A DNA stretch of 64,000 bases from Candidatus Limnocylindria bacterium. Lineage in GTDB: Bacteria; Chloroflexota; Limnocylindria; QHBO01. This document shows, piece after piece, positions 1 to 64,000 of the stretch; the first letter of the stretch is position 1, and every line of letters begins with the position of its first letter. Both the position numbers and the translations under genes were made by a program. The notes below the pieces were generated by a model. The model ran no database searches. It was not told where the DNA came from and worked only from the letters and a program-made list of their open reading frames with translations. The stretch spans positions 2,661-66,660 of the forward strand of contig DATBIY010000077.1 in assembly GCA_036556695.1 (NCBI GenBank). Reading direction: 5' to 3'.

Positions 1-680
1 CCGAGGCGCTCTTCCTGGGCCTCGTGGTCGGCTCGTTCCTGGCCGCCCGGACGGACCGCTGGTGGCTGGCCGGGCTGGTGGGCGGGCTGGCGGCGCTGAC
101 GCGCATCAACGGGCTGGTGCTGCTGCTGGCGCTCCCCGTGGAGGCGCTCACGCAGTGGTACATGACGCCGCCGGAGGCACGCCGCTTCCGTCCGGAATGG
201 CTGGCCGTAGGGCTGGTGGCGGTTGGCTTCGGGGTCTACCTGGCGCTGAACTGGGCGCTGTACGGCACGCCGTTCCAGTTCCTGATCGTGCAGCACGACC
301 ACTGGTTCAAGTCGCTGGCCTCGCCGCTGGACGCCATCAACGGCGCCATCGGCTGGTTCAGCTCGCCGAACCCGGATGACCGCCTGATGTACGGCTTCAT
401 GGAGCTGCTGTTCGTGGGAATCGGCGCGGTGGGAACGGTGGTGGCGGCGTTCCGCTTCCGGCCATCCTGGTTCGCCTGGATGCTCGGCAACCTGGTCCTC
501 TTCGTGTCGACCTCGTTCCTGCTGTCGACGCCGCGCTACGCGCTGACCCTGTTCCCACTGTTTGTGACGCTGGCGCTGCCGACGCGCCGGGTGTGGGCCC
601 TGGCCGGCGTGTCGGCCATCTCGCTCGCCGGCTTCATCTACTTCGCGTCACGCTTCGCCACGGGCGCCTGGGCCTTCTGA
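1..680 (+). CDS. Partial (5'-truncated) polytopic membrane protein; possibly C-terminal part of a GT39/PMT-like or DUF2029-type membrane glycosyltransferase
   Basis: ORF 24..680 is open to the window edge. It is hydrophobic with multiple predicted TM helices and an RYALTLFPLF-type motif seen in polyprenyl-dependent membrane glycosyltransferases. No soluble-domain motif was recognised. Confidence 0.4.
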   Translation, partial: EALFLGLVVGSFLAARTDRWWLAGLVGGLAALTRINGLVLLLALPVEALTQWYMTPPEARRFRPEWLAVGLVAVGFGVYLALNWALYGTPFQFLIVQHDHWFKSLASPLDAINGAIGWFSSPNPDDRLMYGFMELLFVGIGAVGTVVAAFRFRPSWFAWMLGNLVLFVSTSFLLSTPRYALTLFPLFVTLALPTRRVWALAGVSAISLAGFIYFASRFATGAWAF

Positions 681-904
681 GCTCCGGCGCTGCCATGCCC
701 GATGGGGTGGCGCTGCCGAACTGTGGCGGGCATGGAAATGTCCCGAAGGAACCGCGGCGACCGTTGATGTGATCTCCAGTCGGCCAGCTGCCCCTTCGGG
801 ACGAGAGAAGCATGGCAGGGGTGGTGCGTCCTGGCAAGTGGCTTGTCCACGTCTTCGGTGGAGAATCCAGGACTTATCCACACCGTATCCACCGTGTGGA
901 GTTC

Positions 905-2602
905 TCAGCCGGCGCGGCGCGCCCGCTGCCGAAGGAAGCCCCGCGCGCGTTCCCGCCGCTCGGCCGAGGGCGCGGGCAGGTCGGCGCGCCGCTCCCCGAT
1001 GGCCATGGCCTGGAGCGCGGGCAAGCCGTCGACCGCGTCCCGCGTCGCCAGCGCCACGCTGCCGGCAAGATGGCCGTCCGGGCGGATCAGCCAGGCCCGC
1101 GAACCCGCCGCCCCGTAGATCCGCGTGAGGTCGCCGGCGGCATCGCGCAGGACGGTGACACCCTTGAGGGGCGTGCCGGGCCCGAGCGCCGCGATGCGCG
1201 TCGGGGCCGGCCAGCTCAGGCCGACGGCGCGAATGGCCATGGCGGCAGCGAGGTCGGGCACGGTGCGGCAGATCAGCAGCACCACGAACGCCTCGCCCAG
1301 CAGGTCGCGCAGTCGGGCGACCGGCGACCCGTCAAATGCACTGCAGCTGGCGTCGGGCGCCACGTCCCCATGCAGCGGAAGCCGTTCGTCGCCGTGCGCC
1401 GCGGCGATGACCGGCGAGGCGGCATAGCTGAACGGTTGCGACAGCTTCCCCGAATTCACGCGGCGGCGCAGGAAGCCGAAGCGCACGCTCCCCCGCAGGA
1501 TCGCGTTGCGCGCCAGCCGTCGGAGCGGGCCGTGCGGGACCATGAACCGCATGCTGGCGTCGGTGATGGCCAGGTTGTCTTGCGCCGCCGCGCGCCGCTC
1601 GACCGCGTAGGAATCGAGCAACGACTCGGGCGCGGCCCCGTCCAGCACGAAGGCCAGCTTCCAGGCCAGGTTCTCGGCGTCGGCCGCGCCCGAGTTCAGC
1701 CCTCGAGCACCGAACGGCGACATCAGGTGGGCCGCATCTCCGGCCAGCAGCACCCGGCCAACGCGGAAGCGCGGCGCGACGCGCTGGTGGAAGCGGTAGG
1801 CGGTGGCCCAGGCCAGCTCGTAGTCGGCCGTCTCCCCCACGACCTGCCGGATGCGCCGATCGAGCGCGCCCGAGGCGCGCTCCGCCTCGACATCGGTCCC
1901 GGACGGAACCTGCCAGTCGATGCGCCAGGTGTCGTCCGGCTGGGGATGGACCAGGACCTGGCGGCCGGGATTCCACGGGGGGTCGAAGTGGAAATGGCGC
2001 TCGTTCGGGAACGGCAGCCGGGCGCGGATGTCGCAGATCAGGAAGAGGTCCTCGTGGCTGTGTCCCGGAAATCCCATGCCGAGCAGGTGGCGTACCGCCG
2101 AGTGGGCGCCATCGGCCCCGACCGCATAGGCCACCCGCAGGGTCCGCGCACCGTCCGGCGTGTCACAGCTGAGCGTGACGGCGTCGTGGTCCTGGCGGAG
2201 GTCCGTGAGCCGATGGCTCCACCGCACCTCGACGTTCGGCAGCTCGCGAAGGCGGGTGAGCAGCATGTTTTCGACCTCGGTCTGGTTGATGTTCACGAAG
2301 CCGGGGAAGTGCTCGTCGCCGGCGCCTGGCAGCTGGATGCTGAACAGCTCGCGGCCGCGGAAGAAGGTGCGCCCGGTCTGCCACTGCACGCCGCGCTCGG
2401 CCACCTTCTGGCCGATGCCCAGGCGTGCCCAGATCTCGAGCGTCTCGCGCTGCATGCACAGCGCCTTGGAGCCCTCGCCGGTGTGGCGCGGGTGCTGCTC
2501 CAGCAGGAGCACGCTGACGCCCCGTTGCGCCAGCCGCCCGGCCAGCGTCATGCCGATCGGGCCGGCCCCCACCACCGCGACCTGGGCATCCAGCGCAGGC
2601 AT
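905..2602 (-). CDS. FAD-dependent aromatic-ring monooxygenase (PheA/TfdB family)
   Basis: N-terminal VAVVGAGPIGMTLAGRLAQRGVSVLLLE Rossmann FAD motif, GDAAHLMSPFGARGLNSGAADAENLAWKL FAD-binding signature, 565 aa with a thioredoxin-like C-terminal domain. Confidence 0.8.
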   Translation of the reverse strand: MPALDAQVAVVGAGPIGMTLAGRLAQRGVSVLLLEQHPRHTGEGSKALCMQRETLEIWARLGIGQKVAERGVQWQTGRTFFRGRELFSIQLPGAGDEHFPGFVNINQTEVENMLLTRLRELPNVEVRWSHRLTDLRQDHDAVTLSCDTPDGARTLRVAYAVGADGAHSAVRHLLGMGFPGHSHEDLFLICDIRARLPFPNERHFHFDPPWNPGRQVLVHPQPDDTWRIDWQVPSGTDVEAERASGALDRRIRQVVGETADYELAWATAYRFHQRVAPRFRVGRVLLAGDAAHLMSPFGARGLNSGAADAENLAWKLAFVLDGAAPESLLDSYAVERRAAAQDNLAITDASMRFMVPHGPLRRLARNAILRGSVRFGFLRRRVNSGKLSQPFSYAASPVIAAAHGDERLPLHGDVAPDASCSAFDGSPVARLRDLLGEAFVVLLICRTVPDLAAAMAIRAVGLSWPAPTRIAALGPGTPLKGVTVLRDAAGDLTRIYGAAGSRAWLIRPDGHLAGSVALATRDAVDGLPALQAMAIGERRADLPAPSAERRERARGFLRQRARRAG

Positions 2603-2618
2603 GGAGCCGATGATAGGT

Positions 2619-3572
2619 CTAGGCCGTCAGGTCGTCCCAGACGGCGCGGTCGCGCTCCACGGTCCAGATCCGCGGATGGTCGATGCCATCCAGCTCGTCC
2701 CAGGCGCGCTGAACGTTGAACGGCATGGTGTGCTCGAAGATCGGGAAGCTGCCGTAGCGCGGCGCCAGGGCAGCGTGGGTGGTGCGGTAGGCGTCGCGTG
2801 GCGTGCCGCCGGCCTCCTTCACCTGGCGCGTGCCGTCCAGCACCGCCGACAGGAAGGCGCGGGTGTCGCTGATCGCCTGGTGCACGGCTGCTCCCCGGAC
2901 GACCGGGCCGCGGCCGCCGACCAACTGCTCGGCGCCGAGCGCCGCCACGTTGTCCAGCGTGCTGCTGCGCCAGTCGCCGATGTGCGCGTCGCCCATGTAC
3001 GGCGCGGCCTGGGCCTCCACCAGGTCACCGGCGAAGCAGATGCGCTCCTCCGCCAGCCAGACCACCAGGTCGCCGGATGTGTGGCCGCGCCCCAGGTAGC
3101 GCAGCTCGACGCGGCGGTTGCCCAGGTCGATCTCCATGCTGTCGTCGAAGGTGTGCGTGGGCCGGGTCAGGCCGGGGATCGTCTCGGCGCCGGTGAAGAG
3201 GCGCGGCATGCGGCCGTGCTCGCTGGCCCAGTCCTGCTCGCCGCGCTCCTCGATCAGCTCAGCGGTGGCTTGCGTGGTGATGATTCGTCTTGCCGTGAAC
3301 GCGCTGGCCCCCAGCACCCGCACCGCGTGGTAGTGGGTCAGCACCAGGTCGCCGAACGGCAGCTCGCTGATGGTGCGCACCACGTCGATCCAGCGCTGCG
3401 CCATGAGGGGCGTGGCGCGGGCCTCGATCGCCAGGATGGTATCCGTCCCGATGACGCAGCCGACGTTCGGATCGCCCTGCGCGGTGTAGGCGTAGACGCC
3501 GGTGGCCAGCTCCTCGATGGTGGCCTGCTTCTCCTCGAGGTCGGTGGACGAGGCGAAGGGCTTGCGGGTCAC
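2619..3572 (-). CDS. MBL-fold metallo-hydrolase
   Basis: THYHAVRVLGAS (HxHxD-like) and downstream His/Asp ligand pattern (GHTSGD, GD) typical of the metallo-beta-lactamase fold; 317 aa. Confidence 0.7.
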   Translation of the reverse strand: MTRKPFASSTDLEEKQATIEELATGVYAYTAQGDPNVGCVIGTDTILAIEARATPLMAQRWIDVVRTISELPFGDLVLTHYHAVRVLGASAFTARRIITTQATAELIEERGEQDWASEHGRMPRLFTGAETIPGLTRPTHTFDDSMEIDLGNRRVELRYLGRGHTSGDLVVWLAEERICFAGDLVEAQAAPYMGDAHIGDWRSSTLDNVAALGAEQLVGGRGPVVRGAAVHQAISDTRAFLSAVLDGTRQVKEAGGTPRDAYRTTHAALAPRYGSFPIFEHTMPFNVQRAWDELDGIDHPRIWTVERDRAVWDDLTA

Positions 3573-3591
3573 CCGCCGATGATAGGCGCGC

Positions 3592-5337
3592 TCACCACCG
3601 CGCGCCGATGGGTGTGTCGCTGGGTCCGGCGGTGTACTGGTACGACGCGGGGCGGATGCGCAGGAAGTCAGCGGTCCCCGGCGTCATGGACCGGTAGCCT
3701 GCGCCGCGGGTGTTGACGTGACTCTTGCCCGGCCGGCCGCTGATGTGGCCGTCAGCATTGGCGCTGATGCCCACGTAGAACAGCGATGCGCGGTGGCCGG
3801 GCAGCAGGCGCACGCCGAAGTCGCCGTTGTTGGTGACCAGCGTGCGCTCGATGCTCGCGCCGGCGCGTCGCGTCGAGCAGCCGCAGCCGACTTTGATGCC
3901 GTCCGTGTGGTTGTCGAAGACGGTCTCCAGCACGAAGCGCTTGTTGGTCGATCCCTCGGCCACGAAGATGCCGACCCCGTTGTCCCAGTACAGGTTCTTC
4001 GTGGACAGCGCAGAGCCGCTGCCGGCCGACGACGAGAAGCTACCGTCGTGGAAGTCGATGCCGAAGCGGGTGTTGCCCCACACCAGGTTGCCGATGATGC
4101 GGGTGTTGCGGATCGCCAGCCCGTGGGAGTTGCGCTGGGTCACATGGATGCCGATGCCGTTGCGCGAGATGCGGTTGTCGCGCAGCGTGGTGCTGCCCGC
4201 TCCATCGGCGATCGTCACGCCGCTGGCGTTCTCGTACTTGTGGTCGGGTCGCACGAAACGGTTGGCCCAGATCTCGTTGTCGCACACCAGCGTGCCGCTC
4301 GTCTTGCGCGGGTCCGAGGCGCCATCGGTCGCGCCCTGGACCTTGATGCCCTGCATCCCGTTGGCCGAGATGAGGTTGTCGCAGACGACGGTGTCCTGCG
4401 AGCCGGCGTCGACCTTGATGGCCTGCATGGTGTTGTACTTGCCGACGTTCCGCAGGAAGCTGTTGCCGGTGGCCGGGTCGAAGCCGCTGCTGGTGGCGCG
4501 GCCACTGCTGTGCAATCCGAGGTGGCTGTTGGCGAACACCTCGTTGTCCACCGCCGCCGAATGGTCGGTGCCGCCAACGAAGGCGACCGCCATGGCGAAG
4601 TGGCGCAGCCGGAAGCCACGCACCTCGATCCAAGATCCGCCGTGCCGGCCGTCGATCAGGAAGCCGTTCTCGGTCGGGACGTCCACCTGCACGTCGCGCA
4701 GGTCCGCGCCCTTGGCTGCGGCCACGTAGAGCCGTCGCGCGCCGCCGTCGTACCAATAGCCGCCGCCGCCAGGGTGCGCCTTCAGATGTGCCAGGCTGGG
4801 CCTCTGCCACAGCGACGTCGTCACGTTCTGGAACACGGCCGCCGTCCACGCTCCGTTGCGCGTGTCGAAGCCGGCCGGCGCGGAGCTCCACGGCGTCGAG
4901 TACACGCCCGGAGTCGAGGTGGCGGTCCAGTGGTTGCCGGCGCTCGGCGCGACCCTGCCGCCGGAGACAATGGGCTTCACGTAGTCGCTGGTTCCCGCCT
5001 CCCAGCCTTCAGCCTGGAAGACCAGTGGCGCCCCGCTGGCGCCGCCGCGGTCGAAGCCGCCGGGGATCGGCCGCTCGCGGTAGACATAGTCGTCGTAACC
5101 GCGGATGACCACCGTCCAGCCCGCCGCCTTGCCGGCGCCGCGCGGCACCTTGCGCGCAGCCACGTTGATCGACCGGACGGCCTCGCCCCATGAGGTGCCG
5201 TCGTTGGCGTCACTGCCGTTCTTGCCGTCGACGTACAGGGTGTGCGACACCGCGGCGCTGGCCGGAGCCGCCGCGCCAAGACCGGTGCCGAGGATCGCCA
5301 GGCCGATGGCGAGGCTGAGAAGGGCTCGGAATCTCAT
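3592..5337 (-). CDS. Secreted right-handed parallel beta-helix repeat protein (pectate-lyase/NosD-like fold)
   Basis: N-terminal signal peptide (MRFRALLSLAIGLAILGTGLGAAAPASA). Repeated NxxIxxN / GIxV motifs (DNLISANGMQGIKV, DNEIWAN, DNRISRNGIGIHV, GNLVWGNTRFGIDF) are characteristic of PbH1 repeats. Confidence 0.65.
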   Translation of the reverse strand: MRFRALLSLAIGLAILGTGLGAAAPASAAVSHTLYVDGKNGSDANDGTSWGEAVRSINVAARKVPRGAGKAAGWTVVIRGYDDYVYRERPIPGGFDRGGASGAPLVFQAEGWEAGTSDYVKPIVSGGRVAPSAGNHWTATSTPGVYSTPWSSAPAGFDTRNGAWTAAVFQNVTTSLWQRPSLAHLKAHPGGGGYWYDGGARRLYVAAAKGADLRDVQVDVPTENGFLIDGRHGGSWIEVRGFRLRHFAMAVAFVGGTDHSAAVDNEVFANSHLGLHSSGRATSSGFDPATGNSFLRNVGKYNTMQAIKVDAGSQDTVVCDNLISANGMQGIKVQGATDGASDPRKTSGTLVCDNEIWANRFVRPDHKYENASGVTIADGAGSTTLRDNRISRNGIGIHVTQRNSHGLAIRNTRIIGNLVWGNTRFGIDFHDGSFSSSAGSGSALSTKNLYWDNGVGIFVAEGSTNKRFVLETVFDNHTDGIKVGCGCSTRRAGASIERTLVTNNGDFGVRLLPGHRASLFYVGISANADGHISGRPGKSHVNTRGAGYRSMTPGTADFLRIRPASYQYTAGPSDTPIGARW

Positions 5338-5409
5338 GGTTTCGCGGCCGAGTCTCCCACGCTCGGGACTGCGGGTCAGTGGTACGTTCGGCGGCGGCCG
5401 GCGGCCGGA

Positions 5410-7011
5410 TCAGGCCAGTGGCGGCAGCTCCACCACGCGCGCCTCGCGGATGCCCGGAGCTGCACGCAACGCGTCCAGCACGTGCTCCGGCACGGCCGAA
5501 TCCACGCTGACGACCATCATCGCCTCACCCGCCGCGGACAGCCGCGACAGCTCCAGCGAGGATATGTTGACCCCGGCGGCCGCGAGGGCGGTGCCCACTG
5601 CGCCCACCACGCCGGGCTGATCCCGGTGGCGGGTGATGAGCATCAGGCCGGCAAGCTCGGCATCCAGCTCGAACCCATCCAGCGAGGCCAGGTGCGGGCG
5701 GCCGTGCGCAGTCGACCCGGCCAGGCGCAGGGCGCCGTTCCCCTCGCCCAGCTCGAGGGTCACCAGGGACGACCAGGGCTCGGCGGCGTCGGTGCGCGTC
5801 TCGCGGACGGTGAGGCCGCGCTCGCGCGCCACCAGGTCGGCGTTCACCGCGTTGACACGCTGATCAGTGACGGCCTCCAAGATGCCGGCCAGGGCGGCGG
5901 TCCGCACCGGGGAGCAATCCCACGCGGCGATCTCGCCGGCGTACGTCAGCGACAGGCAATCGAACGGTTCCGGCAGCAGTTGGCGGCCGAGGATCGCCAG
6001 CCGGCGGCCGAGCTCCACGTAGGGCCGCAGGCGCGGGACCACGTCCGGGGCCACGGACGGAGCGTTCACAGCATAGGTGGGGGTCACCCCGGCGAGCGCC
6101 TCGAGCAGCTGCTCCGCCATCTCGACCGCCACCCGGTCCTGGGCCTCCGCGGTCGACGCCCCGAGGTGCGGCGTCAGGACCGTGTTCGGGGCGAAGCGCA
6201 ACGGGTTGTCGGGAGCCATCGGCTCAGCCGAGAAGACGTCCACCGCGGCACCCGCCAGCCGACCTTCGGACAGGGCCGATGCAACGGCGCGCTCGTCCAC
6301 GATCCCGCCGCGCGCCACGTTGAGCAGCACCGCGCCCGGCTTCATGGCCTCGATCTGCGCGCGGCCGATGAGGCCGCGCGTCTGCGCCGTCAGCGGGGTG
6401 TGGACGGTGATGACGTCGGCCCGCAGCAGCAGCTCGGGAAGGCCGGCCAGCTTCGCACCGTGCTCGGCCGCCTGCTCATCGGTCAGGTACGGGTCGTGGG
6501 CAATCACCCGCATCTCGAAGCCGGCCGCGCGGCGGGCGACAGCCTTGCCGATCTTTCCCAGACCGATGATGCCCAGCGTCCTGTGCCGCAGCTCGGCACC
6601 GGTGAAGCGGCCGCGCTCCCATTCGCCGCTGCGGACTGAGGCATCCGCCGACGGGATGCGGCGCAGGAGGGCCAGCATCAGGGCCATGGTGTGCTCCGCG
6701 GCGGCAATGGTGTTGCCGGTGGGGGCGTTGACCACCATCACGCCAGCCCGGGTCGCGGCCTCCAGGTCGATGCGATCGGTGCCCACCGAAGCGACGCCCA
6801 CCACCGACAGTCGCGGAGCGGCAGCGGCCAGCAGCTCGGCGTCGACGCGCGTCTGCGAGCGGACGACCAGCGCGTCCCAGCCCTCCCCCTCGGAGAGCAG
6901 CACCAGCAGTGCCGCGCGATCCAGCCCCGTGCGGACCACGGTGGCATGCGCTGCCGCCAGCACCTCCACGCCGGCGACGGCCACCGGTTCCGCGACCAGG
7001 ATGCGTGCCAT
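5410..7011 (-). CDS. serA: D-3-phosphoglycerate dehydrogenase with C-terminal ACT domain
   Basis: 2-hydroxyacid dehydrogenase catalytic and NAD motifs (GIIGLGKIGKAVARRA, NVARGGIVDE, TPHLGASTAEAQ), ASB and ACT domains, 534 aa. Start moved from the ORF-track ATG (7263) to the internal ATG at 7011 (MARILVAEP), the typical SerA N-terminus. Confidence 0.85.
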   Translation of the reverse strand: MARILVAEPVAVAGVEVLAAAHATVVRTGLDRAALLVLLSEGEGWDALVVRSQTRVDAELLAAAAPRLSVVGVASVGTDRIDLEAATRAGVMVVNAPTGNTIAAAEHTMALMLALLRRIPSADASVRSGEWERGRFTGAELRHRTLGIIGLGKIGKAVARRAAGFEMRVIAHDPYLTDEQAAEHGAKLAGLPELLLRADVITVHTPLTAQTRGLIGRAQIEAMKPGAVLLNVARGGIVDERAVASALSEGRLAGAAVDVFSAEPMAPDNPLRFAPNTVLTPHLGASTAEAQDRVAVEMAEQLLEALAGVTPTYAVNAPSVAPDVVPRLRPYVELGRRLAILGRQLLPEPFDCLSLTYAGEIAAWDCSPVRTAALAGILEAVTDQRVNAVNADLVARERGLTVRETRTDAAEPWSSLVTLELGEGNGALRLAGSTAHGRPHLASLDGFELDAELAGLMLITRHRDQPGVVGAVGTALAAAGVNISSLELSRLSAAGEAMMVVSVDSAVPEHVLDALRAAPGIREARVVELPPLA

Positions 7012-7051
7012 GTAACCGAGTCTAGTCGGGCGGGGGTCTACTCTATGCGCC

Positions 7052-7945
7052 ATGGGAATGACAGCTGTCCACCGGCTCCTGCGGGTTGCCCTGGGAACGG
7101 TGCTGGTAACCTCCGGCTTGGTGCATCCGCCCCGGGCGGCCGCAGTGGGCAGCGTGGTGCTGGTGGGTGCCGCCGACATCGCGAGCTGCGGCAGCACCAG
7201 CGACCAGAAGACGGCCAGCCTGCTGGACGGCATCCGCGGAACAGTCTTCACGGCCGGCGACAACGCCTATCCCAACGGCACGGCGCGAGAGTTCAGGGCG
7301 TGCTATGCGCCCACCTGGGGCCGCCACCGAGGCCGTACGCGGCCGGCTCCCGGCAATCACGACTACCACGTTCGCGGAGCTGCCGGCTACTTCGGGTACT
7401 TCGGCGTCCGAGCCGGACCGCCCGGGCGAGGCTGGTATGCCTACAGCCGCGGCGCCTGGCGGATCTACTCGCTCAACTCGAACTGCGACGAGATCGGCGG
7501 CTGCGGGATCGGCTCCCGACAGCAGCGCTGGCTGGCGGCGGACCTGGCGGCGCACCCGCGCAAGTGCGTGCTGGCCTACTGGCACCACCCTCGCTTCAGC
7601 TCGGGAATGCACGGCAACCAGACGGAGGTCCAGGGCCTGTGGCAGACCCTCTTCAGGGCCGGGGCCGAAATCGTGGTCAACGGGCACGACCACGACTACG
7701 AGCGCTTCGCGCCCCAGGACGCGATGGGCCGGCGCGATGTCGCCCGCGGGATTCGCGAGTTCGTGGTGGGCACTGGCGGGGCGGGCCTGCGCGGTTTCTC
7801 GAACGTCAAGCCCAACAGCGAGGTGCGCCAGGCTCGCTCGGCGGGCGTGCTGAAGCTGGTGCTGGGCGCCGGGTTCTACCGCTGGCACTTCATCAGTGCG
7901 GCCACCTCCAGGTCGACCGACTCGGGAAGGGGAACGTGCCACTGA
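7052..7945 (+). CDS. Secreted calcineurin-like metallophosphoesterase
   Basis: Signal peptide, then GDNAY..., GNHDY and GHDHDYER metal-ligand motifs of the MPP superfamily. Confidence 0.7.
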   Translation: MGMTAVHRLLRVALGTVLVTSGLVHPPRAAAVGSVVLVGAADIASCGSTSDQKTASLLDGIRGTVFTAGDNAYPNGTAREFRACYAPTWGRHRGRTRPAPGNHDYHVRGAAGYFGYFGVRAGPPGRGWYAYSRGAWRIYSLNSNCDEIGGCGIGSRQQRWLAADLAAHPRKCVLAYWHHPRFSSGMHGNQTEVQGLWQTLFRAGAEIVVNGHDHDYERFAPQDAMGRRDVARGIREFVVGTGGAGLRGFSNVKPNSEVRQARSAGVLKLVLGAGFYRWHFISAATSRSTDSGRGTCH

Positions 7946-8042
7946 CCCCGCGTACCGAGCCGATGTGCGCATCCGTGCGCTGCCGGGGTGGGTGCGTGTA
8001 GAGTCTTGCCGGCATGCCAGTTGCAGAGATCGTCGCCGGACC

Positions 8043-9449
8043 ATGATCCGACGCCACCTGATGGCCCTGCGCATCGGCCTGATGGCCGCCGACGCAGCGG
8101 TCGCTGCCGCCGTGTTCCTGGTGGTGGCCGATCTCCGGTATGCGGACGGCACCTCGTCCGCACTGTGGCGTGCCCTGGACGTCGACCCGCCGGTGGCCGC
8201 CGTGCTGTTCGCCGGGACGTGGGTCATCGTGCTGTGGACGACCGGCCTCTACCGGCTGGCCCCGCGCTGGAACGCGTGGACCGAGGTGCGCGACACGATT
8301 CGCGCCACCCTGATCGTCATTGCGCTCGTGCTGTCGGCCCTGTTCCTCACCAAGCAGACGCAGGTGAGCCGGCTGTTCCTGCTGCTGCTGTTCATCGCGG
8401 AGCCGACGGTCACGCTGGCCGGTCGGCTCGCGGTTCGCGCCACCTTCGACGCACTCCGCCGGCGCGGGCAAAACGTGCGCTACATGGTCATCGCCGGCAC
8501 CGGACAGCTGGCCCAGGACTTTGCCGACGAGCTGGAGCGGCACCCGGGGCTGGGCATCCGGGTCATCGGCCACCTGTCGGCGCCGGCCGAGCCCGAGCCG
8601 GTGGTGACGCGCCCCATCCTGGGCAGCATCGACTCCATCGACGAGATCCTGCACACCCAGGTGGTCGACGAGCTGGGCGTCTGCCTGCCGCAGGTCGCCT
8701 ACCGCTACCTGGAGCCGATCACCGGCATCGCCGCCGGCGAGGGCAAGACGGTCCGGGTGGCGGTCGATCCCAGCGAGGATCTGCCCGGGGCCACCGAGGA
8801 AACTTTCGACCGCTTCCTGGTGCGCTCGATCGTCAACGACGGCCACCGCGAGGTCGGCCTGGTGTTCAAGCGGCTCATCGACATCGCCGGCGCGAGCATC
8901 GGCCTGATCGTGCTCAGCCCGCTGTTCATGCTTGTCGCGCTGGCCATGAAGCTGTTCGACGGTGGGCCGGTGTTCTACAGCCAGACCCGCATCGGCCTGC
9001 ACGGGCGGCCGTTCCGGATGTTCAAGTTCCGCTCGATGGTGCCCGACGCCGATCAGCGCCTGCGCGAGGTCAGGCACCTCAACGAGCGCAGCCACATCGC
9101 CTTCAAGGCCACGAATGACCCGCGGATCACCCGCCTTGGCGCCTGGCTGCGGCGCACCTCGATCGACGAGCTGCCGCAGCTGTGGAACGTGCTGACCGGC
9201 TCGATGAGCCTCGTCGGGCCGCGTCCCCCGCTGCCCAACGAGGTCAAGCAATACGACATCTGGCACCGCCGCCGGCTCTCCATGAAGCCGGGCATGACCG
9301 GGCTGTGGCAGGTCGAGGCGCGCCACGAACCGGACTTCGACACCTGGGTCGAGCACGACCTGGTGTACATCGACGACTGGTCGATCTGGCTTGACCTCAA
9401 GATCCTGGCGCGCACCCTGCCGGCCATGCTGGCCCACGGCGGCCGCTGA
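8043..9449 (+). CDS. Undecaprenyl-phosphate hexose-1-phosphate transferase (WbaP/PssY/CpsE-type polyprenyl glycosylphosphotransferase), initiating enzyme
   Basis: N-terminal TM segments followed by the bacterial sugar transferase domain (KRLIDIAGASIGLIVLSPLF...FYSQTRIGLHGRPFRMFKFRSM...DELPQLWNVLTGSMSLVGPRP). Start set to ATG 8043 (MIRRHL) to avoid overlap with the upstream gene. Confidence 0.8.
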   Translation: MIRRHLMALRIGLMAADAAVAAAVFLVVADLRYADGTSSALWRALDVDPPVAAVLFAGTWVIVLWTTGLYRLAPRWNAWTEVRDTIRATLIVIALVLSALFLTKQTQVSRLFLLLLFIAEPTVTLAGRLAVRATFDALRRRGQNVRYMVIAGTGQLAQDFADELERHPGLGIRVIGHLSAPAEPEPVVTRPILGSIDSIDEILHTQVVDELGVCLPQVAYRYLEPITGIAAGEGKTVRVAVDPSEDLPGATEETFDRFLVRSIVNDGHREVGLVFKRLIDIAGASIGLIVLSPLFMLVALAMKLFDGGPVFYSQTRIGLHGRPFRMFKFRSMVPDADQRLREVRHLNERSHIAFKATNDPRITRLGAWLRRTSIDELPQLWNVLTGSMSLVGPRPPLPNEVKQYDIWHRRRLSMKPGMTGLWQVEARHEPDFDTWVEHDLVYIDDWSIWLDLKILARTLPAMLAHGGR

Positions 9450-9476
9450 CCTTCCGCCGGCTCGCCGCGGCGCGGC

Positions 9477-11249
9477 TCAGAACGGGAAGACGATCGGGAT
9501 CAGGATTAGGCTCAGCGTGATGGTCACCACGTTGAGCGGCACGCCGACGCGCGAGAAGTCGCTGAACCGATAGCCCCCCAGCCCGTACACCATCAGGTTG
9601 GTCTGGTATCCCAGCGGTGTCAGGAACGAGAGGCTGGCGCCCATCATCACGGCGACCACGAACGGTCGCGGATCCGCGCCGATGGTCGCCGCGGCGGCTA
9701 CCGCGATGGGAAACATCAGTGCGGCGGCGGCGTTGTGCGACACCAGCTCGGTCAGGATGATCGTGGCGACCATGACCGCTGCCAGCGAGCCGATGTCGCC
9801 CAGCGGCGACATGGCGCTGACCAGGCCACCGGCCACCGCCTCGGCCAAGCCGCTGGACGAGACCGCCGCTCCCAGGCCGAATGCCGCGGCGATGAGCACC
9901 ACGATCTGCAGGTCGACCGCATCGCGCGCCTGGCGCAGGGTCAGGACGCGGGTAGCCACCACGACCATCGCTGCCGCCACCGAGGCGTGGAGGATCGGCA
10001 CCTGGCCGGATCCGGTGGCCAGGACGAAGCCAAGGCCCACGGCGGCGACCAGCCAGGCGCGTCGTGGCTGGCGCGGCGAGATGCCGGAGAGCGGCGCGAT
10101 GACGGCGAAGTCCGGTCGGTCGCGCCAGCGGGCGCGGAATTCCGCATCGGACAGGATCAGCAGCGTGTCGCCGACCCGCAGCGTCACGTCGCCCAACTTG
10201 GCATTGACCCGGTGGCCGGCGCGGTGGATGGCGATGACCGCGGCGTCGTAGCGCGCGCGGAAATCGACCTCCTTCAGCGTCTGGCCCACCATGTCGCCAC
10301 CGGCGCCCACCACCACCTCGTAGAAGGCGTGGACCGTCCCCGCCAGGTGACGGATCTGCCGCGCCTCGGCTGACGTCAGCCCGCGGACGCGCTGCAGGTC
10401 GACCACGTTGTCGACGCGACCCACGAAGGTCAGCAGGTCTCCGCCCTCCAGCCGCTCGTCCGGCGCCACCGGAGCGATGGAGCGGCCATCGCGCTGGATC
10501 TCCACCAGGAAGACGCCCTGCAGCTGGCGCAGCCCCGCTTCCGACACCGTGGCGCCGTCGGCCTCGCCGTTGCGCTTGACGCGCATGGTGACGGTGAAGT
10601 CGCGCCCTGCCTCCGACAGCTCGCCACTGACCGGGCTGCGGTCAGGCAGCAGGCGCGGGCTGAGGAAGACCACAGCAGCCACGCCGGCGATGGCAATCGG
10701 CAGGCCCACCAGCGTCGGCTCGAAGAGGCCGAGCGGCCGCATGCCGGCGTCGACCAGCAGGCCCGAAACGGTCAGGTTGGTCGAGGTGCCGATGGCCGTC
10801 ACCACGCCGCCGAGGATGGCGGCATAGCTGACGCCCATCAGAAACCGAGACGCGGGGAGGTTCCGCCGCGCCGAGATATCGACCACCGCCGGGATGGTCA
10901 TCGCCACCAGCGTCGTGTTGTTGACGAAAGCGCTGATGCCGGCCAGTGGGTAGAGGAGGCGGGCCAGGATGCCGGTTGACGATGCGGTGCCCCTGAAGAG
11001 GAGCGCCACGATGGGCTGCATGATGCCCGCCACGTCGATCGCACGTGCCACGATCAACAGGCTGGCGATGATGATCGGCGCCTCGTTGCTGAACCCGGCG
11101 AACGCCTGGTCGGGGGTGATGATGCCGATGAGCATCAGCACCAACGTCGCAGCCAGCACGGCCGGCGCCGGTGGCGCCTTCTCGGTGAAGAGCACGGTCA
11201 CCAGGACCGCCAGCACGGCCAGCGTGATCCAGGCGCCCAGCTCCATCAA
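9477..11249 (-). CDS. DASS/SLC13-family anion permease with two central TrkA-C domains; candidate sulfate importer
   Basis: About 12 TM segments flanking two TrkA-C-like cytoplasmic domains (MRVKRNGEADGATVSEAGLRQLQGVFLVEI...; RVNAKLGDVTLRVGDTLLILSDAEF), the architecture of ArsB/NhaD-clade citrate/sulfate transporters. Same strand as sat-cysC and 18 nt downstream of cysC, so probably co-transcribed. Confidence 0.7.
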   Translation of the reverse strand: MMELGAWITLAVLAVLVTVLFTEKAPPAPAVLAATLVLMLIGIITPDQAFAGFSNEAPIIIASLLIVARAIDVAGIMQPIVALLFRGTASSTGILARLLYPLAGISAFVNNTTLVAMTIPAVVDISARRNLPASRFLMGVSYAAILGGVVTAIGTSTNLTVSGLLVDAGMRPLGLFEPTLVGLPIAIAGVAAVVFLSPRLLPDRSPVSGELSEAGRDFTVTMRVKRNGEADGATVSEAGLRQLQGVFLVEIQRDGRSIAPVAPDERLEGGDLLTFVGRVDNVVDLQRVRGLTSAEARQIRHLAGTVHAFYEVVVGAGGDMVGQTLKEVDFRARYDAAVIAIHRAGHRVNAKLGDVTLRVGDTLLILSDAEFRARWRDRPDFAVIAPLSGISPRQPRRAWLVAAVGLGFVLATGSGQVPILHASVAAAMVVVATRVLTLRQARDAVDLQIVVLIAAAFGLGAAVSSSGLAEAVAGGLVSAMSPLGDIGSLAAVMVATIILTELVSHNAAAALMFPIAVAAAATIGADPRPFVVAVMMGASLSFLTPLGYQTNLMVYGLGGYRFSDFSRVGVPLNVVTITLSLILIPIVFPF

Positions 11250-11267
11250 CGGGTCACGAGGGCTGGC

Positions 11268-13114
<1,847 letters not shown>

Positions 13115-13239
13115 GCGGGAACTCTCCTCGTGAGCGGCGCCGGCCGGGGAAGTGGGCAGGCAGGTGCCGCGGGCATGAAACCGTATCTCGGGCGACGCGT
13201 ATCGTACAACGCCGCGGCCAGCCGGGGTAGGCTGCCGGC
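13115..13239. promoter_or_regulatory. Divergent intergenic region between the sat-cysC-permease operon (minus) and the sulfatase/NrnA/GT39/GtrA operon (plus); likely holds both promoters
   Basis: 125 bp non-coding gap separating divergently oriented start codons (sat TTG 13114, sulfatase ATG 13240). No specific operator was recognised. Confidence 0.3.
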
Positions 13240-14376
13240 ATGCGCACCCCGCCACGGCGCCGCAACACCGCCCTGGGCCGGATCCCCGCGGCGCTGGCCA
13301 TGGTCGCGGTGCTGGTGATCGGCGTCCCGCTGGCGAGCAGCGAGCGGAACGTCGGCGCCCGCTCGGCCGGCCGCCCACCGAACATCATCGTCATTCTCAC
13401 CGACGACCTTGACGTGGCGCTGTGGCGCAGCCTCCCCCTGTCCGGCGAGATCGGTGGCCACGACTTCGTCAACGCCTTCGTCACCTCTCCACTGTGCTGC
13501 CCGTCGAAGGCATCCACCCTGACCGGGCTGTATGCCCACAACCACCGCGTCTGGGCCACCGAGCCGCCGCAGGGCGGTCTGTACGCCGCGCTGCGCAGCG
13601 GCATGCAGGACTCCACGCTGCCCGTCTGGCTGCAGGACGCCGGCTACCGGACAGGCTTCATGGGCCGCTACCTGGTCGGCTACGGCTGGCGCGACTCGCC
13701 GCCCAGCTATGTGCCTCCCGGCTGGGACACCTGGATCGGCCGCGTTTCGAACACGGCGCACGGCTACCGCAACATCGAGTTCAGCTTCGACGGCCAGGTC
13801 CGCCGGCTGCGTGGCAACGAGTCAACGCATTTTCTGCCGCAGGCGCGCGACTTCATCCGCCGGGCTGGCGACCAGCCGTACTTCCTGCTGCTGGCGCCGA
13901 TGGCGCCGCATGCCCCCTGGGGAGGGGCGCGCTATCCGGGCGATCCGGCCAGGAGGCCGGGCATCATGCGTCCGATCGAGCACCTCGTCCGCCAGCTGCT
14001 GGCCGACATGGACGGCAGCACCTACCTGTTCTTCACCTCGGACAACGGCTACCACCTGGGGCCGCATCCTGGCAAGGCGACCCCGGCGGACACCGACACG
14101 CGCGTGCCGTTGTCGGTCGTGGGTCCCGACGTGGTGGAGGGCATGGATGAGCACTTCGCGTTGAACATCGACCTGGCGCCGACGATCGCCGAGCTGGCCG
14201 GCGTCGCGCCGCCGACACCGGTGGACGGCGTCTCGCTGGTGCCGCTGCTGCGTGGCCTGGACCCGCCGTGGCGCGACCGCTTCACGGTGGAGCTGCTGCC
14301 GTTCACCGCCGTGCGCAGCGCCGACCAGATCGAGATCCACTGGGCCGACGGTCGAACGGAGCGCCGCGCCCCCTGA
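13240..14376 (+). CDS. Arylsulfatase-family (alkaline-phosphatase superfamily) protein, secreted/membrane-anchored
   Basis: Signal/TM peptide; [10 protein letters not shown] followed by [23 protein letters not shown], which matches the sulfatase signature-I region. The FGly motif reads C-C-P-S-K (Lys in place of the conserved Arg). Confidence 0.65.
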
Positions 14377-14481
14377 GCCACCGGCGCGGGGCTGGTGGCT
14401 ACAATCTGCGCCCGGAACCTGAGCCGGCTGCACCCGCCGCAGGCCCGCTGCCCACTGACCACGTCACCATTGGAGGATCAT

Positions 14482-15480
14482 TTGGCCATCGCCACCGAGC
14501 ACCACAGCCAGCTCGCCGATGTCGCAGCCGCCGTGCGCGGCGCGCGGCGCATCACCGCCCTCTGCCACGAGAACCCCGACGCCGACACCATCGGTGCGGC
14601 GATCGCCATGGGCCTCATTGCCGAGCGGCTGGGCATCGAGCACGAGATCGTGAGCGTCGACGGCATCCCGCCGATGTTCGACTACCTGCCCCTGGTGGCC
14701 TCCGTGCGGGAGCGCCCGCGGCTGGAACCCGACCTGGCGGTCGTCTGCGACGCCGCAACCCTCGAGCGCGTGGGGCGCATCGCCACCGAGGAGGCGGCCT
14801 GGTTCGAGGGCGCGCGCCTGCTCAACGTGGATCACCACGTGAGCAGCACCTACTACGGCGACCTGAATCTGGTGGATCCAACGGCCGCCGCCACCTGCCA
14901 GGTTTTGCTCGAGCTGGTCGATGCCCTGGAGATCCCCCTCGACGCCCCGCTGGCCACCGCGCTGCTCACCGGCATCGTGCGCGACAGCCTGGGATTCTCG
15001 GATCGGGCCACCAACGGCACGACGCTGCGTGCCGCCGCGCGGCTGGTCGATGCCGGCGCGCCGCTGGCCCTCATCCACCGCACCATCCTGGCGGAGCTGC
15101 CCTTCCCCACCATGGCGCTGTGGGGCAAGATGCTTGCGGAGGTGGGAACCATCGCCGACGGTCGCGTGGTGCACACCACCCTGACGCTGGAGATGCTGAG
15201 CGAGACCGGAACGCAGCAGCACGACGCCGACGGCGTGGCGGAGTTCCTGGCGCGCGCCAAGGGGGCGGACGTGACGCTGCTGCTGCGTGAGTTGGGCGAC
15301 GCCGAGACACGGGTCAGCGTACGGACCTCGGAGCGGGTCGACGCCACGCGGGTGACCGCGCCATTCGGCGGCGGCGGCCACCGCTCGCGAGCGGGCGCCA
15401 CGGTCCGCCGCCACTGGCCCGAGGCGCGCGACGAGGTCCTGGCCGCCGCCGCCGCCGCGCTGGAGGATCTCCAGCGCTGA
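14482..15480 (+). CDS. DHH/DHHA1 phosphoesterase, NrnA-like (bifunctional oligoribonuclease / 3'-phosphoadenosine-5'-phosphate phosphatase)
   Basis: DHH motifs (CHENPDADTIGAAIA, DHH, GGGH...A near the C-terminus). Longest ORF starts at GTG 14395; TTG 14482 is preferred because GGAGGA lies 4 nt upstream and it gives a typical ~330-aa NrnA. Confidence 0.65.
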   Translation: MAIATEHHSQLADVAAAVRGARRITALCHENPDADTIGAAIAMGLIAERLGIEHEIVSVDGIPPMFDYLPLVASVRERPRLEPDLAVVCDAATLERVGRIATEEAAWFEGARLLNVDHHVSSTYYGDLNLVDPTAAATCQVLLELVDALEIPLDAPLATALLTGIVRDSLGFSDRATNGTTLRAAARLVDAGAPLALIHRTILAELPFPTMALWGKMLAEVGTIADGRVVHTTLTLEMLSETGTQQHDADGVAEFLARAKGADVTLLLRELGDAETRVSVRTSERVDATRVTAPFGGGGHRSRAGATVRRHWPEARDEVLAAAAAALEDLQR

Positions 15481-15488
15481 GCACGACC

Positions 15489-16913
15489 GTGGGGGAGGCC
15501 ACGGCGCGGAACGGCCTGCAGGAGCTGGGCTCGACGCTTCGCGCCTTCGGCTGGAAAGAGGGCCTGGCGCTCGCCGCTCCGGCCATCCTGCTGGCGGGAC
15601 TTGCGATCGGCGGGCTGGACCTCTTCAGCTTCTGGCGCGACGAGATCGCCAGCGTCGTCTTCTCGAAGCACTCGGTCCGCGAGCTGCTGATGGTCATCGA
15701 TCGCGAACGCAGCAAGGTCGGACTGGCCAACATGGCGACCTACTACCTGTTCCTCCACTTCTGGCTGAAGCTCGGCGAGGCCGAGGCGCAGGTGCGCCTG
15801 CTGTCCGTGGTATTCGGCGCGCTGACCGTCATCCCGGTGTACTTCCTGGCGCGGCGGCTGGCCAATTGGCCGGCTGGCCTGGCGGCCGCGCTGGTGTTCG
15901 CCCTGCACCCGGTGGTCATCCACTACGCCTACGAGGCGCGGGGCTACTCACTGGCCATGCTCATCACCGCCAGCCTGACGCTCCTGGTGCTGATCGCCAC
16001 CGAGCGGCGATCGGCGTGGCCCTGGCTGGCGTACGGCGTCATCGGGGCGCTGGGCCTGTACGTCCACTTCTTCATCGCACTGGTCATTGCCGCGCATGCC
16101 GGATGGGTGCTGGCCGCGCGCCGCTTCCCCGGCTGGCTGTCGGCGGCCGCGGTCACGCTGCCGCTGGTCGTCGCCGCCGCGCCGGTCCCGCTGATCATCA
16201 GGCAGTACGGCGGCGGGCACGGCTGGATCGCCGACCTGAGCCTGCATCAGCTGTGGGTCACCATGATCTCGCTCAGCGGCGGGGTGCTGCTGCTGGCGGC
16301 CCTGGGCCTGGCGGCCGTGGGGGCGGTGGCGCTGCGGCGCCGCGATCCCGGCACCTGGCTGTCGGTCGCCACCTTCGCCGTGCCGATCGTTGCCGACGTG
16401 ATCATGTCGATGTGGAAGCCGCTGCTGGTGGCTCGCTACCTGGTCATCTGCCTGCCACCATTCGCGGTCCTGGCCGGCGTCGGCATCGTTTCGCTGCCGC
16501 GCTGGCCGCTGCGCGCCCCGGCAGCCCTGCGCGCCGCCGCAGCCGTGGCGGTTGCCGCGCCGCTGCTGCTGGCCCTGCCATCGGCCTACGCCGACCAGCA
16601 CGGGCAGGACTGGCGAAGCCTGGCCGCCTGGATCGCCGAGGACGCGGCGCCGGGCGATCGCCTGCTGATCCGCAGGTGGGGTGCGCGCATGCTGGACTTC
16701 TACCTCGATCGCAGCGACGCTGATCCGCGACCGAAGGCCATATCGCGGGCCTTCGCTGATCGCCCACAGCCGGACGCCAGGGTGTGGCTGGTGCTTCGCG
16801 TCGAGGCCGATGTGCCCGACACGGTGCTGCTGGACCTGCGGGAGCACTACGACATCGTGGAGCAGCGCGAGTTCGGCCAAGCACTTCAGGCCTTCCTGCT
16901 CGGTCCGCGCTGA
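15489..16913 (+). CDS. GT39/GT83-like (PMT/ArnT-type) polyprenyl-phosphate-sugar-dependent membrane glycosyltransferase
   Basis: About 11 TM helices with N-terminal DE-containing loop (FSFWRDEIASV) and YYLFLHFWLKLG region typical of PMT_2/ArnT-like transferases; GTG start. Confidence 0.55.
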   Translation: MGEATARNGLQELGSTLRAFGWKEGLALAAPAILLAGLAIGGLDLFSFWRDEIASVVFSKHSVRELLMVIDRERSKVGLANMATYYLFLHFWLKLGEAEAQVRLLSVVFGALTVIPVYFLARRLANWPAGLAAALVFALHPVVIHYAYEARGYSLAMLITASLTLLVLIATERRSAWPWLAYGVIGALGLYVHFFIALVIAAHAGWVLAARRFPGWLSAAAVTLPLVVAAAPVPLIIRQYGGGHGWIADLSLHQLWVTMISLSGGVLLLAALGLAAVGAVALRRRDPGTWLSVATFAVPIVADVIMSMWKPLLVARYLVICLPPFAVLAGVGIVSLPRWPLRAPAALRAAAAVAVAAPLLLALPSAYADQHGQDWRSLAAWIAEDAAPGDRLLIRRWGARMLDFYLDRSDADPRPKAISRAFADRPQPDARVWLVLRVEADVPDTVLLDLREHYDIVEQREFGQALQAFLLGPR

Positions 16914-16950
16914 CCCCTGTTACGATCCGCCGGTCCCAGCCAAGCCAGCC

Positions 16951-18547
16951 GAGGGAGACGGTGACCGTACCCGCGGGCCGACCATCCCGACCACGCACCT
17001 TCCGCGAGACGAGCACCCGGAGCCTGCTGCGCGCGTTGCTGCGGCCGTCGCGCTTCGCGGTGGTGGGCCTTATCGGCATCGGGGTCAACGCCCTGGCGCT
17101 GCTGGCCTTCACCGAGTGGCTGCACATCCACTACGCCGTGTCGGCGATCCTGGCATCGCAGGTCTCAACCCTCCACAACTTCGTGCTGACCGAGCTGTGG
17201 GTCTTCGGCGAGCGCGATTCGCGCGGGCACATTCTGGTCCGCTACCTGGCCTTCAACGCCCTGAACGTGAGCACCCTCCTCATCCGCGTCCCGGTGCTCG
17301 TCCTCTTCACCGAAGCTGCCGGGCTGCACTACCTGGTCTCGAACCTGATCGCCATCGGCGTGACGTTCGGTGTCCGCTACTTCATCGCCGACAACTGGAT
17401 CTGGGCGGGGCGCGATGCGCGCGACCAGACCGCGGTGGACGGTTGGTTCAACTATTCGATCCACGACCTGGTGCGCCTCCGCTCGCGCATCGCCCTGCCG
17501 GAGCTGGCCTCGTTCAACGTCGAGGAGGCGCTGCGGCCGGACATCGAGGTGGAGCGGCGCTCCCTGCTTGGCGGCTTCTTCCGTCTGAAGGTGCGCGTGA
17601 CGTCGGACGCATCGGTCATTTGCTATCGCGAACAGCTGGGCTTCCTTGGCGTCTCCTTCGACGTAAGGCTGGAGGAGCCGCTGCGGGTGGACGCCAACTG
17701 GCTGCTGGCGTGGTCGCACCACGTGCTCTACACCAACGTGGTCGAGCCCCTGTTGCGCTTCCACCTGGTGTCGCGCGGCGCCGTGCTGCTGCATGCCGCC
17801 TCGGTGGCCACCGAGCGCGGGGCGTTGCTCATGTCCGCGAAAACGGACACCGGCAAGACCAGCACCCTGCTGCGCCTGCTGATGCAGCACCCCTGGGCGT
17901 TCATGGGCGACGACATGGCCATCCTGCAGCCCGACGGCCGGGTGCTCTCCTACCCGAAGCCGATGACCCTCTCGTCGCACACCATGAATGCCGTCAACGA
18001 GCGCAGCCTGCCGTTCGCCGACCGCGTGATGCTCGCCATCCGAAGCCGCCTCCATTCGCGCCAGGGCCGATCGATTGGCCAGGCCATCGGCCGGCTGCCG
18101 GTGCCGATCGTGACCATCAACGCCGCCGTGCAGCTGCTGGTGCCGCCGCCGAAGTACCACGTCACCTCGCTGGTGGACTGTGAGCTGGCGTCGGAGGCGC
18201 CGATGGATGCAATCATCCTGATGGAGCGCGGGACGCCGGAGCTGCAGAGCGTGGAGCTGGAAGGAACGCTGGACCAGCTACTGGCGAACACCGAGGACGC
18301 GTACACCTTCCCACCCTTCGCCTGGTTCGCCCCGCACCTGCGCTTCGGGACGCTGGACGCCGCCGCGTTGCGCGCGCGGGAGCGCGAGATCCTGGCGGCG
18401 GCGGTCGCGCGGGCGCGGCGCTTCCGGCTGCGGGTGGAGGGACATGCCTGGGCGGAGGCTATCCCGGGGGTCGTGTCGGGATCCGGCGCGCCGACACCGG
18501 TGCCGGTCGCCGGGAAGGCGGTGGCGGCCGAGACCACGCCAACCTAG
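16951..18547 (+). CDS. Fusion protein: N-terminal GtrA-like 4-TM domain + C-terminal HPr-kinase-C-like P-loop domain
   Basis: The N-terminal 130 aa match the GtrA family (FAVVGLIGIGVNALALLAFTEWLHIHYAVSAILASQVSTLHNFVLTELWVFG). The C-terminal region has GAVLLHAASVATERGALLMSAKTDTGKTSTLLRLL...GDDMAI, resembling the HprK C-terminal / HprK-related kinase P-loop. Start GTG 16951 is tentative. Confidence 0.45.
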
Positions 18548-19773
18548 TCGCGGTCGCCGTCGTCCCGCGTGGCGTCCAGCCCGGCGAAGAGCTCGCGATG
18601 CGCCTCGTAGAAGGGCGCGAGCACGGCGCGGGCGCGGTACGGGTCGACGGCGCGCACCGCCTCCTGCCGCCGCTGCTCCGCCGGGGCGGCCAGCAGCCGG
18701 TCGATCGAGGCTGCCAGTGCGCTGGCGTCATGTTGCGCGGCCAGCTCCCCGCCGCCCTCGGCGAGCAGGCGTGGCACGCGGCCGACCGGCGTGCTGGCCA
18801 GCGGCAGGCCTGAGGCCAGCGCCTCGAGCGCGATTGTCGGTCCGGTCTCGTGCGCCGAGCTGAGGAGGAACAGGTCGGCCGCCTGCATCAGGCTGGCCAG
18901 CTGGTCCTGCCGCTGCGTCCCTGCGAACCGGACGCGGTCGGCAATGCCCGCCTCGGCGACGGCGCGCTCGGCCTGCACGCGCAGCTCGCCGTCCCCGGCC
19001 ATCACCAGGCCGGCGCCCGGCTGACCGAGGCGCCGGAAGGCCTCGATCGCCAGCAGCGGCTGCTTCTGCGTGTCGAAGCGCGCCGCCCAGAGGAGCAGCG
19101 GGCCGTCGGTGCCGAGCCCCAGCTCGTCGGCCATCCGCTCGCGCAGCGCGGCGCGCTCGTCCGGGCTCGCCGGCCCGAAGACCTCGTCGTCGAACCAGTT
19201 GGCCAGGAACTCGATCCGGTCCGCCAGCGCCGGGAAGCGGCGGCGGTACTCCTCGGCCGCCTCCTCGTTGACGGCGACGATGCGATCGACCCGTGGCAGG
19301 GTGAAGCGCTCGAGCGCGCCGAGCGCCGGCCCAAGGCGTCGCCAGCGGCTCTCGCTGCGGCCCGAGGTCAGCTGTCCGCTGGTCAGGTGGATGACCTGCA
19401 CCGTCGCCCAGCGCGACCCCAGGAAGGGCAGGGTTGTGCCCGGGCGATGGAACTGCAGCACGCGCGGTGTGCGGCTCAGGGATCGGCGTCGACGCGCCAG
19501 CTCGCGGGTGAACGCCAGCGCGACGGGAACGCGCGACCGGCGCTGCCCCGCCTGCGCGGCGACCAGCGGCAGCAGGCGCAGCCGGCGCTCGCCGAGCTGC
19601 GCATCGGTCCATTGGCCGACCGGGGCCCCCACGGCATCGGTGGTGATGCCGATGTGCTCCAGCACGAAGTCCTCCGGCGCGTACTTCACGAAGCCGCGGG
19701 CAAAGGTCTGGATGCCACCGATCTTCGAGCTGGCGAGGTCCGACGGCAGGACGATGGTGACGCGCGGCGCCAT
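18544..19773 (-). CDS. GT4-family glycosyltransferase
   Basis: GT-B C-terminal domain with the EX7E-like region (SSAHETGPTIALEALASGLPLAST). ATG 19773 overlaps the upstream stop (ATGA). The upstream half of the 809-aa track ORF is out-of-frame overlap with the preceding gene and is rejected. Confidence 0.75.
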   Translation of the reverse strand: MAPRVTIVLPSDLASSKIGGIQTFARGFVKYAPEDFVLEHIGITTDAVGAPVGQWTDAQLGERRLRLLPLVAAQAGQRRSRVPVALAFTRELARRRRSLSRTPRVLQFHRPGTTLPFLGSRWATVQVIHLTSGQLTSGRSESRWRRLGPALGALERFTLPRVDRIVAVNEEAAEEYRRRFPALADRIEFLANWFDDEVFGPASPDERAALRERMADELGLGTDGPLLLWAARFDTQKQPLLAIEAFRRLGQPGAGLVMAGDGELRVQAERAVAEAGIADRVRFAGTQRQDQLASLMQAADLFLLSSAHETGPTIALEALASGLPLASTPVGRVPRLLAEGGGELAAQHDASALAASIDRLLAAPAEQRRQEAVRAVDPYRARAVLAPFYEAHRELFAGLDATRDDGDRD

Positions 19774-21308
19774 CAGCCGGCGTCCGCGGTGGGCTGCCCC
19801 TGCTCGCGACGCATCCGCCAGGCGACTGCCGTGGCGGTGCCCAGGATGAGGAAGGTGAGGTAGGCCCGAGGCGGCGAGTGGTACATCGGGCTGGCCAGCG
19901 ACTCGATGCCGGCCTGAACCCAGATCATGGTCGCGCCGAGCAGGAAGATCCTGAGCGCGCCGCCCATCTGGCGCCGCAGCGACCGGAGCAGCACCAGCCC
20001 AATGGCCGCCAGCCACCCGGCATACGCCACCAGCCCCACCGCCCCGGTCTCCCCCAGGATCTGAGGCCAGAACGTGTCGGTCACGTTTCGCGGATCGTGC
20101 GGACGCAGGCCGCGGATCCTCGCGACGTCGTATTCGAAGTAGAGTGGACTGTAGTACTCCCGGCTCATCCAGCTGCCCCAGCGACCCAGCCCGGCGCCCA
20201 GCGGGAAGTTGTCGCGGGCGATCTCGGCGGCGCCCACGTACAGCGCGATGCGCACCTGGGGCGGCGCCTCCCCGTCGCCTTCGCCGAAGCCGTCGCCGGA
20301 GGCAGTGGGGTTGGGGGAGGGAGTGATGTAATTGACCACCGTCGAGTCCCACAGGGCCGACAGGGCGGGAATGAACACCACCAGGATGATGGCCATGGTG
20401 GCCCCCACCGGCGCCCAGCGGCGCGCGACGGCGGCCAGGGCTCGAGTTCGCCACCAGGAGGCGCCGAACGCGACGCCCAGCGCGGCCAGCAGCGCCAGGA
20501 TCGCCCGGCGCCGGGCACCGAGGAAGGGCCCCAGGCTCAGGAATCCGCCAATGAGCAGGAAGCGCCGCTTGTGGGTGACGGAATAGGCGGCGTAGGCCAG
20601 CAGCGCGACCAGCGCCGTGAACCAGGCGAACAGCACCGGGTGCACGAACACCGACTTGACGACGTACAGCGGTCCCCGAATGCGGAGGTACTCGTTCAGC
20701 CCGATGGCGTGCTGGAACGAGATCGGGTCGACCAGCTCGATGAACGAGGTGGCGACCAGCACCACGCCCATGCCCAGGAGGACCTTCAATCCGCCCCGCA
20801 GCTGGGCCGGTCGCGGCTCGACCGAGAGCGCCACGTAGAAGAAGGCCAGGCCCTTGAACACCAGCAGCAGCGTGGTGCCCCAGATCCGGATCGGCACCCC
20901 GCCCAGCAGACTCGACGCCACGCCGGCCAGCAGCAGCAGCACGATGGCCAGCTCGCGCGGCCACCAGAACCAATCGCGCCAGCGGGGCAGCAGCCGGAAT
21001 GCCGCCACCAGCCCCAGGCCGGCAATGGCGACCTCGTCCACGCGCCGGATGGGCTCGCCCAAGTGCCGCGCCAGGGTGTCGTAGAAGAGCACGAACAGGG
21101 CGAAGGCGAAGAGCCCGGCGGCCGGGAAGCGGATCGAGGACGCCACCAACAGCGCGGCCGCCAGGCCCACCGGCACGTAGCGCAGCAGGCCGTCATGCGG
21201 CAGCACGCTCCAGGCGATCCACGGCAGCAGGACGGCCAGCCCCAGGATGACGGCGAGCTGCACCAGGAAGGCGCGCTCCTCCTGCCGCTCGTCGGGTGCA
21301 GCGATCAC
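19773..21308 (-). CDS. O-antigen ligase/polymerase-like (Wzy/WaaL family) membrane protein
   Basis: About 12 TM helices with a large periplasmic loop (YITPSPNPTASGDGFGEGDGEAPP...), the O-antigen ligase domain pattern; 511 aa. Confidence 0.65.
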   Translation of the reverse strand: MIAAPDERQEERAFLVQLAVILGLAVLLPWIAWSVLPHDGLLRYVPVGLAAALLVASSIRFPAAGLFAFALFVLFYDTLARHLGEPIRRVDEVAIAGLGLVAAFRLLPRWRDWFWWPRELAIVLLLLAGVASSLLGGVPIRIWGTTLLLVFKGLAFFYVALSVEPRPAQLRGGLKVLLGMGVVLVATSFIELVDPISFQHAIGLNEYLRIRGPLYVVKSVFVHPVLFAWFTALVALLAYAAYSVTHKRRFLLIGGFLSLGPFLGARRRAILALLAALGVAFGASWWRTRALAAVARRWAPVGATMAIILVVFIPALSALWDSTVVNYITPSPNPTASGDGFGEGDGEAPPQVRIALYVGAAEIARDNFPLGAGLGRWGSWMSREYYSPLYFEYDVARIRGLRPHDPRNVTDTFWPQILGETGAVGLVAYAGWLAAIGLVLLRSLRRQMGGALRIFLLGATMIWVQAGIESLASPMYHSPPRAYLTFLILGTATAVAWRMRREQGQPTADAG

Positions 21309-22225
21309 GCGGCGGCGCTCCAGGCGGAGAGGTCGCGTTCCAGCAGTCGGCCGAGCCGCTCGACCTCCGGCGCGAACTCGGCCCGCAGGCGTCGTCGCAG
21401 CTGCGGATCCATGGGCGGCCGTCGCTCGGGGCGGGCGTTCATGTTGAGGACGGTGCGGAACACGCGCTTGCGCAGGTGCGGCGGCATGACGGCGCGCGCC
21501 ACGGCACGCAGGAAGCCGGGCGGGTTGGCGGCCACGTCTCGCACCAGCCGGCTGCGGCTGCGCTTGCTGGGATTGACCACCCGAATCGCGGGCTCGAAGG
21601 TGTCATCCACCTCCAGGAAGCGCAGCACGTCGCGAACGGCCGCCAGGGTATCGGCCTTGAAGTCGTCGTAGAGGATGACGTGCACGCGTTCCCTGCCCAG
21701 GGCGTCGAAGAAGCGCTCGACCTGCTCTGTATAGCGCGCTGAATCTCGGTACAGGAGCGCGACCGGTCGGTTGGCGCCGGGAGGGATGCGCCTCCCGCGA
21801 CGCCGGTCGTCCTCGGCGGCCAGTGCATCGGCGAAGTCCTCGATGTCCTCGGCGCCGATGAAGACCAGCTCGCTGTGCATCGCGTACATCATCTCAACTG
21901 GGTCGCGCAGCATGATGATCGCTCGTGCACCCGGGCTGAACTCGGCGATCTCTCGGGCCGCCAGGCGCGAATGCAGGTAGCGGACCGATGCCTCCCCCAC
22001 CCGCAACTCGTCCCGCGCGTCGGCGAAGTAGCGCAGGTACTCCCCGAGGGTCGGGCGCGGCGTGCGGCGGCGCTCCAGGTCGCTGCCGAAGTAGTGCAGC
22101 TCCTTGGCGGCCGGCAGGAAGATCTGCGGGTGCTGGCGCAGGTAGTCGTAGAGGGCGGTGGTGCCTGCCTTGGGAGCCCCGGGAATGAAGAAGTCCGGAC
22201 GGCGGGGGTTGGGCCGCGCGCTCAA
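21305..22225 (-). CDS. Carbohydrate sulfotransferase (Sulfotransfer_1/3, heparan-sulfate OST-like), paralog 2
   Basis: 5'-PSB motif FFIPGAPKAGTTALYDYL and 3'-PB motif IIMLRDPVEMMYAMHSE. Start assigned to TTG 22225, overlapping the upstream stop (TTGA); the 130-aa 5' extension in the track is spurious. Confidence 0.75.
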   Translation of the reverse strand: MSARPNPRRPDFFIPGAPKAGTTALYDYLRQHPQIFLPAAKELHYFGSDLERRRTPRPTLGEYLRYFADARDELRVGEASVRYLHSRLAAREIAEFSPGARAIIMLRDPVEMMYAMHSELVFIGAEDIEDFADALAAEDDRRRGRRIPPGANRPVALLYRDSARYTEQVERFFDALGRERVHVILYDDFKADTLAAVRDVLRFLEVDDTFEPAIRVVNPSKRSRSRLVRDVAANPPGFLRAVARAVMPPHLRKRVFRTVLNMNARPERRPPMDPQLRRRLRAEFAPEVERLGRLLERDLSAWSAAA

Positions 22226-23121
22226 GCCTGCCTCACCGCCGTCCAGGCGGAGAGGTCCCGCCCGATGACTCCAGCCAGGCGATCCACGTCGGGCGCGAAC
22301 TCGGCGGTGAGCCTGGCCCGCAGCTCGGCCGACATGCGCGGCCGCTCGGCGTAGCGGATGTTGGCCCGCTTCACCGCTCGGGAGACGGCGTGCGAGATCG
22401 GCCCGGGGAGGCGGTTGGTGACGGCCACGTAAGCCGGGTGGTAGGTGATGCGTCGCAGCAGCTCGGAGCGCACCCCCTTGTTCTGGTTCACCACCGAGAA
22501 GTCCGGCGCGAAGCTGGAATCCACCTCCAGAAACTCGAGCGTATCGCGGTAGGTGGCCGCGGCATCCGCGCTGAGGTCGTCGTACAGGATCACCTTGAGC
22601 TGCTCGGTGCCCCACACCTCGAGCCAGCGCTCGACGTGCTCGGCGTAGCGCCCGCAGGCCCGGTACAGCAGCCCCTCCGGCCTGCGCACGCCCGGCGGCA
22701 GTCGCCGGCCCTCGGCGCGGTCCGGCTCGGCGGCCAGCGCCTCCTCGAACTCGGCGATGTCCTCGTTGGCGGTGAAGAGCTGGTGGCTGTGCAGCGAGTG
22801 AACCATGTCGACCGGGTTGCGCAGCATGATGATGATCCGCGCGTCCGGCACGAAGTCACGTATCTCGCGAGCGGCCGTCTGTGAGTAGAGGTACCAGACC
22901 GTGGCCTCACCGCGCCGCGCACGGCCGGCTCCCGGCTCGAACAGCTCCCGATAGCCTGCCTCGTCCAGGTAGGGCTTCCGCTTCTGGAGGTCCGCGCCGA
23001 AATAGACCGGCTCCTTGCGCAGCGGCATGAACACGTCGGGATGCTGGCGCAGGTAGTCGTACATGGCCGTCGTACCGCAGCGGGGCGCGCCGGCGATGAA
23101 AAAGTTGGGGCCGGTTGTCAC
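22222..23121 (-). CDS. Carbohydrate sulfotransferase (heparan-sulfate OST-like), paralog 1
   Basis: FFIAGAPRCGTTAMYDYL (5'-PSB) and IIIMLRNPVDMVHSLHSH (3'-PB). Start GTG 23121 overlaps the TagF-like stop (GTGA). The 661-aa track ORF fuses it artefactually to an out-of-frame overlap of the upstream gene. Confidence 0.75.
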   Translation of the reverse strand: MTTGPNFFIAGAPRCGTTAMYDYLRQHPDVFMPLRKEPVYFGADLQKRKPYLDEAGYRELFEPGAGRARRGEATVWYLYSQTAAREIRDFVPDARIIIMLRNPVDMVHSLHSHQLFTANEDIAEFEEALAAEPDRAEGRRLPPGVRRPEGLLYRACGRYAEHVERWLEVWGTEQLKVILYDDLSADAAATYRDTLEFLEVDSSFAPDFSVVNQNKGVRSELLRRITYHPAYVAVTNRLPGPISHAVSRAVKRANIRYAERPRMSAELRARLTAEFAPDVDRLAGVIGRDLSAWTAVRQA

Positions 23122-24374
23122 TCGCCGGAGTTTAGGGTGAGCGTCGGACCGCTGCGCTCGGCGGCCGGTTCGAGCTCGAGGCCGATGCGCTCGGCCACGG
23201 CGCGCACGATGCGCTCCGAGCTTCCTGGCTCGTCGCGGTCCCGCTGCCGCTGGCGGATACGCCGCGCTGCGTCGCGCGCCTGGCGGTCGTCGCCGCGGGC
23301 GGATGCCGCCAGCGCTGGCAGCAGCGACTGCCACGTCTCGTGGTACGTCCCGCCGGTGAAGGCCTCGTAGGGCTCGTACAGCCCCAGCCCGCCGCGGTAG
23401 GCGGCCAGGTCTGGCGCGAAGAAATGGATGGGCCGATCGAGCAGCGCGTAATCCGACGCGGCGCTGGAGTAGTCGGTCAGCAGCGCATCGCCGACGCGCA
23501 GCAGGGCGTTGGGGTCGACGTCCCGCTGGTCGAGCAGCCGGATCCTGGGGTGCTCGGGCAGGCGCCCGCGAAACACGGCCTGATCGGCGTAGGGATGCGG
23601 CTTGATGGCCAGCAGCGCCGGCGTGCCGGCGAGGTGGCGGTCGAGGGCGTCGGCGTCGAGGGCCGGCAGCCAGCCGGCGTCGCCCTCGTCGCGCCAAGTG
23701 GGCAGCCACAGCACCACGTACGCGTCGGCGGGGAGTCCGAGACGCTGCCGCAGGTCCCTGCCACCCACCCGGTCCAGCGCCTCGGCACCAAGGATCACGT
23801 CGAAGCGCGGCGTTCCCAGCGCCACGACTTTGCGCTCCGGCGCAGCGAACGCCGTCTTGAACCGTTCCTTGCCCAGCTCGCCCTGGGCGATCACCAGGTC
23901 GACCTGGCCCAGGCGCCGCGCGACCAGCCAGCGGCGCAGGCGGGCAACCATGCGCCGCCGCCAGGACGATGCCCGCAGTTCCGGATCGTCCATGTCCAGC
24001 AGGATCTTCTTGTTCGGCATGCCGTGCCGCATGTCGACCACGAAGGCGCCGCCCAGGTACGCGGCTTCCACGTCCTGGAAGCCGCTGGACAGGAAGGCGA
24101 CCCGCGCCCGCGACTGGACATCGTGAGCCTCGGGGCTGCCGCGTCGGGCGACGCGCAGGCCGGCAGCCCGGGCGGCACCGGCCTCCGCGTCGCTGCGTGC
24201 GATCCACCAGGCCTCGATCTGCGGATGTGCGTGGGCCACGTGCTCCGCCAGGTAGCGCGAGTTGTCAGCGAAGCCCTTGACGCTGCCAAAAACCCAGGTG
24301 CGCGGGTCGCGATGACGGAGGTGCCCGAGGACGTAGCGCGCGGCGACTCGTCCGCGCCGCAGGGCATCAGCCAC
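23118..24374 (-). CDS. CDP-glycerol:glycan glycerophosphotransferase (TagB/TagF family)
   Basis: LTDYSSAASDYALLDRPIHFFAPDL and IKPHPY regions are characteristic of the Glyphos_transf (TagF) domain; 418 aa. Confidence 0.7.
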   Translation of the reverse strand: MADALRRGRVAARYVLGHLRHRDPRTWVFGSVKGFADNSRYLAEHVAHAHPQIEAWWIARSDAEAGAARAAGLRVARRGSPEAHDVQSRARVAFLSSGFQDVEAAYLGGAFVVDMRHGMPNKKILLDMDDPELRASSWRRRMVARLRRWLVARRLGQVDLVIAQGELGKERFKTAFAAPERKVVALGTPRFDVILGAEALDRVGGRDLRQRLGLPADAYVVLWLPTWRDEGDAGWLPALDADALDRHLAGTPALLAIKPHPYADQAVFRGRLPEHPRIRLLDQRDVDPNALLRVGDALLTDYSSAASDYALLDRPIHFFAPDLAAYRGGLGLYEPYEAFTGGTYHETWQSLLPALAASARGDDRQARDAARRIRQRQRDRDEPGSSERIVRAVAERIGLELEPAAERSGPTLTLNSGE

Positions 24375-25296
24375 CGGCGGCCACGCCTTCGGCCGCGGGC
24401 CTGTGTGGCACGCGCTGCTCTCGCCAGGCGGGCAGCGGGTGGAGCAACTCCTCCACGTAGCGGATGTCCGGCTCGAACAGCTCGGTCATGCGGCGCCAGA
24501 CGTCCGGGGCCAGCTCCGGGTAGGCCGTGCGCCGCAGGTTCAGCAGATCCAGCCGTCCACGAACGTCGCGCGCCCTGTGGCGCAGGCCGGCTGGCAGGAA
24601 GGTCCAGCGCATGCGCTTCGTCCGGCGCAGCAGCCCGTGCACCAGCGACGAGGCCGGCTTGCCATGCGGGTTGTACTCGCGGTGGTACTCGGCGTGGAAG
24701 CTGTCATCCACGCCAATGAAGCGGCAGACCTCGCGATAGGTGCGCGCCGGATCCGCCCGGAAGTCGTCGAAGGTGGCGACGTACACCCGCTCCGGCCCGA
24801 AGGCCTCGCGGTAGCGCTGCAGGTGCTCGGCATAGCGGCTGACATAGTCCAGGTAGCGCAGCTGCGGGTCGTCGTCCAGGATCGCCTCGAACGGCGGCAG
24901 GCGGTGGCCGTTCTTGCGGTAGTGCCAGTAGTGCGAGTACGCGCGATCCACCGGCTGGCGCAGCACGAAGATGATGCGCAGCCCCGGAACGTGGCGCTCC
25001 ATCAGCTCCGGCGCATCGCGGGCGCAGAGGTAGTGCGTGCTGGCCTCGCCGCGCGCCGCACGGCCCTCGCCGCCCTCGAACAGGCTTTCGTACCAGTCCA
25101 TGCCGCGGGCATAGCTATCCGGGCGCGGCCGGCCCACGATCCGCACCCCGGGCGCGGGCTCGCTCACCTCGCGGGTGAAGAAGTGCGGCTCCTTGAAGGC
25201 GGTCATGAACACGTCCGGGTGCTCGCGCAGCATGCCCCACAGGGCGGTGGTCCCCGATTTCGGCGCGCCACCGATGACGAAGGTCGGAAGGGTCAC
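24367..25296 (-). CDS. Carbohydrate sulfotransferase (heparan-sulfate OST-like), paralog 3
   Basis: FVIGGAPKSGTTALWGML (5'-PSB) and IIFVLRQPVDRAYSHYWH (3'-PB); 309 aa; overlaps the downstream gene start by 8 nt. Confidence 0.8.
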   Translation of the reverse strand: MTLPTFVIGGAPKSGTTALWGMLREHPDVFMTAFKEPHFFTREVSEPAPGVRIVGRPRPDSYARGMDWYESLFEGGEGRAARGEASTHYLCARDAPELMERHVPGLRIIFVLRQPVDRAYSHYWHYRKNGHRLPPFEAILDDDPQLRYLDYVSRYAEHLQRYREAFGPERVYVATFDDFRADPARTYREVCRFIGVDDSFHAEYHREYNPHGKPASSLVHGLLRRTKRMRWTFLPAGLRHRARDVRGRLDLLNLRRTAYPELAPDVWRRMTELFEPDIRYVEELLHPLPAWREQRVPHRPAAEGVAAGG

Positions 25297-25328
25297 CCGG
25301 CCATCTTAGGGCGAGCGCTGAGATGGCC

Positions 25329-26912
25329 TCAGATGTCCTCGTCCAGGCCGGCCGACAGGCCCGGGTCCGGCTCCGGGCCGGCGTCTGGCGCCCCACCGCG
25401 CTTGCGACGGCCGCCACGCCGAAAGACCTCGGAGAGCAGGGCCAGCACGTCGTGGACCAGGCGCCGTTCGACCAGCCAGATGACTAGCACATAGGTAGCC
25501 CCGCCGGCGATCACCTCCGCCGCCAGCAGCAGGCTCAGCGAGCCGTGACCGGCGAGCAGGAGCTTGACCAGCAGGACGACCGCGGCCATCGCAGCGGTGG
25601 CGATGGCCACGCCCTGCAGCCGGCCCAGGTACTCACCGATCGGGATCTGGCCGTATCGGCTCATCCAGGACAGGTTGAGCGGCAGGAGCAGGTAGCCGCG
25701 CAGCACGAAGGCAGCCGCCACGGCCAGGATGCCGAACCACACCGCGATCAGGAAGCCGGCCACGTTGGTCACGGTGGTGATGAAGCGGAAGCGCAGCACC
25801 ACACCCGGCTGGCCGATGGCGTTCAGGTAGGCGCCGCTGAAGGCCTGCAGCGTCAGCACCGGGCCGATCAGGAACAGCACCGCCGCCACCGGGCCGCTAT
25901 CGGTCCAGGTCCGCCCGAAGACGAGGATGGTCATCTCGGGAGCAACCAACGCCAGACCGATGTAGCCCGGCAGGATGAACGCGCCGGCCACGCGCGTGAC
26001 CTGGAAGTAGCTGCGCCGCATGCGCGGAACGTCGCCCTGCAGGCGCGAGAAGGCCGGGAAAGCCACGCGCCGCGCCACGTTGATGAGCAGGTTCTGGGTG
26101 ACTGTCAGCACCCGGTAGCCGACGGAGTACAGCCCCAGCGGCGTGAAGCCCAGCACGACCCCGATGAGCAGGTTGTCGACGTTGCGCGACAGGAAGTTGA
26201 GGACGTCGGAGCCGACCACCTTGAGACCGAACGCGGATAGCTCGCGAAAATCGGCGAACGAGGCCTGGATGCTCGGGCGCCAGGGACTGGCTCGCCACAG
26301 GACCAGCAGCGAGACCACCGCGGTGACCAGCTGCTGCGCCACCAGCGCCCAGGCGCCGGCCCCGTACAGGGCCAGCCCCACGCCGGCGATGCCGCCCGCC
26401 GCGGTGGAGATGAGGGCACGCATCGCCAGCTCGCGGAACCGGAACTCGCGCCGCAGGATGGCGATCTGGATGCTGCTGCCGGCTGCCGGCAGGAAGCTGA
26501 AGCTCAGTGCCTGCAGGACGGCGGTCAGCGCCGCCTGCTGCTTCGGCTCGGCAACCACCAGTGCGACCGGGGCCGCGAGCAGGATGCCGGCGAGGGTGAG
26601 CACCACGCCCGTGGCCACGGCCGCCCAGAAGGCGGTGTTCAGCTGGCTGGGGGAGATCGTCTGCTTCTGGATGAGCGCGTCGCCCAGCCCCTGGTCGACG
26701 ATGAGCTGAAAGAGGAGGATGAAGGTCGCGGCCAGCGCCACCAGCCCGAAGTCATCCGGCGTCAGCAGCCGCGCCAGCAGCACGAAGACGAGCAGGTTGA
26801 GCAGCTGGCGTCCCCAGGTGTCGACGATGGTCCAGGTCAGGCCTCGGGCGACATGCCCGCGCAGGCCCCTCGTCTCCTCGCCGTGCACCGACGGCAGCCA
26901 CGGGTCGCCCAA
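25329..26912 (-). CDS. Wzx-type oligosaccharide flippase (MOP/polysaccharide biosynthesis protein family)
   Basis: About 14 TM helices with the Polysacc_synt layout and a charged, Pro-rich cytoplasmic C-terminal tail; 527 aa. Confidence 0.75.
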   Translation of the reverse strand: MGDPWLPSVHGEETRGLRGHVARGLTWTIVDTWGRQLLNLLVFVLLARLLTPDDFGLVALAATFILLFQLIVDQGLGDALIQKQTISPSQLNTAFWAAVATGVVLTLAGILLAAPVALVVAEPKQQAALTAVLQALSFSFLPAAGSSIQIAILRREFRFRELAMRALISTAAGGIAGVGLALYGAGAWALVAQQLVTAVVSLLVLWRASPWRPSIQASFADFRELSAFGLKVVGSDVLNFLSRNVDNLLIGVVLGFTPLGLYSVGYRVLTVTQNLLINVARRVAFPAFSRLQGDVPRMRRSYFQVTRVAGAFILPGYIGLALVAPEMTILVFGRTWTDSGPVAAVLFLIGPVLTLQAFSGAYLNAIGQPGVVLRFRFITTVTNVAGFLIAVWFGILAVAAAFVLRGYLLLPLNLSWMSRYGQIPIGEYLGRLQGVAIATAAMAAVVLLVKLLLAGHGSLSLLLAAEVIAGGATYVLVIWLVERRLVHDVLALLSEVFRRGGRRKRGGAPDAGPEPDPGLSAGLDEDI

Positions 26913-26982
26913 GCGCTCTCCTCGTCGGATGAAGTCGGGTTGGAGTGTAGCCGCGAGGGAGCGACGCTAGGCTTGCCGCTGC

Positions 26983-27918
26983 ATGACCAGCGACCGCTTT
27001 CCGGACTTCTTCATCGTCGGCGCCTTCAAGAGCGGCACCACCGCGCTGTACGAGTACCTGCGCCCGCACCCGCAGGTGTTCATGCCGTTCCACAAGGAGC
27101 CGCTCTATTTCGGCGACGACCTGACTCGGCGTTACGGGCGCATGACGCGGGAGCAGTACCTCGACCTCTTCCGGGCTGCGCGGCCCGACCAGCGGGTGGG
27201 CGAGGCATCGGCCTGGTACCTGTACTCGCGCTCGGCGGCGCGGGAGATCGCCGCCGCCTCGCCGGGCGCACAGATCGTGGTGATGCTGCGCAACCCGGTG
27301 GACGTCATGTACGCCGAGCACAGCCAGCTGATCTTCAACGTGGAGGAGGACATCCACGCCTTCGCCGAGGCGCTGGAGGCGGAGCCGGCGCGCCGCCGGG
27401 GCGAGCGCATGCCACCCGGGCCGCTGCGACCGGAGACGCTGTACTACCGCGAGAGCGTGCGCTTCGCCGAGCAGCTGGAGCGCTACTTCGACACCTTCGG
27501 CCACGAACGGGTCCATGTCATCGTCTACGAGGACTTCCGCGATGACACGCCGGGCACGTATCGGGCACTGCTCGAGTTCTTGGGCGTGGATCCCGGCTTC
27601 GTGCCCGACTTCGCGATCCGCAACCCGAACAAGAGCGTGCGCTCGTCGCTGCTCCAGCGCCTGACCTACCAGCCTCCCGGACCCCTGCTGCGGCTGGTCC
27701 CGGTGCTGCGGCGCTTCCCGCTGGTCCACCGGCTGCGGGACATGGTGCTGCGGCTGAACAGCTCACCGGCCCCGCGCCGGGCGATGGACCCGGACCTGCG
27801 CAGGCGCCTGACCCATGAGCTGCGGCCGGAGGTCGAGCGGCTGGGCACGCTCATCGGCCGCGACCTGTCGGCATGGACCGCGGTCGGGGACCCGGCCGGA
27901 GACCCGCCTGCGGCGTGA
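26983..27918 (+). CDS. Carbohydrate sulfotransferase (heparan-sulfate OST-like), paralog 4
   Basis: FFIVGAFKSGTTALYEYL (5'-PSB; Phe replaces the usual Pro, Lys retained) and IVVMLRNPVDVMYAEHSQ (3'-PB); 311 aa. Confidence 0.8.
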   Translation: MTSDRFPDFFIVGAFKSGTTALYEYLRPHPQVFMPFHKEPLYFGDDLTRRYGRMTREQYLDLFRAARPDQRVGEASAWYLYSRSAAREIAAASPGAQIVVMLRNPVDVMYAEHSQLIFNVEEDIHAFAEALEAEPARRRGERMPPGPLRPETLYYRESVRFAEQLERYFDTFGHERVHVIVYEDFRDDTPGTYRALLEFLGVDPGFVPDFAIRNPNKSVRSSLLQRLTYQPPGPLLRLVPVLRRFPLVHRLRDMVLRLNSSPAPRRAMDPDLRRRLTHELRPEVERLGTLIGRDLSAWTAVGDPAGDPPAA

Positions 27919-27985
27919 CCTGTGGCGATTCGTGTACGGTGTGCGGCGCGCTCGAACAGCGCGTGATCAACAGCAGGGAGACGGC

Positions 27986-29299
27986 GTGCAGGTAGCCATC
28001 ATCGGACTCGGATATGTCGGGGCGACCACTGCGGCCTGCCTGGCCGACCTGGGCCGCCAGGTGGTCGGCGTCGACACTGACGCCACCAAGGCCCAGGCGA
28101 TTGCCGCCGGCCGCTCACCAATCGCCGAGCCGGGGCTGGACGACCTGCTGGCCAAGGGGGTGGCGGCCGGGCGCATCCGGGTCGCGGGCCTTGCCGAGGC
28201 GGTGGCCGACGCGGACCTGATCATGATCGCGGTGGGCACGCCCTCCGCCCCGTCCGGGGCGCTCGACCTGACGGCCGTGCAGCGCGTGGCCGAGCAGATC
28301 GGTGCGGCGCTGCCGCGCGACGACCGCTTCCGGACGGTGGTCGTGCGCAGCACAGTCCTGCCCGGCACCACCGAGGAGATGGTCCAGCGCGCCCTCGAAG
28401 ACGGGTCGTCTATGCGCGCCGGCACCGACTTCGGGCTGGCCATGAACCCCGAGTTCCTGCGCGAGGGGACCAGCATCCGCGACTTCCACGAGGCCTCGCG
28501 CACCGTCATCGGCGCCAACGACGATCGCTCCGCCAGCCGGGTGCGCGACGCCTACGAAGGCCTCGCCTCGCCGTTCGAGGTGGTGCCAATCCGCACGGCC
28601 GAGATGGTGAAGTACACCGACAACGCATTCCACGCCACGAAGATCGCCTTCGCCAACGAGATCGCCTCCTTCGCGCGGGCCAACGGCGTGGACGGTCGCG
28701 ACGTCATGCGGCTGATGATGGCCGACGATCGGCTCAACATCTCGACCGCCTACCTGCGCCCCGGCTACTCCTTCGGCGGCTCGTGCCTGCCCAAGGATCT
28801 GCGGGCCATCACGGACCGCGCGCGGAAGTCGGATATCGACCTGCCGCTGCTCAACGCCGCGATCACCAGCAACGCGGCGCACTTCGAGCGCGGGGTGCGG
28901 CTGGTCGAGGCGGCAGGCAGCCGCGACGTGGCAATCCTGGGGCTGTCGTTCAAGTCGTCGACCGACGACCTGCGCGAGTCGCCGGCGGTGGCGCTGGCCG
29001 AGCGCCTCATCGGCAAGGGTTGCCGCGTCACCATCTACGACCCGGACGTCGACCCGGCGCTGCTGCGCGGCGCGAACCGCGCCTTCATGGAGCAGCACCT
29101 GCCGCACCTGGTGCAGCTGCTGTGCTCGTCGCTGGCTGAGGCCGTGACACCGGCGGGCACGGTGGTCGTCACTAAGCACTGGCCGGCGCTGGAGGAACTG
29201 GCAGGCCTGCTGCGTGACGAGCAGCGCATCGTGGACCTCGTCGGCGTGCCGGCGCTGCAGTCGCTCGGCGCGCATCGCTACGCCGGCATCGGCTGGTGA
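27986..29299 (+). CDS. Nucleotide-sugar 6-dehydrogenase (UDP-glucose/GDP-mannose dehydrogenase family)
   Basis: VAIIGLGYVGATTAACLA Rossmann motif and catalytic GGSCLPKD. Start set to GTG 27986 with GGGAGA 4 nt upstream; the track's 5' extension overlaps the preceding sulfotransferase. Confidence 0.8.
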   Translation: MQVAIIGLGYVGATTAACLADLGRQVVGVDTDATKAQAIAAGRSPIAEPGLDDLLAKGVAAGRIRVAGLAEAVADADLIMIAVGTPSAPSGALDLTAVQRVAEQIGAALPRDDRFRTVVVRSTVLPGTTEEMVQRALEDGSSMRAGTDFGLAMNPEFLREGTSIRDFHEASRTVIGANDDRSASRVRDAYEGLASPFEVVPIRTAEMVKYTDNAFHATKIAFANEIASFARANGVDGRDVMRLMMADDRLNISTAYLRPGYSFGGSCLPKDLRAITDRARKSDIDLPLLNAAITSNAAHFERGVRLVEAAGSRDVAILGLSFKSSTDDLRESPAVALAERLIGKGCRVTIYDPDVDPALLRGANRAFMEQHLPHLVQLLCSSLAEAVTPAGTVVVTKHWPALEELAGLLRDEQRIVDLVGVPALQSLGAHRYAGIGW

Positions 29300-29315
29300 G
29301 GGTCGCGCCGGCACG

Positions 29316-31406
29316 TTGAGCGCTCCCCATTCTGCTCCTCCGGTCGAGGAGTCGGCCTGGGACACGGCGGTCTCGACGGTCGGTCGCGACCACTTTCGCC
29401 CTGACATCGAGGGGCTGCGCGCGGTCGCCATCCTGGCAGTGCTGGCGTACCACGCCCGCATCCCGATCCTTGGTGGCGGCTTCGTGGGGGTCGATGTCTT
29501 CTTCGTCATCTCCGGCTTCCTGATCACCGGACTGCTGCTGCGCGAGCTGCGCAGCAGTGGCACCATCGACCTGGGCCAGTTCTACGGGCGACGCGCCCGG
29601 CGGCTGCTGCCCGCCGCGCTGGTGGTCATCGCCGTCACCTTGCTGGTGTCGCGCTTCCTGCTCACCCCGGTGCAGTTCTCCGAGGTGGCGGCCGACGGGG
29701 CGGCGGCCTCGCTCTACGTCTCGAACTACCGCTACGCGATCATCGCCACCGACTACTTCGCGGTCGACGTTGCGCCGTCGCCGCTGCTGCACTACTGGTC
29801 GCTTGGCGTCGAGGAGCAGTTCTACCTGTTCTGGCCGGTGCTCATCCTGCTCATCGGGCGGGCCTGGTCGCCGCGTCGCCTGTGGCCGGTGATCGCCGTG
29901 ATCTCGATCGCCTCGCTGGCCCTGTCGGTCGCCATCACCGGCTTCCAGGCGCCATGGGCCTTCTACTCGCTGCCGACGCGAGCCTGGCAGCTGGGCCTGG
30001 GTGCGCTGATCGCGCTCGGGGTGCTGGCCGTGCCTGCCCGCTGGCCGACCGTCGCGGCCACGGGCATCGGCGCGCTGGGCGGGCTGCTCATCGGCGCCGC
30101 GGTGGTGCTGATCGACGACTCGACGCCCTATCCGGGCGTCGCGGCCGTGCTGCCGGCCGCCGGCGCGGCCCTGCTGATCATGGCCGGCGAGCGCCCCGCG
30201 ACGCTCGGCGCGCGGCTGCTGGCCACCAGCGTTCCGCGCTGGTTCGGCCGCATCTCGTACTCGCTCTATCTTTGGCACTGGCCGATCCTGATCCTCGGCC
30301 CGCTGCTCATCGGTCGAGACGGGATCCGCACGCGAATCGCCCTGGCGATCCTGTCGGTCGGCGTGGCGGCGCTGAGCACCCACTTCATCGAGTCTCCCTT
30401 CCGGTCGCAGCTCGCAGCGCGCTTCGGCAACCTGCGGACGCTGGGCGTGTCGGGCGCGCTGTCGCTGTCGATCGCCGTCGTGGCACTGGCGGTATCGGGC
30501 CTGTTCGGCCCGTCCACCATCGGCCGGCCGCTGCCGACCATGCCCCCGTCCGGGCCGAACCGTCCGCCACTGCCGCAACCCGTGCTGACGGGGCCGGTGC
30601 CGGCGGACCTTCAGCCGTCGCTGCTCGAGGCGCACGACGACCGCGGGCCGCTGGGGCCGGACGACTGTCAGACCACCATCACCGAATCAGCGCTCCGCGA
30701 CTGCGTGTACGGCAACGAGGCGTCCGACACCACGGTCGTCGTCTTCGGCGATTCGCACGGCGCCATGTGGATGCCGGCGGTCCAGGCCATCGGCGAGGAG
30801 CGGGACTGGCGCATCGTCCCGCTTGTCAAGTTCGGCTGCCCGCCGGTGATGGTCACGGTCTGGCATCGCAGCCTGGAGCGGGCGCTGCCCGAATGCGACG
30901 CATGGCGCCAGCTGGCGCTGGACCGCATCGCCGAGCTCAAGCCGGAGATCGTCTTCGTCGTCACCTCGCGAAACCATGCGCTGGCCGATGAGAGCGGCAA
31001 CCTGCTGACGGGAGGCAAGGCGGCCCGCTGGCGGGCCGGGATGGTGGACATTCTGCGTGCGGTGCGGGAGCGCAGCGAGCGCACGATCCTCATCGGCGAC
31101 AATCCGCACCTGCTGCACGGCCAGCTGCCCTGCCTGGAGACCACCAGCCGCATCGAGGATTGCCTTGCCACCCGGGACGAGCTGTTCAACGAGCGGAATG
31201 CCGCGGTCGAGCGGGCGGCCGCGCAGGAGGCGGGGGCCGAGCTGGTGCCTACCGTGGACTGGATCTGTCCCGACGGCACGCCGGAAGGCACCTGCGCCCT
31301 GGTGATGGACCACTACCTGGTCTTCCGCGACCGCGGACACCTCACCGCCACGATCACGACCGTGCTCGCCCCGCAGCTGCGCTGGGCGATCGATCACCCG
31401 CAATGA
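29316..31406 (+). CDS. Acyltransferase-3 (OafA/OatA-type) membrane O-acyltransferase with C-terminal SGNH domain
   Basis: RPDIEGLRAVAILAVLAYHA...GVDVFFVISGFLIT Acyl_transf_3 signature, 10 TM segments, and a C-terminal extracytoplasmic SGNH-like domain (VVVFGDSHG). Start codon uncertain (TTG 29316 tentative). Confidence 0.6.
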   Translation: MSAPHSAPPVEESAWDTAVSTVGRDHFRPDIEGLRAVAILAVLAYHARIPILGGGFVGVDVFFVISGFLITGLLLRELRSSGTIDLGQFYGRRARRLLPAALVVIAVTLLVSRFLLTPVQFSEVAADGAAASLYVSNYRYAIIATDYFAVDVAPSPLLHYWSLGVEEQFYLFWPVLILLIGRAWSPRRLWPVIAVISIASLALSVAITGFQAPWAFYSLPTRAWQLGLGALIALGVLAVPARWPTVAATGIGALGGLLIGAAVVLIDDSTPYPGVAAVLPAAGAALLIMAGERPATLGARLLATSVPRWFGRISYSLYLWHWPILILGPLLIGRDGIRTRIALAILSVGVAALSTHFIESPFRSQLAARFGNLRTLGVSGALSLSIAVVALAVSGLFGPSTIGRPLPTMPPSGPNRPPLPQPVLTGPVPADLQPSLLEAHDDRGPLGPDDCQTTITESALRDCVYGNEASDTTVVVFGDSHGAMWMPAVQAIGEERDWRIVPLVKFGCPPVMVTVWHRSLERALPECDAWRQLALDRIAELKPEIVFVVTSRNHALADESGNLLTGGKAARWRAGMVDILRAVRERSERTILIGDNPHLLHGQLPCLETTSRIEDCLATRDELFNERNAAVERAAAQEAGAELVPTVDWICPDGTPEGTCALVMDHYLVFRDRGHLTATITTVLAPQLRWAIDHPQ

Positions 31407-32596
31407 GGCGCGCGCTGATCCTGGTCGAGGACCTGCCGGTGCCGTTCGACCGGCGGGTCTGGTCTGAGGCACGCACCCTGCGTGACGCTGGCTGGCGCGT
31501 GACCGTCGTCTGCCCGCGCGGCGAGGGGTCGCGGCGCTGGCACGAGCGCCTGGAGGGCATGGAGATCTTCCGCTATCCGCTGCCGACCACCGCCGCCGGG
31601 CTGCTCAACCACATCATCGAGTACGCGGTGGCCATTCCGGCGACGCTGCTGCTGTCGCTGCTCGCCTGGCGCGGGCGCCGCTTCGACGTGGTCCACGCCT
31701 GCAACCCGCCGGACTTCCTGTTCCCCATCGGCTGGCTGTTCCAGCGGCTGGGGTCGGCCTTCGTCTTCGACCAGCACGACCTGGCGCCGGAGGTGTACGT
31801 CGCCCAGGGAGGCAGACCGGGAGGTCTGGTGCATCGGTTCCTGCTGTGGTGCGAGCGTCGCACCTACCGCGCCGCGGACGTCGTCATCGCCACCAACGAG
31901 ACGTATCGGCGCTTCGCGATCGAGCGTGGGGGCGTGGATCCGCAGCGGGCGTTCATCGTGCGCTCCTCACCAGATCCGGCGCGCATCCACCAGGTGACGC
32001 CCGATCCCGGCCTCAAGGGCGGCCGGCCGCACCTGGTGGTCTACCTCGGCACCATGGGGCCGCAGGACGGCGTGGACAACTTCGTTCGCTCCGCTGCCGC
32101 GCTCCTGCGGGAGCGGCCCGGAAGCGCCCGGTTCGTGGCGGTTGGCGGCGGCAACCAGCTCGAAGCGCTGCGCGCGCTCGCCGCCGATGTCGGCCTTGGA
32201 ACCGATGACCTGGCCTTCACCGGTCGCATCCCCGATGCCGAGGTGCGCACCATCCTCTCCACCGCGGACGTGGCGGTCAGCCCGGATCCGGCCAATGGCT
32301 TCAACGAGTTCTGCACCATGAACAAGACGCTCGAGTACATGGCCTGCGGCGTGCCGGTGGTCGCCTTCGACCTCCAGGAGACGCGGGTCAGCGCCGCCGA
32401 CGCCGCCATCTACGCCACGCCGAACGACACCGATGACCTGGCGCGGCGAATCATCGAGCTGCTCGACGATCCGGTGCGGCGCGAGCAGATGGGTCGCGCC
32501 GGCCGGGAGCGGATGGCCGGCCCGCTGTCATGGGAGGTATCGGCCGCAAACCTGCGCGACGCCTACGCAGCCGCGGTCGCGTTCCGCAGAGCCTGA
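31403..32596 (+). CDS. GT4-family glycosyltransferase
   Basis: GT-B fold with C-terminal EX7E-like region (NEFCTMNKTLEYMACGVPVVAFD). ATG 31403 overlaps the upstream stop (ATGA). Confidence 0.75.
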   Translation: MRRALILVEDLPVPFDRRVWSEARTLRDAGWRVTVVCPRGEGSRRWHERLEGMEIFRYPLPTTAAGLLNHIIEYAVAIPATLLLSLLAWRGRRFDVVHACNPPDFLFPIGWLFQRLGSAFVFDQHDLAPEVYVAQGGRPGGLVHRFLLWCERRTYRAADVVIATNETYRRFAIERGGVDPQRAFIVRSSPDPARIHQVTPDPGLKGGRPHLVVYLGTMGPQDGVDNFVRSAAALLRERPGSARFVAVGGGNQLEALRALAADVGLGTDDLAFTGRIPDAEVRTILSTADVAVSPDPANGFNEFCTMNKTLEYMACGVPVVAFDLQETRVSAADAAIYATPNDTDDLARRIIELLDDPVRREQMGRAGRERMAGPLSWEVSAANLRDAYAAAVAFRRA

Positions 32597-32603
32597 TGCC
32601 GGG

Positions 32604-34535
32604 CTAGGGCCAGAAGCCGTCAGGCAGGCGGGCCACCAGCTCACGCGCGAAGAGCCGCGCCCCGTCCTCGGTGAAGTGCACCGGGTCCGAGCGCAGCGTC
32701 ACGCCGGCGACGCTGTCCGGGCAGGGGTTCGAGGGGCAGAGGATCGGGTCCGGATCCACCACCACGACGTCCTCCGGATGTTCCGCCGCCCACTTGCGGT
32801 ACTCGGCGCGCAGCGAGTTGATCGAGAGGATCGGCCTGGTGCACTCCTCGCTCCACGCCTCGTCGCCGGAGCACGCGGTTGGGTCGTCGCCGGCTCGGTG
32901 GAAGGGCAGGATCAGGACCACCTTCGCTCCCTTCGCGGTGAGGCGATCGAGAACCCCGTCCCAGTCGCCGAAGGCCGCGGCCTCCCACTCCGGGCTGGCT
33001 GGCGCGAGCACCACGCCGTCCTGACGGATCGGAAAGCGGTCGCGGTTGCTGATCCAGAAGATGACGCTCGGCTGGAACCTGTCCACCATGCCGGTCTGGC
33101 CGCGCTGGACAGCCTGCGGGCAGTCGTCGGCGTACGGGAACGGGACGCCGTTGCCGGCGACATGCTCCGCCACGCCGATCGGGCACCCGGGGAACGCCGC
33201 GGCTGCCAGCGTCTGCGAGTCGCGTGCGCCCCGCTCGGCCAGGCCCGGATAGAAGCTCATGGCGACGGAATCGCCAATGAGGCCGATGGCACCGCGGGCG
33301 TCGGGCACCACGTGCGTGATCAGCTGGCGGTTGCCCTCGACGAACTGCGGCGCGCGCAGGGCGCCGCGCGTTGCAAACACCGTCATGCCGGAGAGCACGA
33401 GCGCCACGCCGAGGGCGCCGGCCGCCACCTGCGGCACGCCCAGCCGCAGCGATCCCAGCCGGCCGTGGCGGATGGGGCGCTCCACCAGGAAGAAGCTCAG
33501 AGCCGAGATCCCCAGCGTCGCCGCGACGCGCACGACGGCCAACAGCGGCTCGGTGAGCGAGGTGTTCGCCGGCGTGACCCACAGGATCACCGGCCAGTGC
33601 CACAGGTACAGGCCGTACGAGATCATGCCGATCCACGGCAGCGGCTGGATCGACAGGCCGCGCCCCACCAGGTTTCGGCGATCGCCGGCGCTGGCTGCCA
33701 GGCTGGCGATCAGCGTGGCGGCGGCCACTGAGAAGGCGAGCGAGCCGCCGAAGTAGTACACCGCCGACGAGTCAGCCAGCAGCACGCCGAACAGGGCCAG
33801 CACCGCGATCGCCAGGCCCGCCGCCAGCGGAGCCACGCGTCGAACCAGCGCGGCGAATCCCGGAGAGCGATCCAGCATCCAGGCGGCCAGCGCCCCTACC
33901 AGCAGCTCGTGTGCGCGGGTGTGGGTCGCGTAGTATGCGGCCGATGGATCGGCCTCGCGCCAGGTGAGCGCCAGCGCGATGACCGACAGGCCGATCCCCA
34001 GCGCGAGGATGACCGGGATAACTTGTGCTCCCCACCGGCGCCAGGCGACGAGCCCCAGCCCCGAGGCGGTCAGCAGCGGCCACAACCCGTAGAACTGCTC
34101 CTCGATGGCCAGCGACCACAGGTGCAGCACAGGCGACGGCGAAGCGAACTCCTGGAAGTAGCTCTGCCCCTCGACGATGAAGCGCCAGTTGGCGACGTAG
34201 AAGAGCGACGACAGGATGTCGCCACGCAACCGGTCACGGTCGAACGGGGAGGACCACAGCGCCGCCACGGCGACCGCGGCGATCACCAGGAACAGGGCGG
34301 GCAGCAGCCGGCGGGCGCGCCGCAGCCAGAACTCGGACAGGGCGATCCGGCCGGTGGCCGCGTGCTCGCGCATGAGCAGCGTGCTGATCAGGAAGCCGGA
34401 CAGGACGAAGAACAGGTCCACCCCCAGGAAGCCGCCCGGCAGGAAGCCCAAGCCAAGGTGGTAGGCCATCACCCCGCCCACCGCCAGCGCGCGAACGCCA
34501 TCCAGCGCGGGAAGATATGCCAGCTTCGGGGCCAC
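32604..34535 (-). CDS. Acyltransferase-3 (OafA-type) membrane O-acyltransferase with C-terminal SGNH domain, second copy
   Basis: YLPALDGVRALAVGGVMAYHLG...GVDLFFVLSGFLIS signature, multiple TM segments, C-terminal SGNH-like domain (LIGDSVAMSF). Start GTG 34535 (M-APKLAYLPALDG) tentative. Confidence 0.6.
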   Translation of the reverse strand: MAPKLAYLPALDGVRALAVGGVMAYHLGLGFLPGGFLGVDLFFVLSGFLISTLLMREHAATGRIALSEFWLRRARRLLPALFLVIAAVAVAALWSSPFDRDRLRGDILSSLFYVANWRFIVEGQSYFQEFASPSPVLHLWSLAIEEQFYGLWPLLTASGLGLVAWRRWGAQVIPVILALGIGLSVIALALTWREADPSAAYYATHTRAHELLVGALAAWMLDRSPGFAALVRRVAPLAAGLAIAVLALFGVLLADSSAVYYFGGSLAFSVAAATLIASLAASAGDRRNLVGRGLSIQPLPWIGMISYGLYLWHWPVILWVTPANTSLTEPLLAVVRVAATLGISALSFFLVERPIRHGRLGSLRLGVPQVAAGALGVALVLSGMTVFATRGALRAPQFVEGNRQLITHVVPDARGAIGLIGDSVAMSFYPGLAERGARDSQTLAAAAFPGCPIGVAEHVAGNGVPFPYADDCPQAVQRGQTGMVDRFQPSVIFWISNRDRFPIRQDGVVLAPASPEWEAAAFGDWDGVLDRLTAKGAKVVLILPFHRAGDDPTACSGDEAWSEECTRPILSINSLRAEYRKWAAEHPEDVVVVDPDPILCPSNPCPDSVAGVTLRSDPVHFTEDGARLFARELVARLPDGFWP

Positions 34536-34570
34536 CGTCCGGTCGCCGCCGGCCGGCCCTGCCAGGCCGC

Positions 34571-34969
34571 TCACGCAGGTCGGGAGAAGATCTCGGCGCG
34601 AACCTCGGTGGTCGAGATGTTCGGCGTTCGGGGCAGGTACAGCACCTCGCACAGCTCGTTGAGGTGGTCGAACTTCCCCTCCCAGTCCTGTCCCATGACC
34701 AGCACGTCGGCGTGGAAGCGCTTGATGTAGTCGGCCTTCGCCTCGAGCGACTCCTCGGGGAACGTGAAGTCGACCACGCGCAGGCTGGACACGATCCTGA
34801 TCCGCTCCGCCTCGGGGTAGACCGGCGGCACTCCCTTCTTGGCGATGGTGAGCGCATCGGTCGACACGCCGACCACCAGGTAGTCGCACACCGCCTTGGC
34901 GCGCTCGAGGATGTTGATATGGCCGATGTGCAGCAGGTCGAACGTGCCGAAGGTGATGCCTACCCGCAT
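34571..34969 (-). CDS. tagD: Glycerol-3-phosphate cytidylyltransferase (CDP-glycerol synthase)
   Basis: GTFDLLHIGHINILERAK (HxGH nucleotidyltransferase motif) and RTPNISTTEVR; 132 aa from the internal ATG 34969. Confidence 0.8.
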   Translation of the reverse strand: MRVGITFGTFDLLHIGHINILERAKAVCDYLVVGVSTDALTIAKKGVPPVYPEAERIRIVSSLRVVDFTFPEESLEAKADYIKRFHADVLVMGQDWEGKFDHLNELCEVLYLPRTPNISTTEVRAEIFSRPA

Positions 34970-34973
34970 CGTC

Positions 34974-35954
34974 TCAGCTTCCCTCTCCGTGGTGAAACGC
35001 CCGCGCGATCTCGCGAGGCTCGTGCAGCGCCGCAAGGATAGTCTCGAAATAGCCGGACGAAATTCGGTGCCGTCGGAGGATTGACACGAACCCCTCCGCC
35101 GACCCCACGCCTTCGGCCAGCGCGCCGTCGGGATCCTCTTCCCGCGCCAGCCGCAGGCCGTGCTGGTAGTTGCGTGACTTCGGCGAGGAGCAGCTCAGGA
35201 AGAAGTCGGCCAGCGCTCCGGCCGATATGACGGTGCGCGGGTCGCCGCCCAGCTGCTGCGCCACCCCGCTCAGCTCCACGACGCCCTGCGCGATAAACGA
35301 GGCGCGGAAGTTCTCGCCCATGCCCAGCCCGTCCGCCAGCCCGGCGCCCAGCGCGATGATGTTCTTGCCCACGCCGGCTACCTCGAGGCCGCGCACGTCG
35401 GTCGTCAGCTCGAAGCGCAGCCGCTCGTTCTCGAGCTGGCCCGCGACGCGCCGACCGAGCTCCGGGTTGGCGCAGGCGAAGGTCAGGAAGACCGGGTGCC
35501 CGGCCAGCATCTCGTCGGCGAAGCTGGCGCCCGACATGACGGCGATGAACGACGACCCGGTGGAGGCGTAGATCACCTCGCTCGGAAAGCGGGCCGAGGT
35601 GGCGTCGATGCCCTTCACGCACGACACGAAGGCGGTCGACTCGCTCGCGGCGCTCGCCCTGCCGCCGAGCACCTCGCCGATGGCGTGGCTGGGCAGGGTG
35701 ACGACCACAACGTCGTAAGCGTCCAGCGCAATCCCATCCGCCCGGGCGATGACGTGCTGCACCGGATGGTCGAACGTGCGCTGGCTGCGGTTGTAGACGC
35801 TGACGTCCACGTCGCCGCGTGTGGAGATGGCCGCGTGGAACGCCCTTCCGAAGGCGCCGTAGCCCAGGATCAGGAGTCGCGTCACGTCGCCGGTGTTCGA
35901 TCGCTGCGCCGGCTCGGCCGCAGGCTCGGCGGCCGGCGATGCCTGCACTGCCAT
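34974..35954 (-). CDS. gpsA: NAD(P)H-dependent glycerol-3-phosphate dehydrogenase (GpsA-like)
   Basis: N-terminal Rossmann LLILGYGAFGRAF, GpsA-like central region (VKGID...; AGVGKNIIALGAGLADGLGMGENF) and C-terminal SRNYQHGLRLA; immediately upstream of tagD. Confidence 0.65.
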   Translation of the reverse strand: MAVQASPAAEPAAEPAQRSNTGDVTRLLILGYGAFGRAFHAAISTRGDVDVSVYNRSQRTFDHPVQHVIARADGIALDAYDVVVVTLPSHAIGEVLGGRASAASESTAFVSCVKGIDATSARFPSEVIYASTGSSFIAVMSGASFADEMLAGHPVFLTFACANPELGRRVAGQLENERLRFELTTDVRGLEVAGVGKNIIALGAGLADGLGMGENFRASFIAQGVVELSGVAQQLGGDPRTVISAGALADFFLSCSSPKSRNYQHGLRLAREEDPDGALAEGVGSAEGFVSILRRHRISSGYFETILAALHEPREIARAFHHGEGS

Positions 35955-36005
35955 GGCATGCGAAGCCTACTACCCGTGCGCTGGGGGCCGGCGCATACTG
36001 CTCGG

Positions 36006-36539
36006 ATGGAGCGTCGGGGCCCGATCGAGGTGATCATCGAAATCCCGAGCGGATCGCGCAACAAGTACGAGTACGACCACGCCCGCCGTCGCTTCGTGCT
36101 CGACCGGATCCTCTACTCGAGCGTCCACTACCCGTGCGACTACGGCTTCGTGGAGGGCAGCCTGGCCGATGACGGCGACCCGCTCGACGTCCTGGTGGTG
36201 ATCAGCGAGCCCACGTTCTCCGGCTGCATCGTTCGCGCCCGCCCGGTCGGTGTGCTCGACATGACCGACGACAAGGGCCACGACTACAAGGTGCTGGCTG
36301 TCGCCCACGACGACCCGCGCTGGGACGCGACCGCCAGCCTGGAGGACCTGTCGCCGCATCGGCTGCGCGAGATCGAGAACTTCTTCGACATCTACAAGGA
36401 GCTGGAGGGGCGGCCCGTCGAGGTGGCGGGCTGGCTGGGTGTCGACGATGCGTGGCGCATCATCGACGCGGCCATGGAGAACGGTCGCCGCGGCGTCGAC
36501 AGCGAGGGCGAGGCGGCGAACCCAGGGACCTGGCGCTAG
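36006..36539 (+). CDS. ppa: Inorganic pyrophosphatase (family I)
   Basis: IEIPSGSRNKYEYD, DGDPLDVLV and HYPCDYGF motifs; 177 aa from ATG 36006. Confidence 0.85.
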   Translation: MERRGPIEVIIEIPSGSRNKYEYDHARRRFVLDRILYSSVHYPCDYGFVEGSLADDGDPLDVLVVISEPTFSGCIVRARPVGVLDMTDDKGHDYKVLAVAHDDPRWDATASLEDLSPHRLREIENFFDIYKELEGRPVEVAGWLGVDDAWRIIDAAMENGRRGVDSEGEAANPGTWR

Positions 36540-37459
36540 CCGGCGTCGTTGCTCGCGCCGCGCTGCCGGAGGAGCGTGCTCCACGCCTCGGCCATGGCCG
36601 CATGCCACGCCGACAGCCGGTATCGGTCCACGGTCCGCGCAATGGTGAACGGGTCGTAGTCAGGCACCGTGGCAAGGGCGCCGGCCCAATCCTCGTCGCC
36701 GACGAGCGTGCCGTTCAGCCCGCTGGTGATGATGTTCCGCAGCCCGCCCACGTCTCGCGCCACCACCCAGCGCCCGGAGGCGATCGCCTCGAGCGCCACG
36801 ATGCCGAATCCCTCGTGGTGCGACGGCACCATCACGATGTCGTGAGCGGCCATCTGGCGTGCCACCTCGGCGGGCGCCATGTCCCGAATGCCGGGACCGG
36901 CGAGGGTGGTGGCGTGGCGCTCGGCGACCTCGTGGCCCTTGCCGGGAGTCGTACCCCCGAGATATAGCACACGCCCCCGCGCGGCCTGCGGGCGCGGCGA
37001 CGGCCTGAACAGCGTGTCGTCGTAGCCGGGTGGGATGACGAGCGGCTCGCGCCCGATGCGGCGCAGGTAGCCCGCCGTGTCCTCCGAGTTGGTCACCAGC
37101 AGGTCGGCCCCGCGCACGACCTGGCGGACGAAGAACCGATAGCCGCGTCCCCAGCTGAAGTAGCTGCGCGCATCGGTGCCGTGGGCGTACACCACCAGCG
37201 GCAGACCTCGCAGGCGCGCCACCACCAGGCCCACCCACCCAGCGGCGTACAGGATGTGCGCCTCGACCCCATCGAACGGGCCAGGCGCTCGGAGGCCACG
37301 CCAGACGAAGTGGACCAGGCGCCACGGCCACCAGCGGTCCCGGGGGTCGGTGACGAGAGTGACGTTCGGCACGCCGCGGAAGCGGTTAGCGACGAAGATG
37401 CCGAAGTTCGGTCGATCCGGAGTCGGCCAGACGGAGGTCACAATCAGGAGGCGCGGCAT
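36536..37459 (-). CDS. GT4-family glycosyltransferase (short, 307 aa)
   Basis: MPRLLIVTSVWP... N-terminus and C-terminal PSHHEGFGIVALEAIASGRWVVARD (EX7E-like); internal ATG 37459 chosen. Confidence 0.65.
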   Translation of the reverse strand: MPRLLIVTSVWPTPDRPNFGIFVANRFRGVPNVTLVTDPRDRWWPWRLVHFVWRGLRAPGPFDGVEAHILYAAGWVGLVVARLRGLPLVVYAHGTDARSYFSWGRGYRFFVRQVVRGADLLVTNSEDTAGYLRRIGREPLVIPPGYDDTLFRPSPRPQAARGRVLYLGGTTPGKGHEVAERHATTLAGPGIRDMAPAEVARQMAAHDIVMVPSHHEGFGIVALEAIASGRWVVARDVGGLRNIITSGLNGTLVGDEDWAGALATVPDYDPFTIARTVDRYRLSAWHAAMAEAWSTLLRQRGASNDAG

Positions 37460-37498
37460 CGGCAGCAGTCTAGGCGGGGACCCTAGAATTCCGGCACT

Positions 37499-39004
37499 GT
37501 GAGCGACCGCGCGGCCACGCCGCTCCGTGGAGGCCTGCGTCGCCTGGTCACCGAGACAGCCGTCTACGGCCTCGGCGGCATCGCGAACCAGGCGCTCACC
37601 ATCGTTCTCGTCCCGGTCTACGCCCGGCAGCTGGGCGTCGAGAACTATGGCGTGCTCGCCGTGCTCAACACCGTGCTGGCGTTGACGACCATGGTCGTGG
37701 GCCTGGCGATGCCCCAGGGCTTCTTCCGCTGGTACCTCAAGGAGTCCGAGAACGAGCAGCAGCGGGCGCACGTCCTGGCGACGACGCTCTCGTTGCGGCT
37801 GGCTGCTTCGCTTGCCGGCCTAATCGCCTTCAGCCTGCTCGCGCCGCTGCTCGGCCTGGCGCTGTTCGGTGGGACCGGGGAGCTTCCCATCATCCTCCTG
37901 ATCGGGCCCATCACCTTCTTCGACACGCTCAACCTGATCCCGCTCTCGTTCCTGCGCGGCGAGCGCCGGCCAGTGCCGTACTCGGTCCTTGCGTTCACGC
38001 GGGCCGCGCTCGGCAGCGTGCTGATCATCGTCTTCGTCGTCGTGCTGGACATGGGCGTGATGGGCGTGCTGCTCGGCTCGGCCATCTCGGCACTCGTATC
38101 GGTCGTTTTCGGGCTGGGCATCATGGCCCGCGCGGACAGGCTGCGGCTGGGCTGGGATCGGTCGCATGCCGTCGCGCTGCTGCGCTTCACCCTGCCACTG
38201 GTGCCGGCCGCGCTCGCGGGGTGGACGCTCAGCCTGTCGGACCGCTTCGTGATCGGTGCGGTGGATGGCTACCGCGCCGTGGGCGTGTACGCCATCGGCT
38301 ACACCGTTGGGCTGGCGATGAACGCGCTGGTGGTCCAGCCGTTCACGCTGGCCTGGGGCGCCGCGTACTGGGAGTACGCGCGCGACGAGGCCCAGGCGCC
38401 GCGGACCATCGCGCGCACCATGACCCTGTTCGCCATTGTCGCCGGGATTCCGGCGCTCGGCCTGTCGCTGTTCGGGACGGATGCCATCCGCCTGCTGCTG
38501 ACGCCGGAGTTCGAGCCGGGGCGCTTCGTCGTTCCCTTCAGCGCCTTCGGCTACCTGGCCTATGGTCTCTACATGATCAGCGGGACCGGGCTGAACCTCG
38601 TCTCGCGGACGCGCTGGATTCCGTTAACCGTCGGTGCAGCCGCGCTCGCCAACCTGGTGATCAACCTGGTGACCATCCCGTTGTTCGGCTTCATGGCCGC
38701 AGCGTGGTCGACGCTCATCAGCTACGCGCTGCTGGCGATCCTCACCGGAGCCGCCTCGCAGCGCTACTACCCGGTGCCATGGGACTACCCGCGCGTGCTC
38801 GGCGCGGTCGGCCTGGGCCTGGCCCTGTCTGCCGCCGGCCTGCTGGGTCCCGATGCCCTGGCCTGGCGGATCCTGTGCTTCCTCGTATTCCCGGTGGTGC
38901 TGCTGGCGACCGGGATCGTCAGCCGGGTCGACGCCGTGCGCCTGGCCACGTGGGCGGGCAACCTGCCGGCGCGCCTGTCGGGCAGCTCCGAGCGCGTCCC
39001 CTAA
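37499..39004 (+). CDS. Wzx-like flippase (MOP superfamily polysaccharide biosynthesis protein), second copy
   Basis: 14 predicted TM segments in the Polysacc_synt/MATE-like arrangement; GTG start; 501 aa. Confidence 0.7.
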   Translation: MSDRAATPLRGGLRRLVTETAVYGLGGIANQALTIVLVPVYARQLGVENYGVLAVLNTVLALTTMVVGLAMPQGFFRWYLKESENEQQRAHVLATTLSLRLAASLAGLIAFSLLAPLLGLALFGGTGELPIILLIGPITFFDTLNLIPLSFLRGERRPVPYSVLAFTRAALGSVLIIVFVVVLDMGVMGVLLGSAISALVSVVFGLGIMARADRLRLGWDRSHAVALLRFTLPLVPAALAGWTLSLSDRFVIGAVDGYRAVGVYAIGYTVGLAMNALVVQPFTLAWGAAYWEYARDEAQAPRTIARTMTLFAIVAGIPALGLSLFGTDAIRLLLTPEFEPGRFVVPFSAFGYLAYGLYMISGTGLNLVSRTRWIPLTVGAAALANLVINLVTIPLFGFMAAAWSTLISYALLAILTGAASQRYYPVPWDYPRVLGAVGLGLALSAAGLLGPDALAWRILCFLVFPVVLLATGIVSRVDAVRLATWAGNLPARLSGSSERVP

Positions 39005-40170
39005 CCGGCCTCCCCGTAAGCCTCGCCGCGCTCGATCCGCTGGTAGAGGGCGAGCAGGGTCTCGGCCGAGCGCTGCCAGTTGAACCGGGTCAACGCCGCA
39101 CGCCGGCCGTTCGCACCCATCTCCGATGTCGCGGCCGGATCACGCAGTACCGATCCGATCGCCGCGGCGATGGCGCGGGGGTCGCGCATGTCGGCCAGGA
39201 GCCCGGCGCGTGGCTGGAGGACGATCTCCCGCAGGTGCGGAAAGTCGCTGGCGACGATCGGGATGCCGGCGGCCATGTACTGGAAGAGCTTGTTGGGCAG
39301 CGAGTAGGCATCGTTCAGCGACGACGGGATGGCCGGCGAGACACCAACCTGCGCCGACGTCGCGTAGTCGACGACCTGCGCCTCGGGCACGGGGGCCATA
39401 ACGTGGACCCGGTCGCCCACACCGCGATCATCGGCACGCCTCCGCAGGTCGTGCGCGATCGAGCCCTGGCCAAGCAGCACGAGGTGCGCTCCCTCGACCA
39501 GCGCCATGGCATCCACCAGCTGCTCCACACCGCGCCCCGGCGTGAGCCCGCCCAGCCGCAGGACGATGGGTGCCTCAGCCGGAATCCGCTCGGCGCCGGG
39601 CAGGGAGCGGATCTCGCGCCGCGTCGGCGATGCGTCGACCTCCGGGTAGTTCGGCACGAGCTCGAAGTGCCGTCCGTACCGACGGCCGAGATAGTCGGCG
39701 ATCGGGCGGCTGACCGTGATGCGCCCGGCTGAATCGCGCACGTAGCGGCGCTCCACCCATGCGTACAGCGCGAGGAATCCGGCCCAGTACGCGCGGCCCC
39801 GACCGCGCCGCTTCTGCTTCAGGAACAGCTCGTGTGAGTCGTAGACATAGGGGACTCCCAGCCGTTGCGCGGCGACCCCGACGGGCTCCAGCGCGTCGGC
39901 GTCATGTGCATGGAATACGTCCGGCGCCGTCGCCAGCAGCTCTCGCAGCACGCCGCGACGATGAGCCAGGTACCGCAGGCCGATGATCTTCGTGTCCGGG
40001 CGGCGAACGCGCAGGACCACGTAGCCGTCGGCCTCCTCGCGAAGCGGCAGCCCGCCGCCTGCCTCGGCGAGCACCGTCACCTGGTGCCCGGCGACGGCGA
40101 GCGTGCGCGCCTCCTTTGCGACCCGGGCATCGTGCTGCATGTCGTTGCGGACGAGCATGGTGACGCGCAT
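39001..40170 (-). CDS. GT4-family glycosyltransferase
   Basis: MRVTMLVRND... N-terminus, GT-B fold, C-terminal region (PNKLFQYMAAGIPIVASD); internal ATG 40170. Confidence 0.7.
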   Translation of the reverse strand: MRVTMLVRNDMQHDARVAKEARTLAVAGHQVTVLAEAGGGLPLREEADGYVVLRVRRPDTKIIGLRYLAHRRGVLRELLATAPDVFHAHDADALEPVGVAAQRLGVPYVYDSHELFLKQKRRGRGRAYWAGFLALYAWVERRYVRDSAGRITVSRPIADYLGRRYGRHFELVPNYPEVDASPTRREIRSLPGAERIPAEAPIVLRLGGLTPGRGVEQLVDAMALVEGAHLVLLGQGSIAHDLRRRADDRGVGDRVHVMAPVPEAQVVDYATSAQVGVSPAIPSSLNDAYSLPNKLFQYMAAGIPIVASDFPHLREIVLQPRAGLLADMRDPRAIAAAIGSVLRDPAATSEMGANGRRAALTRFNWQRSAETLLALYQRIERGEAYGEAG

Positions 40171-40191
40171 GCCCGAAGGATAATCGGGCCG

Positions 40192-41298
40192 ATGGCCCCG
40201 CCTTCCCCACGCGGCAATGCCCATTCCTGGCTGTATGCCGGCGTACCGCCGGGTGGCAGCAGCGGAGGCAGCCTGCGGGCCGCCCATCTGCCGCGCGAGC
40301 TGATCGCGCGCACGGGAGGCGCCGTCATTGCCGCGTACGGTCGCCGCGGAATCCCCGTCCTGGCGGCGGCCACCGCCCTGCGGTCACGATTGTGGTCGGG
40401 CGGGCTGAACGTGTACAGCGCCCGCCTGCTTCCGAGCCCCGCCCTGCGGTTGCTGTCGCGCGGCGTGCGTGGGTGGGTGCTGGACCTGCACGATCACCCC
40501 CGCCTGCAGTCCGAGGCGCTCGGCGTTCCGCTGTCCGCGCGTCTCCGCGCCGAGCTCGATGACCTCGTGCAGCGCAACGTCGAGGCATTCGGCCGGCTCG
40601 CGGTCCCCTCGGCGTCATTCGCGGAGCTGTGCGCGCTGCCTGCGGAGCGCGTCGTCGTGGCCAGCAACGGGACCGACACGGATCACATCCGGCCAGGCCC
40701 ATGGGGAACGGAGCCGACGGTCGGCATGGTGTCCGGGGCGGTGCCCGGGCGCGGGATCGAGCTGCTGGTGGATGCCGTTCAGCGGCTGCGGTCCGAGTAT
40801 CCGGGCGTCGTCCTGCGCCTGGCGCTGGCTGCCACCGGCCCGGCATCGCGCCGCTACCTCGACGAGCTGGCCGCGTCGCTGGAGCCGACGGGTTGGGTGC
40901 GCGTCCAGCGCCTGCCGTACGAGCAGCTCCCCGCGTTTCTCGCCCGCTGCCAGGTGATGGTCATCCCGCACCCACCCGGTGCCTACATGGACGTGGCGAC
41001 CCCGGTCAAGCTGTTCGACGGGATGGCAGCCGGACGCCCGACCGTGGTGACGCCTCGCCACGAGACGGCCGCCATCGTGCGGCGAAACGACGCCGGAATC
41101 GTGACTGCCGGCGACGGGGCGGACGACCTGGCGCAGGCGATCGGGAGCCTCCTGCGGAGCGATGCCGAACGGCGGCGGCTGGGGGCGAATGCCAGGCGTG
41201 CCGCCGAGTCGGGGTACGACTGGCGAGTGATCTCAGGCGCGCTGGCAGACGCCGTGCTCGGGCCGCGAGCCTCCGAAGCTCAGAACGCCTCCAGGTAG
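40192..41298 (+). CDS. GT4-like glycosyltransferase (start uncertain)
   Basis: C-terminal GT-B domain (GMVSGAVPGRGIELLVDAV...; PVKLFDGMAAGRPTVVT). The N-terminal domain is divergent and the first plausible ATG lies only 21 nt from the divergent gene's start. Confidence 0.5.
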   Translation: MAPPSPRGNAHSWLYAGVPPGGSSGGSLRAAHLPRELIARTGGAVIAAYGRRGIPVLAAATALRSRLWSGGLNVYSARLLPSPALRLLSRGVRGWVLDLHDHPRLQSEALGVPLSARLRAELDDLVQRNVEAFGRLAVPSASFAELCALPAERVVVASNGTDTDHIRPGPWGTEPTVGMVSGAVPGRGIELLVDAVQRLRSEYPGVVLRLALAATGPASRRYLDELAASLEPTGWVRVQRLPYEQLPAFLARCQVMVIPHPPGAYMDVATPVKLFDGMAAGRPTVVTPRHETAAIVRRNDAGIVTAGDGADDLAQAIGSLLRSDAERRRLGANARRAAESGYDWRVISGALADAVLGPRASEAQNASR

Positions 41299-42644
41299 CG
41301 CTCCACCTCCCACGAGGTGACCTGCATCCGGTACTCGTCCCACTCCTCGGATTTGGCCTCGACGAACCGCTCGAAGACATGCTCGCCCAGCGCCTCGGCG
41401 ATGACGGAGTCGGCCTGCAGCTCGTCCAGCGCCTCGCGAAGCGTGCCGGGCAACTGCTTGATCTTGCGGCTCGCCAGCTTGGCGGCGTCGAAGTGGTAGA
41501 GGTTCTCCTCGACCGGCTCCGGCGGCGTGAGCTTGCGCTCGATGCCGTCCAGCCCCGCGGCCAGCATGCAGGCGAAGGCCAGGTACGGGTTCGATGACGG
41601 GTCCGGGCAGCGGAGCTCGATCCTGGTCGAGTTCATCTGGCCCTTGCTGATCTGCGGGATGCGGACCAAGGCGGAGCGGTTGATGCGGGCCCAGCCGATG
41701 TACACCGGCGCCTCGTAGCCGGGCACCAGCCGCTTGTAGCTGTTCACCAGCGGAGCCAGCACGCCGATCATGCCGCGCGCGTGCTCCAGGATGCCGGCGA
41801 TGTAGCTGCGGGCGGTGGTCGACAGGCCATAGTCGTCCTTGGCATCGGCAAAGGCGTTCAGGTTGCGCTTGACGTCCCACAGGCTCTGGTGGGTGTGCAT
41901 CCCGTTGCCGTTCATCCCGAAGAACGGCTTTGGCATGAAGGTCGCGTACAGGCCCTGCCGCGCGGCGACCGCCTTGAGGGTGGTTTTGAAGGTGACCGCG
42001 TTGTCGGCGGTGCGCAGCGCGTCGGCGTACTCGAAGTCGATCTCGTGCTGGCCGGTGGCCACCTCGTGGTGGGCCGTCTCGACCTTGATCCCAAACGCCT
42101 CGAGGTCGTTCATCATCTCCTTGCGGACCTCGGTGCCCAGGTCCTCGGAAAGGTCGAAGTAGCCGGCCGCGTCGTGCGGCAGTGTCTCGACGTCCGCCTC
42201 GTTGCGCCGGAGGAGGAAGAACTCGAGCTCCGGCCCGGTGTTCAGGATGTAGCCGGCCTTCTTTGCCCGATCGAGCTGCCGCCGCAGGACCCAGCGCGGG
42301 TCGCCCGGGAACGGGTCGCCGTTCGGCGTGAAGACGTCGCAGATCACCCGGGCGGCGCCGGTGGCGCGCTCCCTGCCGTCGGCGTCGTGGCCCGGCTCCC
42401 AGGGGATGGCGGCGAAGGTCGACAGGTCGGGCACCAGGAACATGTCCGACTCTGCGATGCGGGCGAAGCCCTCGATGCTCGAGCCATCGAACCACTTGCC
42501 GTGCTCGACCGCCTCCTCGAGCTGGTGCATCGGCACCTGCACCGATTTGACCTGACCCACGATGTCGGTGAACTGCAGGCTGACGAATCGCAGGTTGCGC
42601 TCCTCGGCCAGCTTCAGGGCGGCGGACAGCTGCTTGGACGGCAT
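41280..42644 (-). CDS. glnA: Glutamine synthetase type I
   Basis: Full-length match to the GlnA pattern (FTDIVGQVKSVQVP..., GPELEFFLL, HHEVATGQHEIDF, NGNGMHTHQSLW, RVPDPSSNPYLAFA). Confidence 0.9.
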   Translation of the reverse strand: MPSKQLSAALKLAEERNLRFVSLQFTDIVGQVKSVQVPMHQLEEAVEHGKWFDGSSIEGFARIAESDMFLVPDLSTFAAIPWEPGHDADGRERATGAARVICDVFTPNGDPFPGDPRWVLRRQLDRAKKAGYILNTGPELEFFLLRRNEADVETLPHDAAGYFDLSEDLGTEVRKEMMNDLEAFGIKVETAHHEVATGQHEIDFEYADALRTADNAVTFKTTLKAVAARQGLYATFMPKPFFGMNGNGMHTHQSLWDVKRNLNAFADAKDDYGLSTTARSYIAGILEHARGMIGVLAPLVNSYKRLVPGYEAPVYIGWARINRSALVRIPQISKGQMNSTRIELRCPDPSSNPYLAFACMLAAGLDGIERKLTPPEPVEENLYHFDAAKLASRKIKQLPGTLREALDELQADSVIAEALGEHVFERFVEAKSEEWDEYRMQVTSWEVERYLEAF

Positions 42645-42780
42645 CGCTCGATCGGCTCCTCATGCACACAGGGATGTCCCGGATGGGACTCCGAGAGCCT
42701 ACGAGCCGATGACGCTCAGCGGGCCGTCGGATGCCTGCCCGCTCCGGGCGAAGTGTTGTGCAGTCTGCACAACACTTCCC

Positions 42781-43791
42781 TCACTGCTGGGGCTCGGCAT
42801 CACCCTCGGCAAGGAGGCGCAGCGCGTCCTGCGGCTGCCGCGGATCAACGCCGCGCTCGGCCCGAGCTCGCCGCAGCCGGTACAGGACAGTGTTGCGATG
42901 CACGCCCAAGGCACGTGCCGCCGGCGCGACGCGGCCATTGGCCCGCGCCACGGCCAGAAGCGTGGCCTGCAGCGGGTCGGCCGTGCCGCGTGCAGGCCGG
43001 GCCTGGCGAGCCGCCCGTGCTGCCTGCTCGGGTTCGGGCTGCGGACGGCGCAGCAGGGCCCGGACAGTGGCGGTCAGTGCGTCGGCGGCCACCTCGTCGA
43101 CCGCCGCCAGGGGAAGGTCGTCGAATAGCCAGGCCGACGCTCCCGGCCGGAGCCGCCGCTCAACCACCCACAGCCCCTCGCGGTGCTGGCGCGCCGCGTC
43201 ACGTCGCCCGCCGGCCGCGAACAGGCGGGCGTGCAGCGCGGCGAAGCGCGCCGCCAGCGCGCGCCCCGCGGAGCGTGGGTGCAGCGCCCGCAGCTCGCCA
43301 TCCACCGAGATGGCCACCCCGCGGTCGATGCGTGCGGCGATCAGCCCGGCCGGCGTGGCCAGCTGCGGGTCGCCGAGCGCCGCCTCGGCGCATGCCAGGC
43401 GCAGCTCCGTGCTCAGCGCGGCGAGCGCCCCGGCCTCGTCGGCCAGGTACGACGTGGCCGCGGCGAGCAGCTGCGCCACAGAGCGCTGGCTGGCGATCAG
43501 CGGCCGGCGGTCATCACCGCCTTCCGGGACAGCGCTGCCGCCGGCGATCACCACCGCCACCGGATCAATGCGCGCCTCGCGCAGCGCTGCGAACAGGTTG
43601 TCCAGCGGGCCGTCGCCAAGCAGCACACCGTCCACCACCAGCAGCGCGCCCTCAGCCGGGTCGGGCAGATGCGGAGCCAGCGCCCGCGTCCGGATGACGG
43701 CCCGGACCGCGTGGCCGAGGCCGGCGGGCGTGCCCGCCAGTAGCCGCGCCTCGGGATCGATGGCCCGCCACAGGTCGACGACGCTGGTCAT
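42781..43791 (-). CDS. PucR/CdaR-family transcriptional regulator
   Basis: C-terminal PucR-type HTH (LQATLLAVARANGRVAPAARALGVHRNTVLYRLRRARAERG). Confidence 0.6.
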   Translation of the reverse strand: MTSVVDLWRAIDPEARLLAGTPAGLGHAVRAVIRTRALAPHLPDPAEGALLVVDGVLLGDGPLDNLFAALREARIDPVAVVIAGGSAVPEGGDDRRPLIASQRSVAQLLAAATSYLADEAGALAALSTELRLACAEAALGDPQLATPAGLIAARIDRGVAISVDGELRALHPRSAGRALAARFAALHARLFAAGGRRDAARQHREGLWVVERRLRPGASAWLFDDLPLAAVDEVAADALTATVRALLRRPQPEPEQAARAARQARPARGTADPLQATLLAVARANGRVAPAARALGVHRNTVLYRLRRARAERGVDPRQPQDALRLLAEGDAEPQQ

Positions 43792-45062
43792 GGGGCGATG
43801 GTGGCATCCGCCAGCCGGCGGCGCAGCCGTTCAAGCTCGCCAGACGCGTCGTCGAAACGCTCGCCGCGCAGCCGCAGCAGCAGGTCGCCGCCGACCGGCG
43901 TGACCAGCACGCGCCGCCGCGGGAGCCACAGGGCCACGGCCAGGCCAAGGCACAGCAGCGCCGCGCCGGCGAACAAGACGCCCATCCCCGGATCCTGGCG
44001 CGACAGGAAGGTGACGTACGCGTCCAGGCCACGGTGCGCGATGCGCAGGCCGCCGATCCTGGCCTCGTCCCCCGCGTCCAGCGCGGCCGCATCCAGCACG
44101 CCCGATGCATCCGCCAGCGTGATCTGCAGCTGGTTCTGGCCGCCGCCCGCCAGCGCGACGCCCATCGTCAGCCTCACTGGTGGGAGGTCGACGAGCTGCC
44201 CCTGCGCGCCGCCGATCCGCCCGTCCAGCGCCACCGGCCCGTCGAGCAGCGGCCGGCCATCCAGGGTCGTCACCCGCAGCCGGGCCGCCGGGCCGTACGT
44301 CTGGGCGTGCACCAGATAGCCGCCGAAGCTGCCCGGCTGGTTGACCTGCACCAGCTGCTGCTCCACCGGCGCCCCGTCGCGGAGGAAGGTGACCGTGGTG
44401 TCGAGCCGCTCCGGACGGTCATCGGCGCCGAAGGCGGCATCCAGCCGGTCGAGCCGCACCGAGTCGGTGAAGCCCGGCCGAGCGGCGTCGAGCAGCGCCT
44501 GGTCGCCGGGCAGGAGGCTCAACGTCGTCTCGGTCGCGAACGCGGCGCCCAGCGCCGCCCCCAGCACCATCAGCACCAGCGCGATGTGCGTGGCCAAGCC
44601 GGCGAAGCGCGTCCAGCCGCGGCGCACCCCGCTCACCGCCCAGCGGGATCGGCCCTCGCGAGCCGTCACGCGATAGCCCGCTGCGTGCAGCACGCTGGCC
44701 ACGTGCTCGGAAGGCGGCATGGCACCACCGTCGGCGGCCACGATCCGGCTTTCCAGCGATCCGGGGCCGCCGACTACCGCCGCCGGGTTACGCCACTCCG
44801 CCCAGGTGGCGGGCAGCCGCACGGCGACCGCCGCCATGCCGGTGAGCAGCACCGCGCCGAGCAGCACGGCGTACGGCCAGGCGTCGAGGAGCGCCTGCCC
44901 GCCGGGGGCCGCAGCCGCCACCGCGTTCCAGATCGCCGCGAGCAGCAGCAGGCCGAAGGCCAGTCGCTGGTCGCCGAGCCGTCGCAGCGCCACGCCGGCC
45001 AGCGAGGCTATAGAGCGCCGGGCGGCAACCCCACGTGACGGGGACGCTGCGGGTGATGCCAT
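43788..45062 (-). CDS. ResB/Ccs1-like membrane protein (cytochrome c biogenesis family resemblance)
   Basis: N-terminal TM plus LRRLGDQRLAFGLLLLAAIW and a later VNQPGSFGGYLVHAQTYG segment reminiscent of ResB. No ResC/CcsA partner in the window. Confidence 0.4.
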   Translation of the reverse strand: MASPAASPSRGVAARRSIASLAGVALRRLGDQRLAFGLLLLAAIWNAVAAAAPGGQALLDAWPYAVLLGAVLLTGMAAVAVRLPATWAEWRNPAAVVGGPGSLESRIVAADGGAMPPSEHVASVLHAAGYRVTAREGRSRWAVSGVRRGWTRFAGLATHIALVLMVLGAALGAAFATETTLSLLPGDQALLDAARPGFTDSVRLDRLDAAFGADDRPERLDTTVTFLRDGAPVEQQLVQVNQPGSFGGYLVHAQTYGPAARLRVTTLDGRPLLDGPVALDGRIGGAQGQLVDLPPVRLTMGVALAGGGQNQLQITLADASGVLDAAALDAGDEARIGGLRIAHRGLDAYVTFLSRQDPGMGVLFAGAALLCLGLAVALWLPRRRVLVTPVGGDLLLRLRGERFDDASGELERLRRRLADATIAP

Positions 45063-45071
45063 GGCGGCTCC

Positions 45072-46247
45072 TCAGGCTGCTGCGGCGGCAGCCAGGTCGG
45101 CGACCAGGTCCTCCGGGTCCTCGAGGCCGATCGAGATGCGAACCATCCCCGGCGTCAGGCCGGCACGTGCCAGGTCCTCCTCGCCGAGCTGGCGATGCGA
45201 GGAGGACGCCGGATGGCTGCACAGGGTTTCGGCGCTGCCCAGGCTGGTGGCGTGGACTGCCACCTGCAGCGCGTCGAGGAAGCGCTCCCCCGCCGCTCGC
45301 CCGCCGGCAAGGTCGATGCTCAGCATCCCGCCCGCCATGCTGCCACGCAGCGTCCGCCGCGCCAGGTCGTGCTGCGCGTGCGATTCGAGCCCCGGGTAGA
45401 GGACGGCGGCCACCCCATCGGCGCCCTCCAGGGCCTGCGCGACCGCCAGCGCATTCGAGGAGTGCCGCTCCATGCGCAGCGCCAGCGTCTTCAGGCCTCG
45501 CAGCGCCAGAAACGCGTCCAGCGGAGAGGCGTTGCCACCCACGTTGATCACGATCTTGCGCGCGGTCGCCATACGCTCCGCGCTGCCCAGGACCGCACCG
45601 CCGACCAGGTCGGAATGACCGCCTATGTACTTGGTCATGGAGTGAATCACCAGGTCGGCGCCCATCGACAGCGGATTGGCCAGGTACGGCGAGGCGAAGG
45701 TGTTGTCCACCGCCACGACAATCCCCCGCGCGTGGGCCAGCTCCGACAGGAGGCCGATATCGCTCATGGCCGTCGTCGGGTTGCTGATGGTCTCCAGCCA
45801 CAGCAGCCGCGTGTCGCGCTGGAAGGCGGCGGCCACGGCATCGGGGTCGGTGGTGTCGACCGCGGTGACGCCGATGCCGGAGCGCTCCAGGACCGACTGC
45901 GCCAGGCCGACCATGCCGCCGTACACGGCGCGCGGGATGACCATGTGCTCGCCGTTGCGCAGGGAAGAGAGCACGGCGGCGTGCATGGCGGCCATGCCCG
46001 ATGCGGTGACGAGGCACGCCTCAGCGCCCTCCAGGTCGGCCAGCGCATCCTCCAGGGCGGCGTGGGTTGGGTTGGAGTAGCGGCTGTACGAGTGGCCGGG
46101 GCGCGCGAACTCGAGCAGCTCGGCCAGCTCCTCGGCGCTCGACACGCGGAAGGTGGACGCCTGGTAGATCGGCACGCTGACCGGCGGCTGGGGAGCATCC
46201 GGGACGCGGCTGGAGGCTCGGATGGCGCGGGTGGAGAAGCCGGGCAT
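45072..46247 (-). CDS. PLP-dependent Cys/Met-metabolism enzyme (cystathionine gamma-synthase / O-acetylhomoserine sulfhydrylase / methionine gamma-lyase family)
   Basis: VIHSMTKYIGGHSDLVGG PLP-lysine motif and overall fold-type I Cys/Met_Meta_PP pattern; 391 aa. Confidence 0.8.
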   Translation of the reverse strand: MPGFSTRAIRASSRVPDAPQPPVSVPIYQASTFRVSSAEELAELLEFARPGHSYSRYSNPTHAALEDALADLEGAEACLVTASGMAAMHAAVLSSLRNGEHMVIPRAVYGGMVGLAQSVLERSGIGVTAVDTTDPDAVAAAFQRDTRLLWLETISNPTTAMSDIGLLSELAHARGIVVAVDNTFASPYLANPLSMGADLVIHSMTKYIGGHSDLVGGAVLGSAERMATARKIVINVGGNASPLDAFLALRGLKTLALRMERHSSNALAVAQALEGADGVAAVLYPGLESHAQHDLARRTLRGSMAGGMLSIDLAGGRAAGERFLDALQVAVHATSLGSAETLCSHPASSSHRQLGEEDLARAGLTPGMVRISIGLEDPEDLVADLAAAAAA

Positions 46248-46278
46248 GATCGCGCGAGTCTACGCCGACCCGGGTAGC

Positions 46279-47424
46279 ATGGGGCCAATGGACCTGCTGC
46301 GGTCGCGGGCCGCCATGGTGGTCGCCGCAGCCGTCCTCGTGATCGCCATCGCGGGGGGAGGCTGGCTGGTGCTGTGGGGCAGTCCGCAGGCCACTCCCAC
46401 TCCCCTGCCCAGCCCGTCGGCCTCGCCGGCGGCCACGCTCAGCCCGTCGCCGACGGCCACGCCAACGGCCAATCCCACGCCCGAGCCGGAGGCCGCAACC
46501 TGCCCGCTCAACGCCCTGCCGCTGGCCGATCGCAAGCGGCTGCGCAACCCGGCGCTGGCGGTGCAGATCGAGAACCACCCGCAGGCACGCCCGGTGACCA
46601 ACCTGGGCCTGGCCGACATGGTCGTCGAGGCCACCGTCGAGGGCGATGTCACGCGCTACACCGGCATCTACCTGTGCGGGAAGACCCGCGTGGTGGGGCC
46701 GGTCAGGTCCGGCCGCTACTACGTCGTCGACCTATGGCAGGACATGCACGTCCTGCCGGTCATGTTTGGGGCCGGGCGGGACTCCATCGTCCGCTACCAG
46801 GCCGCGAGCGTCCCGTTCGTGAACGGCATCAGCGGCGGCTGGCCGTACTTCATCAGGACCAGCGACCGGCCGGCGCCACACAACCTGTACGCCAACCTGC
46901 GGCTCGTGCGGCGTGACTTCCGCCGCAACGACCGGCTGGCCGCGCTGGTGCGGCGCGTCGGCGACCTGCGGGCTCCGTTCCGCTTCGACCGGCAGGTCGC
47001 CCTGCCGCGCGGCCGGCCGGTCCGCGCCGTTCAGCTGCGTACCAACGGCTTCTGGAGCTTCGGCTGGGAATGGGACCCTCAGCACCGCGTGTGGCGTCGC
47101 AACGAGGGTGGCGTGGAGCATGTCGACGCCGGGACCGGCCGGGTGCTGTCGGCGACCAGCGTGGTCGTGCAGTACGTTCGCGAGGACGTGGTCTACGGCC
47201 CGGACGACCCGGGCGGCTACCCGCGGCGGTATCACCACCTCGTGGGCGAGGGCAATGCCACGCTCTACGTGCGCGGCCGCGCCATCCCGCTGCGCTGGTC
47301 ACGCCCGACGGCCGGGAGCCGCACGCGCTGGACGTACCTGCACGGCGGCGAGCGGATGATCCTGCCGCCTGGCGTGGTGTGGCGCGAGATCCTGCCCGTC
47401 TACACCGGCGTCAGCGAGCGCTAG
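46279..47424 (+). CDS. DUF3048-family (YerB-like) secreted/lipoprotein
   Basis: N-terminal TM/signal anchor, Pro/Thr/Ser-rich linker (SPSASPAATLSPSPTATPTANPTPEPE), then a domain resembling DUF3048. Internal ATG chosen to avoid overlap with the upstream gene. Confidence 0.45.
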   Translation: MGPMDLLRSRAAMVVAAAVLVIAIAGGGWLVLWGSPQATPTPLPSPSASPAATLSPSPTATPTANPTPEPEAATCPLNALPLADRKRLRNPALAVQIENHPQARPVTNLGLADMVVEATVEGDVTRYTGIYLCGKTRVVGPVRSGRYYVVDLWQDMHVLPVMFGAGRDSIVRYQAASVPFVNGISGGWPYFIRTSDRPAPHNLYANLRLVRRDFRRNDRLAALVRRVGDLRAPFRFDRQVALPRGRPVRAVQLRTNGFWSFGWEWDPQHRVWRRNEGGVEHVDAGTGRVLSATSVVVQYVREDVVYGPDDPGGYPRRYHHLVGEGNATLYVRGRAIPLRWSRPTAGSRTRWTYLHGGERMILPPGVVWREILPVYTGVSER

Positions 47425-47428
47425 CGCC

Positions 47429-49144
47429 TCAGTTCGGCGGGTCGTTCGGCCGGGTCGGCGAGAGGAAGGCGTCCATCGCTCGCCGGATCTGGTGGTCCGG
47501 GTCCATGTTGCGCCGCGCGGCCGCGATCTGCCGCCGCACCTCGGAGGGATCGGCCTCCTCCTCTTCGGTGGTGTCCGGGGCGCCGCCGTTGGTGGCCGCC
47601 ACCGCGGCCGGCTTTTTCGCAGCAGGCGTCGCCGCGGTGGAGCCGGGCTCGGGCTCGACGCTGAACACCGCCCGATCAGCCGGCGGCGGAGTGGGCGGTT
47701 CCTCCGCCACCGACGTGGGGCTCGGTGGCATCGCTGGGGGTGGATGGAGCGGCGGCGGCTGGGCCCCCGGAAGCTCGATGGGCTCGGTGCCAACGGTCGC
47801 CGTGGGGGACGGCAGGGTGGCGGCGGATGCCGCCGGCGCGGCCTGCTCGACGGCTGGCTGGGCACCCATCGGCACCGGCTCCAGCGGCGAGGGCTCGGGC
47901 TCGCGGCTGTAGACCAGGCGCCGCGGCCGCGGATTGCCGCTCACCTGGTTCTTGCCCAGCGACTTGGCCTGGTACATCGCCCGGTCTGCGGCGATCATCA
48001 GCTCCTCGGCGCTGGTTCCGTCCTCCGGGCACGACACCAGGCCGATGCTCACGCTGGTCAGCAGCTCGCCGCCGCCCACCGCCAGGCCGATCTCCTCGGC
48101 GCCGGCGCGGATCTTCTCGGCGACCACGAAGGCGCCGGCGAAGTCGGTTTCGGGCAGCAATACCAGGAACTCGTCGCCGCCGTAGCGGTAGGCCGTGTCG
48201 ACCAGGCGGATCGAGTGGCGGAAGACGTTGCCCAGCAGGCGAAGCACCTCGTCGCCGCGGTGATGGCCGTACAAGTCGTTCACCGCCTTGAGACCGTCCA
48301 GGTCGACCATCAGCAGGCAGAAGCCGCGCTCGCTGCGACGCGTGCGCTGCACCTCCTCCTCGAGCGTCGGGAAGAGCTGGCTGCGGTTGTAGAGCCCGGT
48401 CAACGCGTCGGTGCGCGACATCTGGAGCACGGTGGCTCGCATCCGGCGCTCTCCCGAGGCGAAGACGCCGGCGACGTAGGCCAGCAGCCAGATCGAGCCG
48501 AGCTGCAGGCCGACGCGCAGCAGGTCCGTGGTGGAGTAGCTGGCCAGGTTGGGATCGATGGCCAGCACGCCCACGAAGGCCAGGCTGGCGACGGTGGCCA
48601 CCACCAGCGCCATCGGCCCACCGAGTGCCAGGGCCACCGCCACGGCGACCAGGTTGTAGCCGAACACGAACGGCGAGGTGCCATAGCCGGTCAGCACCAG
48701 CAGCGCGGTGGTGAGGCCGATGGCCAGCAGCACCTCCAGCGCGATGACCGGCGTGACGCGGAAGCGCTTGGGCAGCAGGTCATGCAGCAGGACCACGGCG
48801 CCGACTGCGATGGCTCCCACGATGTAGATGGCCGACTGGGCCTCGTCGTACGCGTTCGACAGGCCCACGCCGATGAGCACGGCGGCGATGGAGACCCACC
48901 ACAGCACCCGCACGGCGGTGGCGTATGTGCTGCCGCTGCGACCGTCCAGCTCGCCGGTGATCGGCTCGTACTTGTCGGCAGGCGAGGCGGGCTGCAGCTG
49001 GCGCGTTGGCTCGGCGCCGGCGGGCTCGTCGCGCCGGGCTCGGAGCGCAGCCACTGCCGCCCCGCTCCCCAGGAGGACGGCGACTGCGGCGGTGACGATG
49101 AGGAAGATGAGCTCTGGAGGCACGGCGTCCTGTCTTATGGGCAC
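47429..49144 (-). CDS. Membrane-anchored diguanylate cyclase (GGDEF) with Pro-rich C-terminal tail
   Basis: N-terminal 6-TM region, GGDEF domain (RYGGDEFLVLL, LMVDLDGLKAVNDLYGHHRGDEVL), followed by a ~150-aa Pro/Ala-rich low-complexity C-terminus. Confidence 0.75.
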   Translation of the reverse strand: MPIRQDAVPPELIFLIVTAAVAVLLGSGAAVAALRARRDEPAGAEPTRQLQPASPADKYEPITGELDGRSGSTYATAVRVLWWVSIAAVLIGVGLSNAYDEAQSAIYIVGAIAVGAVVLLHDLLPKRFRVTPVIALEVLLAIGLTTALLVLTGYGTSPFVFGYNLVAVAVALALGGPMALVVATVASLAFVGVLAIDPNLASYSTTDLLRVGLQLGSIWLLAYVAGVFASGERRMRATVLQMSRTDALTGLYNRSQLFPTLEEEVQRTRRSERGFCLLMVDLDGLKAVNDLYGHHRGDEVLRLLGNVFRHSIRLVDTAYRYGGDEFLVLLPETDFAGAFVVAEKIRAGAEEIGLAVGGGELLTSVSIGLVSCPEDGTSAEELMIAADRAMYQAKSLGKNQVSGNPRPRRLVYSREPEPSPLEPVPMGAQPAVEQAAPAASAATLPSPTATVGTEPIELPGAQPPPLHPPPAMPPSPTSVAEEPPTPPPADRAVFSVEPEPGSTAATPAAKKPAAVAATNGGAPDTTEEEEADPSEVRRQIAAARRNMDPDHQIRRAMDAFLSPTRPNDPPN

Positions 49145-49374
49145 ATCGGCGGGCAGGTGCCGGGCGCCGAGCTGGGTCGTAGTCTAAGGGTCCCATCGGA
49201 CGCACCGCAAAGGTACCAACGCACCGAACCCACCCGTAGTACCCACGGCGTCGCGTGCGGTCACCACAATCGTGCCGAAACCCCTGCTCGCAGGCCGAGC
49301 GAGCGCCGGTGCTACACTGCGAGACCCGCCCAGCAGCAGATGCCGCGCTGCAGCCAAGGTGGCGGTGATGCCAG
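49145..49374. promoter_or_regulatory. 230-bp divergent intergenic region between the GGDEF gene and the LCP gene
   Basis: Non-coding gap between divergent starts. No specific motif identified. Confidence 0.25.
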
Positions 49375-50859
49375 GTGCAGATGATCGACAACCCTCCTTC
49401 GCGCCATCCGGCGTTGGCCGCGATCCTCTCGTTCGTGTTCCCCGGATTGGGGCAGGCCTATGCCGGCAACCGCCGGCTGGCCGCCGTGTTCGCGTTGCCG
49501 GTGTTGCTCCTCATCCTCGCCGTGCTGGTCGCCGTGCTCACCGGCGGCCGGCAGCTGATGAACGCCTTCCTGTCCGCCTCGTTCCTCACCGCGCTGATCG
49601 CGCTCGACCTGGGGCTCATGGCCTGGCGGCTGTTCTCGATCGCGCAGGTCGGCCTGGTGCTGCCAGCCGCGCCACCCACCCTGGGTCCGGCACCGTCAGC
49701 CACGCGACGGCGCGGGGGCACCACGCTGCTGGTGGCCGTTCTGCTGCTGGCGACCGTGGGCATGCACGCGTGGGCGGGCGTGGTCATCGGGCAGCTGAAC
49801 GAGACCCTTGGCGACGTATTCGGCGACAGCAGCGGCGCGGCCGGCGGTGCCGGGCAGCACGGCGGAAGCGGCGGAGGCCCGCTCAACCGGCCGGACTACG
49901 GCTGGGATGGCACGCAGCGCATCAACTTCCTGCTGCTGGGCATCGACAAGTCGACGACCCGCCTGCACGAGCACCTGACCGACACCATCCTGGCAGTCAG
50001 CGTGGACCCGGTTGCCAGGACGGCGGTGATGGTCTCCGTGCCGCGCGACACCGGATACCTGCCGCTGCCGGACCGCAGCGTCTACCCCGACGGCATCTAC
50101 CCCAACAAGATCAACGCCCTGTCCACCGAGGCATCTGCCGATCCGGCGCGCTGGTGCCCCGACCTGCCGGTCGATGCCGGCGAGATCTGCGGGCTGCGCA
50201 CGCTGGAACGGAGCATCGGGCTCTACCTGGGCATCCCGATCCACTACTACGCGACGGTCGACCTCAACGGGTTCATCGAGCTGATCGACTCGGTCGGTCC
50301 GCTGCGCCTGTGCCTTGACGGCACGCTGGACGATCCGACGTACCACCACCCGGGTGAGACGTGGCGCGAGACGCCGCGCGGCGTGCTGCTGCCGGCGGGA
50401 TGCTCGGATACCTACGACGGCCGTATGACGCTGGCCTACGCGCGCGCTCGCAAGGGGACGCTGACCTTGCCAGATGGCACGGTGCAGCAGCTCAACGACT
50501 TCATGCGCGCAGAGCGGCAGCAGGAGGTCCTGCTGGAGCTGCGCCGTCAGTTCGCGTCGCTGGACCTGATCTTCCAGCTGCCGTCGGCGCTTCGCGCGGT
50601 GAGCGCCACGGTGGCCACCGACTTCCCGCGCGACAAGGCCGGCGACCTGGCCTCCCTGCTGCCACTGATCACCGGGCCGAACATCGAGCGCGTGGTGCTG
50701 GGACTGCCGCGCTTCGTGGACCCGCCGCTCGATCCGCTGAACAACTACACCCTGATTCCGCGCCGCGATGACATCCGCCGCACCATGGCGCGCCTGTTCG
50801 GCGCTGATCAGCTCGAGGGCTGGTACGTGGCCAGCGACGCGCCCGGTCCCGACGCCTGA
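49375..50859 (+). CDS. LytR-CpsA-Psr (LCP) family glycopolymer-to-peptidoglycan phosphotransferase
   Basis: N-terminal TM segments and the LCP domain (INFLLLGIDK...DTILAVSVDP...AVMVSVPRDT...YATVDLNGFIELIDSVG). Confidence 0.75.
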   Translation: MQMIDNPPSRHPALAAILSFVFPGLGQAYAGNRRLAAVFALPVLLLILAVLVAVLTGGRQLMNAFLSASFLTALIALDLGLMAWRLFSIAQVGLVLPAAPPTLGPAPSATRRRGGTTLLVAVLLLATVGMHAWAGVVIGQLNETLGDVFGDSSGAAGGAGQHGGSGGGPLNRPDYGWDGTQRINFLLLGIDKSTTRLHEHLTDTILAVSVDPVARTAVMVSVPRDTGYLPLPDRSVYPDGIYPNKINALSTEASADPARWCPDLPVDAGEICGLRTLERSIGLYLGIPIHYYATVDLNGFIELIDSVGPLRLCLDGTLDDPTYHHPGETWRETPRGVLLPAGCSDTYDGRMTLAYARARKGTLTLPDGTVQQLNDFMRAERQQEVLLELRRQFASLDLIFQLPSALRAVSATVATDFPRDKAGDLASLLPLITGPNIERVVLGLPRFVDPPLDPLNNYTLIPRRDDIRRTMARLFGADQLEGWYVASDAPGPDA

Positions 50860-50863
50860 GGCA

Positions 50864-51829
50864 TCAGCGCAGCGCCATCGCCGCCAGCACGACTCCCACG
50901 CCGGCCAGCAGGGCCGATACGGCCCACAGCAGCAGCGTGGCGCCTTGGTGCGAGATGCCGAGCCGCAGCAGGCGGTGATGCAGGTGCCGGCGATCGGGCC
51001 GGAAGATGGGGTACCCGGCCAGCAGGCGGGTGACGGCCACCCGCACGGTATCGGCCAGGGGCAGCGCCAGGATCAGGAGCGGCACCCAGGGTGGCACTCC
51101 GGGCCGGCCGATCTGGGTCAACATGATGGCTGCCGCCGCCAGGATGAAGCCGAGCACCATCGAGCCTGAGTCCCCCATGTGGATGCTCGACGGCGGAAGG
51201 TTGAAGCGCAGGAAGCCGAACACACCACCCGCGGCAGCGGCCAGGACCGGCTGGATGGGGCTGGAGCTTCCCTGTAGCAGGGCAACCGCCATGAATGCGG
51301 CGAAGCCGATGAGCGCCACGCCGGCCGCCAGCCCATCGAGGCCGTCAATGAGGTTGACGGCGTTGATCACCGCCACCATCCACAGCATGGTGACCGGCAG
51401 CGCCCAGGCCTCCAGGCGGAGGCTGCCCCACGGTCCGTCGAGCCGATCGATTGATAGCCCCAGGCCGAACGTCGCCATCACGATGAAGATCTGCGCCGTC
51501 AGCTTCACCCGCGCCCGCAGGTTTTGGAGGTCGTCGAGCATTCCCAGGCCGGCGATCAGCGCCACGCCGGCCAGGATGGCTGGTAGGGGGCCTACCTCGA
51601 TGCCGTAGCGCCGCCCGAAGACCGCGCGTGCCAGGACCAGGGCCACGGCCATGCCGAGGTAAAAGGAGGCGGCGATCGCCAGGCCGCCCAGTCGCGGAAC
51701 GGCCACCTGGTGCACCTTGCGTCGACCCGGCGGGTCCAGCAGCCCGACGTTGTGCGCCACCTGGCGCACGAACGGCGTGAGGACGATGGCCGCCACGAAC
51801 GCGACAAGGAAGGCAGTGCCCGAGATCAT
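50864..51829 (-). CDS. MraY/WecA-family polyprenyl-phosphate N-acetylhexosamine-1-phosphate transferase (TagO/WecA-like)
   Basis: LLDDLQNL, INAVNLIDGLDGLAAG and FMGDSGSMVLGF motifs of the Glycos_transf_4 family. The longest ORF (to 51907) would run into the tRNA-Pro 3' end, so the internal ATG 51829 is preferred. Confidence 0.7.
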   Translation of the reverse strand: MISGTAFLVAFVAAIVLTPFVRQVAHNVGLLDPPGRRKVHQVAVPRLGGLAIAASFYLGMAVALVLARAVFGRRYGIEVGPLPAILAGVALIAGLGMLDDLQNLRARVKLTAQIFIVMATFGLGLSIDRLDGPWGSLRLEAWALPVTMLWMVAVINAVNLIDGLDGLAAGVALIGFAAFMAVALLQGSSSPIQPVLAAAAGGVFGFLRFNLPPSSIHMGDSGSMVLGFILAAAAIMLTQIGRPGVPPWVPLLILALPLADTVRVAVTRLLAGYPIFRPDRRHLHHRLLRLGISHQGATLLLWAVSALLAGVGVVLAAMALR

Positions 51830-51910
51830 GCGCCGTTCCGATGGCGGGAGCGGGCCATCGGCCAGGACGAAGACATGTGGCTCCTCAGTCGGCGCGGTGC
51901 GATCCAAGGT

Positions 51911-51987
51911 TGGTCGGGGCGGCCCGATTCGAACGGGCGACCTCCTGCTCCCAAAGCAGGTGCGCTACCAGGCTGCGCTACGCCCCG
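51911..51987 (-). tRNA. tRNA-Pro (anticodon UGG)
   Basis: Reverse complement CGGGGCGTAGCGCAGCCTGGTAGCGCACCTGCTTTGGGAGCAGGAGGTCGCCCGTTCGAATCGGGCCGCCCCGACCA folds as a cloverleaf. Features: 7-bp acceptor stem, GCGC D-stem, CCUGC/GCAGG anticodon stem, loop UUUGGGA (anticodon UGG), GTTCGAAT T-loop, encoded CCA. Confidence 0.8.
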
Positions 51988-52316
51988 CCAGCTCCGGGAG
52001 GCCCGCGGCATCCCGCTGCGGCGAATGATACCGGGCAGGTCGGAGATGCGAAGCCGCCGGCGTCGGCCCAAGGGAACGTTGCAGCGCGTCAACAACTTCC
52101 TCCCGGCATGCTATGCAATGCAAACGCCTGCCAGTACCCTCCACCAGGACTTTTTTCACATATGCCGAATCTGGTGGCACCGCCATTTGACAGGGATCGT
52201 CCACCTGGACGGCCTCCTGTTGTGTCCTGTGCACCGCCAACTCGACAGCCGGACCGATAACCAGCATGATGCTCGTCATTCATTCAGCTATGCCTTCGCA
52301 TGAAGGGGGACACCGG

Positions 52317-53666
52317 ATGCGTCTTCGCCGCGTCGCCATATTTGCCCTGAGCCTGCTCCTGGTCCTGGCGCTCGCGCCGCCAGCAGCGGCGACCTCGACG
52401 GCTGTCCGCCGCGTGATCCGGACCTCGCAGTGGGGCACTCCCAGCCCTGATCCCACCGGCCTGGCCATGGTCAACGGTCAGCTGCTGGTCGTCGACTCCG
52501 AGGTGGATGAGACCCCGCTGGACCGCGGCCGCGACCTGTGGCGCATCACTCGCCGGGGCAGCGTGGTCAGCTCCATGACCACGCGCTTCAGCCGCGAGCT
52601 GACGGACGTCGCCACCGACGCGGCGAACAACTGGTACTTCTCCGACGACACACCCTTCGGCGGCGTACGCGGCCGCATCTTCGTCCAGAACATCGGCGCC
52701 GACGGCCGGTATGGCACTGCCGATGACAAGCGGCGATCGTTCGCCGCCGGCAGCTTCGGCTCAACCGATCCGGAGGGCCTGGCCTTCGGCGATGGCAGCC
52801 TGTGGATCAGCGACGGCACCAGCGGCAAGGTGTACCGCATCCAGCCCGGACCCAACGGCAAGATCGAGGGCGCGGGTGCCGATGACGTCATCACCGAGCT
52901 CGACCTCACCGGCCTGGGCGTGCGCGACCTGGAGGGCCTCGAGTACTGGAGCGGCCGGCTGCTGGTGCTGGCCAACCAGCCGAACGCCGACATCCTGTCG
53001 GTCGATGCGACCAGCGGCGCGCTGCTGAAGGTTTACGACCTGTCCACCGCCAACCTGCGGCATCCATCGGCCATCGCCTTCGGCCCGTCCAGTGACAACC
53101 CTGCCCGGCGCAGCTTCTACGTCGCCGATCGCGGATTCGACAACAACACCCATCCCAACGAGAACGACGGTCGGATCGTCGAGGTGCAGGCCATTGCCCG
53201 CCCGCCCAACCTCATCAAGAACGGCGGCTTCGAGCGCGACCGCAACCGTGACGGTCGGCCCGACTCGTGGACGTTCAACACCCACTTCACCAGGAATGGG
53301 CTGACGCACCACGACGGCAGCTTTTCGGGCCGCCACCGCGCGCCGGACGACGCCACCTACACCGTGCGCCAGGACCTGAACGACGTGGTGGCCGGTGAGA
53401 CGTACCACTTCGAGGGCTGGACCAAGATCCCGGCACCGGGTGACGCCTTTACCTTCCGCATCAGGATCGTGTGGTTCGGCGCGAATGGCGCGAGGATTCT
53501 GACGTCCAACCTCGACACGTTCACGACACAGCGCGCGCAATGGACCCAGTCGGTGCGCAACGTGCAGGCACCTGCCGGCACGGTGCGAGCCAAGCTGGTG
53601 ATGTCCGTCAGCCAGCTGTCGAAGACGATCTACGTGGACGGCTTCTCGCTCACCGTCGTGTCGTGA
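52317..53666 (+). CDS. Secreted protein with beta-propeller-like N-terminal domain and C-terminal CBM_4_9-like carbohydrate-binding module
   Basis: Signal peptide (MRLRRVAIFALSLLLVLALAPPAAA). C-terminal jelly-roll-like region (IKNGGFE...GETYHFEGW...TIYVDGFSLTVV) typical of CBM4/9/22 modules; internal ATG 52317 chosen. Confidence 0.45.
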   Translation: MRLRRVAIFALSLLLVLALAPPAAATSTAVRRVIRTSQWGTPSPDPTGLAMVNGQLLVVDSEVDETPLDRGRDLWRITRRGSVVSSMTTRFSRELTDVATDAANNWYFSDDTPFGGVRGRIFVQNIGADGRYGTADDKRRSFAAGSFGSTDPEGLAFGDGSLWISDGTSGKVYRIQPGPNGKIEGAGADDVITELDLTGLGVRDLEGLEYWSGRLLVLANQPNADILSVDATSGALLKVYDLSTANLRHPSAIAFGPSSDNPARRSFYVADRGFDNNTHPNENDGRIVEVQAIARPPNLIKNGGFERDRNRDGRPDSWTFNTHFTRNGLTHHDGSFSGRHRAPDDATYTVRQDLNDVVAGETYHFEGWTKIPAPGDAFTFRIRIVWFGANGARILTSNLDTFTTQRAQWTQSVRNVQAPAGTVRAKLVMSVSQLSKTIYVDGFSLTVVS

Positions 53667-54825
53667 GGCGGTTGACCACCGCCAGGTAGCGCTCGGCCTG
53701 GACCGGCCAGGCGTAGGCAGCCGCCTGTCGCCTGGCCTCCTGGCCCATTGCCGCGGTTCGCTGTGGGTCTGACGCCAGCTCGCTGATGGCCGATGCCAGC
53801 GCGTCCGCCTGGCCACCGGGCACGTAGCGCACCGCGCCCGCCGTGAAGTGGGCACGGAACGTCTCCAGGTCCGACGCCACGCTGGGCACGCCCATGGCGG
53901 CGAACTCCAGCAGCTTCTGCGACAGCGAGTAGCGCAGGTACGGCTCGTCGCGGCTCGGGACCAGGCCGATATCCGCGGCGGCCAGCAGGCCGGGTATCTC
54001 CTCCAGCTGCGCCCAGCCATGGAGCGTGACGCGGTCGGCGGTGCCGGTGCGCTGGATGGTGCGCTCCACCTCCTCGCGAAACGGACCCTCGCCGTAGACC
54101 TCCAGCCGCAGCGGAAGGTCTGCGCCGATGCGGGCCACCGCCTCGACGGCGATGTCGAGCCCGTACAGCCGCTGCAGATTGGAATGGTGGATCAGCCGCA
54201 GGGTGCCGTCCTCCATGAAGCGTCGGCGCGGGTGGTGCCCAGGATCGAAGAGCCGCGCATCGGCCGAGTTCATGACCACCGCGATCTTCTCGTCGGGAAC
54301 GCCGCGCTCCAGCGACAGCTGGCGCAGCGGCTCGTGGACGGTGATCAGCGCATCGGCCACCGCCGCCGAGCCGCGGGCCACCGCGCCAACCAGCGGCAGC
54401 AGTGGACGCAGCAGCGGGTGGGTGAATCGGTCGCGGAAAAACTCCGGCATGTCCTCGTGCAGGTCCAGCAGCAGCGGCACGCCGGCCAGCCGCAGCGGCA
54501 TGGCGGCAAAGGCCAGGAAGTCTGGCGGGCCAGCCACCTGGACCAGCTCGTAGCGCCGGCGTCGATGGTGCATCGCCAGCTGGACCGCGGCCATCCCGGC
54601 GAAGGCCAGGTACTCGGCCATGTGGCCGGCGAAGCCGGTGAAGGTGCGATCCAGCGGCAGGCGGATCGTCCGTTCTCCGGGTCGCTCGGACCTCGCGGGC
54701 TCGCCAGGGCGGCGCAGGCAGAAGACGTCCACCTCGTGGCCTGCGCCGATGAGCGCATCCGCCTGGCGCCGCACCCGCGTGTCGCCCGGGTAGACGGCAT
54801 GCACCACGACCGCGATGCGGCTCAA
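53650..54825 (-). CDS. GT4-family glycosyltransferase
   Basis: MSRIAVVVHAVYPGDTRV N-terminus, GT-B fold with SQKLLEFAAMGVPSVASD C-terminal region. Confidence 0.7.
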   Translation of the reverse strand: MSRIAVVVHAVYPGDTRVRRQADALIGAGHEVDVFCLRRPGEPARSERPGERTIRLPLDRTFTGFAGHMAEYLAFAGMAAVQLAMHHRRRRYELVQVAGPPDFLAFAAMPLRLAGVPLLLDLHEDMPEFFRDRFTHPLLRPLLPLVGAVARGSAAVADALITVHEPLRQLSLERGVPDEKIAVVMNSADARLFDPGHHPRRRFMEDGTLRLIHHSNLQRLYGLDIAVEAVARIGADLPLRLEVYGEGPFREEVERTIQRTGTADRVTLHGWAQLEEIPGLLAAADIGLVPSRDEPYLRYSLSQKLLEFAAMGVPSVASDLETFRAHFTAGAVRYVPGGQADALASAISELASDPQRTAAMGQEARRQAAAYAWPVQAERYLAVVNRLTTRR

Positions 54826-55934
54826 CCAGCCTTCACCTCGTTCCAGAGTGCGTCCTTGCCCTCGGGCGACAGGTCGGCGAGCACTTGCCCGCGCGAGGCG
54901 GCCAGCTGCTCGGCGCGCTCGTAGCGGAGGATCCAGCGCCGGTTCGCTGCGCGCAGCGCCTCCTCGGGGTCGAGCTTCAGCCAGCGCGCCAGGTTGACGG
55001 TGGCGAACAGGACGTCGCCCAGCTCGTGCAGCCGCTGGTCACGACCCTCGTCGCCCGCGGCCCCGGCCTCGTGCAGCTCGGCCAGCTCCTCGTGGACCTT
55101 GTCCCACACGCCTTCGATGGCCGGCCAGTCCCAGCCCAGCGAGCTGGCGCGCTCCTGGATCTCGCGGCTGGCAGGCAGCGCCGGCAGGGCGCGAGCGATG
55201 CCGGCAAACGGCGACGGGGCAGACCCGGCATCGGCCCGCTCACGTGCCTTGATGGACTCCCAGTTGCGGAGCACCTCCGCGGCGTCGGCCACCTCAACGT
55301 CGCCGAACACGTGCGGATGACGGCGCACGATCTTGGCGCCCAACGTGCGGTACACGTCGGTCAGGTCGAAGGCGCCCTCCTCGGCTGCCAGCTGGGCGTG
55401 CAGAATCACCTGCAGGAAGAGGTCGCCCAGCTCCTCCGCCAGGTCGGCCGGCTCGCCGCGCTCGATGGCGTCCACCGTCTCGTACGCCTCCTCCAGCACG
55501 AAGGGACGCAGCGTGGCGTGCGTCTGGCGGCGGTCCCACGGGCAACCGTCCGGGGCGCGAAGCCGGGCCGAGATGGCTGCCATGCCGTGTGGGCTGGCCA
55601 GGTTGTCGAGCGGCGGCAGCGCCCTAAGCAGCCAGTCGCCGCCGGCCAGCTCGGCGTCGGTGAGCTCTTCGAGGGCTCGCGGCGCACCGGAAGGCAGCGG
55701 GTGGACCGGGTGCCGCGGCGGGTAGAGCGCCAGCAGCACGTCGCGCGCCGAACGCCGGGCATGGCGTCCCGGCAGCGCTCCCGGCGCGCCGTCCCCGGTG
55801 GCGCGCAGCACGACGAGTGGCAGGGACGGGTCGAAGGCAATCGCTGCCAGCCGGGCAGCGGAGGCGACCTGCAGCCCGTCGCCGGGGTCGAGGCCTGCAG
55901 CGGCCATCAGCGCGTCGAGCGACCGACCGGCCAC
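54822..55934 (-). CDS. mazG: MazG-family nucleoside triphosphate pyrophosphohydrolase with N-terminal extension
   Basis: Two EExxE-type MazG motifs (VLEEAYETVDAIE...LAEELGDLFLQV; VHEELAELHEA...LHELGDVLF); about 140-aa N-terminal extension of unknown function. Confidence 0.65.
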   Translation of the reverse strand: MAGRSLDALMAAAGLDPGDGLQVASAARLAAIAFDPSLPLVVLRATGDGAPGALPGRHARRSARDVLLALYPPRHPVHPLPSGAPRALEELTDAELAGGDWLLRALPPLDNLASPHGMAAISARLRAPDGCPWDRRQTHATLRPFVLEEAYETVDAIERGEPADLAEELGDLFLQVILHAQLAAEEGAFDLTDVYRTLGAKIVRRHPHVFGDVEVADAAEVLRNWESIKARERADAGSAPSPFAGIARALPALPASREIQERASSLGWDWPAIEGVWDKVHEELAELHEAGAAGDEGRDQRLHELGDVLFATVNLARWLKLDPEEALRAANRRWILRYERAEQLAASRGQVLADLSPEGKDALWNEVKAG

Positions 55935-55941
55935 CTGGCGC

Positions 55942-57675
55942 TCAGATGCCGGTGGCCGCGGCCGCGAACTCGGTGTCGAGCCAGATTCCGACGTCGCCCT
56001 TCAGCTCCTCCAGCCAGCGGGTGAAGCCTGAGCTCGACACCTGGCTGCGCTGCCGGGTGGTAACGATGCGATGGTCGGAGAGGTCGTTCAGCTTGAAGAT
56101 GTAGATCGCCGTGTCGGTGACCAGCGGCTCCGAGATCTGCCCCTTCTCGGTCATGGCGAAGATCGCCTCGTCACGCTCGGCGTCGAGCTGGTAATGGACG
56201 ATCCAGCCAAGCTCGCCACCGTCCCCGGCACTGGTCGCGTCGTCGCTCTTCTCCCTGGCGACGGCGGCGAAGGAGTCGGGATCCTCTCGGAGCTCGGCCG
56301 CCAGCTGCTCGGCGTAGTCCATCGCCGTGGCACGCTGCTCGACAACCTGGATGATGTGATACCCGAAGTCCGATCTCACCGGGCGGCTGATCTCGCCGAC
56401 ATCCAGCTGGCCGGCCGCGGTCGCGAACTCGGGAACGAACGTCTGGCCCAGCTCGCCCAACGAGTACCAGCCCAGCATCCCGCCGCGCGAGCGGCTGCCG
56501 GGGTCGTCCGACTCCTTTGCGAGCACCGACCAGTCAGCATCGGGCTTGACCGCGTCGCGTCGCAGTCGGCGCGCCTTTTCCAGCGCATCGGCCCATTGCT
56601 CGTCGGTCGCCACCGTCTGGTCCTCGGCGCCGGGGATGGGTGCGACCAGCAGGTGCCGCACCCGCACCTTCGGACCGGGCACGCCGCGGTCGTTGTCGAT
56701 CCGGATCTGCGAGACGTTGCGCTGCGGCTGGAAGGGAGTCAGCACCCTCGTTTCGAAGTAGGTGCGGAAGCGGTCGCGCAGCAGCTCTTGGCGCACGTAC
56801 TCACGATAGGCCGCCTCGCTCACGCCGTTCTCGGAAAGCAGCTGCTCCAGCGGGACATTGTCGGTCGACGCACGGATGTCCTCGACCTCCAGGATGTACC
56901 AGCCCCGGTTGTTGCGGATGGGGCCGACCAGGTCGCCCACCTCTGCATCGGCCGCGGCGGTGAAGTACTCGCCGAACTCCGGATCATCCGCCTGGATCCA
57001 GCCCAGCAGCCCGTCCCTGGTCTTGCTGTTGTCGTCGCTCTGGTCGCGCGCCAGCGTCCCAAAGTCGGCGCCGTCCTCGATCTGCGCCTTGAGGTCCTCG
57101 ATGCGTTGGCGGGCAGCTGCCCAGTTCGCCTCGGTGGGCCTGTCTTCGGCCTTCGCGTCGTCGTCCTTCTTCGGGAAGGCCATGATCATCGACAGCTGCC
57201 GCCGCTCCGGAATGGTCATGCGGCTGGCCAGCTCGGCGTCGACGTCCCCGTCAGGCAGGCGGATGCCCAGGCCCTCCGCCTTCAGGTCGAGTGCCATGCC
57301 GGTGACCAGCGACTCGGCACCGGACTGGTTGACCTGCTGGATCGCGTTCTGCAACGAGCTCAGCTGCTGCTGGATCAGGTCGCCGCGCGCACCGCCGGAG
57401 CTGTTCTGGAGATCGACCGCCCGCGCCTGGATCTCCGAGGCCAGGATGTCGACCCGGGTCAGGATCTGGCCACGATCGACCGCCGTGCCGCCGACCAGTG
57501 CGGCCTGCTTCAGGTTCGCCTGGAAGAACGAGCTCCAGGCCGTGGCCGCGAAGATGCCGACCGCCACCGCGATGGCCAGCGCGAACCCGGCAACCAGCAA
57601 CTGCTGGGTGCGGAGCTCGTCCTGCCAGCGGGGGCGATGCTTGCGGTCGAGGACGGGTCGGTTGCGGAATGCCAT
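55942..57675 (-). CDS. Membrane-anchored parvulin-type peptidyl-prolyl cis-trans isomerase (SurA/PrsA-like, two PpiC domains)
   Basis: N-terminal TM anchor, SurA-N-like region and two rotamase domains (GGLLGWIQADDP...; GGMLGWYSLGEL...FGYHIIQV); internal ATG 57675. Confidence 0.7.
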   Translation of the reverse strand: MAFRNRPVLDRKHRPRWQDELRTQQLLVAGFALAIAVAVGIFAATAWSSFFQANLKQAALVGGTAVDRGQILTRVDILASEIQARAVDLQNSSGGARGDLIQQQLSSLQNAIQQVNQSGAESLVTGMALDLKAEGLGIRLPDGDVDAELASRMTIPERRQLSMIMAFPKKDDDAKAEDRPTEANWAAARQRIEDLKAQIEDGADFGTLARDQSDDNSKTRDGLLGWIQADDPEFGEYFTAAADAEVGDLVGPIRNNRGWYILEVEDIRASTDNVPLEQLLSENGVSEAAYREYVRQELLRDRFRTYFETRVLTPFQPQRNVSQIRIDNDRGVPGPKVRVRHLLVAPIPGAEDQTVATDEQWADALEKARRLRRDAVKPDADWSVLAKESDDPGSRSRGGMLGWYSLGELGQTFVPEFATAAGQLDVGEISRPVRSDFGYHIIQVVEQRATAMDYAEQLAAELREDPDSFAAVAREKSDDATSAGDGGELGWIVHYQLDAERDEAIFAMTEKGQISEPLVTDTAIYIFKLNDLSDHRIVTTRQRSQVSSSGFTRWLEELKGDVGIWLDTEFAAAATGI

Positions 57676-57795
57676 TGCTCGGTATCGCCTCGGAAGCGCG
57701 CTGAACTGGGGTCGAATCGACTGGGCGAGGCTGCATGCTAGCCGATGACCCTGCCCTTCGCCACACAGCGGCCGGCCTCGCGGTCGCACCGCGGC

Positions 57796-58566
57796 TCAGT
57801 GGCGCCGAAACACCTCGACCATGGCGCTCAGCCGCAGCCGCAGCACCATGAGCAGGGCCTCGGCCACGATGCTGGTGGTCATCTTCGAGTGCCCCGCCAC
57901 GCGCTCGCGAAAGATGATCGGGATCTGCGTGATCTTCGAGCCGCGGCGATGGGCCCACCATGTCATCTCGACCTGGAATCCGTACCCGCTGGCGTTCGCG
58001 TCACGCAGGCGAATGGCCTCCAGCAGCTCGCGCCGCCACGCCTTGAAGCCACCGGTCAGGTCGCGGTACGGCAGCAGCAGAACGGTGCGTGCGAACATCG
58101 TGCCGGCCCGGCTGATCAGCCTGCGCCGCAGTGGCCAGCCGACCGTGTCGCCGCCGCGGATGTAGCGCGTTCCGAGGACCAGGTCCGAATCGCGCATGAG
58201 CGGCGCCAGCAGGCGCGGCAGGTCCTTCGGGTCGTGGCTGAAGTCGGCGTCCATCTGAACGATGGCCTTCACCCCGGGCTGGCCGAGCGCCCAGCGGAAG
58301 CCGTGCCGGTACGCGGCGCCCAGCCCTTCCTTGGCAGCGCGGTGCAGGACCTGCACCCGCGGCTCCTGGGCGGCGATGGTGTCGGCCAGGATGCCGGTCC
58401 CGTCGGGTGAGCTGTCGTCAACGACCAGCAGCTCCGCCTCGGGCAGCGCCTCCAGGATGGCGGCGCTGATGCCCTCCAGGTTCTCGCGCTCGTTGTAGGT
58501 GGGCAGCACCACCCACACGCCGCGGCCCGCTGCCAGGCCGACCCGGGCCGGTGGCTCCTCGGTCAT
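57796..58566 (-). CDS. GT2 polyprenyl-phosphate glycosyltransferase (dolichol-P-mannose synthase / Ppm1-like)
   Basis: VVLPTYNERENL...LVVDDSSPDGT...QMDADFSHDP motifs of DPM1-like GT2 enzymes; 256 aa from the internal ATG 58566. Confidence 0.75.
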   Translation of the reverse strand: MTEEPPARVGLAAGRGVWVVLPTYNERENLEGISAAILEALPEAELLVVDDSSPDGTGILADTIAAQEPRVQVLHRAAKEGLGAAYRHGFRWALGQPGVKAIVQMDADFSHDPKDLPRLLAPLMRDSDLVLGTRYIRGGDTVGWPLRRRLISRAGTMFARTVLLLPYRDLTGGFKAWRRELLEAIRLRDANASGYGFQVEMTWWAHRRGSKITQIPIIFRERVAGHSKMTTSIVAEALLMVLRLRLSAMVEVFRRH

Positions 58567-59837
58567 CGCCCGACACCCAGGTAGCCCTTTCCGGCTGCCC
58601 GGATGACGGCCGGATCCAGCACGTTGCGCCCGTCGACCACCAGCTCCAGGCCGGGCAGCCGCGCGAAGTCGAGATCGCGAAACTGCGGGTGATCGGCCTG
58701 CAGGATCAGCGCGCGGACCGGCGCCGGGTCGTTTGGCGTCCACGGCGCGAAGCCATGGGCCGCCAGCTCATCGGCCGAGAAAAGCGGATCGTAACCGTGC
58801 ACCTGCGCTCCGGCAGCCTGCAGGGCATCGCGCAGCGCAAACGCCGAGCTGAAGGCATCCTCGCGCACGCCGCCACGGTACGCGATGCCCAGCACCAGCA
58901 CGGGCTGCTCGCGCAGGCTGCCGATCTGGTGCTCCATGGCGCTGACCGTCCAGGCTGCCATGCCGTCGTTGATCTGCCGCGCGGCGCGGGGCAGCTGCAG
59001 GTCGGGAGCATCGGCGAAGAGGAAGTGCGGGTAGACCGGGATGCAATGCCCGCCGACGCCGACCCCCGGCAGGTGGACGTGGCTGTAGGGCTGCGAGTTG
59101 GCCGCGTCGATGACCTCCATCACGTCGATCCCGCGCTCGGCGGCATAGCGCGCGTACTCGTTGGCCAGCGCGATATTCACGTCACGGTAGGTCGTCTCGG
59201 CCAGCTTCGTCATCTCGGCTGCCTCGGCGCTCGACAGAACGCGGATCTCGGTTCCCGGATCGAGCGCCTGCTCGTAGAAGGCGCGGGCTCGCGCGGTCGA
59301 CTCTGGGCCGATGCCGCCCACCACCTTCGGATAGCGGCGCAGGTCGAGCAGCACGCGACCGACCAGCACCCGCTCCGGCGAGAAGGCCACGAACAGGTCG
59401 CGCTCTGCCGACAGGCCGCTGCCCTGCTCCAGGATGGGCGTCAGCCGGTCACGGGTGGTCCCCACCGGCACTGTGGTCTCGAACACGACCAGCACGCCTG
59501 CGCCGATACCGTGGCTGATGTCGCGCGTCGCGGCGTCGATGGCGCGGAAGTCGATCCTGCGCGCCTCGTCGACCAGCACCGGCACGATGATGACCACCCC
59601 CTCCGCGTCTCGGACGCCGTCCGTGCCGTCGGTAGTGGCTCGCAGACGTCCGCTGGCGACCAGCTCCGGCACGAGCTCGTCCACCTCGCGCTCTCCGGGG
59701 TGCGGCGGGATGCCGGCGTTGACCGCCGCCACGATGCGCTCGTCGATGTCGCAGCCCACCACCTGATGGCCGCGCGAGGCGTACTGCACGGCCAGCGGCA
59801 GGCCGATCTGGCCCAGGCCGACGATGGCGACCCTCAT
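58563..59837 (-). CDS. UDP-N-acetyl-D-hexosamine 6-dehydrogenase (WbpA/WecC-like nucleotide-sugar dehydrogenase)
   Basis: MRVAIVGLGQIGLPLA Rossmann motif, catalytic GGHCIPV, UDPG_MGDP_dh C-terminal domain. Confidence 0.8.
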   Translation of the reverse strand: MRVAIVGLGQIGLPLAVQYASRGHQVVGCDIDERIVAAVNAGIPPHPGEREVDELVPELVASGRLRATTDGTDGVRDAEGVVIIVPVLVDEARRIDFRAIDAATRDISHGIGAGVLVVFETTVPVGTTRDRLTPILEQGSGLSAERDLFVAFSPERVLVGRVLLDLRRYPKVVGGIGPESTARARAFYEQALDPGTEIRVLSSAEAAEMTKLAETTYRDVNIALANEYARYAAERGIDVMEVIDAANSQPYSHVHLPGVGVGGHCIPVYPHFLFADAPDLQLPRAARQINDGMAAWTVSAMEHQIGSLREQPVLVLGIAYRGGVREDAFSSAFALRDALQAAGAQVHGYDPLFSADELAAHGFAPWTPNDPAPVRALILQADHPQFRDLDFARLPGLELVVDGRNVLDPAVIRAAGKGYLGVGR

Positions 59838-60835
59838 CCCAGCACCGCCCGCAGCGCGGCGCCGGACAGGGCGGTGCCGGTGTTGGCGGCCTCGACCATG
59901 GCGCGTGCCAGCTGCAGCGCCACCAGGGCCTCCCGCGGGTCGACTGGCGGCGGTCCGCCGCTGCGAACTGCCTCCGCGAAGGCCTCCAGCTCGACGACCA
60001 GCGGCTCGCGCCGCTCGACGTGCCGCGGCTCGGCCTCCCCGGCGGTGACCGAGCCTTCCGACGGGTTGGGGTAGAAGACCAGCTCCTGGCTGAGGTAGTC
60101 GGCCACGTACATGCCGCCCTCGCCCGTCACCGTCAGCCGCCGCTGCTTGGTGGGCGTCAGCCAGTTGATGTCCAGGTGACCCACCGCCCCGTTGGCGAAC
60201 TTCAGCACCCCGACCAGCAGATCCTCGTGATCGGTGTGGATTCGTTGCTCGGTCTCGGCGTAGACGCGCACCGGGTCGGCACCCAGCAGGAAGCGCATCA
60301 CGTCCAGGTCGTGCGGTGCGAGGTCGACCACCACGCCGACGTCGCGGATCCGCTCCGGGAAGGGCCCCAGCCGCTCGACGCTGACCTGGAAGATGCGGCC
60401 CAGCTCTCCTTCGCCGAGGCGACGCCGCAGCTCGAGGATCGCCGGGTTGAAGCGCTCGATGTGGCCAACGCTGAGCAGGCGATCGCAGCTCTGGGCCAGG
60501 CTGATCATCTCCTCGGCCTCGGCACGCTCGGCGGCGATCGGCTTCTCCACCAGCACGTGCGCGCCGCCGCGCAGCGCGGCCAGCGTCAGCCGGTGGTGAA
60601 GGGACGTCGGCGCGGCCACGCTGACCACGTCGGGCTTCTCCTCGGCGAGCAGGCGCCTCGCCTCCGCGTAGCCGCGCGCCCGCCTGCCGTTCTTCGCCGC
60701 TTCAACGGCATACTGGCGCGGATCGGCCACACCCACCAGCTCGACGCCAGGGAGCTCGTCCCAGACCCGCACGTGGTGCCGGCCCATGGTGCCCAGGCCG
60801 ATGACCGCCGCGCGCAGCGGTTGGTCGTGCGTCAT
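59834..60835 (-). CDS. Gfo/Idh/MocA-family NAD-dependent sugar oxidoreductase (WbpB-like UDP-sugar 3-dehydrogenase candidate)
   Basis: LRAAVIGLGTMGRHH N-terminal Rossmann, EKPIA motif, GFIM C-terminal dimerisation domain. Confidence 0.75.
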   Translation of the reverse strand: MTHDQPLRAAVIGLGTMGRHHVRVWDELPGVELVGVADPRQYAVEAAKNGRRARGYAEARRLLAEEKPDVVSVAAPTSLHHRLTLAALRGGAHVLVEKPIAAERAEAEEMISLAQSCDRLLSVGHIERFNPAILELRRRLGEGELGRIFQVSVERLGPFPERIRDVGVVVDLAPHDLDVMRFLLGADPVRVYAETEQRIHTDHEDLLVGVLKFANGAVGHLDINWLTPTKQRRLTVTGEGGMYVADYLSQELVFYPNPSEGSVTAGEAEPRHVERREPLVVELEAFAEAVRSGGPPPVDPREALVALQLARAMVEAANTGTALSGAALRAVLG

Positions 60836-61905
60836 CCCTGCGCGACCTCCAACGCGGCCACGATCCGCTCGGCCGCATGGCCGTCGCCGTACAGCTCGGG
60901 ACGAGGTCGCGTGCGATCCATGAACGTGGCATCCGCCAGCGCGGCGCGCAGCGCCTCAGGATCATCGCCCGCCACCCGGTTCCAGCCAGCCTCCACCGTC
61001 TCGACCCACTCGGTCTCGCCGCGCAGCGTGACGCACGGCGTCCCGGCCAGGTAGGCCTCCTTCTGCACGCCACCCGAGTCGGTGGCCACCACCACGGCGG
61101 CGCGTTCCAGCGCCAGCATGGCCAGGTAGCCCGCCGGCTCGAGCGTCACCACGTTGGGCGGCAGGGTCATGCGGTGCGAATGCAGCACGGCGGCCGTGCG
61201 CGGATGCACGGGCCACACCACCGGGCGGTCGTCGGGCAGCATGGCAAGGCGCGCAGCCAGGCGTGCCGGATCATCCACGTTGTCGGGACGGTGCAGCGTC
61301 AGCAGCACGAAGCCGGGCCGCACGGCAGCCTCGTGCGGCAGGTGGGTCTCGGCGTGCGGCGCGGCCCAGCAGACCGCATCGGCCATCACGTCGCCCACCA
61401 GGACCGCCCGATCACCCAGCCCTTCGCCTTGCAGGTGCGCCATGGCGGCCGGCGTCGGAGCCAGCAGCAGGTCGGCCAGGTGGTCGGCCACCACCCGGTT
61501 GCGCTCTTCCGGCATGGCGCGGTTGAACGAACGCAGGCCTGCCTCCACGTGCGCCAGCCATGGACGCCGACCACCGAATTCGACCTTGGCGGCCGCCAGG
61601 GCGCCGGCCAGCGTGGAGTTGGTGTCGCCGTACAGCAGCACGCCATCCGGCTCGTGCGCCCGCAGGACGGGCTCGAGAGCGCGCAGCATCTCGGCGGTCT
61701 GTGCGCCGTGCGCTCCGCTACCGATGCCCAGGTTCACGTCCGGGTCGGGCAGCTCCAGCTCGCGGAAGAAGGCAGCGCTCAGCGCGTCGTCGTAGTGCTG
61801 GCCGGTGTGCACCAGCACTTCATGATGCTTCTCGCGGAGGACGCGGCTGACCGGGGCCGCCTTGACGAACTGCGGCCGCGCGCCGACCACGGTCAGGACC
61901 TTCAC
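60832..61905 (-). CDS. UDP-N-acetylglucosamine 2-epimerase (non-hydrolysing; WecB/WbpI-like)
   Basis: VKVLTVVGARPQFVK, HTGQHYD, GDTNSTLAGALAA and HVEAGLRS motifs. GTG 61905 start with GGAGG 9 nt upstream; the track's ATG extension is rejected. Confidence 0.8.
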   Translation of the reverse strand: MKVLTVVGARPQFVKAAPVSRVLREKHHEVLVHTGQHYDDALSAAFFRELELPDPDVNLGIGSGAHGAQTAEMLRALEPVLRAHEPDGVLLYGDTNSTLAGALAAAKVEFGGRRPWLAHVEAGLRSFNRAMPEERNRVVADHLADLLLAPTPAAMAHLQGEGLGDRAVLVGDVMADAVCWAAPHAETHLPHEAAVRPGFVLLTLHRPDNVDDPARLAARLAMLPDDRPVVWPVHPRTAAVLHSHRMTLPPNVVTLEPAGYLAMLALERAAVVVATDSGGVQKEAYLAGTPCVTLRGETEWVETVEAGWNRVAGDDPEALRAALADATFMDRTRPRPELYGDGHAAERIVAALEVAQG

Positions 61906-62513
61906 GCATCTGCCTCCGGCGGAAACGATCGGCCGCAGCCCGGACAGGCCCCGCGGAACGGGACGCCGTCCGGCGCATCCCGCAGCGGCTGGCCGCAGAC
62001 GCATGCGCTGCCCATCCGGCGAGCCGGATTGCCGGCCACCAGCTCGTGGTCGGCAACGTCGCGCGTGACCACCGCTCCGGCGCCCACCATCGCCCAGCGA
62101 CCGACGGAGACCCCGGGCAGCACCACACTGCCGGCGCCGATGCTCGCCCCGGCACGCACCAGGATGGGCGAGACGCTCCAGTCATCATCGGTCTTCAGGC
62201 TGCCGTCAGGGTTCACCGCGCGTGGCTGCCGGTCGTTGGTGAGGCAGGCATGCGGGCCGATGAAGACGCCGTCCTCGATGGTCACGCCACGGAACAGGCT
62301 GGCGTTGTTCTGCACCTTGACGCGGTCGCCGATGCGCACGCCGGCGTCGATGTACACGTTCTTGCCGATGATGCAGCCGCTCCCCAGCCGTGCTCCCTCG
62401 CGGACCTGGGCCTGGTTCCAGACCTTCGTGCCCGGACCGATCTCGGCCGTCGCCGCCACGTCGGCCGTGGGGTGGATGAAGGTCGCCGGATCGGCCGCGG
62501 ACGGCTCGGCCAT
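61902..62513 (-). CDS. Left-handed beta-helix (hexapeptide-repeat) sugar N-acetyltransferase (WbpD/WlbB-like)
   Basis: Consecutive hexapeptide repeats (IGKNVYIDAGVRIGDRVKVQNNASLFRGVTIEDGVFIGPHA) and a C-terminal Cys-rich tail. Confidence 0.7.
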   Translation of the reverse strand: MAEPSAADPATFIHPTADVAATAEIGPGTKVWNQAQVREGARLGSGCIIGKNVYIDAGVRIGDRVKVQNNASLFRGVTIEDGVFIGPHACLTNDRQPRAVNPDGSLKTDDDWSVSPILVRAGASIGAGSVVLPGVSVGRWAMVGAGAVVTRDVADHELVAGNPARRMGSACVCGQPLRDAPDGVPFRGACPGCGRSFPPEADA

Positions 62514-63115
62514 CAGTCGCCGGCCAGCAGCTCGCGCAGGCGCGGCATGGCCGCCGATACGGCGCGGCCGCGGTGCGAGATGCGGTCCTTCTCCCCCTCC
62601 GGCAGCTGGGCGGTGGTCATGCCGTCGGGCAGCAGGAACACCGGGTCGTACCCGAATCCGCCGGTGCCGCGACGTTCGCGCGCGAGCTCCCCCTCCATCA
62701 CGCCGGAGAAGGTCTCGATGCGCGGTGGCTGTCCGACTGAGGTCGAAATGGCCAGCGCCAGCACACAGACCATGCGCGCCGCCCGGCGGGAGTCGTCGCC
62801 AACGCTCTCCAGCAGCAGGCCGACGCGGTCGTCGACGGCGTCGCCACCGTAGCGCGCGGTGTGCACGCCCGGTCCCCAGTCGAGCGCTTCGACCTCGATG
62901 CCGGAGTCATCGGCCAGGGTGAGCAGCCCGGAGGCACGAGCGTAGGCCTCGGCCTTGGCCGATGCATTGGCGGCATAGGAGTCGTGAGGCTCGGGCACGT
63001 CCAGGTTCAGGCCGATGTCCTGCGGGAAGACCAGGCGGCCGGGGATCCCGGCCAGCAGCCGGCCGAACTCGCGTTGCTTGCCGCGGTTGGCGGTGGCCAG
63101 CAGCAGGGCGGTCAC
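62513..63115 (-). CDS. rdgB: Non-canonical purine NTP pyrophosphatase (RdgB/HAM1)
   Basis: [18 protein letters not shown] and EKDRISHRG motifs of the Ham1 family. Confidence 0.8.
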
Positions 63116-63843
63116 TCCGTTGCGGGAGCGGCGATGGCCGTGCGCTGCAGCTCGAACAGCTGCCGGATGCCGGCCGCGGCCAGCTCGATCATCTGGTTCA
63201 TCTGGGCGCGGTCGAAGGCCCTGTGCTCAGCCGTGCCCTGCACTTCGACGAACCTCTCGTCGTCCGTCATCACCACGTTGAAGTCGACGTCGGCCGACGA
63301 ATCCTCGACGTAGTTCAGGTCCAGCAGCGGCGTCCCGCCGCTCATGCCCACGCTGACCGCGGCCACCTGCCCGGTCAGCAGGTGCCCCATGCCGTACGTG
63401 TTCAGCGCCCGCGCCAGCGCCACGTAGGCGCCGGTGATGCTGGCAGTCCGCGTTCCGCCGTCGGCCTGGATCACGTCGCAGTCGACCGTCACCGTCCGCT
63501 CACCGAGCTTGCCCAGGTCGACCACCCCACGCAGCGCACGGCCGATGAGCCGCTGGATCTCGTGGGTGCGGCCGCCGATCCGCCCGGCGTGCGCCTCGCG
63601 CTGGCTGCGCTCCGTGCCGGCGCGCGGCAGCATGCTGTACTCCGCCGTCACCCAGCCCTGGCCCTTGCCCCGCAGCCAGCCGGGAACGCGATCCTCGATG
63701 GTCACCGCGCAGATCACGCGCGTGTCGCCCACGCGGATCAGGACCGAGCCTTCGGCGAACTTCAGGTAATCGGGAACGATCTTGACGGGACGAAGCTGGG
63801 CGGATGCGCGTCCATCCGGACGGCGGGCGGCGGCAATGGACAT
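63112..63843 (-). CDS. rph: Ribonuclease PH
   Basis: Full-length RNase PH pattern (RPDGR...GSVL...[19 protein letters not shown]). Confidence 0.9.
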
Positions 63844-63913
63844 CGCCGCCGATTCTACGCTCCGAGCGTGCTCGGCTGGCGCAGCGGCGCCTGGCGCGGC
63901 GAAGCCTGGCGCC

Positions 63914-64000
63914 TCAGCGAAGGTCGATGGCGTGCGTGTCGCGCACCCACCAGCCGGCCAGCCTGCCCGACGCCAGCTTGAGGTAGCGAACGCCGTTCAC
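63914..64000 (-). CDS. 3'-terminal fragment of a minus-strand CDS continuing beyond the window
   Basis: Open frame ...[28 protein letters not shown] ending at a TGA stop; too short to assign a function. Confidence 0.25.

Follow-up and report, generated by a model that had tools for sequence, protein, structure and literature searches.

The protein described here links a GtrA/DPMS-type membrane domain to a large soluble domain, domain X, which, judging from its predicted fold and its sequence matches, appears to constitute a new family of the PEP-carboxykinase/HPr-kinase (PEPCK/HprK) superfamily. Owing to the fusions in which it occurs and to the same-strand gene cassette to which it belongs outside Limnocylindria, X is best read as a putative ATP-dependent phosphotransferase of polyprenyl-phosphate-sugar glycosylation. 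The gene is located in a stretch of 64,000 nucleotides from a Candidatus Limnocylindria bacterium, referred to below as the window, in which the fusion had been pointed out by an earlier note.

The complete coding sequence (16961..18547, forward strand) consists of a single uninterrupted open reading frame running from a GTG at 16961 to a stop ending at 18547, i.e., 528 codons plus the stop. This GTG, located 48 nt past the stop of the upstream PMT_2 gene and preceded by an AGGGAG-like motif, is the best-supported start and agrees with the N-termini of the aligned homologues; position 16951, previously given as the start, is out of frame with the ORF ending at 18547. A longer ORF of 587 residues from a GTG at 16784 was discarded, since 130 nt of it fall inside the PMT_2 gene, and conservation among the homologues begins only near residue 12 of the 528-residue form. 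More than 1,000 homologues were found at E<=1e-3; the best 120 listed are 56-100% identical, all cover at least 81% of the query and most possess both domains, and the same protein is encoded at 52 species-level genome loci of Limnocylindria (Chloroflexota). A metagenome protein, P0001, is 100% identical to that of the window. A frameshift or mis-assembly joining two genes was rejected in view of the continuous ORF and of an architecture shared by over 100 full-length homologues and by 52 genomes. The earlier note was thus right that a GtrA-type domain and a P-loop/GDD domain reside in one protein, and its own proviso, a split into separate genes after frameshift correction, did not materialize among at least 120 homologues covering at least 81% of the query and 52 genome loci. 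Of the two strings it quoted, MSAKTDTGKTSTLLRLL spans residues 291-307 and GDDMAI residues 316-321.

The membrane domain (residues 31-148, 17051..17404, forward strand) was delineated from Pfam, profile, Foldseek and AF2 results. It matches the full Pfam profile GtrA_DPMS_TM (PF04138, positions 1-117) with 73.5 bits against a cut-off of 26.1 (E 2e-20), and the transmembrane domain of the Pyrococcus furiosus DPMS (5mlz) by profile at E 1.5e-16, while Foldseek aligns it with 5mlz and 9ep0 at 34-36% identity over about 120 columns. AF2 predicts helices at residues 31-53, 58-81, 91-119 and 124-146 (pLDDT 81-97). The four-helix GtrA-like domain recognized previously is therefore corroborated by the Pfam score above cut-off, by the four predicted helices and by the structural match to 5mlz. 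According to the positive-inside rule, applied to the Arg-rich N-terminus and the 82-95 loop together with the AF2 helices, both termini are predicted to be cytoplasmic (N-in/C-in). The protein would accordingly be a polytopic inner-membrane protein whose transmembrane domain keeps X in the cytoplasm, up against the membrane's inner face. In DPMS-type synthases, the four-helix GtrA/DPMS-type module sits beside the polyprenyl-phosphate acceptor. The P. furiosus DPMS (GT2 plus GtrA-like transmembrane domain, 5mlz/9ep0) possesses a homologous membrane domain, but the window protein is devoid of the GT2 domain and carries its soluble domain after, not before, the membrane domain; in many other X proteins a whole DPMS-type GT2+TM unit stands before X. 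The window protein also differs from classical GtrA, a small stand-alone protein of about 120 residues, by its 528 residues and its 360-residue C-terminal domain. These proteins are currently labelled "GtrA family protein", "putative flippase GtrA" or "dolichol-phosphate mannosyltransferase" (JGI), the last of which is a mis-annotation in view of the missing GT2 domain and of a soluble domain that comes after the membrane domain.

Domain X (residues 150-512, 17408..18496, forward strand), a roughly 360-residue cytoplasmic domain C-terminal to the membrane domain, was delineated by AF2, Foldseek and hhalign as a P-loop phosphotransferase-like domain of the PEPCK/HprK superfamily. Its AF2 model (pLDDT 85, pTM 0.86) retrieves PEP carboxykinases, mostly of the ATP-dependent class, as all top 37 Foldseek matches in the PDB, with E-values as low as 3e-7 across some 410 columns, moderate TM-scores of 0.42-0.50 and an rmsd of about 9-10 Å; HprK/P comes next in the ranking (1kkl, E about 1e-3). 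The predicted fold consists of two lobes, as in PEPCK. The best whole-domain match is the ATP-dependent PEP carboxykinase PckA (PDB entries 1yvy, 1aq2 and 2py7). Both proteins share the motif order His, P-loop GKT, hhhGDD and Y-x-K, with P-loop, GDD, His and Lys in equivalent places, but their identity amounts to 12-14%, X is about 180 residues shorter, and PckA functions in central carbon metabolism whereas X goes together with membrane glycosylation modules, by fusion or by linkage. The sequence similarity to E. coli PckA is weak (hhalign E 3e-4, probability 37-41%). The GGEMKK segment of PckA (K212/K213), its oxaloacetate/PEP-binding motif, lies opposite a gap in the alignment and has no counterpart in X.

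The putative nucleotide site of X, all on the forward strand, comprises His278 of an LLH motif (17792..17794), the Walker A/P-loop A293-K-T-D-T-G-K-T300 (17837..17860), the kinase-2-like G316-D317-D318 (17906..17914) and the motif Y331-P-K333-P334 (17951..17962). Conservation was assessed over 81 X domains, 28-61% identical with a median identity to the window protein of 38%. His278 is 99% conserved; the P-loop, which conforms to [AG]xxxxGK[ST] and aligns with GLSGTGKT of PckA, is invariant in 54 close homologues and 93-96% conserved in the 81 distant ones; D317 and D318, aligned with the LIGDD of PckA, reach 98% and 96%, and P332, K333 and P334 reach 96-98%. Taken together, H278, K299, T300, D317, D318 and K333 are 94-99% conserved and correspond by hhalign to H232, K254, T255, D268/D269 and K288 of PckA, whose His and Lys are ligands of nucleotide and metal. 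X is predicted to be catalytically active and to use ATP. Beyond the nucleotide site, a conservation of 90% or higher is also seen for over 30 other polar residues of the 81 domains, which suggests a specific second substrate. An inactive nucleotide-binding domain, regulating or scaffolding a complex of GT2, membrane domain and GT-C enzyme, would agree with a P-loop whose start is Ala/Ser-rich (SAxTDTGKT) instead of the GxxGxGK of PEPCK and HprK, and with the shuffling of GT2, GtrA, X and PMT_2 modules, which suggests a physical complex. However, conservation of the Walker A Lys/Thr, the GDD Asp pair, His278 and Lys333 at 94-99% is a pattern to be expected of catalysis and not of mere binding, and leaves such a scaffold little probability.

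At the sequence level, X reaches the threshold of no Pfam or NCBIfam family. Pfam PEPCK_ATP is not matched, a PDB sequence search returns no match at E<=10, and PDB sequence searches with the family profile retrieve the DPMS membrane domain and nothing for X. The matches that do occur point to HprK relatives and are confined to the surroundings of the P-loop and DD region, where the HPr kinase C-terminal domain, TIGR04352, TIGR04355 and ScmC (TIGR04249/PF27840) resemble X. All of them fall below the curated cut-offs: HprK_rel_A (TIGR04352) scores 32.8 bits versus 200 (E 3.6e-8, profile positions 95-170 of 280), ScmC (TIGR04249) 18 versus 125 and HprK_rel_B 16.9 versus 200. Hpr_kinase_C (PF07475, gathering score 33.3 bits) yields nothing at E<=1 for the window protein and 14.8-23.5 bits (E 4e-5 to 0.02), thus below the gathering score, among its relatives, in which precomputed PF27840 ScmC matches are weak or faint. 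Since no family is found above threshold and the fold lies nearest to ATP-dependent PEPCK and then to HprK, X is assigned to a new family within the superfamily. The HprK-C resemblance put forward in the earlier note consequently holds for the superfamily, clearly by fold (HprK/P in Foldseek) and weakly by sequence, but the whole 360-residue domain is closer in its predicted fold to ATP-dependent PEPCK than to HprK-C; a fold unrelated to P-loop NTPases, the outcome that would have spoken against the note, is not what the profile and fold searches return.

These same matches bear on the proposal that X is an HprK-type serine kinase acting on a protein or peptide, such as an O-glycosylation target or a regulator. 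HprK relatives are the sole sequence-family matches of X, supplemented by the Hpr_kinase_C, PF27840 and HprK/P signals, and PMT-family enzymes are able to glycosylate Ser/Thr residues of proteins. HprK-related kinases are known from lasso-peptide, exosortase and SynChlorMet loci. Nevertheless, the matches stay far under the curated cut-offs and extend over only some 75 of the 360 residues, while the whole-domain fold is that of PEPCK, with an extra N-terminal β lobe absent from HprK-C and with additional C-terminal helices. The genomic context also differs: PTS, RiPP precursor, lasso cyclase and exosortase genes occur in none of the neighbourhoods examined, and the regular occurrence of X in fusions with GT2, GtrA and PMT_2 speaks for a substrate that is a lipid or lies in the membrane. 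A protein kinase of this type is accordingly considered quite improbable.

The GtrA+X protein of the window is one form of a widespread and shuffled set of modules, GT2, GtrA, X and PMT_2. The X profile retrieves 469 clusters at E<1e-10, among which stand-alone X proteins are common. Depending on the protein, X is otherwise combined, over 150 representatives of the family, as GT2+GtrA+X (23), GT2+X without any membrane domain (11), GtrA+X+PMT_2 (3), GT2+GtrA+X+PMT_2 (1) and X+GtrA (1); fusions of PMT_2 with X include P0121, P0178 and P0130, and X is directly joined to a membrane domain in at least 27. The architecture, described earlier as unusual and non-standard, is so with respect to its unannotated C-terminal domain, but with over 1,000 homologues, 52 genomes and shuffled modules the fusion is not rare. 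Cluster look-ups of X homologues gave no informative names, and literature searches on GtrA, HprK-like, ScmC/SynChlorMet and polyprenyl-kinase themes returned no paper describing domain X or its cassette.

Outside Limnocylindria, the same modules are aligned on one strand in a cassette consisting of GT2, GtrA, X, PMT (GT-C) and a PF04185 phosphoesterase with a signal-peptide-like N-terminus. Over 61 such loci, all counted neighbours being on the same strand, GtrA lies just upstream of X in 43 of 48 and GT2 upstream in 23 of 29, and PMT2 lies downstream in 23 of 28 and PF04185 in 15 of 22. In both gtrABC, where GtrA is a small membrane protein, GtrB a GT2 polyprenyl-P-glucose synthase and GtrC a GT-C transferase, and actinobacterial Ppm1/Pmt, GT2, GtrA-type and GT-C modules are likewise grouped in one operon; the X cassettes add the PEPCK-like X and, usually, the secreted PF04185 phosphoesterase, which are undescribed for those systems. 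GtrA proteins are widely proposed to flip undecaprenyl-phosphate-glucose, a hypothesis unproven even for canonical GtrA. X could on this basis be an ATPase that powers or gates translocation of the lipid-linked sugar by the membrane domain, as motor or checkpoint and without phosphate transfer, an idea favoured by the direct fusions in at least 27 of 150 representatives and by the junction motif NWIWAGRD, invariant in the close family. To our knowledge, however, the PEPCK/HprK fold is known from phosphotransferases only and not from transport motors, 11 of 150 representatives are GT2+X proteins devoid of a membrane domain, stand-alone X proteins are common, and the conserved polar residues beyond the nucleotide site suggest a specific second substrate, so that a motor function looks unlikely.

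Within the window, the gene directly upstream of GtrA-X (15489..16913, forward strand) encodes a PMT_2 (GT-C) glycosyltransferase (Pfam PMT_2, E 7.6e-12), a likely functional partner. X, the fused GtrA and a GT-C gene ending 48 nt upstream thus occur on the same strand, but a DPMS-type GT2 and a PF04185 gene are missing from the operon; no PF04185 homologue occurs in the window, whose sole DPMS-like GT2 is found 40 kb from GtrA-X. This gene (57796..58569, reverse strand; Pfam Glycos_transf_2, E 4e-31) encodes a TM-less polyprenyl-phosphate-type GT2 that might, speculatively, be a split-off synthase partner. In NCBIfam it comes closest to PpgS, AglJ, Dol-P hexose transferase and ArnC, in no case reaching the cut-off, and it shares 45% identity with the GT2 domain in P0165, a GT2+GtrA+X fusion. 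Among the Limnocylindria loci, PMT_2 lies directly 5' of GtrA-X in 23 of 54, about half have no adjacent PMT_2, and no GT2 or PF04185 gene occurs within 10 kb, so that the link to the pathway rests in this class on the fused membrane domain, the PMT_2 neighbour and homology to the cassette.

The earlier note tied GtrA-X to a glycan sulfation/phosphorylation locus. In the window, as in the loci most closely related to it, the gene is surrounded by sulfation genes (sulfate transporter, ATP sulfurylase, sulfatase, PAP phosphatase and three sulfotransferases), which could suggest that X phosphorylates the sulfated glycan or serves as an APS/PAPS-type kinase. A canonical APS kinase, CysC, is nonetheless already encoded at 11271-11900 on the reverse strand (NF002059, 278 bits versus a cut-off of 244). 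Moreover, most homologues reside in unrelated surroundings, namely hflX/PALP neighbourhoods in other Limnocylindria and GT2-GtrA-X-PMT-PF04185 cassettes elsewhere, and, where compared or annotated, both are devoid of the sulfation genes of the window. As the setting is restricted to the sub-clade of the window, which possesses its own APS kinase, and as the conserved partners elsewhere are GT2, GT-C and PF04185, the sulfation context is incidental and lineage-specific; the tie is not upheld, and a role of X as a sulfation enzyme was rejected as very improbable. A signal-peptide sulfatase (13240-14373) found no support as a local stand-in for PF04185, since among the five most closely related loci it was detected beside GtrA-X just once.

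The preferred reading, a membrane-anchored phosphotransferase X within glycosylation by GT2, GT-C and PF04185 enzymes, can be regarded as moderately probable taken as a whole, and agrees with the role around a lipid-linked intermediate suggested earlier, which fits the fusions and synteny found. A DPMS-type GT2 would make polyprenyl-phosphate-hexose in the cytoplasm, the lipid-linked sugar would cross the membrane, a PMT/PMT_2 GT-C enzyme would transfer the sugar outside and, in complete cassettes, the secreted PF04185 phosphoesterase would act last. On the cytoplasmic side, X would most likely phosphorylate a polyprenyl-linked substrate with the γ-phosphate of ATP. This substrate would be either free polyprenol, yielding the polyprenyl-phosphate acceptor of the GT2, or polyprenyl-phosphate-hexose, modified on its sugar head group; the added phosphate would come off again outside the cell. 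In the window, the GT-C partner would be the gene directly upstream and the GT2 would be encoded elsewhere, possibly at 57796-58569; the acceptor is probably a sulfated polysaccharide or another envelope component made by the locus.

A more specific version, tentative and rather unlikely, would unite X and the secreted PF04185 enzyme in a carrier-lipid cycle, with X as a soluble-type polyprenol kinase of PEPCK fold. After transfer by the GT-C enzyme, the phosphoesterase would take the phosphate off polyprenyl-phosphate outside, the neutral polyprenol would recross the membrane without a flippase, and X would use ATP to re-phosphorylate it next to the GT2, by which it is loaded anew. Literature on polyprenol and dolichol kinases turned up known membrane kinases alone. 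Since the carrier leaves GT-C transfer as polyprenyl-phosphate, a polyprenol kinase is not formally required, and the many conserved polar residues of X would be at least as suitable for a sugar head group as for a lipid alcohol.

The textbook polyprenyl-phosphate-sugar route (gtrABC, Ppm/Pmt, ArnC/ArnT and the Dol-P-Man pathways of archaea and eukaryotes) consists of a GT2 synthase, a poorly understood translocation and a GT-C transferase, and we know of no ATP-dependent step in the described scheme. A conserved X with intact catalytic residues, repeatedly fused to GT2, GtrA and GT-C modules, together with the usual secreted phosphoesterase, implies that the lipid carrier or its sugar goes through a so far unrecognised step of phosphorylation and dephosphorylation in Chloroflexota that are abundant in soil and freshwater. 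The carrier-lipid cycle, if true, would bring in a new class of polyprenol-phosphorylating enzyme and explain, by an ATP-driven step, how spent carrier lipid gets back to the cytoplasmic face. If confirmed, the function proposed for X would extend the PEPCK/HprK fold to a new class of substrates, correct thousands of "GtrA" and "dolichol-phosphate mannosyltransferase" annotations and offer an experimental way into carrier-lipid recycling or flipping. As the related genomes show, X is a regular but so far undescribed part of the gene set for extracellular glycosylation through lipid-linked sugars.

The fusion gene GtrA-X (16961-18547, + strand), in which a GtrA/DPMS-type transmembrane (TM) domain precedes a C-terminal domain X, corresponds in the ORF listing to a single open reading frame with a stop codon ending at 18547, in a window of about 70% G+C. 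The longest possible frame starts at GTG 16784 and was rejected, since it would run into the upstream gene, the stop of which ends at 16913. GTG 16961, yielding a predicted 528 aa, was accepted as the start because an AGGGAG motif immediately precedes it and the resulting N-terminus aligns with those of the homologues, with conservation from about residue 12. The start at 16951 proposed in the earlier note falls in the wrong frame, and the two strings it had read, MSAKTDTGKTSTLLRLL and GDDMAI, occur at residues 291-307 and 316-321, respectively. At their stop codons (18544-18547), GtrA-X and a convergent GT4 gene (18544-19809, -) overlap by 4 nt.

A word-indexed search retrieved more than 1,000 homologous proteins at E ≤ 1e-3, the best 120 of which are 56-100% identical to the query, each covering at least 81% of it, and most of them possess both domains. 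The fusion announced in the earlier note is thus real, and its recurrence in homologues and in 52 loci of the genome collection excludes an assembly artefact; it is common rather than unusual, although the architecture is indeed unannotated, neither Pfam nor NCBIfam containing a curated family that covers X and none of the homologue records and cluster entries naming it. Labels given to the homologues are 'GtrA family protein', 'putative flippase GtrA' or 'dolichol-phosphate mannosyltransferase'; only the DPMS-like TM domain accounts for the third of these names. Nearly all 52 loci belong to metagenome-assembled genomes labelled Candidatus Limnocylindria/Limnocylindrales, Chloroflexia or Chloroflexota, and X is strikingly conserved within the Limnocylindria clade (73% mean column identity). 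Three loci (L008, L021 and L033) come from two genomes labelled 'Steroidobacteraceae' (Gammaproteobacteria), with copies 68-69% identical to the Limnocylindria protein on contigs of 67-71% G+C, and probably represent binning contamination and not horizontal transfer.

The TM domain (residues 31-148) matches the full Pfam profile GtrA_DPMS_TM with 73.5 bits against a cut-off of 26.1. With a profile of 54 family members, the only solved structure matched by sequence was 5mlz (E 1.5e-16), in the four-helix transmembrane domain of the dolichyl-phosphate mannose synthase from Pyrococcus furiosus; in Foldseek, 5mlz and 9ep0 align to the GtrA-X model with 34-36% identity over about 120 columns. The full-length AlphaFold2 model (pLDDT 82.8, pTM 0.75) places helices at 31-53, 58-81, 91-119 and 124-146. 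Seven arginines occur in the first 30 residues and three in the loop 82-95, with none in the loops 54-57 and 120-123, a distribution from which, according to the positive-inside rule, both termini, and hence domain X, are predicted to face the cytoplasm.

Domain X matches no Pfam family at E ≤ 1, and its NCBIfam matches, all around the P-loop, are sub-threshold: HprK_rel_A (E 3.6e-8, 32.8 bits against a cut-off of 200), ScmC (18 against 125 bits) and HprK_rel_B (16.9 against 200 bits). PF27840, a precomputed label carried by many homologues and flagged as weak or faint, corresponds to ScmC. These hits centred on the P-loop would point to an HprK-like protein or peptide kinase, but they stay below threshold and the matching genomic context was not seen. 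The confident model of X alone (pLDDT 85, pTM 0.86) retrieved in Foldseek PEP carboxykinases as all of its top 37 PDB matches, mostly of the ATP-dependent class (E 3e-7 to 5e-4, about 410 aligned columns, query TM-score 0.42-0.50), followed by HPr kinase/phosphorylase (E about 1e-3, about 160 columns), and the full-length model gave the identical ranking. The HprK-like character proposed in the earlier note therefore holds at the level of the superfamily, whereas PEP carboxykinases rank as the closer relatives. In hhalign, X profiles aligned to E. coli PckA (E about 3e-4, probability 37-41%) by pairing LLH278 with MH232, SAKTDTGKT with GLSGTGKT (K299/T300 with K254/T255), FMGDD with LIGDD (D268/D269) and YPK333 with YAK288. 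In PckA, residues H232, K254/T255, D268/D269 and K288 are ligands of ATP and the two metals, and K212/K213 form part of the oxaloacetate and Mn site. X thus resembles the ATP-dependent enzyme in its fold and P-loop/GDD/His/Lys motifs but differs from it by the GGEMKK segment, which has no counterpart in the hhalign alignment. Taken together, the fold matches, the PckA alignment and this missing segment identify X as a predicted new family within the PEPCK/HprK superfamily, which appears to retain the phosphoryl-transfer apparatus with a different second-substrate site.

An X-only profile searched against 1.84 billion cluster representatives gave 1,993 matches at E ≤ 1e-3, 469 at E ≤ 1e-10 and 188 at E ≤ 1e-30. 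Among the best 150 proteins, whose architectures were assigned by Pfam scans and local HMMs, X occurs alone in 77 (many fragments, with a dozen or so seemingly complete at 345-390 aa), as GtrA+X in 27, GT2+GtrA+X in 23, GT2+X in 11 and GtrA+X+PMT_2 in three; X+X and GtrA+X+X occur twice each, and GT2+GtrA+X+PMT_2 (P0130, 1,310 aa), X+PMT_2, X+GtrA, GT2+X+GtrA and GtrA+GtrA+X once each. X is therefore genetically welded to the three modules of polyprenyl-phosphate-sugar glycosylation. An ATPase motor for flipping is hard to reconcile with the TM-less GT2+X fusions and with a PEPCK/HprK fold that is, to our knowledge, known only from phosphotransferases. Over 81 complete X domains, with a median identity of 38% to the window X, H278, A293, D296, T297, G298, K299, T300, D317, D318 and K333 are at least 90% conserved, as are about 40 further, mostly polar residues, including H254, Y257, N259, E262, R266, T336, S338, H340, T341, H365, S366, R370, N387, Q391, K398, N443 and D446. 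Such conservation of the catalytic residues disfavours an inactive scaffold; the pattern as a whole is the one expected if X is an active enzyme that binds a specific, polar second substrate.

In the window, GtrA-X is the final gene of a tightly packed + strand run comprising a signal-peptide sulfatase (13240-14376), an NrnA-like DHH phosphoesterase (NrnA-like PAP phosphatase; 14377-15477/15480) and, directly upstream, a PMT_2 GT-C glycosyltransferase (15489-16913). The sulfatase-family protein, with its N-terminal signal or anchor sequence, has C-C-P-S-K as its active-site signature where the formylglycine motif normally reads C-x-P-x-R, Lys thus replacing Arg, and counts the phosphoric/sulfuric ester hydrolase PehA among its best NCBIfam matches, so its substrate may be other than a sulfate ester. 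The run lies within a polysaccharide locus that also contains a CitMHS/TrkA_C transporter (9480-11267, -), an APS kinase (11271-11900, -; 278 bits against a cut-off of 244), an ATP sulfurylase with a PUA domain (11939-13384, -) and three sulfotransferases (21308-22615, -; 24370-25305, -; 26971-27915, +). The predicted pathway of PAPS supply and use (9480-15480 and 21308-27915), which these proteins make up together with the NrnA-like PAP phosphatase, is complete, and a sulfated polysaccharide is therefore predicted in a Limnocylindria bacterium. A role of X as sulfation kinase is excluded for practical purposes, because a canonical CysC is present in the locus and the distribution of the family argues otherwise. 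Two AT3-SGNH acyltransferases (29148-31403, +; 32607-34973, -), a CDP-glycerol glycerophosphotransferase (23121-24374, -) and a glycerol-3-phosphate dehydrogenase (34977-35966, -) suggest that the glycan also bears O-acyl groups and glycerol phosphate. Other genes of the locus encode a priming phosphoglycosyltransferase, a Wzx-like flippase, a UDP-glucose dehydrogenase and the GT4 enzyme. Between the GT4 gene and a sulfotransferase, a hydrophobic 511-aa protein (19776-21308, -) without match in Pfam or NCBIfam is, judging from its position, a candidate Wzy-like polymerase or ligase belonging to a family not yet recognised. At the window start, beyond which it extends, an ORF of 225 aa (3-677, +) without Pfam match is probably coding in view of its very high third-position G+C (0.95).

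This sulfation context is common to the closest relatives only (L003, L004, L006, L007 and L046); in most other Limnocylindria, GtrA-X is flanked by hflX and a PALP gene. Among 54 Limnocylindria loci, a PMT_2 gene lies immediately upstream of GtrA-X in 23, and no GT2 occurs within 10 kb. Closest relatives have two tandem PMT_2 genes before GtrA-X (L003 7113-9522, L006 7131-9513, L007 7-1981, L046 7162-9526, and also L064, L066 and L067), compared to one in the window. Outside Limnocylindria, 61 loci whose X shares no more than about 50% identity with that of the window, collected by gene-by-gene look-ups and a metagenome scan, offer a uniform picture: genes for GT2, GtrA, X, PMT/PMT_2 and a PF04185 phosphoesterase form a cassette on one strand. 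Considering only loci with enough flank, GtrA lies just upstream of X in 43 of 48 and GT2 upstream in 23 of 29, with PMT2 downstream in 23 of 28 and PF04185 in 15 of 22. The TM module is carried by GT2 in L058, by X in the window and by PMT in L059. The PF04185 proteins, members of the phospholipase C / acid phosphatase family whose N-termini resemble signal peptides, regularly come after the PMT gene (L058 8801-10132, L059 11069-12406, L056 9657-10982, L055 10295-11569); beyond them lie conserved proteins of 400-740 aa that carry no annotation, joined in the L056 and L058 cassettes by a GH99/GH71-like gene. One cassette is flanked by GDP-mannose-pyrophosphorylase-like, PGI/PMI and GH99/GH71-like genes, which hints at mannose.

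X can accordingly be described as a predicted cytoplasmic, membrane-tethered domain with a modelled PEPCK/HprK fold and conserved putative catalytic residues. We infer that X would transfer phosphate from ATP to a polyprenyl-linked species on the inner side of the membrane and that, in complete cassettes, PF04185 would hydrolyse a phosphoester outside. X might be a polyprenol kinase supplying or recycling the GT2 acceptor, the spent carrier being dephosphorylated outside by PF04185, or it might phosphorylate the sugar of a polyprenyl-phosphate-hexose, the phosphate being trimmed after transfer. A kinase inside and a phosphatase outside would fit both versions; the many conserved polar residues slightly favour a sugar head group as substrate. 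In the window, the GT-C partner would be the upstream PMT_2. A TM-less GT2 of the polyprenyl-phosphate-sugar synthase type (57796-58569, -; 257 aa), located 40 kb from GtrA-X, has weak best NCBIfam matches to PpgS, AglJ, Dol-P hexose transferase and ArnC. It shares 45% identity with the GT2 portion of P0165, a GT2+GtrA+X fusion, and may thus be the detached catalytic partner, a candidate split-off synthase that, as a speculation, could dock on the TM domain of GtrA-X.

In the literature searched, no paper connects GtrA to a domain resembling HPr kinase or PEPCK. Systems associating a GT2 synthase, a GtrA-type membrane module and a GT-C transferase are well known, and the X cassettes share these modules but differ by the addition of a conserved, predicted ATP-phosphotransferase and its phosphoesterase companion, neither of which is known to belong to those systems.

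Follow-up and report, generated by a model that had tools for sequence, protein, structure and literature searches.

A locus of ∼28 kb, occupying ∼7.9–36.0 kb of the 64 kb stretch of DNA analyzed (hereafter the window), contains a gene for a TagB/TagF-family glycerophosphotransferase within an operon of sulfotransferase genes, and is probably best explained as a sulfated, Wzx/Wzy-type surface-glycopolymer locus with a glycerol-phosphate module inside it. The locus encodes a Bac_transf enzyme, a Wzx, a Wzy-like protein, a UDP-glucose dehydrogenase, PAPS synthesis enzymes, four sulfotransferases, and two AT3-SGNH acyltransferases (Table 1). The sequence data directly showed the identities of the genes and their catalytic motifs, the coupling within the operon, the conservation of synteny, and that the module is accessory.

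The host is an uncultured soil member of the Limnocylindria, a class of Chloroflexota seen in metagenomes only; a Limnocylindria MAG has a PPase with 89% identity to the one in the window. It is not an actinobacterium, although the high G+C content alone might have hinted at an actinomycete. Chloroflexota are usually taken to be a monoderm phylum. Because the DNA is ∼70% G+C, third-position GC was used to choose real genes among the ORFs (e.g., the APS kinase ORF reaches 12125, and the onset of high third-position GC suggested its start), and no unannotated gap of more than 360 bp was found across the 64 kb window.

Table 1. Features of the glycopolymer locus and of the downstream LCP and WecA/TagO-like genes (window positions).
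Feature	Position	Strand	Basis	Remark
Polyprenyl-phosphate hexose-1-phosphate transferase (Bac_transf + CoA_binding_3)	7896..9449	+	PF02397, E 9.8e-70	
CitMHS/TrkA_C/Na_sulph_symp transporter	9477..11249	-	Pfam	putative sulfate importer; adjoins PAPS synthesis genes
APS kinase	11268..11906	-	PF01583, E 9.6e-61	start approximate
ATP sulfurylase (PUA_2 + ATP-sulfurylase)	11936..13378	-	PF01747, E 9.9e-99	
Sulfatase-family protein	13240..14376	+	PF00884, E 1.5e-35	secreted or membrane-anchored
DHH/DHHA1 protein resembling NrnA	14395..15480	+	Pfam	weak NCBIfam match to NrnA
PMT_2 (GT-C) membrane glycosyltransferase	15489..16913	+	PF13231	
GtrA-like membrane domain fused to HprK-related P-loop domain	16961..18547	+	PF04138	
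GT4 glycosyltransferase GT4_a	18544..19773	-	Pfam	start overlaps Wzy-like stop, 1 nt
Wzy-like polymerase or ligase	19773..21308	-	through homologs	polytopic membrane protein
Sulfotransferase ST1	21305..22225	-	PF13469 + PF00685	start overlaps ST2 stop, 4 nt
Sulfotransferase ST2	22222..23121	-	PF00685, E 5.8e-16	start overlaps TagF stop, 4 nt
TagB/TagF-family glycerophosphotransferase	23118..24374	-	PF04464 Glyphos_transf, E 5.6e-53	
Sulfotransferase ST3	24367..25296	-	Pfam	
Wzx/MOP flippase Wzx1	25329..26912	-	PF13440, E 3.2e-79	
Sulfotransferase ST4	26983..27918	+	Pfam	divergently transcribed
UDP-glucose 6-dehydrogenase	27986..29299	+	Pfam	predicted uronic acid supply
AT3-SGNH O-acyltransferase a	29316..31406	+	PF01757 + PF19040	
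GT4 glycosyltransferase GT4_b	31403..32596	+	Pfam	start chosen
AT3-SGNH O-acyltransferase b	32604..34574	-	Pfam	oriented as gpsA-tagD, directly downstream
TagD-like glycerol-3-phosphate cytidylyltransferase	34571..34969	-	PF01467	
Divergent GpsA-like NAD(P)H glycerol-3-phosphate dehydrogenase	34974..35954	-	PF07479 + PF01210	
LCP-family protein	49375..50859	+	PF03816, E 2.7e-19	link to sulfation locus putative
WecA/TagO-like polyprenyl-phosphate GlcNAc-1-P transferase	50864..51907	-	PF00953, E 1e-38	link to sulfation locus putative

A TagF-family gene coupled to sulfotransferase genes

Six genes are translationally coupled behind Wzx1, the first gene of the operon: ST3, TagF, ST2, ST1, the Wzy-like gene, and GT4_a (the last), with successive overlaps of 8, 4, 4, 4, and 1 nt. 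Because the TagF gene overlaps the sulfotransferase genes on both sides (8 nt upstream, 4 nt downstream), the earlier note was accurate in placing it inside the sulfotransferase operon. The genetic tie between this transferase and sulfation is supported both by the coupling and by recurrent adjacency in ortholog loci, as 17 of 30 related loci (13 of 23 when non-redundant) have a sulfotransferase gene beside the TagF ortholog, versus 0 of 82 loci with distant TagF homologs (Fisher p ∼1e-10). These orthologs (44–59% identity) are all metagenomic, the named ones being Candidatus Limnocylindria. Related loci L001 and L010 keep the ST, Wzx, TagF, Wzy-like, and GT4_a genes in synteny; the order is Wzx-ST3-TagF-TagD in L093 and TagF-ST-APS kinase in L107 and L108. 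No sulfotransferase lies within 10 kb of the TagF ortholog in L009 (one ortholog subclade), where its neighbors are TarI/TarJ-like genes and an LCP gene, nor near that in L102.

The glycerol-phosphate module is a variable add-on, since two close relatives, L119 and L120 (GlnA 92% identical), have this sulfation locus, including four sulfotransferases, in an unchanged chromosomal position and lack TagF, TagD, and GpsA, as well as AT3 genes. The pairing of sulfation with glycerol-phosphate thus recurs in the lineage, yet it is optional and strain-variable, and glycerol-phosphate does not define the polymer. From the earlier proposal of a secondary wall polymer carrying both substituents we therefore retain the tie to sulfation and drop glycerol-phosphate as a defining component.

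The TagF-like protein scored 180.6 bits against PF04464 (cut-off 22.1) and aligned with Staphylococcus epidermidis TagF (3L7I; E 1e-21), its catalytic histidines H117 and H260, invariant among 25 TagF-like orthologs compared, matching H444 and H584 of TagF. Its best labelled matches are the polymerases/transferases TagF, TarL, and TarF, not the primase TarB; sequence alone cannot separate a single-addition enzyme from a polymerase.

Predicted supply of sulfate and glycerol-phosphate donors

All four sulfotransferases begin right at a GAPKxGTT PAPS-binding loop and are therefore predicted to be cytoplasmic; a signal peptide is absent from each of them. Structural matches of ST3 include 3RNL, heparan-sulfate 3-O-sulfotransferases, and NDST. 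ATP sulfurylase and APS kinase would together yield PAPS, and the pAp that sulfotransfer leaves behind is probably hydrolysed by the NrnA-like DHH protein, whose orthologs in L001 and L120 lie at the edge of the cluster. The sulfatase-family protein carries a CCPSK motif, read directly from its sequence.

The GpsA-like, TagD, and TagF-like genes reported earlier were present with their catalytic motifs kept, so that a predicted CDP-glycerol supply accompanies the transferase. The tagD ORF spans 34571-35035, and the ATG at 34969, preceded by a GGAGAGGGAAG ribosome-binding site, is its likely start; its stop is overlapped by the GTG start (34574) of AT3-SGNH b. The product aligns end to end with Bacillus subtilis TagD (1COZ; E 8.6e-35) and has the HxGH and RTxxISTT motifs. 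The GpsA-like protein exceeds the cut-offs of both Pfam glycerol-3-phosphate dehydrogenase domains, matches the solved GPDHs 1EVY and 3K96, and retains the GKN and SRN motifs. Because both enzymes fall under NCBIfam equivalog cut-offs (TagD 129.9 vs. 165.4, its top match being TIGR01518; GpsA 188 vs. 257), the donor could be other than CDP-sn-glycerol-3-P.

Class of pathway and alternative explanations

The Bac_transf enzyme, which passed the NCBIfam EPS_sugtrans model (TIGR03025; 391 bits, cut-off 296), is likely the priming enzyme of the locus. The Wzy-like protein has no Pfam match itself and was assigned because homologs (∼16 of 120) carry PF04932 Wzy_C, two being named O-antigen ligase. 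Matches of Wzx1 to the NCBIfam MOP flippase and TuaB models were under cut-off, that of the GtrA-like/HprK-related fusion to TIGR04352 was weak, and UDP-glucose 6-dehydrogenase scored 398.6 bits against TIGR03026 (cut-off 189.8). Neither TagA nor a TagGH-type ABC exporter was found in the 64 kb window, nor was a PCP/Wzz chain-length regulator found. We rejected a classical wall teichoic acid pathway, as the window lacks TagA and the ABC exporter and has a Bac_transf primer, Wzx, and a Wzy-like protein; the layout resembles a Wzx/Wzy pathway, closer to a teichuronic-acid or capsule locus.

We infer the chemical steps, acceptor, and final location of the polymer as follows. Undecaprenyl phosphate would be primed with hexose-1-phosphate by the in-cluster Bac_transf enzyme, and GT4 enzymes would extend a short repeat unit containing uronic acid from the UDP-glucose dehydrogenase. 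While lipid-linked, the unit would be O-sulfated in the cytoplasm by the four PAPS-dependent sulfotransferases. The neighboring transporter, ATP sulfurylase, and APS kinase would provide PAPS, and the NrnA-like protein would clear pAp. CDP-glycerol would be formed in two steps, DHAP to G3P by the dedicated GpsA-like reductase and G3P + CTP by TagD, and the TagF-family enzyme would use it to add glycerol-phosphate. Wzx would then flip the decorated unit, the Wzy-like protein would polymerise it, and on the outer side of the membrane the two AT3-SGNH enzymes would add O-acyl groups. Most likely, glycerol-phosphate is carried as a pendant substituent or once in each repeat, with serotype-like variation between strains. 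The product may be tied to peptidoglycan by an LCP enzyme, form a capsule/EPS, or be placed on protein. LCP and WecA/TagO-like genes do lie 13–16 kb downstream of the cluster, near the ∼15 kb given earlier; the anchoring to peptidoglycan drawn from them is conjecture, because six unrelated genes (glnA, a PucR regulator, ResB-like, a Cys/Met PLP enzyme, DUF3048, and GGDEF) intervene and the pair adjoins a different sugar cluster. Both proteins were under NCBIfam cut-offs (LCP for TIGR00350; WecA/TagO-like for TIGR02380, 142.8 bits, cut-off 326).

The tandem TagF paralogs (two each) of L001 and L010, with only one or two glycosyltransferases and five and three sulfotransferases, respectively, are easier to reconcile with a polyol-phosphate that is in-chain or oligomeric than with one that is pendant. 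They point to a sulfated teichoic-acid-like polymer, in which the TagF-like enzyme would polymerise or oligomerise glycerol-phosphate or place it in the main chain (phosphodiester-joined repeats), sulfate would sit on glycosyl substituents or the free glycerol hydroxyl, and LCP would link the chain to peptidoglycan. The TagA/WecG and MnaA-like genes within L001, the direct adjacency of an LCP gene and the gene for the TagF homolog in both L009 and L111, and the polymerases TagF and TarL as nearest solved or labelled relatives also favor it. We nonetheless regard such a polymer as unlikely here, given that the window has a single TagF, a Bac_transf primer, Wzx, and a Wzy-like protein without TagA or TagGH, that close relatives dispense with the module, and that, from what is established for wall teichoic acid pathways, Wzx flippases are not known to transport long poly(glycerol-phosphate) chains.

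Transfer of a lipid-linked, sulfated, glycerol-phosphate-bearing oligosaccharide to protein (e.g., an S-layer glycoprotein) or lipid, by the Wzy_C/O-antigen-ligase-like protein or the PMT_2 GT-C enzyme, would agree with the finding of no chain-length regulator, and Wzy_C comprises ligases as well as polymerases (with two homologs annotated as O-antigen ligase). The PMT_2 protein weakly matches archaeal STT3, and Wzx1 matches an "O-glycosylation flippase" model; however, all O-glycosylation matches are weak and under cut-off, the locus encodes no candidate acceptor protein, and the layout is like that of the B. subtilis tua operon and other polysaccharide loci (from general knowledge and the NCBIfam TuaB/TuaD-like matches), making this outcome quite improbable. 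Two unrelated products, with TagF-like, TagD, and GpsA serving a conventional teichoic acid encoded elsewhere and lying among sulfation genes incidentally, would suit the separate tagD-gpsA operon 10 kb from tagF and the orthologs in L009 and L102 without a nearby sulfotransferase, but this is very improbable in view of the two-sided overlap of tagF, an adjacency kept at 44–59% protein identity on many independent contigs and absent near distant homologs, and TagD directly beside the ST3-TagF pair in L093. The coupling and the 17/30 vs. 0/82 adjacency likewise oppose the counter-scenario of the earlier note, a TagB acting on an unrelated, unsulfated teichoic acid.

Comparison with known systems

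The preferred glycerol-phosphate-decorated Wzx/Wzy polymer shares with classical wall teichoic acid (TagO-TagA-TagB-TagF-TagGH-LCP) the two-histidine TagF-family domain, TagD, and LCP and TagO-like genes within 64 kb, but the latter two are outside the locus, TagA/TagGH are lacking, and Bac_transf and Wzx/Wzy-like proteins are present. B. subtilis teichuronic acid (tuaABCDEFGH), an anionic non-teichoic wall polymer of a monoderm, has in common a Bac_transf primer, Wzx-type flippase, GT4s, UDP-glucose dehydrogenase, and Wzy-like polymerase, and Wzx1 and the dehydrogenase have TuaB- and TuaD-like NCBIfam matches under cut-off. Identity is low, the operons are not orthologous, and teichuronic acid is free of both sulfate and glycerol-phosphate; PAPS genes, sulfotransferases, TagF, and TagD are absent from the tua operon.

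The pneumococcal capsule is joined to peptidoglycan by an LCP enzyme. Wzy capsule loci of Streptococcus pneumoniae contain gct and a glycerol phosphotransferase, or gtp1-3 and wchX, and give glycerol-phosphate side chains; they thus share with our locus a locus-encoded CDP-glycerol supply and glycerol phosphotransferase in a Wzx/Wzy pathway, with serotype-variable glycerol-phosphate (PMC1391919). These capsules are unsulfated and from another phylum, and the dedicated GpsA paralog is a feature of the window locus. Wzx/Wzy exopolysaccharide clusters whose products are predicted or proven to be sulfated include that for synechan (xss) in Synechocystis PCC 6803 and wps-1 in Actinoplanes missouriensis; both encode several heparan-sulfate-like sulfotransferases (PMC13390465, citing Maeda 2021). 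They lack a TagF/TagD/GpsA module, the sulfated Actinoplanes product is a prediction, and clustering of PAPS synthesis, pAp phosphatase, and sulfatase distinguishes the window locus.

Such chemistry is described for the capsule of Cobetia marina KMM 1449, ->4)-a-L-Rhap2S-(1->3)-b-D-Manp6PGro-(1->, in which O-sulfate and glycerol-phosphate occur on one polysaccharide and whose gene cluster includes PAPS synthesis, PAP phosphatase, sulfate permease, and sulfotransferase genes (PMC11766843). This organism is a marine Gram-negative gammaproteobacterium that exports by a Kps-type ABC transporter; its capsule has one sulfate per repeat, whereas our locus has four sulfotransferase genes, and the source of glycerol-phosphate proposed by its authors is phosphatidylglycerol, via the LtaS-like WcbQ (PMC11766843), as opposed to CDP-glycerol through TagF. 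The combination of sulfate and glycerol-phosphate on one polysaccharide, for which the earlier note knew of no described example, is thus already known.

Composition of the predicted surface-glycopolymer locus

The TagF-like, TagD-like and GpsA-like genes to which the earlier note had drawn attention proved real and correctly placed, as judged by Pfam and by alignment to solved structures, and they are part of a far larger locus that extends over ∼7.9–36.0 kb of the window (see table). We consider this locus best classed as one for a teichuronic-like, multiply sulfated polysaccharide of the Wzx/Wzy type, to which a CDP-glycerol/TagF decoration module is an optional addition. G+C content is ∼70% across the whole window, and real genes were chosen by third-position GC; nearly all were annotated with Pfam and NCBIfam, leaving no unannotated gap longer than 360 bp. 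Consensus scanning of 18–37 kb for promoters and terminators returned sites no more numerous than in shuffled sequence, and because the scan was thus uninformative, operon structure was taken from gene overlaps. In the first minus-strand operon, start and stop codons overlap by 8 nt (ST3/TagF), 4 nt (TagF/ST2, ST2/ST1, and ST1 with the gene for a 511-aa membrane protein) and 1 nt (the 511-aa protein gene and GT4_a).

Features of the window and of related loci (ST, sulfotransferase gene; GT4_a and GT4_b, glycosyltransferase genes; Wzx1, flippase gene)
Feature	Coordinates	Strand	Remarks
Bac_transf polyprenyl-phosphate hexose-1-P transferase	7896-9449		Passes TIGR03025
Putative sulfate transporter, APS kinase, ATP sulfurylase			Follow in this order
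Secreted sulfatase-family protein	13240-14376	+	After ATP sulfurylase
DHH/DHHA1 protein resembling NrnA	14395-15480	+	Probable pAp phosphatase
PMT_2 GT-C enzyme			Next after DHH/DHHA1 gene
GtrA-like and HprK-related domain fusion	16961-18547	+
Wzx1, ST3, TagF, ST2, ST1, 511-aa membrane protein, GT4_a		-	Operon
TagB/TagF-family gene	23118-24374	-	PF04464, E 5.6e-53
ST4, UDP-glucose dehydrogenase, AT3-SGNH, GT4_b		+	Divergent operon
GpsA, TagD, second AT3-SGNH		-	Operon
TagD-like cytidylyltransferase ORF	34571-35035	-	Probable start ATG at 34969
GpsA-like dehydrogenase	34974-35954	-	PF01210 and PF07479 above cut-offs
Second small glycan cluster	36536-41298		GT4, second Wzx-type flippase, GT4, GT1
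LCP gene	49375-50859
WecA/TagO-like gene	50864-51907
Third sugar cluster	53650-62513	-	GT4, GT2, UDP-ManNAc/GlcNAc 6-dehydrogenase-like, GFO/IDH/MocA oxidoreductase, UDP-GlcNAc 2-epimerase, hexapeptide acetyltransferase
Four-gene cassette in related loci	L001 11302-15660; L003 11300-15630; L004 7477-11807		Immediately adjoins tandem TagF paralogs; loci rich in sulfotransferases

The TagF-like protein scores 180.6 bits against the GT-B-like family PF04464 (Glyphos_transf; gathering threshold 22.1), covering profile positions 8–366 of 367, and aligns to Staphylococcus epidermidis TagF (3L7I) with an E value of 1e-21. The catalytic histidines H444 and H584 of the latter correspond to H117 (in RHGMP) and H260 (in KPHPY), a register confirmed by the H584A mutant entry 3L7M, and both residues are invariant across 25 TagF orthologs. 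Against the NCBIfam equivalog models TarB, TarF and TarL, however, it reaches only 35–70 bits where the cut-offs are 500–1000, so that by these scores it is a member of PF04464 and not an ortholog of any named enzyme. Its similarity scores (TagF 80 bits, TarL 64–70, TarF 61, TarB 35) cannot separate a primase from a polymerase role. CDP-glycerol, as opposed to CDP-ribitol or another donor, is what we infer for this enzyme from the TagD and GpsA genes of the locus only; TagF orthologs elsewhere adjoin TarI/TarJ-like genes or a cassette of aldolase, kinase, alcohol dehydrogenase (ADH) and NTP-transferase genes.

The probable tagD start is preceded by a ribosome-binding site (GGAGAGGGAAG), and the product aligns end to end with Bacillus subtilis TagD (1COZ; E 8.6e-35, residues 2–127), with the motifs HIGH (HxGH) and RTPNISTT (RTxGISTT/RTxxISTT). 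The GpsA-like protein aligns with the Leishmania and Coxiella glycerol-3-phosphate dehydrogenases and retains the GKN and SRN motifs (GKNIIALGAG and SSPKSRN against 1EVY); its N-terminal domain is matched only in part, and its scores indicate that it is a divergent paralog. Both fall below their NCBIfam equivalog cut-offs (TagD, 129.9 bits against 165.4 for TIGR01518, which is still its top model; GpsA, a best score of 188 against 257); they are divergent members of their families rather than textbook orthologs.

All four sulfotransferases exceed Pfam cut-offs (Sulfotransfer_1/3) and carry 5'-PSB loops (GAPK[AS]GTT, GAPRCGTT, GAFKSGTT), and their closest solved relatives are heparan-sulfate 3-OST and NDST. 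They start directly at the PAPS-binding loop and have no signal peptide, and PAPS supply is encoded within the locus by ATP sulfurylase and APS kinase. With 378 aa, the sulfatase-family protein is on the short side for this enzyme class; a signal or membrane anchor lies at its N terminus, and Lys replaces the Arg of the canonical C-x-P-x-R formylglycine motif. It may trim the sulfated polymer extracellularly, or may not be a conventional FGly sulfatase. In three genomes (the window; L001, 20431–20676; L120, 20768–21575), a DHH/DHHA1 gene is kept at the edge of the sulfation locus, which fits a dedicated pAp phosphatase in place of CysQ. The nearby GtrA-like fusion combines a four-helix membrane domain with a C-terminal region of ∼350 aa that contains a P-loop (AKTDTGKTS) and weakly matches HprK-related kinase A (TIGR04352); an ortholog with 72% identity lies at the locus edge in the close relative L119.

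Pathway type and possible anchoring

In the mechanism that we propose, the in-cluster Bac_transf transferase would prime the lipid carrier, the GT4 enzymes would lengthen the unit using UDP-glucuronate, and the four sulfotransferases would sulfate it in the cytoplasm. The GpsA-like enzyme would convert DHAP to G3P and TagD would convert G3P to CDP-glycerol, from which TagF would add glycerol-phosphate; Wzx would flip the unit, the Wzy-like protein would polymerise it, the AT3-SGNH enzymes would O-acylate the polymer outside the membrane, and the secreted sulfatase may trim it.

A primer enzyme that passes TIGR03025, a Wzx flippase (PF13440, E 3e-79) and a Wzy-like protein occur together in one locus. 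The last of these is the 511-aa membrane protein, which has no Pfam or NCBIfam match even at E ≤ 5 and appears Wzy-like indirectly, through homologs with 41–48% identity: PF04932 (Wzy_C) was found in ∼16 of 120, and two are named O-antigen ligase. A TagA-like query from L001 found no tblastn match in the window for TagA, the WecG-family ManNAc transferase of the linkage unit, and PF03808 was not matched among annotated window genes. No TagGH/ABC exporter was present among the genes covering the window, although one may lie outside these 64 kb, and no chain-length regulator (PCP/Wzz or a CpsC/CpsD-like pair) was seen among the annotated genes. With Wzx and a Wzy-like protein present and TagA and TagGH lacking, the predicted product is more likely to carry a single glycerol-phosphate in each repeat than a long poly(glycerol-phosphate) chain. 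A teichoic-like product is nonetheless a live alternative, given the tandem TagF paralogs and few glycosyltransferases of the related loci L001 and L010.

The earlier note had envisaged a polymer anchored to peptidoglycan by means of downstream LCP and WecA/TagO-like genes. These genes exist, 13–16 kb away, and six unrelated ones (glnA, a PucR regulator, ResB-like, a Cys/Met PLP enzyme, DUF3048 and GGDEF) lie between them and the locus. LCP and WecA adjoin a separate sugar cluster (53.6–62.5 kb), which is the likelier partner for them. That cluster, in which MazG and triple-rotamase PPIase genes are interspersed, resembles a WbpA/B/D/I-type 2,3-diacetamido-uronic acid pathway, with no aminotransferase seen. 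Und-PP-linked polymers are substrates of LCP enzymes, and in L009 and L111 the TagF homolog has an LCP gene directly beside it. The polymer may be anchored to peptidoglycan, but no evidence for this was seen in the window.

Glycerol-phosphate module and sulfotransferases in related loci

Two contigs of 1.13 Mb (L119) and 0.61 Mb (L120), whose GlnA is 92% identical to that of the window, carry this locus at the corresponding chromosomal position, in the order GGDEF, DUF3048, Cys/Met PLP, PucR, GlnA, pyrophosphatase (PPase), GT4_b, UDP-glucose dehydrogenase (UGDH), Wzx1, ST4, Wzy-like and GT4_a, followed by three further sulfotransferase genes, among which lie another GT4, a beta-helix protein, PMT_2 or GtrA, and DHH. 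Their locus has four sulfotransferases but no TagF, TagD, GpsA or AT3-SGNH genes. In L120 (6125–9037), the GT4_b, UGDH and Wzx genes, which are intact in L119, are split into several short ORFs; the breaks are most likely frameshift errors of long-read assembly, not real pseudogenes. Because ppa and glnA are adjacent in both relatives, the second small glycan cluster that separates them in the window looks like another strain-variable insertion.

Elsewhere, the genes beside TagF differ. The Chloroflexota MAG locus L009 (7994–12699) comprises LCP, an FMN-dependent dehydrogenase, a TagF ortholog (54% identical), IspD (TarI-like) and an SDR (TarJ-like), in an arrangement that resembles a wall polymer module of the ribitol-phosphate type; no sulfotransferase gene lies within 10 kb. 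L003 has an IspD-SDR fusion as activation gene. A four-gene cassette (class II ketose-bisphosphate aldolase, FGGY xylulokinase-like kinase, Fe-ADH and NTP_transf_3 nucleotidyltransferase) is found in L001, L003 and L004 and was also assigned to L010. Its probable product is an NDP-activated polyol or ketose phosphate distinct from CDP-sn-glycerol-3-P; our guess, on ambiguous NCBIfam matches, would be a CDP-2-glycerol-type pathway like that of pneumococcal Gtp1-3. The absence of the module from L119 and L120, together with the varied activation genes elsewhere, suggests that the base product is a sulfated Wzx/Wzy polysaccharide on which polyol-phosphate is a swappable decoration. A parallel would be the serotype variation of pneumococcal capsules, whose loci may or may not carry gct and a glycerol phosphotransferase (PMC1391919).

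The link between TagF and sulfation was upheld. Six-frame ORFs of all 120 fetched loci were searched with an HMM built from the window's four sulfotransferases and later 11 more sequences, at a threshold relaxed to E ≤ 0.01. In 17 of 30 ortholog loci (13 of 23 with near-duplicates collapsed), TagF shared its contig with a sulfotransferase gene, most of these contigs being just 1.5–5 kb long, as opposed to none of 82 sampled loci with distant TagF homologs (Actinomycetota, Bacillota and other phyla, mostly with 10-kb flanks; Fisher p ∼1e-10). Because the GTDB scan comprised the best 80 of 591 confirmed matches, the latter figure is a sample and not a census. Gene order also recurs: Wzx-ST3-TagF-TagD in L093, TagF-ST-APS kinase in L107 and L108, and TagF flanked on both sides by sulfotransferase genes in L094. 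L001 and L010 keep the whole core at 44–74% identity (PPase, (AT3-SGNH), ST3, ST4, ST4', Wzx1, TagF, TagF', polyol cassette, ST1, GT4_a, ST2, Wzy-like, DHH), and in a neighbor-joining tree the association is dispersed across the Chloroflexota TagF clade. These figures, syntenic examples and spread in the tree make chance co-location of the two gene types very unlikely.

Close TagF-like homologs (44–59% identity) are all metagenomic, and those that are named belong to Candidatus Limnocylindria bacterium, of a class of Chloroflexota; two Limnocylindria MAG loci encode pyrophosphatases with 89% and 85% identity to that of the window. Among GTDB species representatives (best 80 of 591 matches), a close TagF ortholog occurred in two loci only, both Chloroflexota, and the next best of the matches listed were from Microbacteriaceae (33–37% identity). 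An actinobacterial origin, suggested by the 70% G+C, was rejected, as homologs and synteny place the window in Candidatus Limnocylindria.

Significance and comparison with known systems

Limnocylindria are a major, abundant uncultured Chloroflexota lineage of soil and fresh water, and bacterial sulfated polysaccharides are widely considered a rarity, one paper of 2026 still restricting them to cyanobacteria (PMC13390465). This locus would widen them to Limnocylindria and is self-contained, with sulfate import, PAPS synthesis, pAp recycling, four or five sulfotransferases and a sulfatase; its coupling of sulfation to TagF-type polyol-phosphate transfer occurs in none of the 82 other TagF-family loci sampled. 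The locus type is characteristic of this uncultured Chloroflexota class, with the polymer itself predicted from genes. Gain and loss of the glycerol-phosphate module between strains points to serotype-like surface diversification, probably driven by phage or predator pressure. The product suggested is a strongly anionic surface, which bears on cation binding, desiccation tolerance, phage recognition and soil aggregation, and the locus is a source of new sulfotransferases and glycerophosphotransferases for glycoengineering.

A bolder reading, which we offer tentatively and think rather unlikely in full, is that Limnocylindria possess a hitherto unrecognized class of anionic wall glycopolymer, a teichuronic/teichoic hybrid in which each short repeat bears a uronic acid, a polyol-phosphate and as many as four or five sulfates, LCP-linked to peptidoglycan and strain-variable through cassette swapping. 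If true, this hybrid would have a heparin-like charge density, would vary in a serotype-like manner through CDP-glycerol genes (as in the window), TarIJ-like or aldolase-kinase-ADH-NTP-transferase cassettes (elsewhere) or none, and, as a sulfated wall polymer that a monoderm makes with a TagF-family enzyme, would be the first of its kind. Chloroflexi are generally held to be monoderm and encode LCP proteins and teichoic-acid-like genes (PMC8793728, PMC7831098). Our literature searches returned general statements and nothing specific on sulfotransferases or teichoic acids in Chloroflexota or Limnocylindria, and found no description of sulfated polymers in Chloroflexota or of sulfotransferase genes coupled to TagF genes.

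The earlier observation holds, and its interpretation is supported in part. The note knew of no described polymer with both sulfate and glycerol-phosphate; the capsule of Cobetia marina KMM 1449, ->4)-a-L-Rhap2S-(1->3)-b-D-Manp6PGro-(1->, has both (PMC11766843). Synthesis of that capsule depends on a Kps/ABC system, and for its glycerol-phosphate the authors suggest an LtaS-like enzyme as the source (PMC11766843). The nearest analogue in architecture is the teichuronic-acid (tua) pathway of B. subtilis, on established knowledge and TuaB- and TuaD-like matches. The logic of the locus is that of the glycerol-phosphate-decorated Wzy capsules of pneumococci combined with that of sulfated Wzx/Wzy EPS loci, exemplified by synechan and by the predicted product of Actinoplanes wps-1 (PMC13390465).
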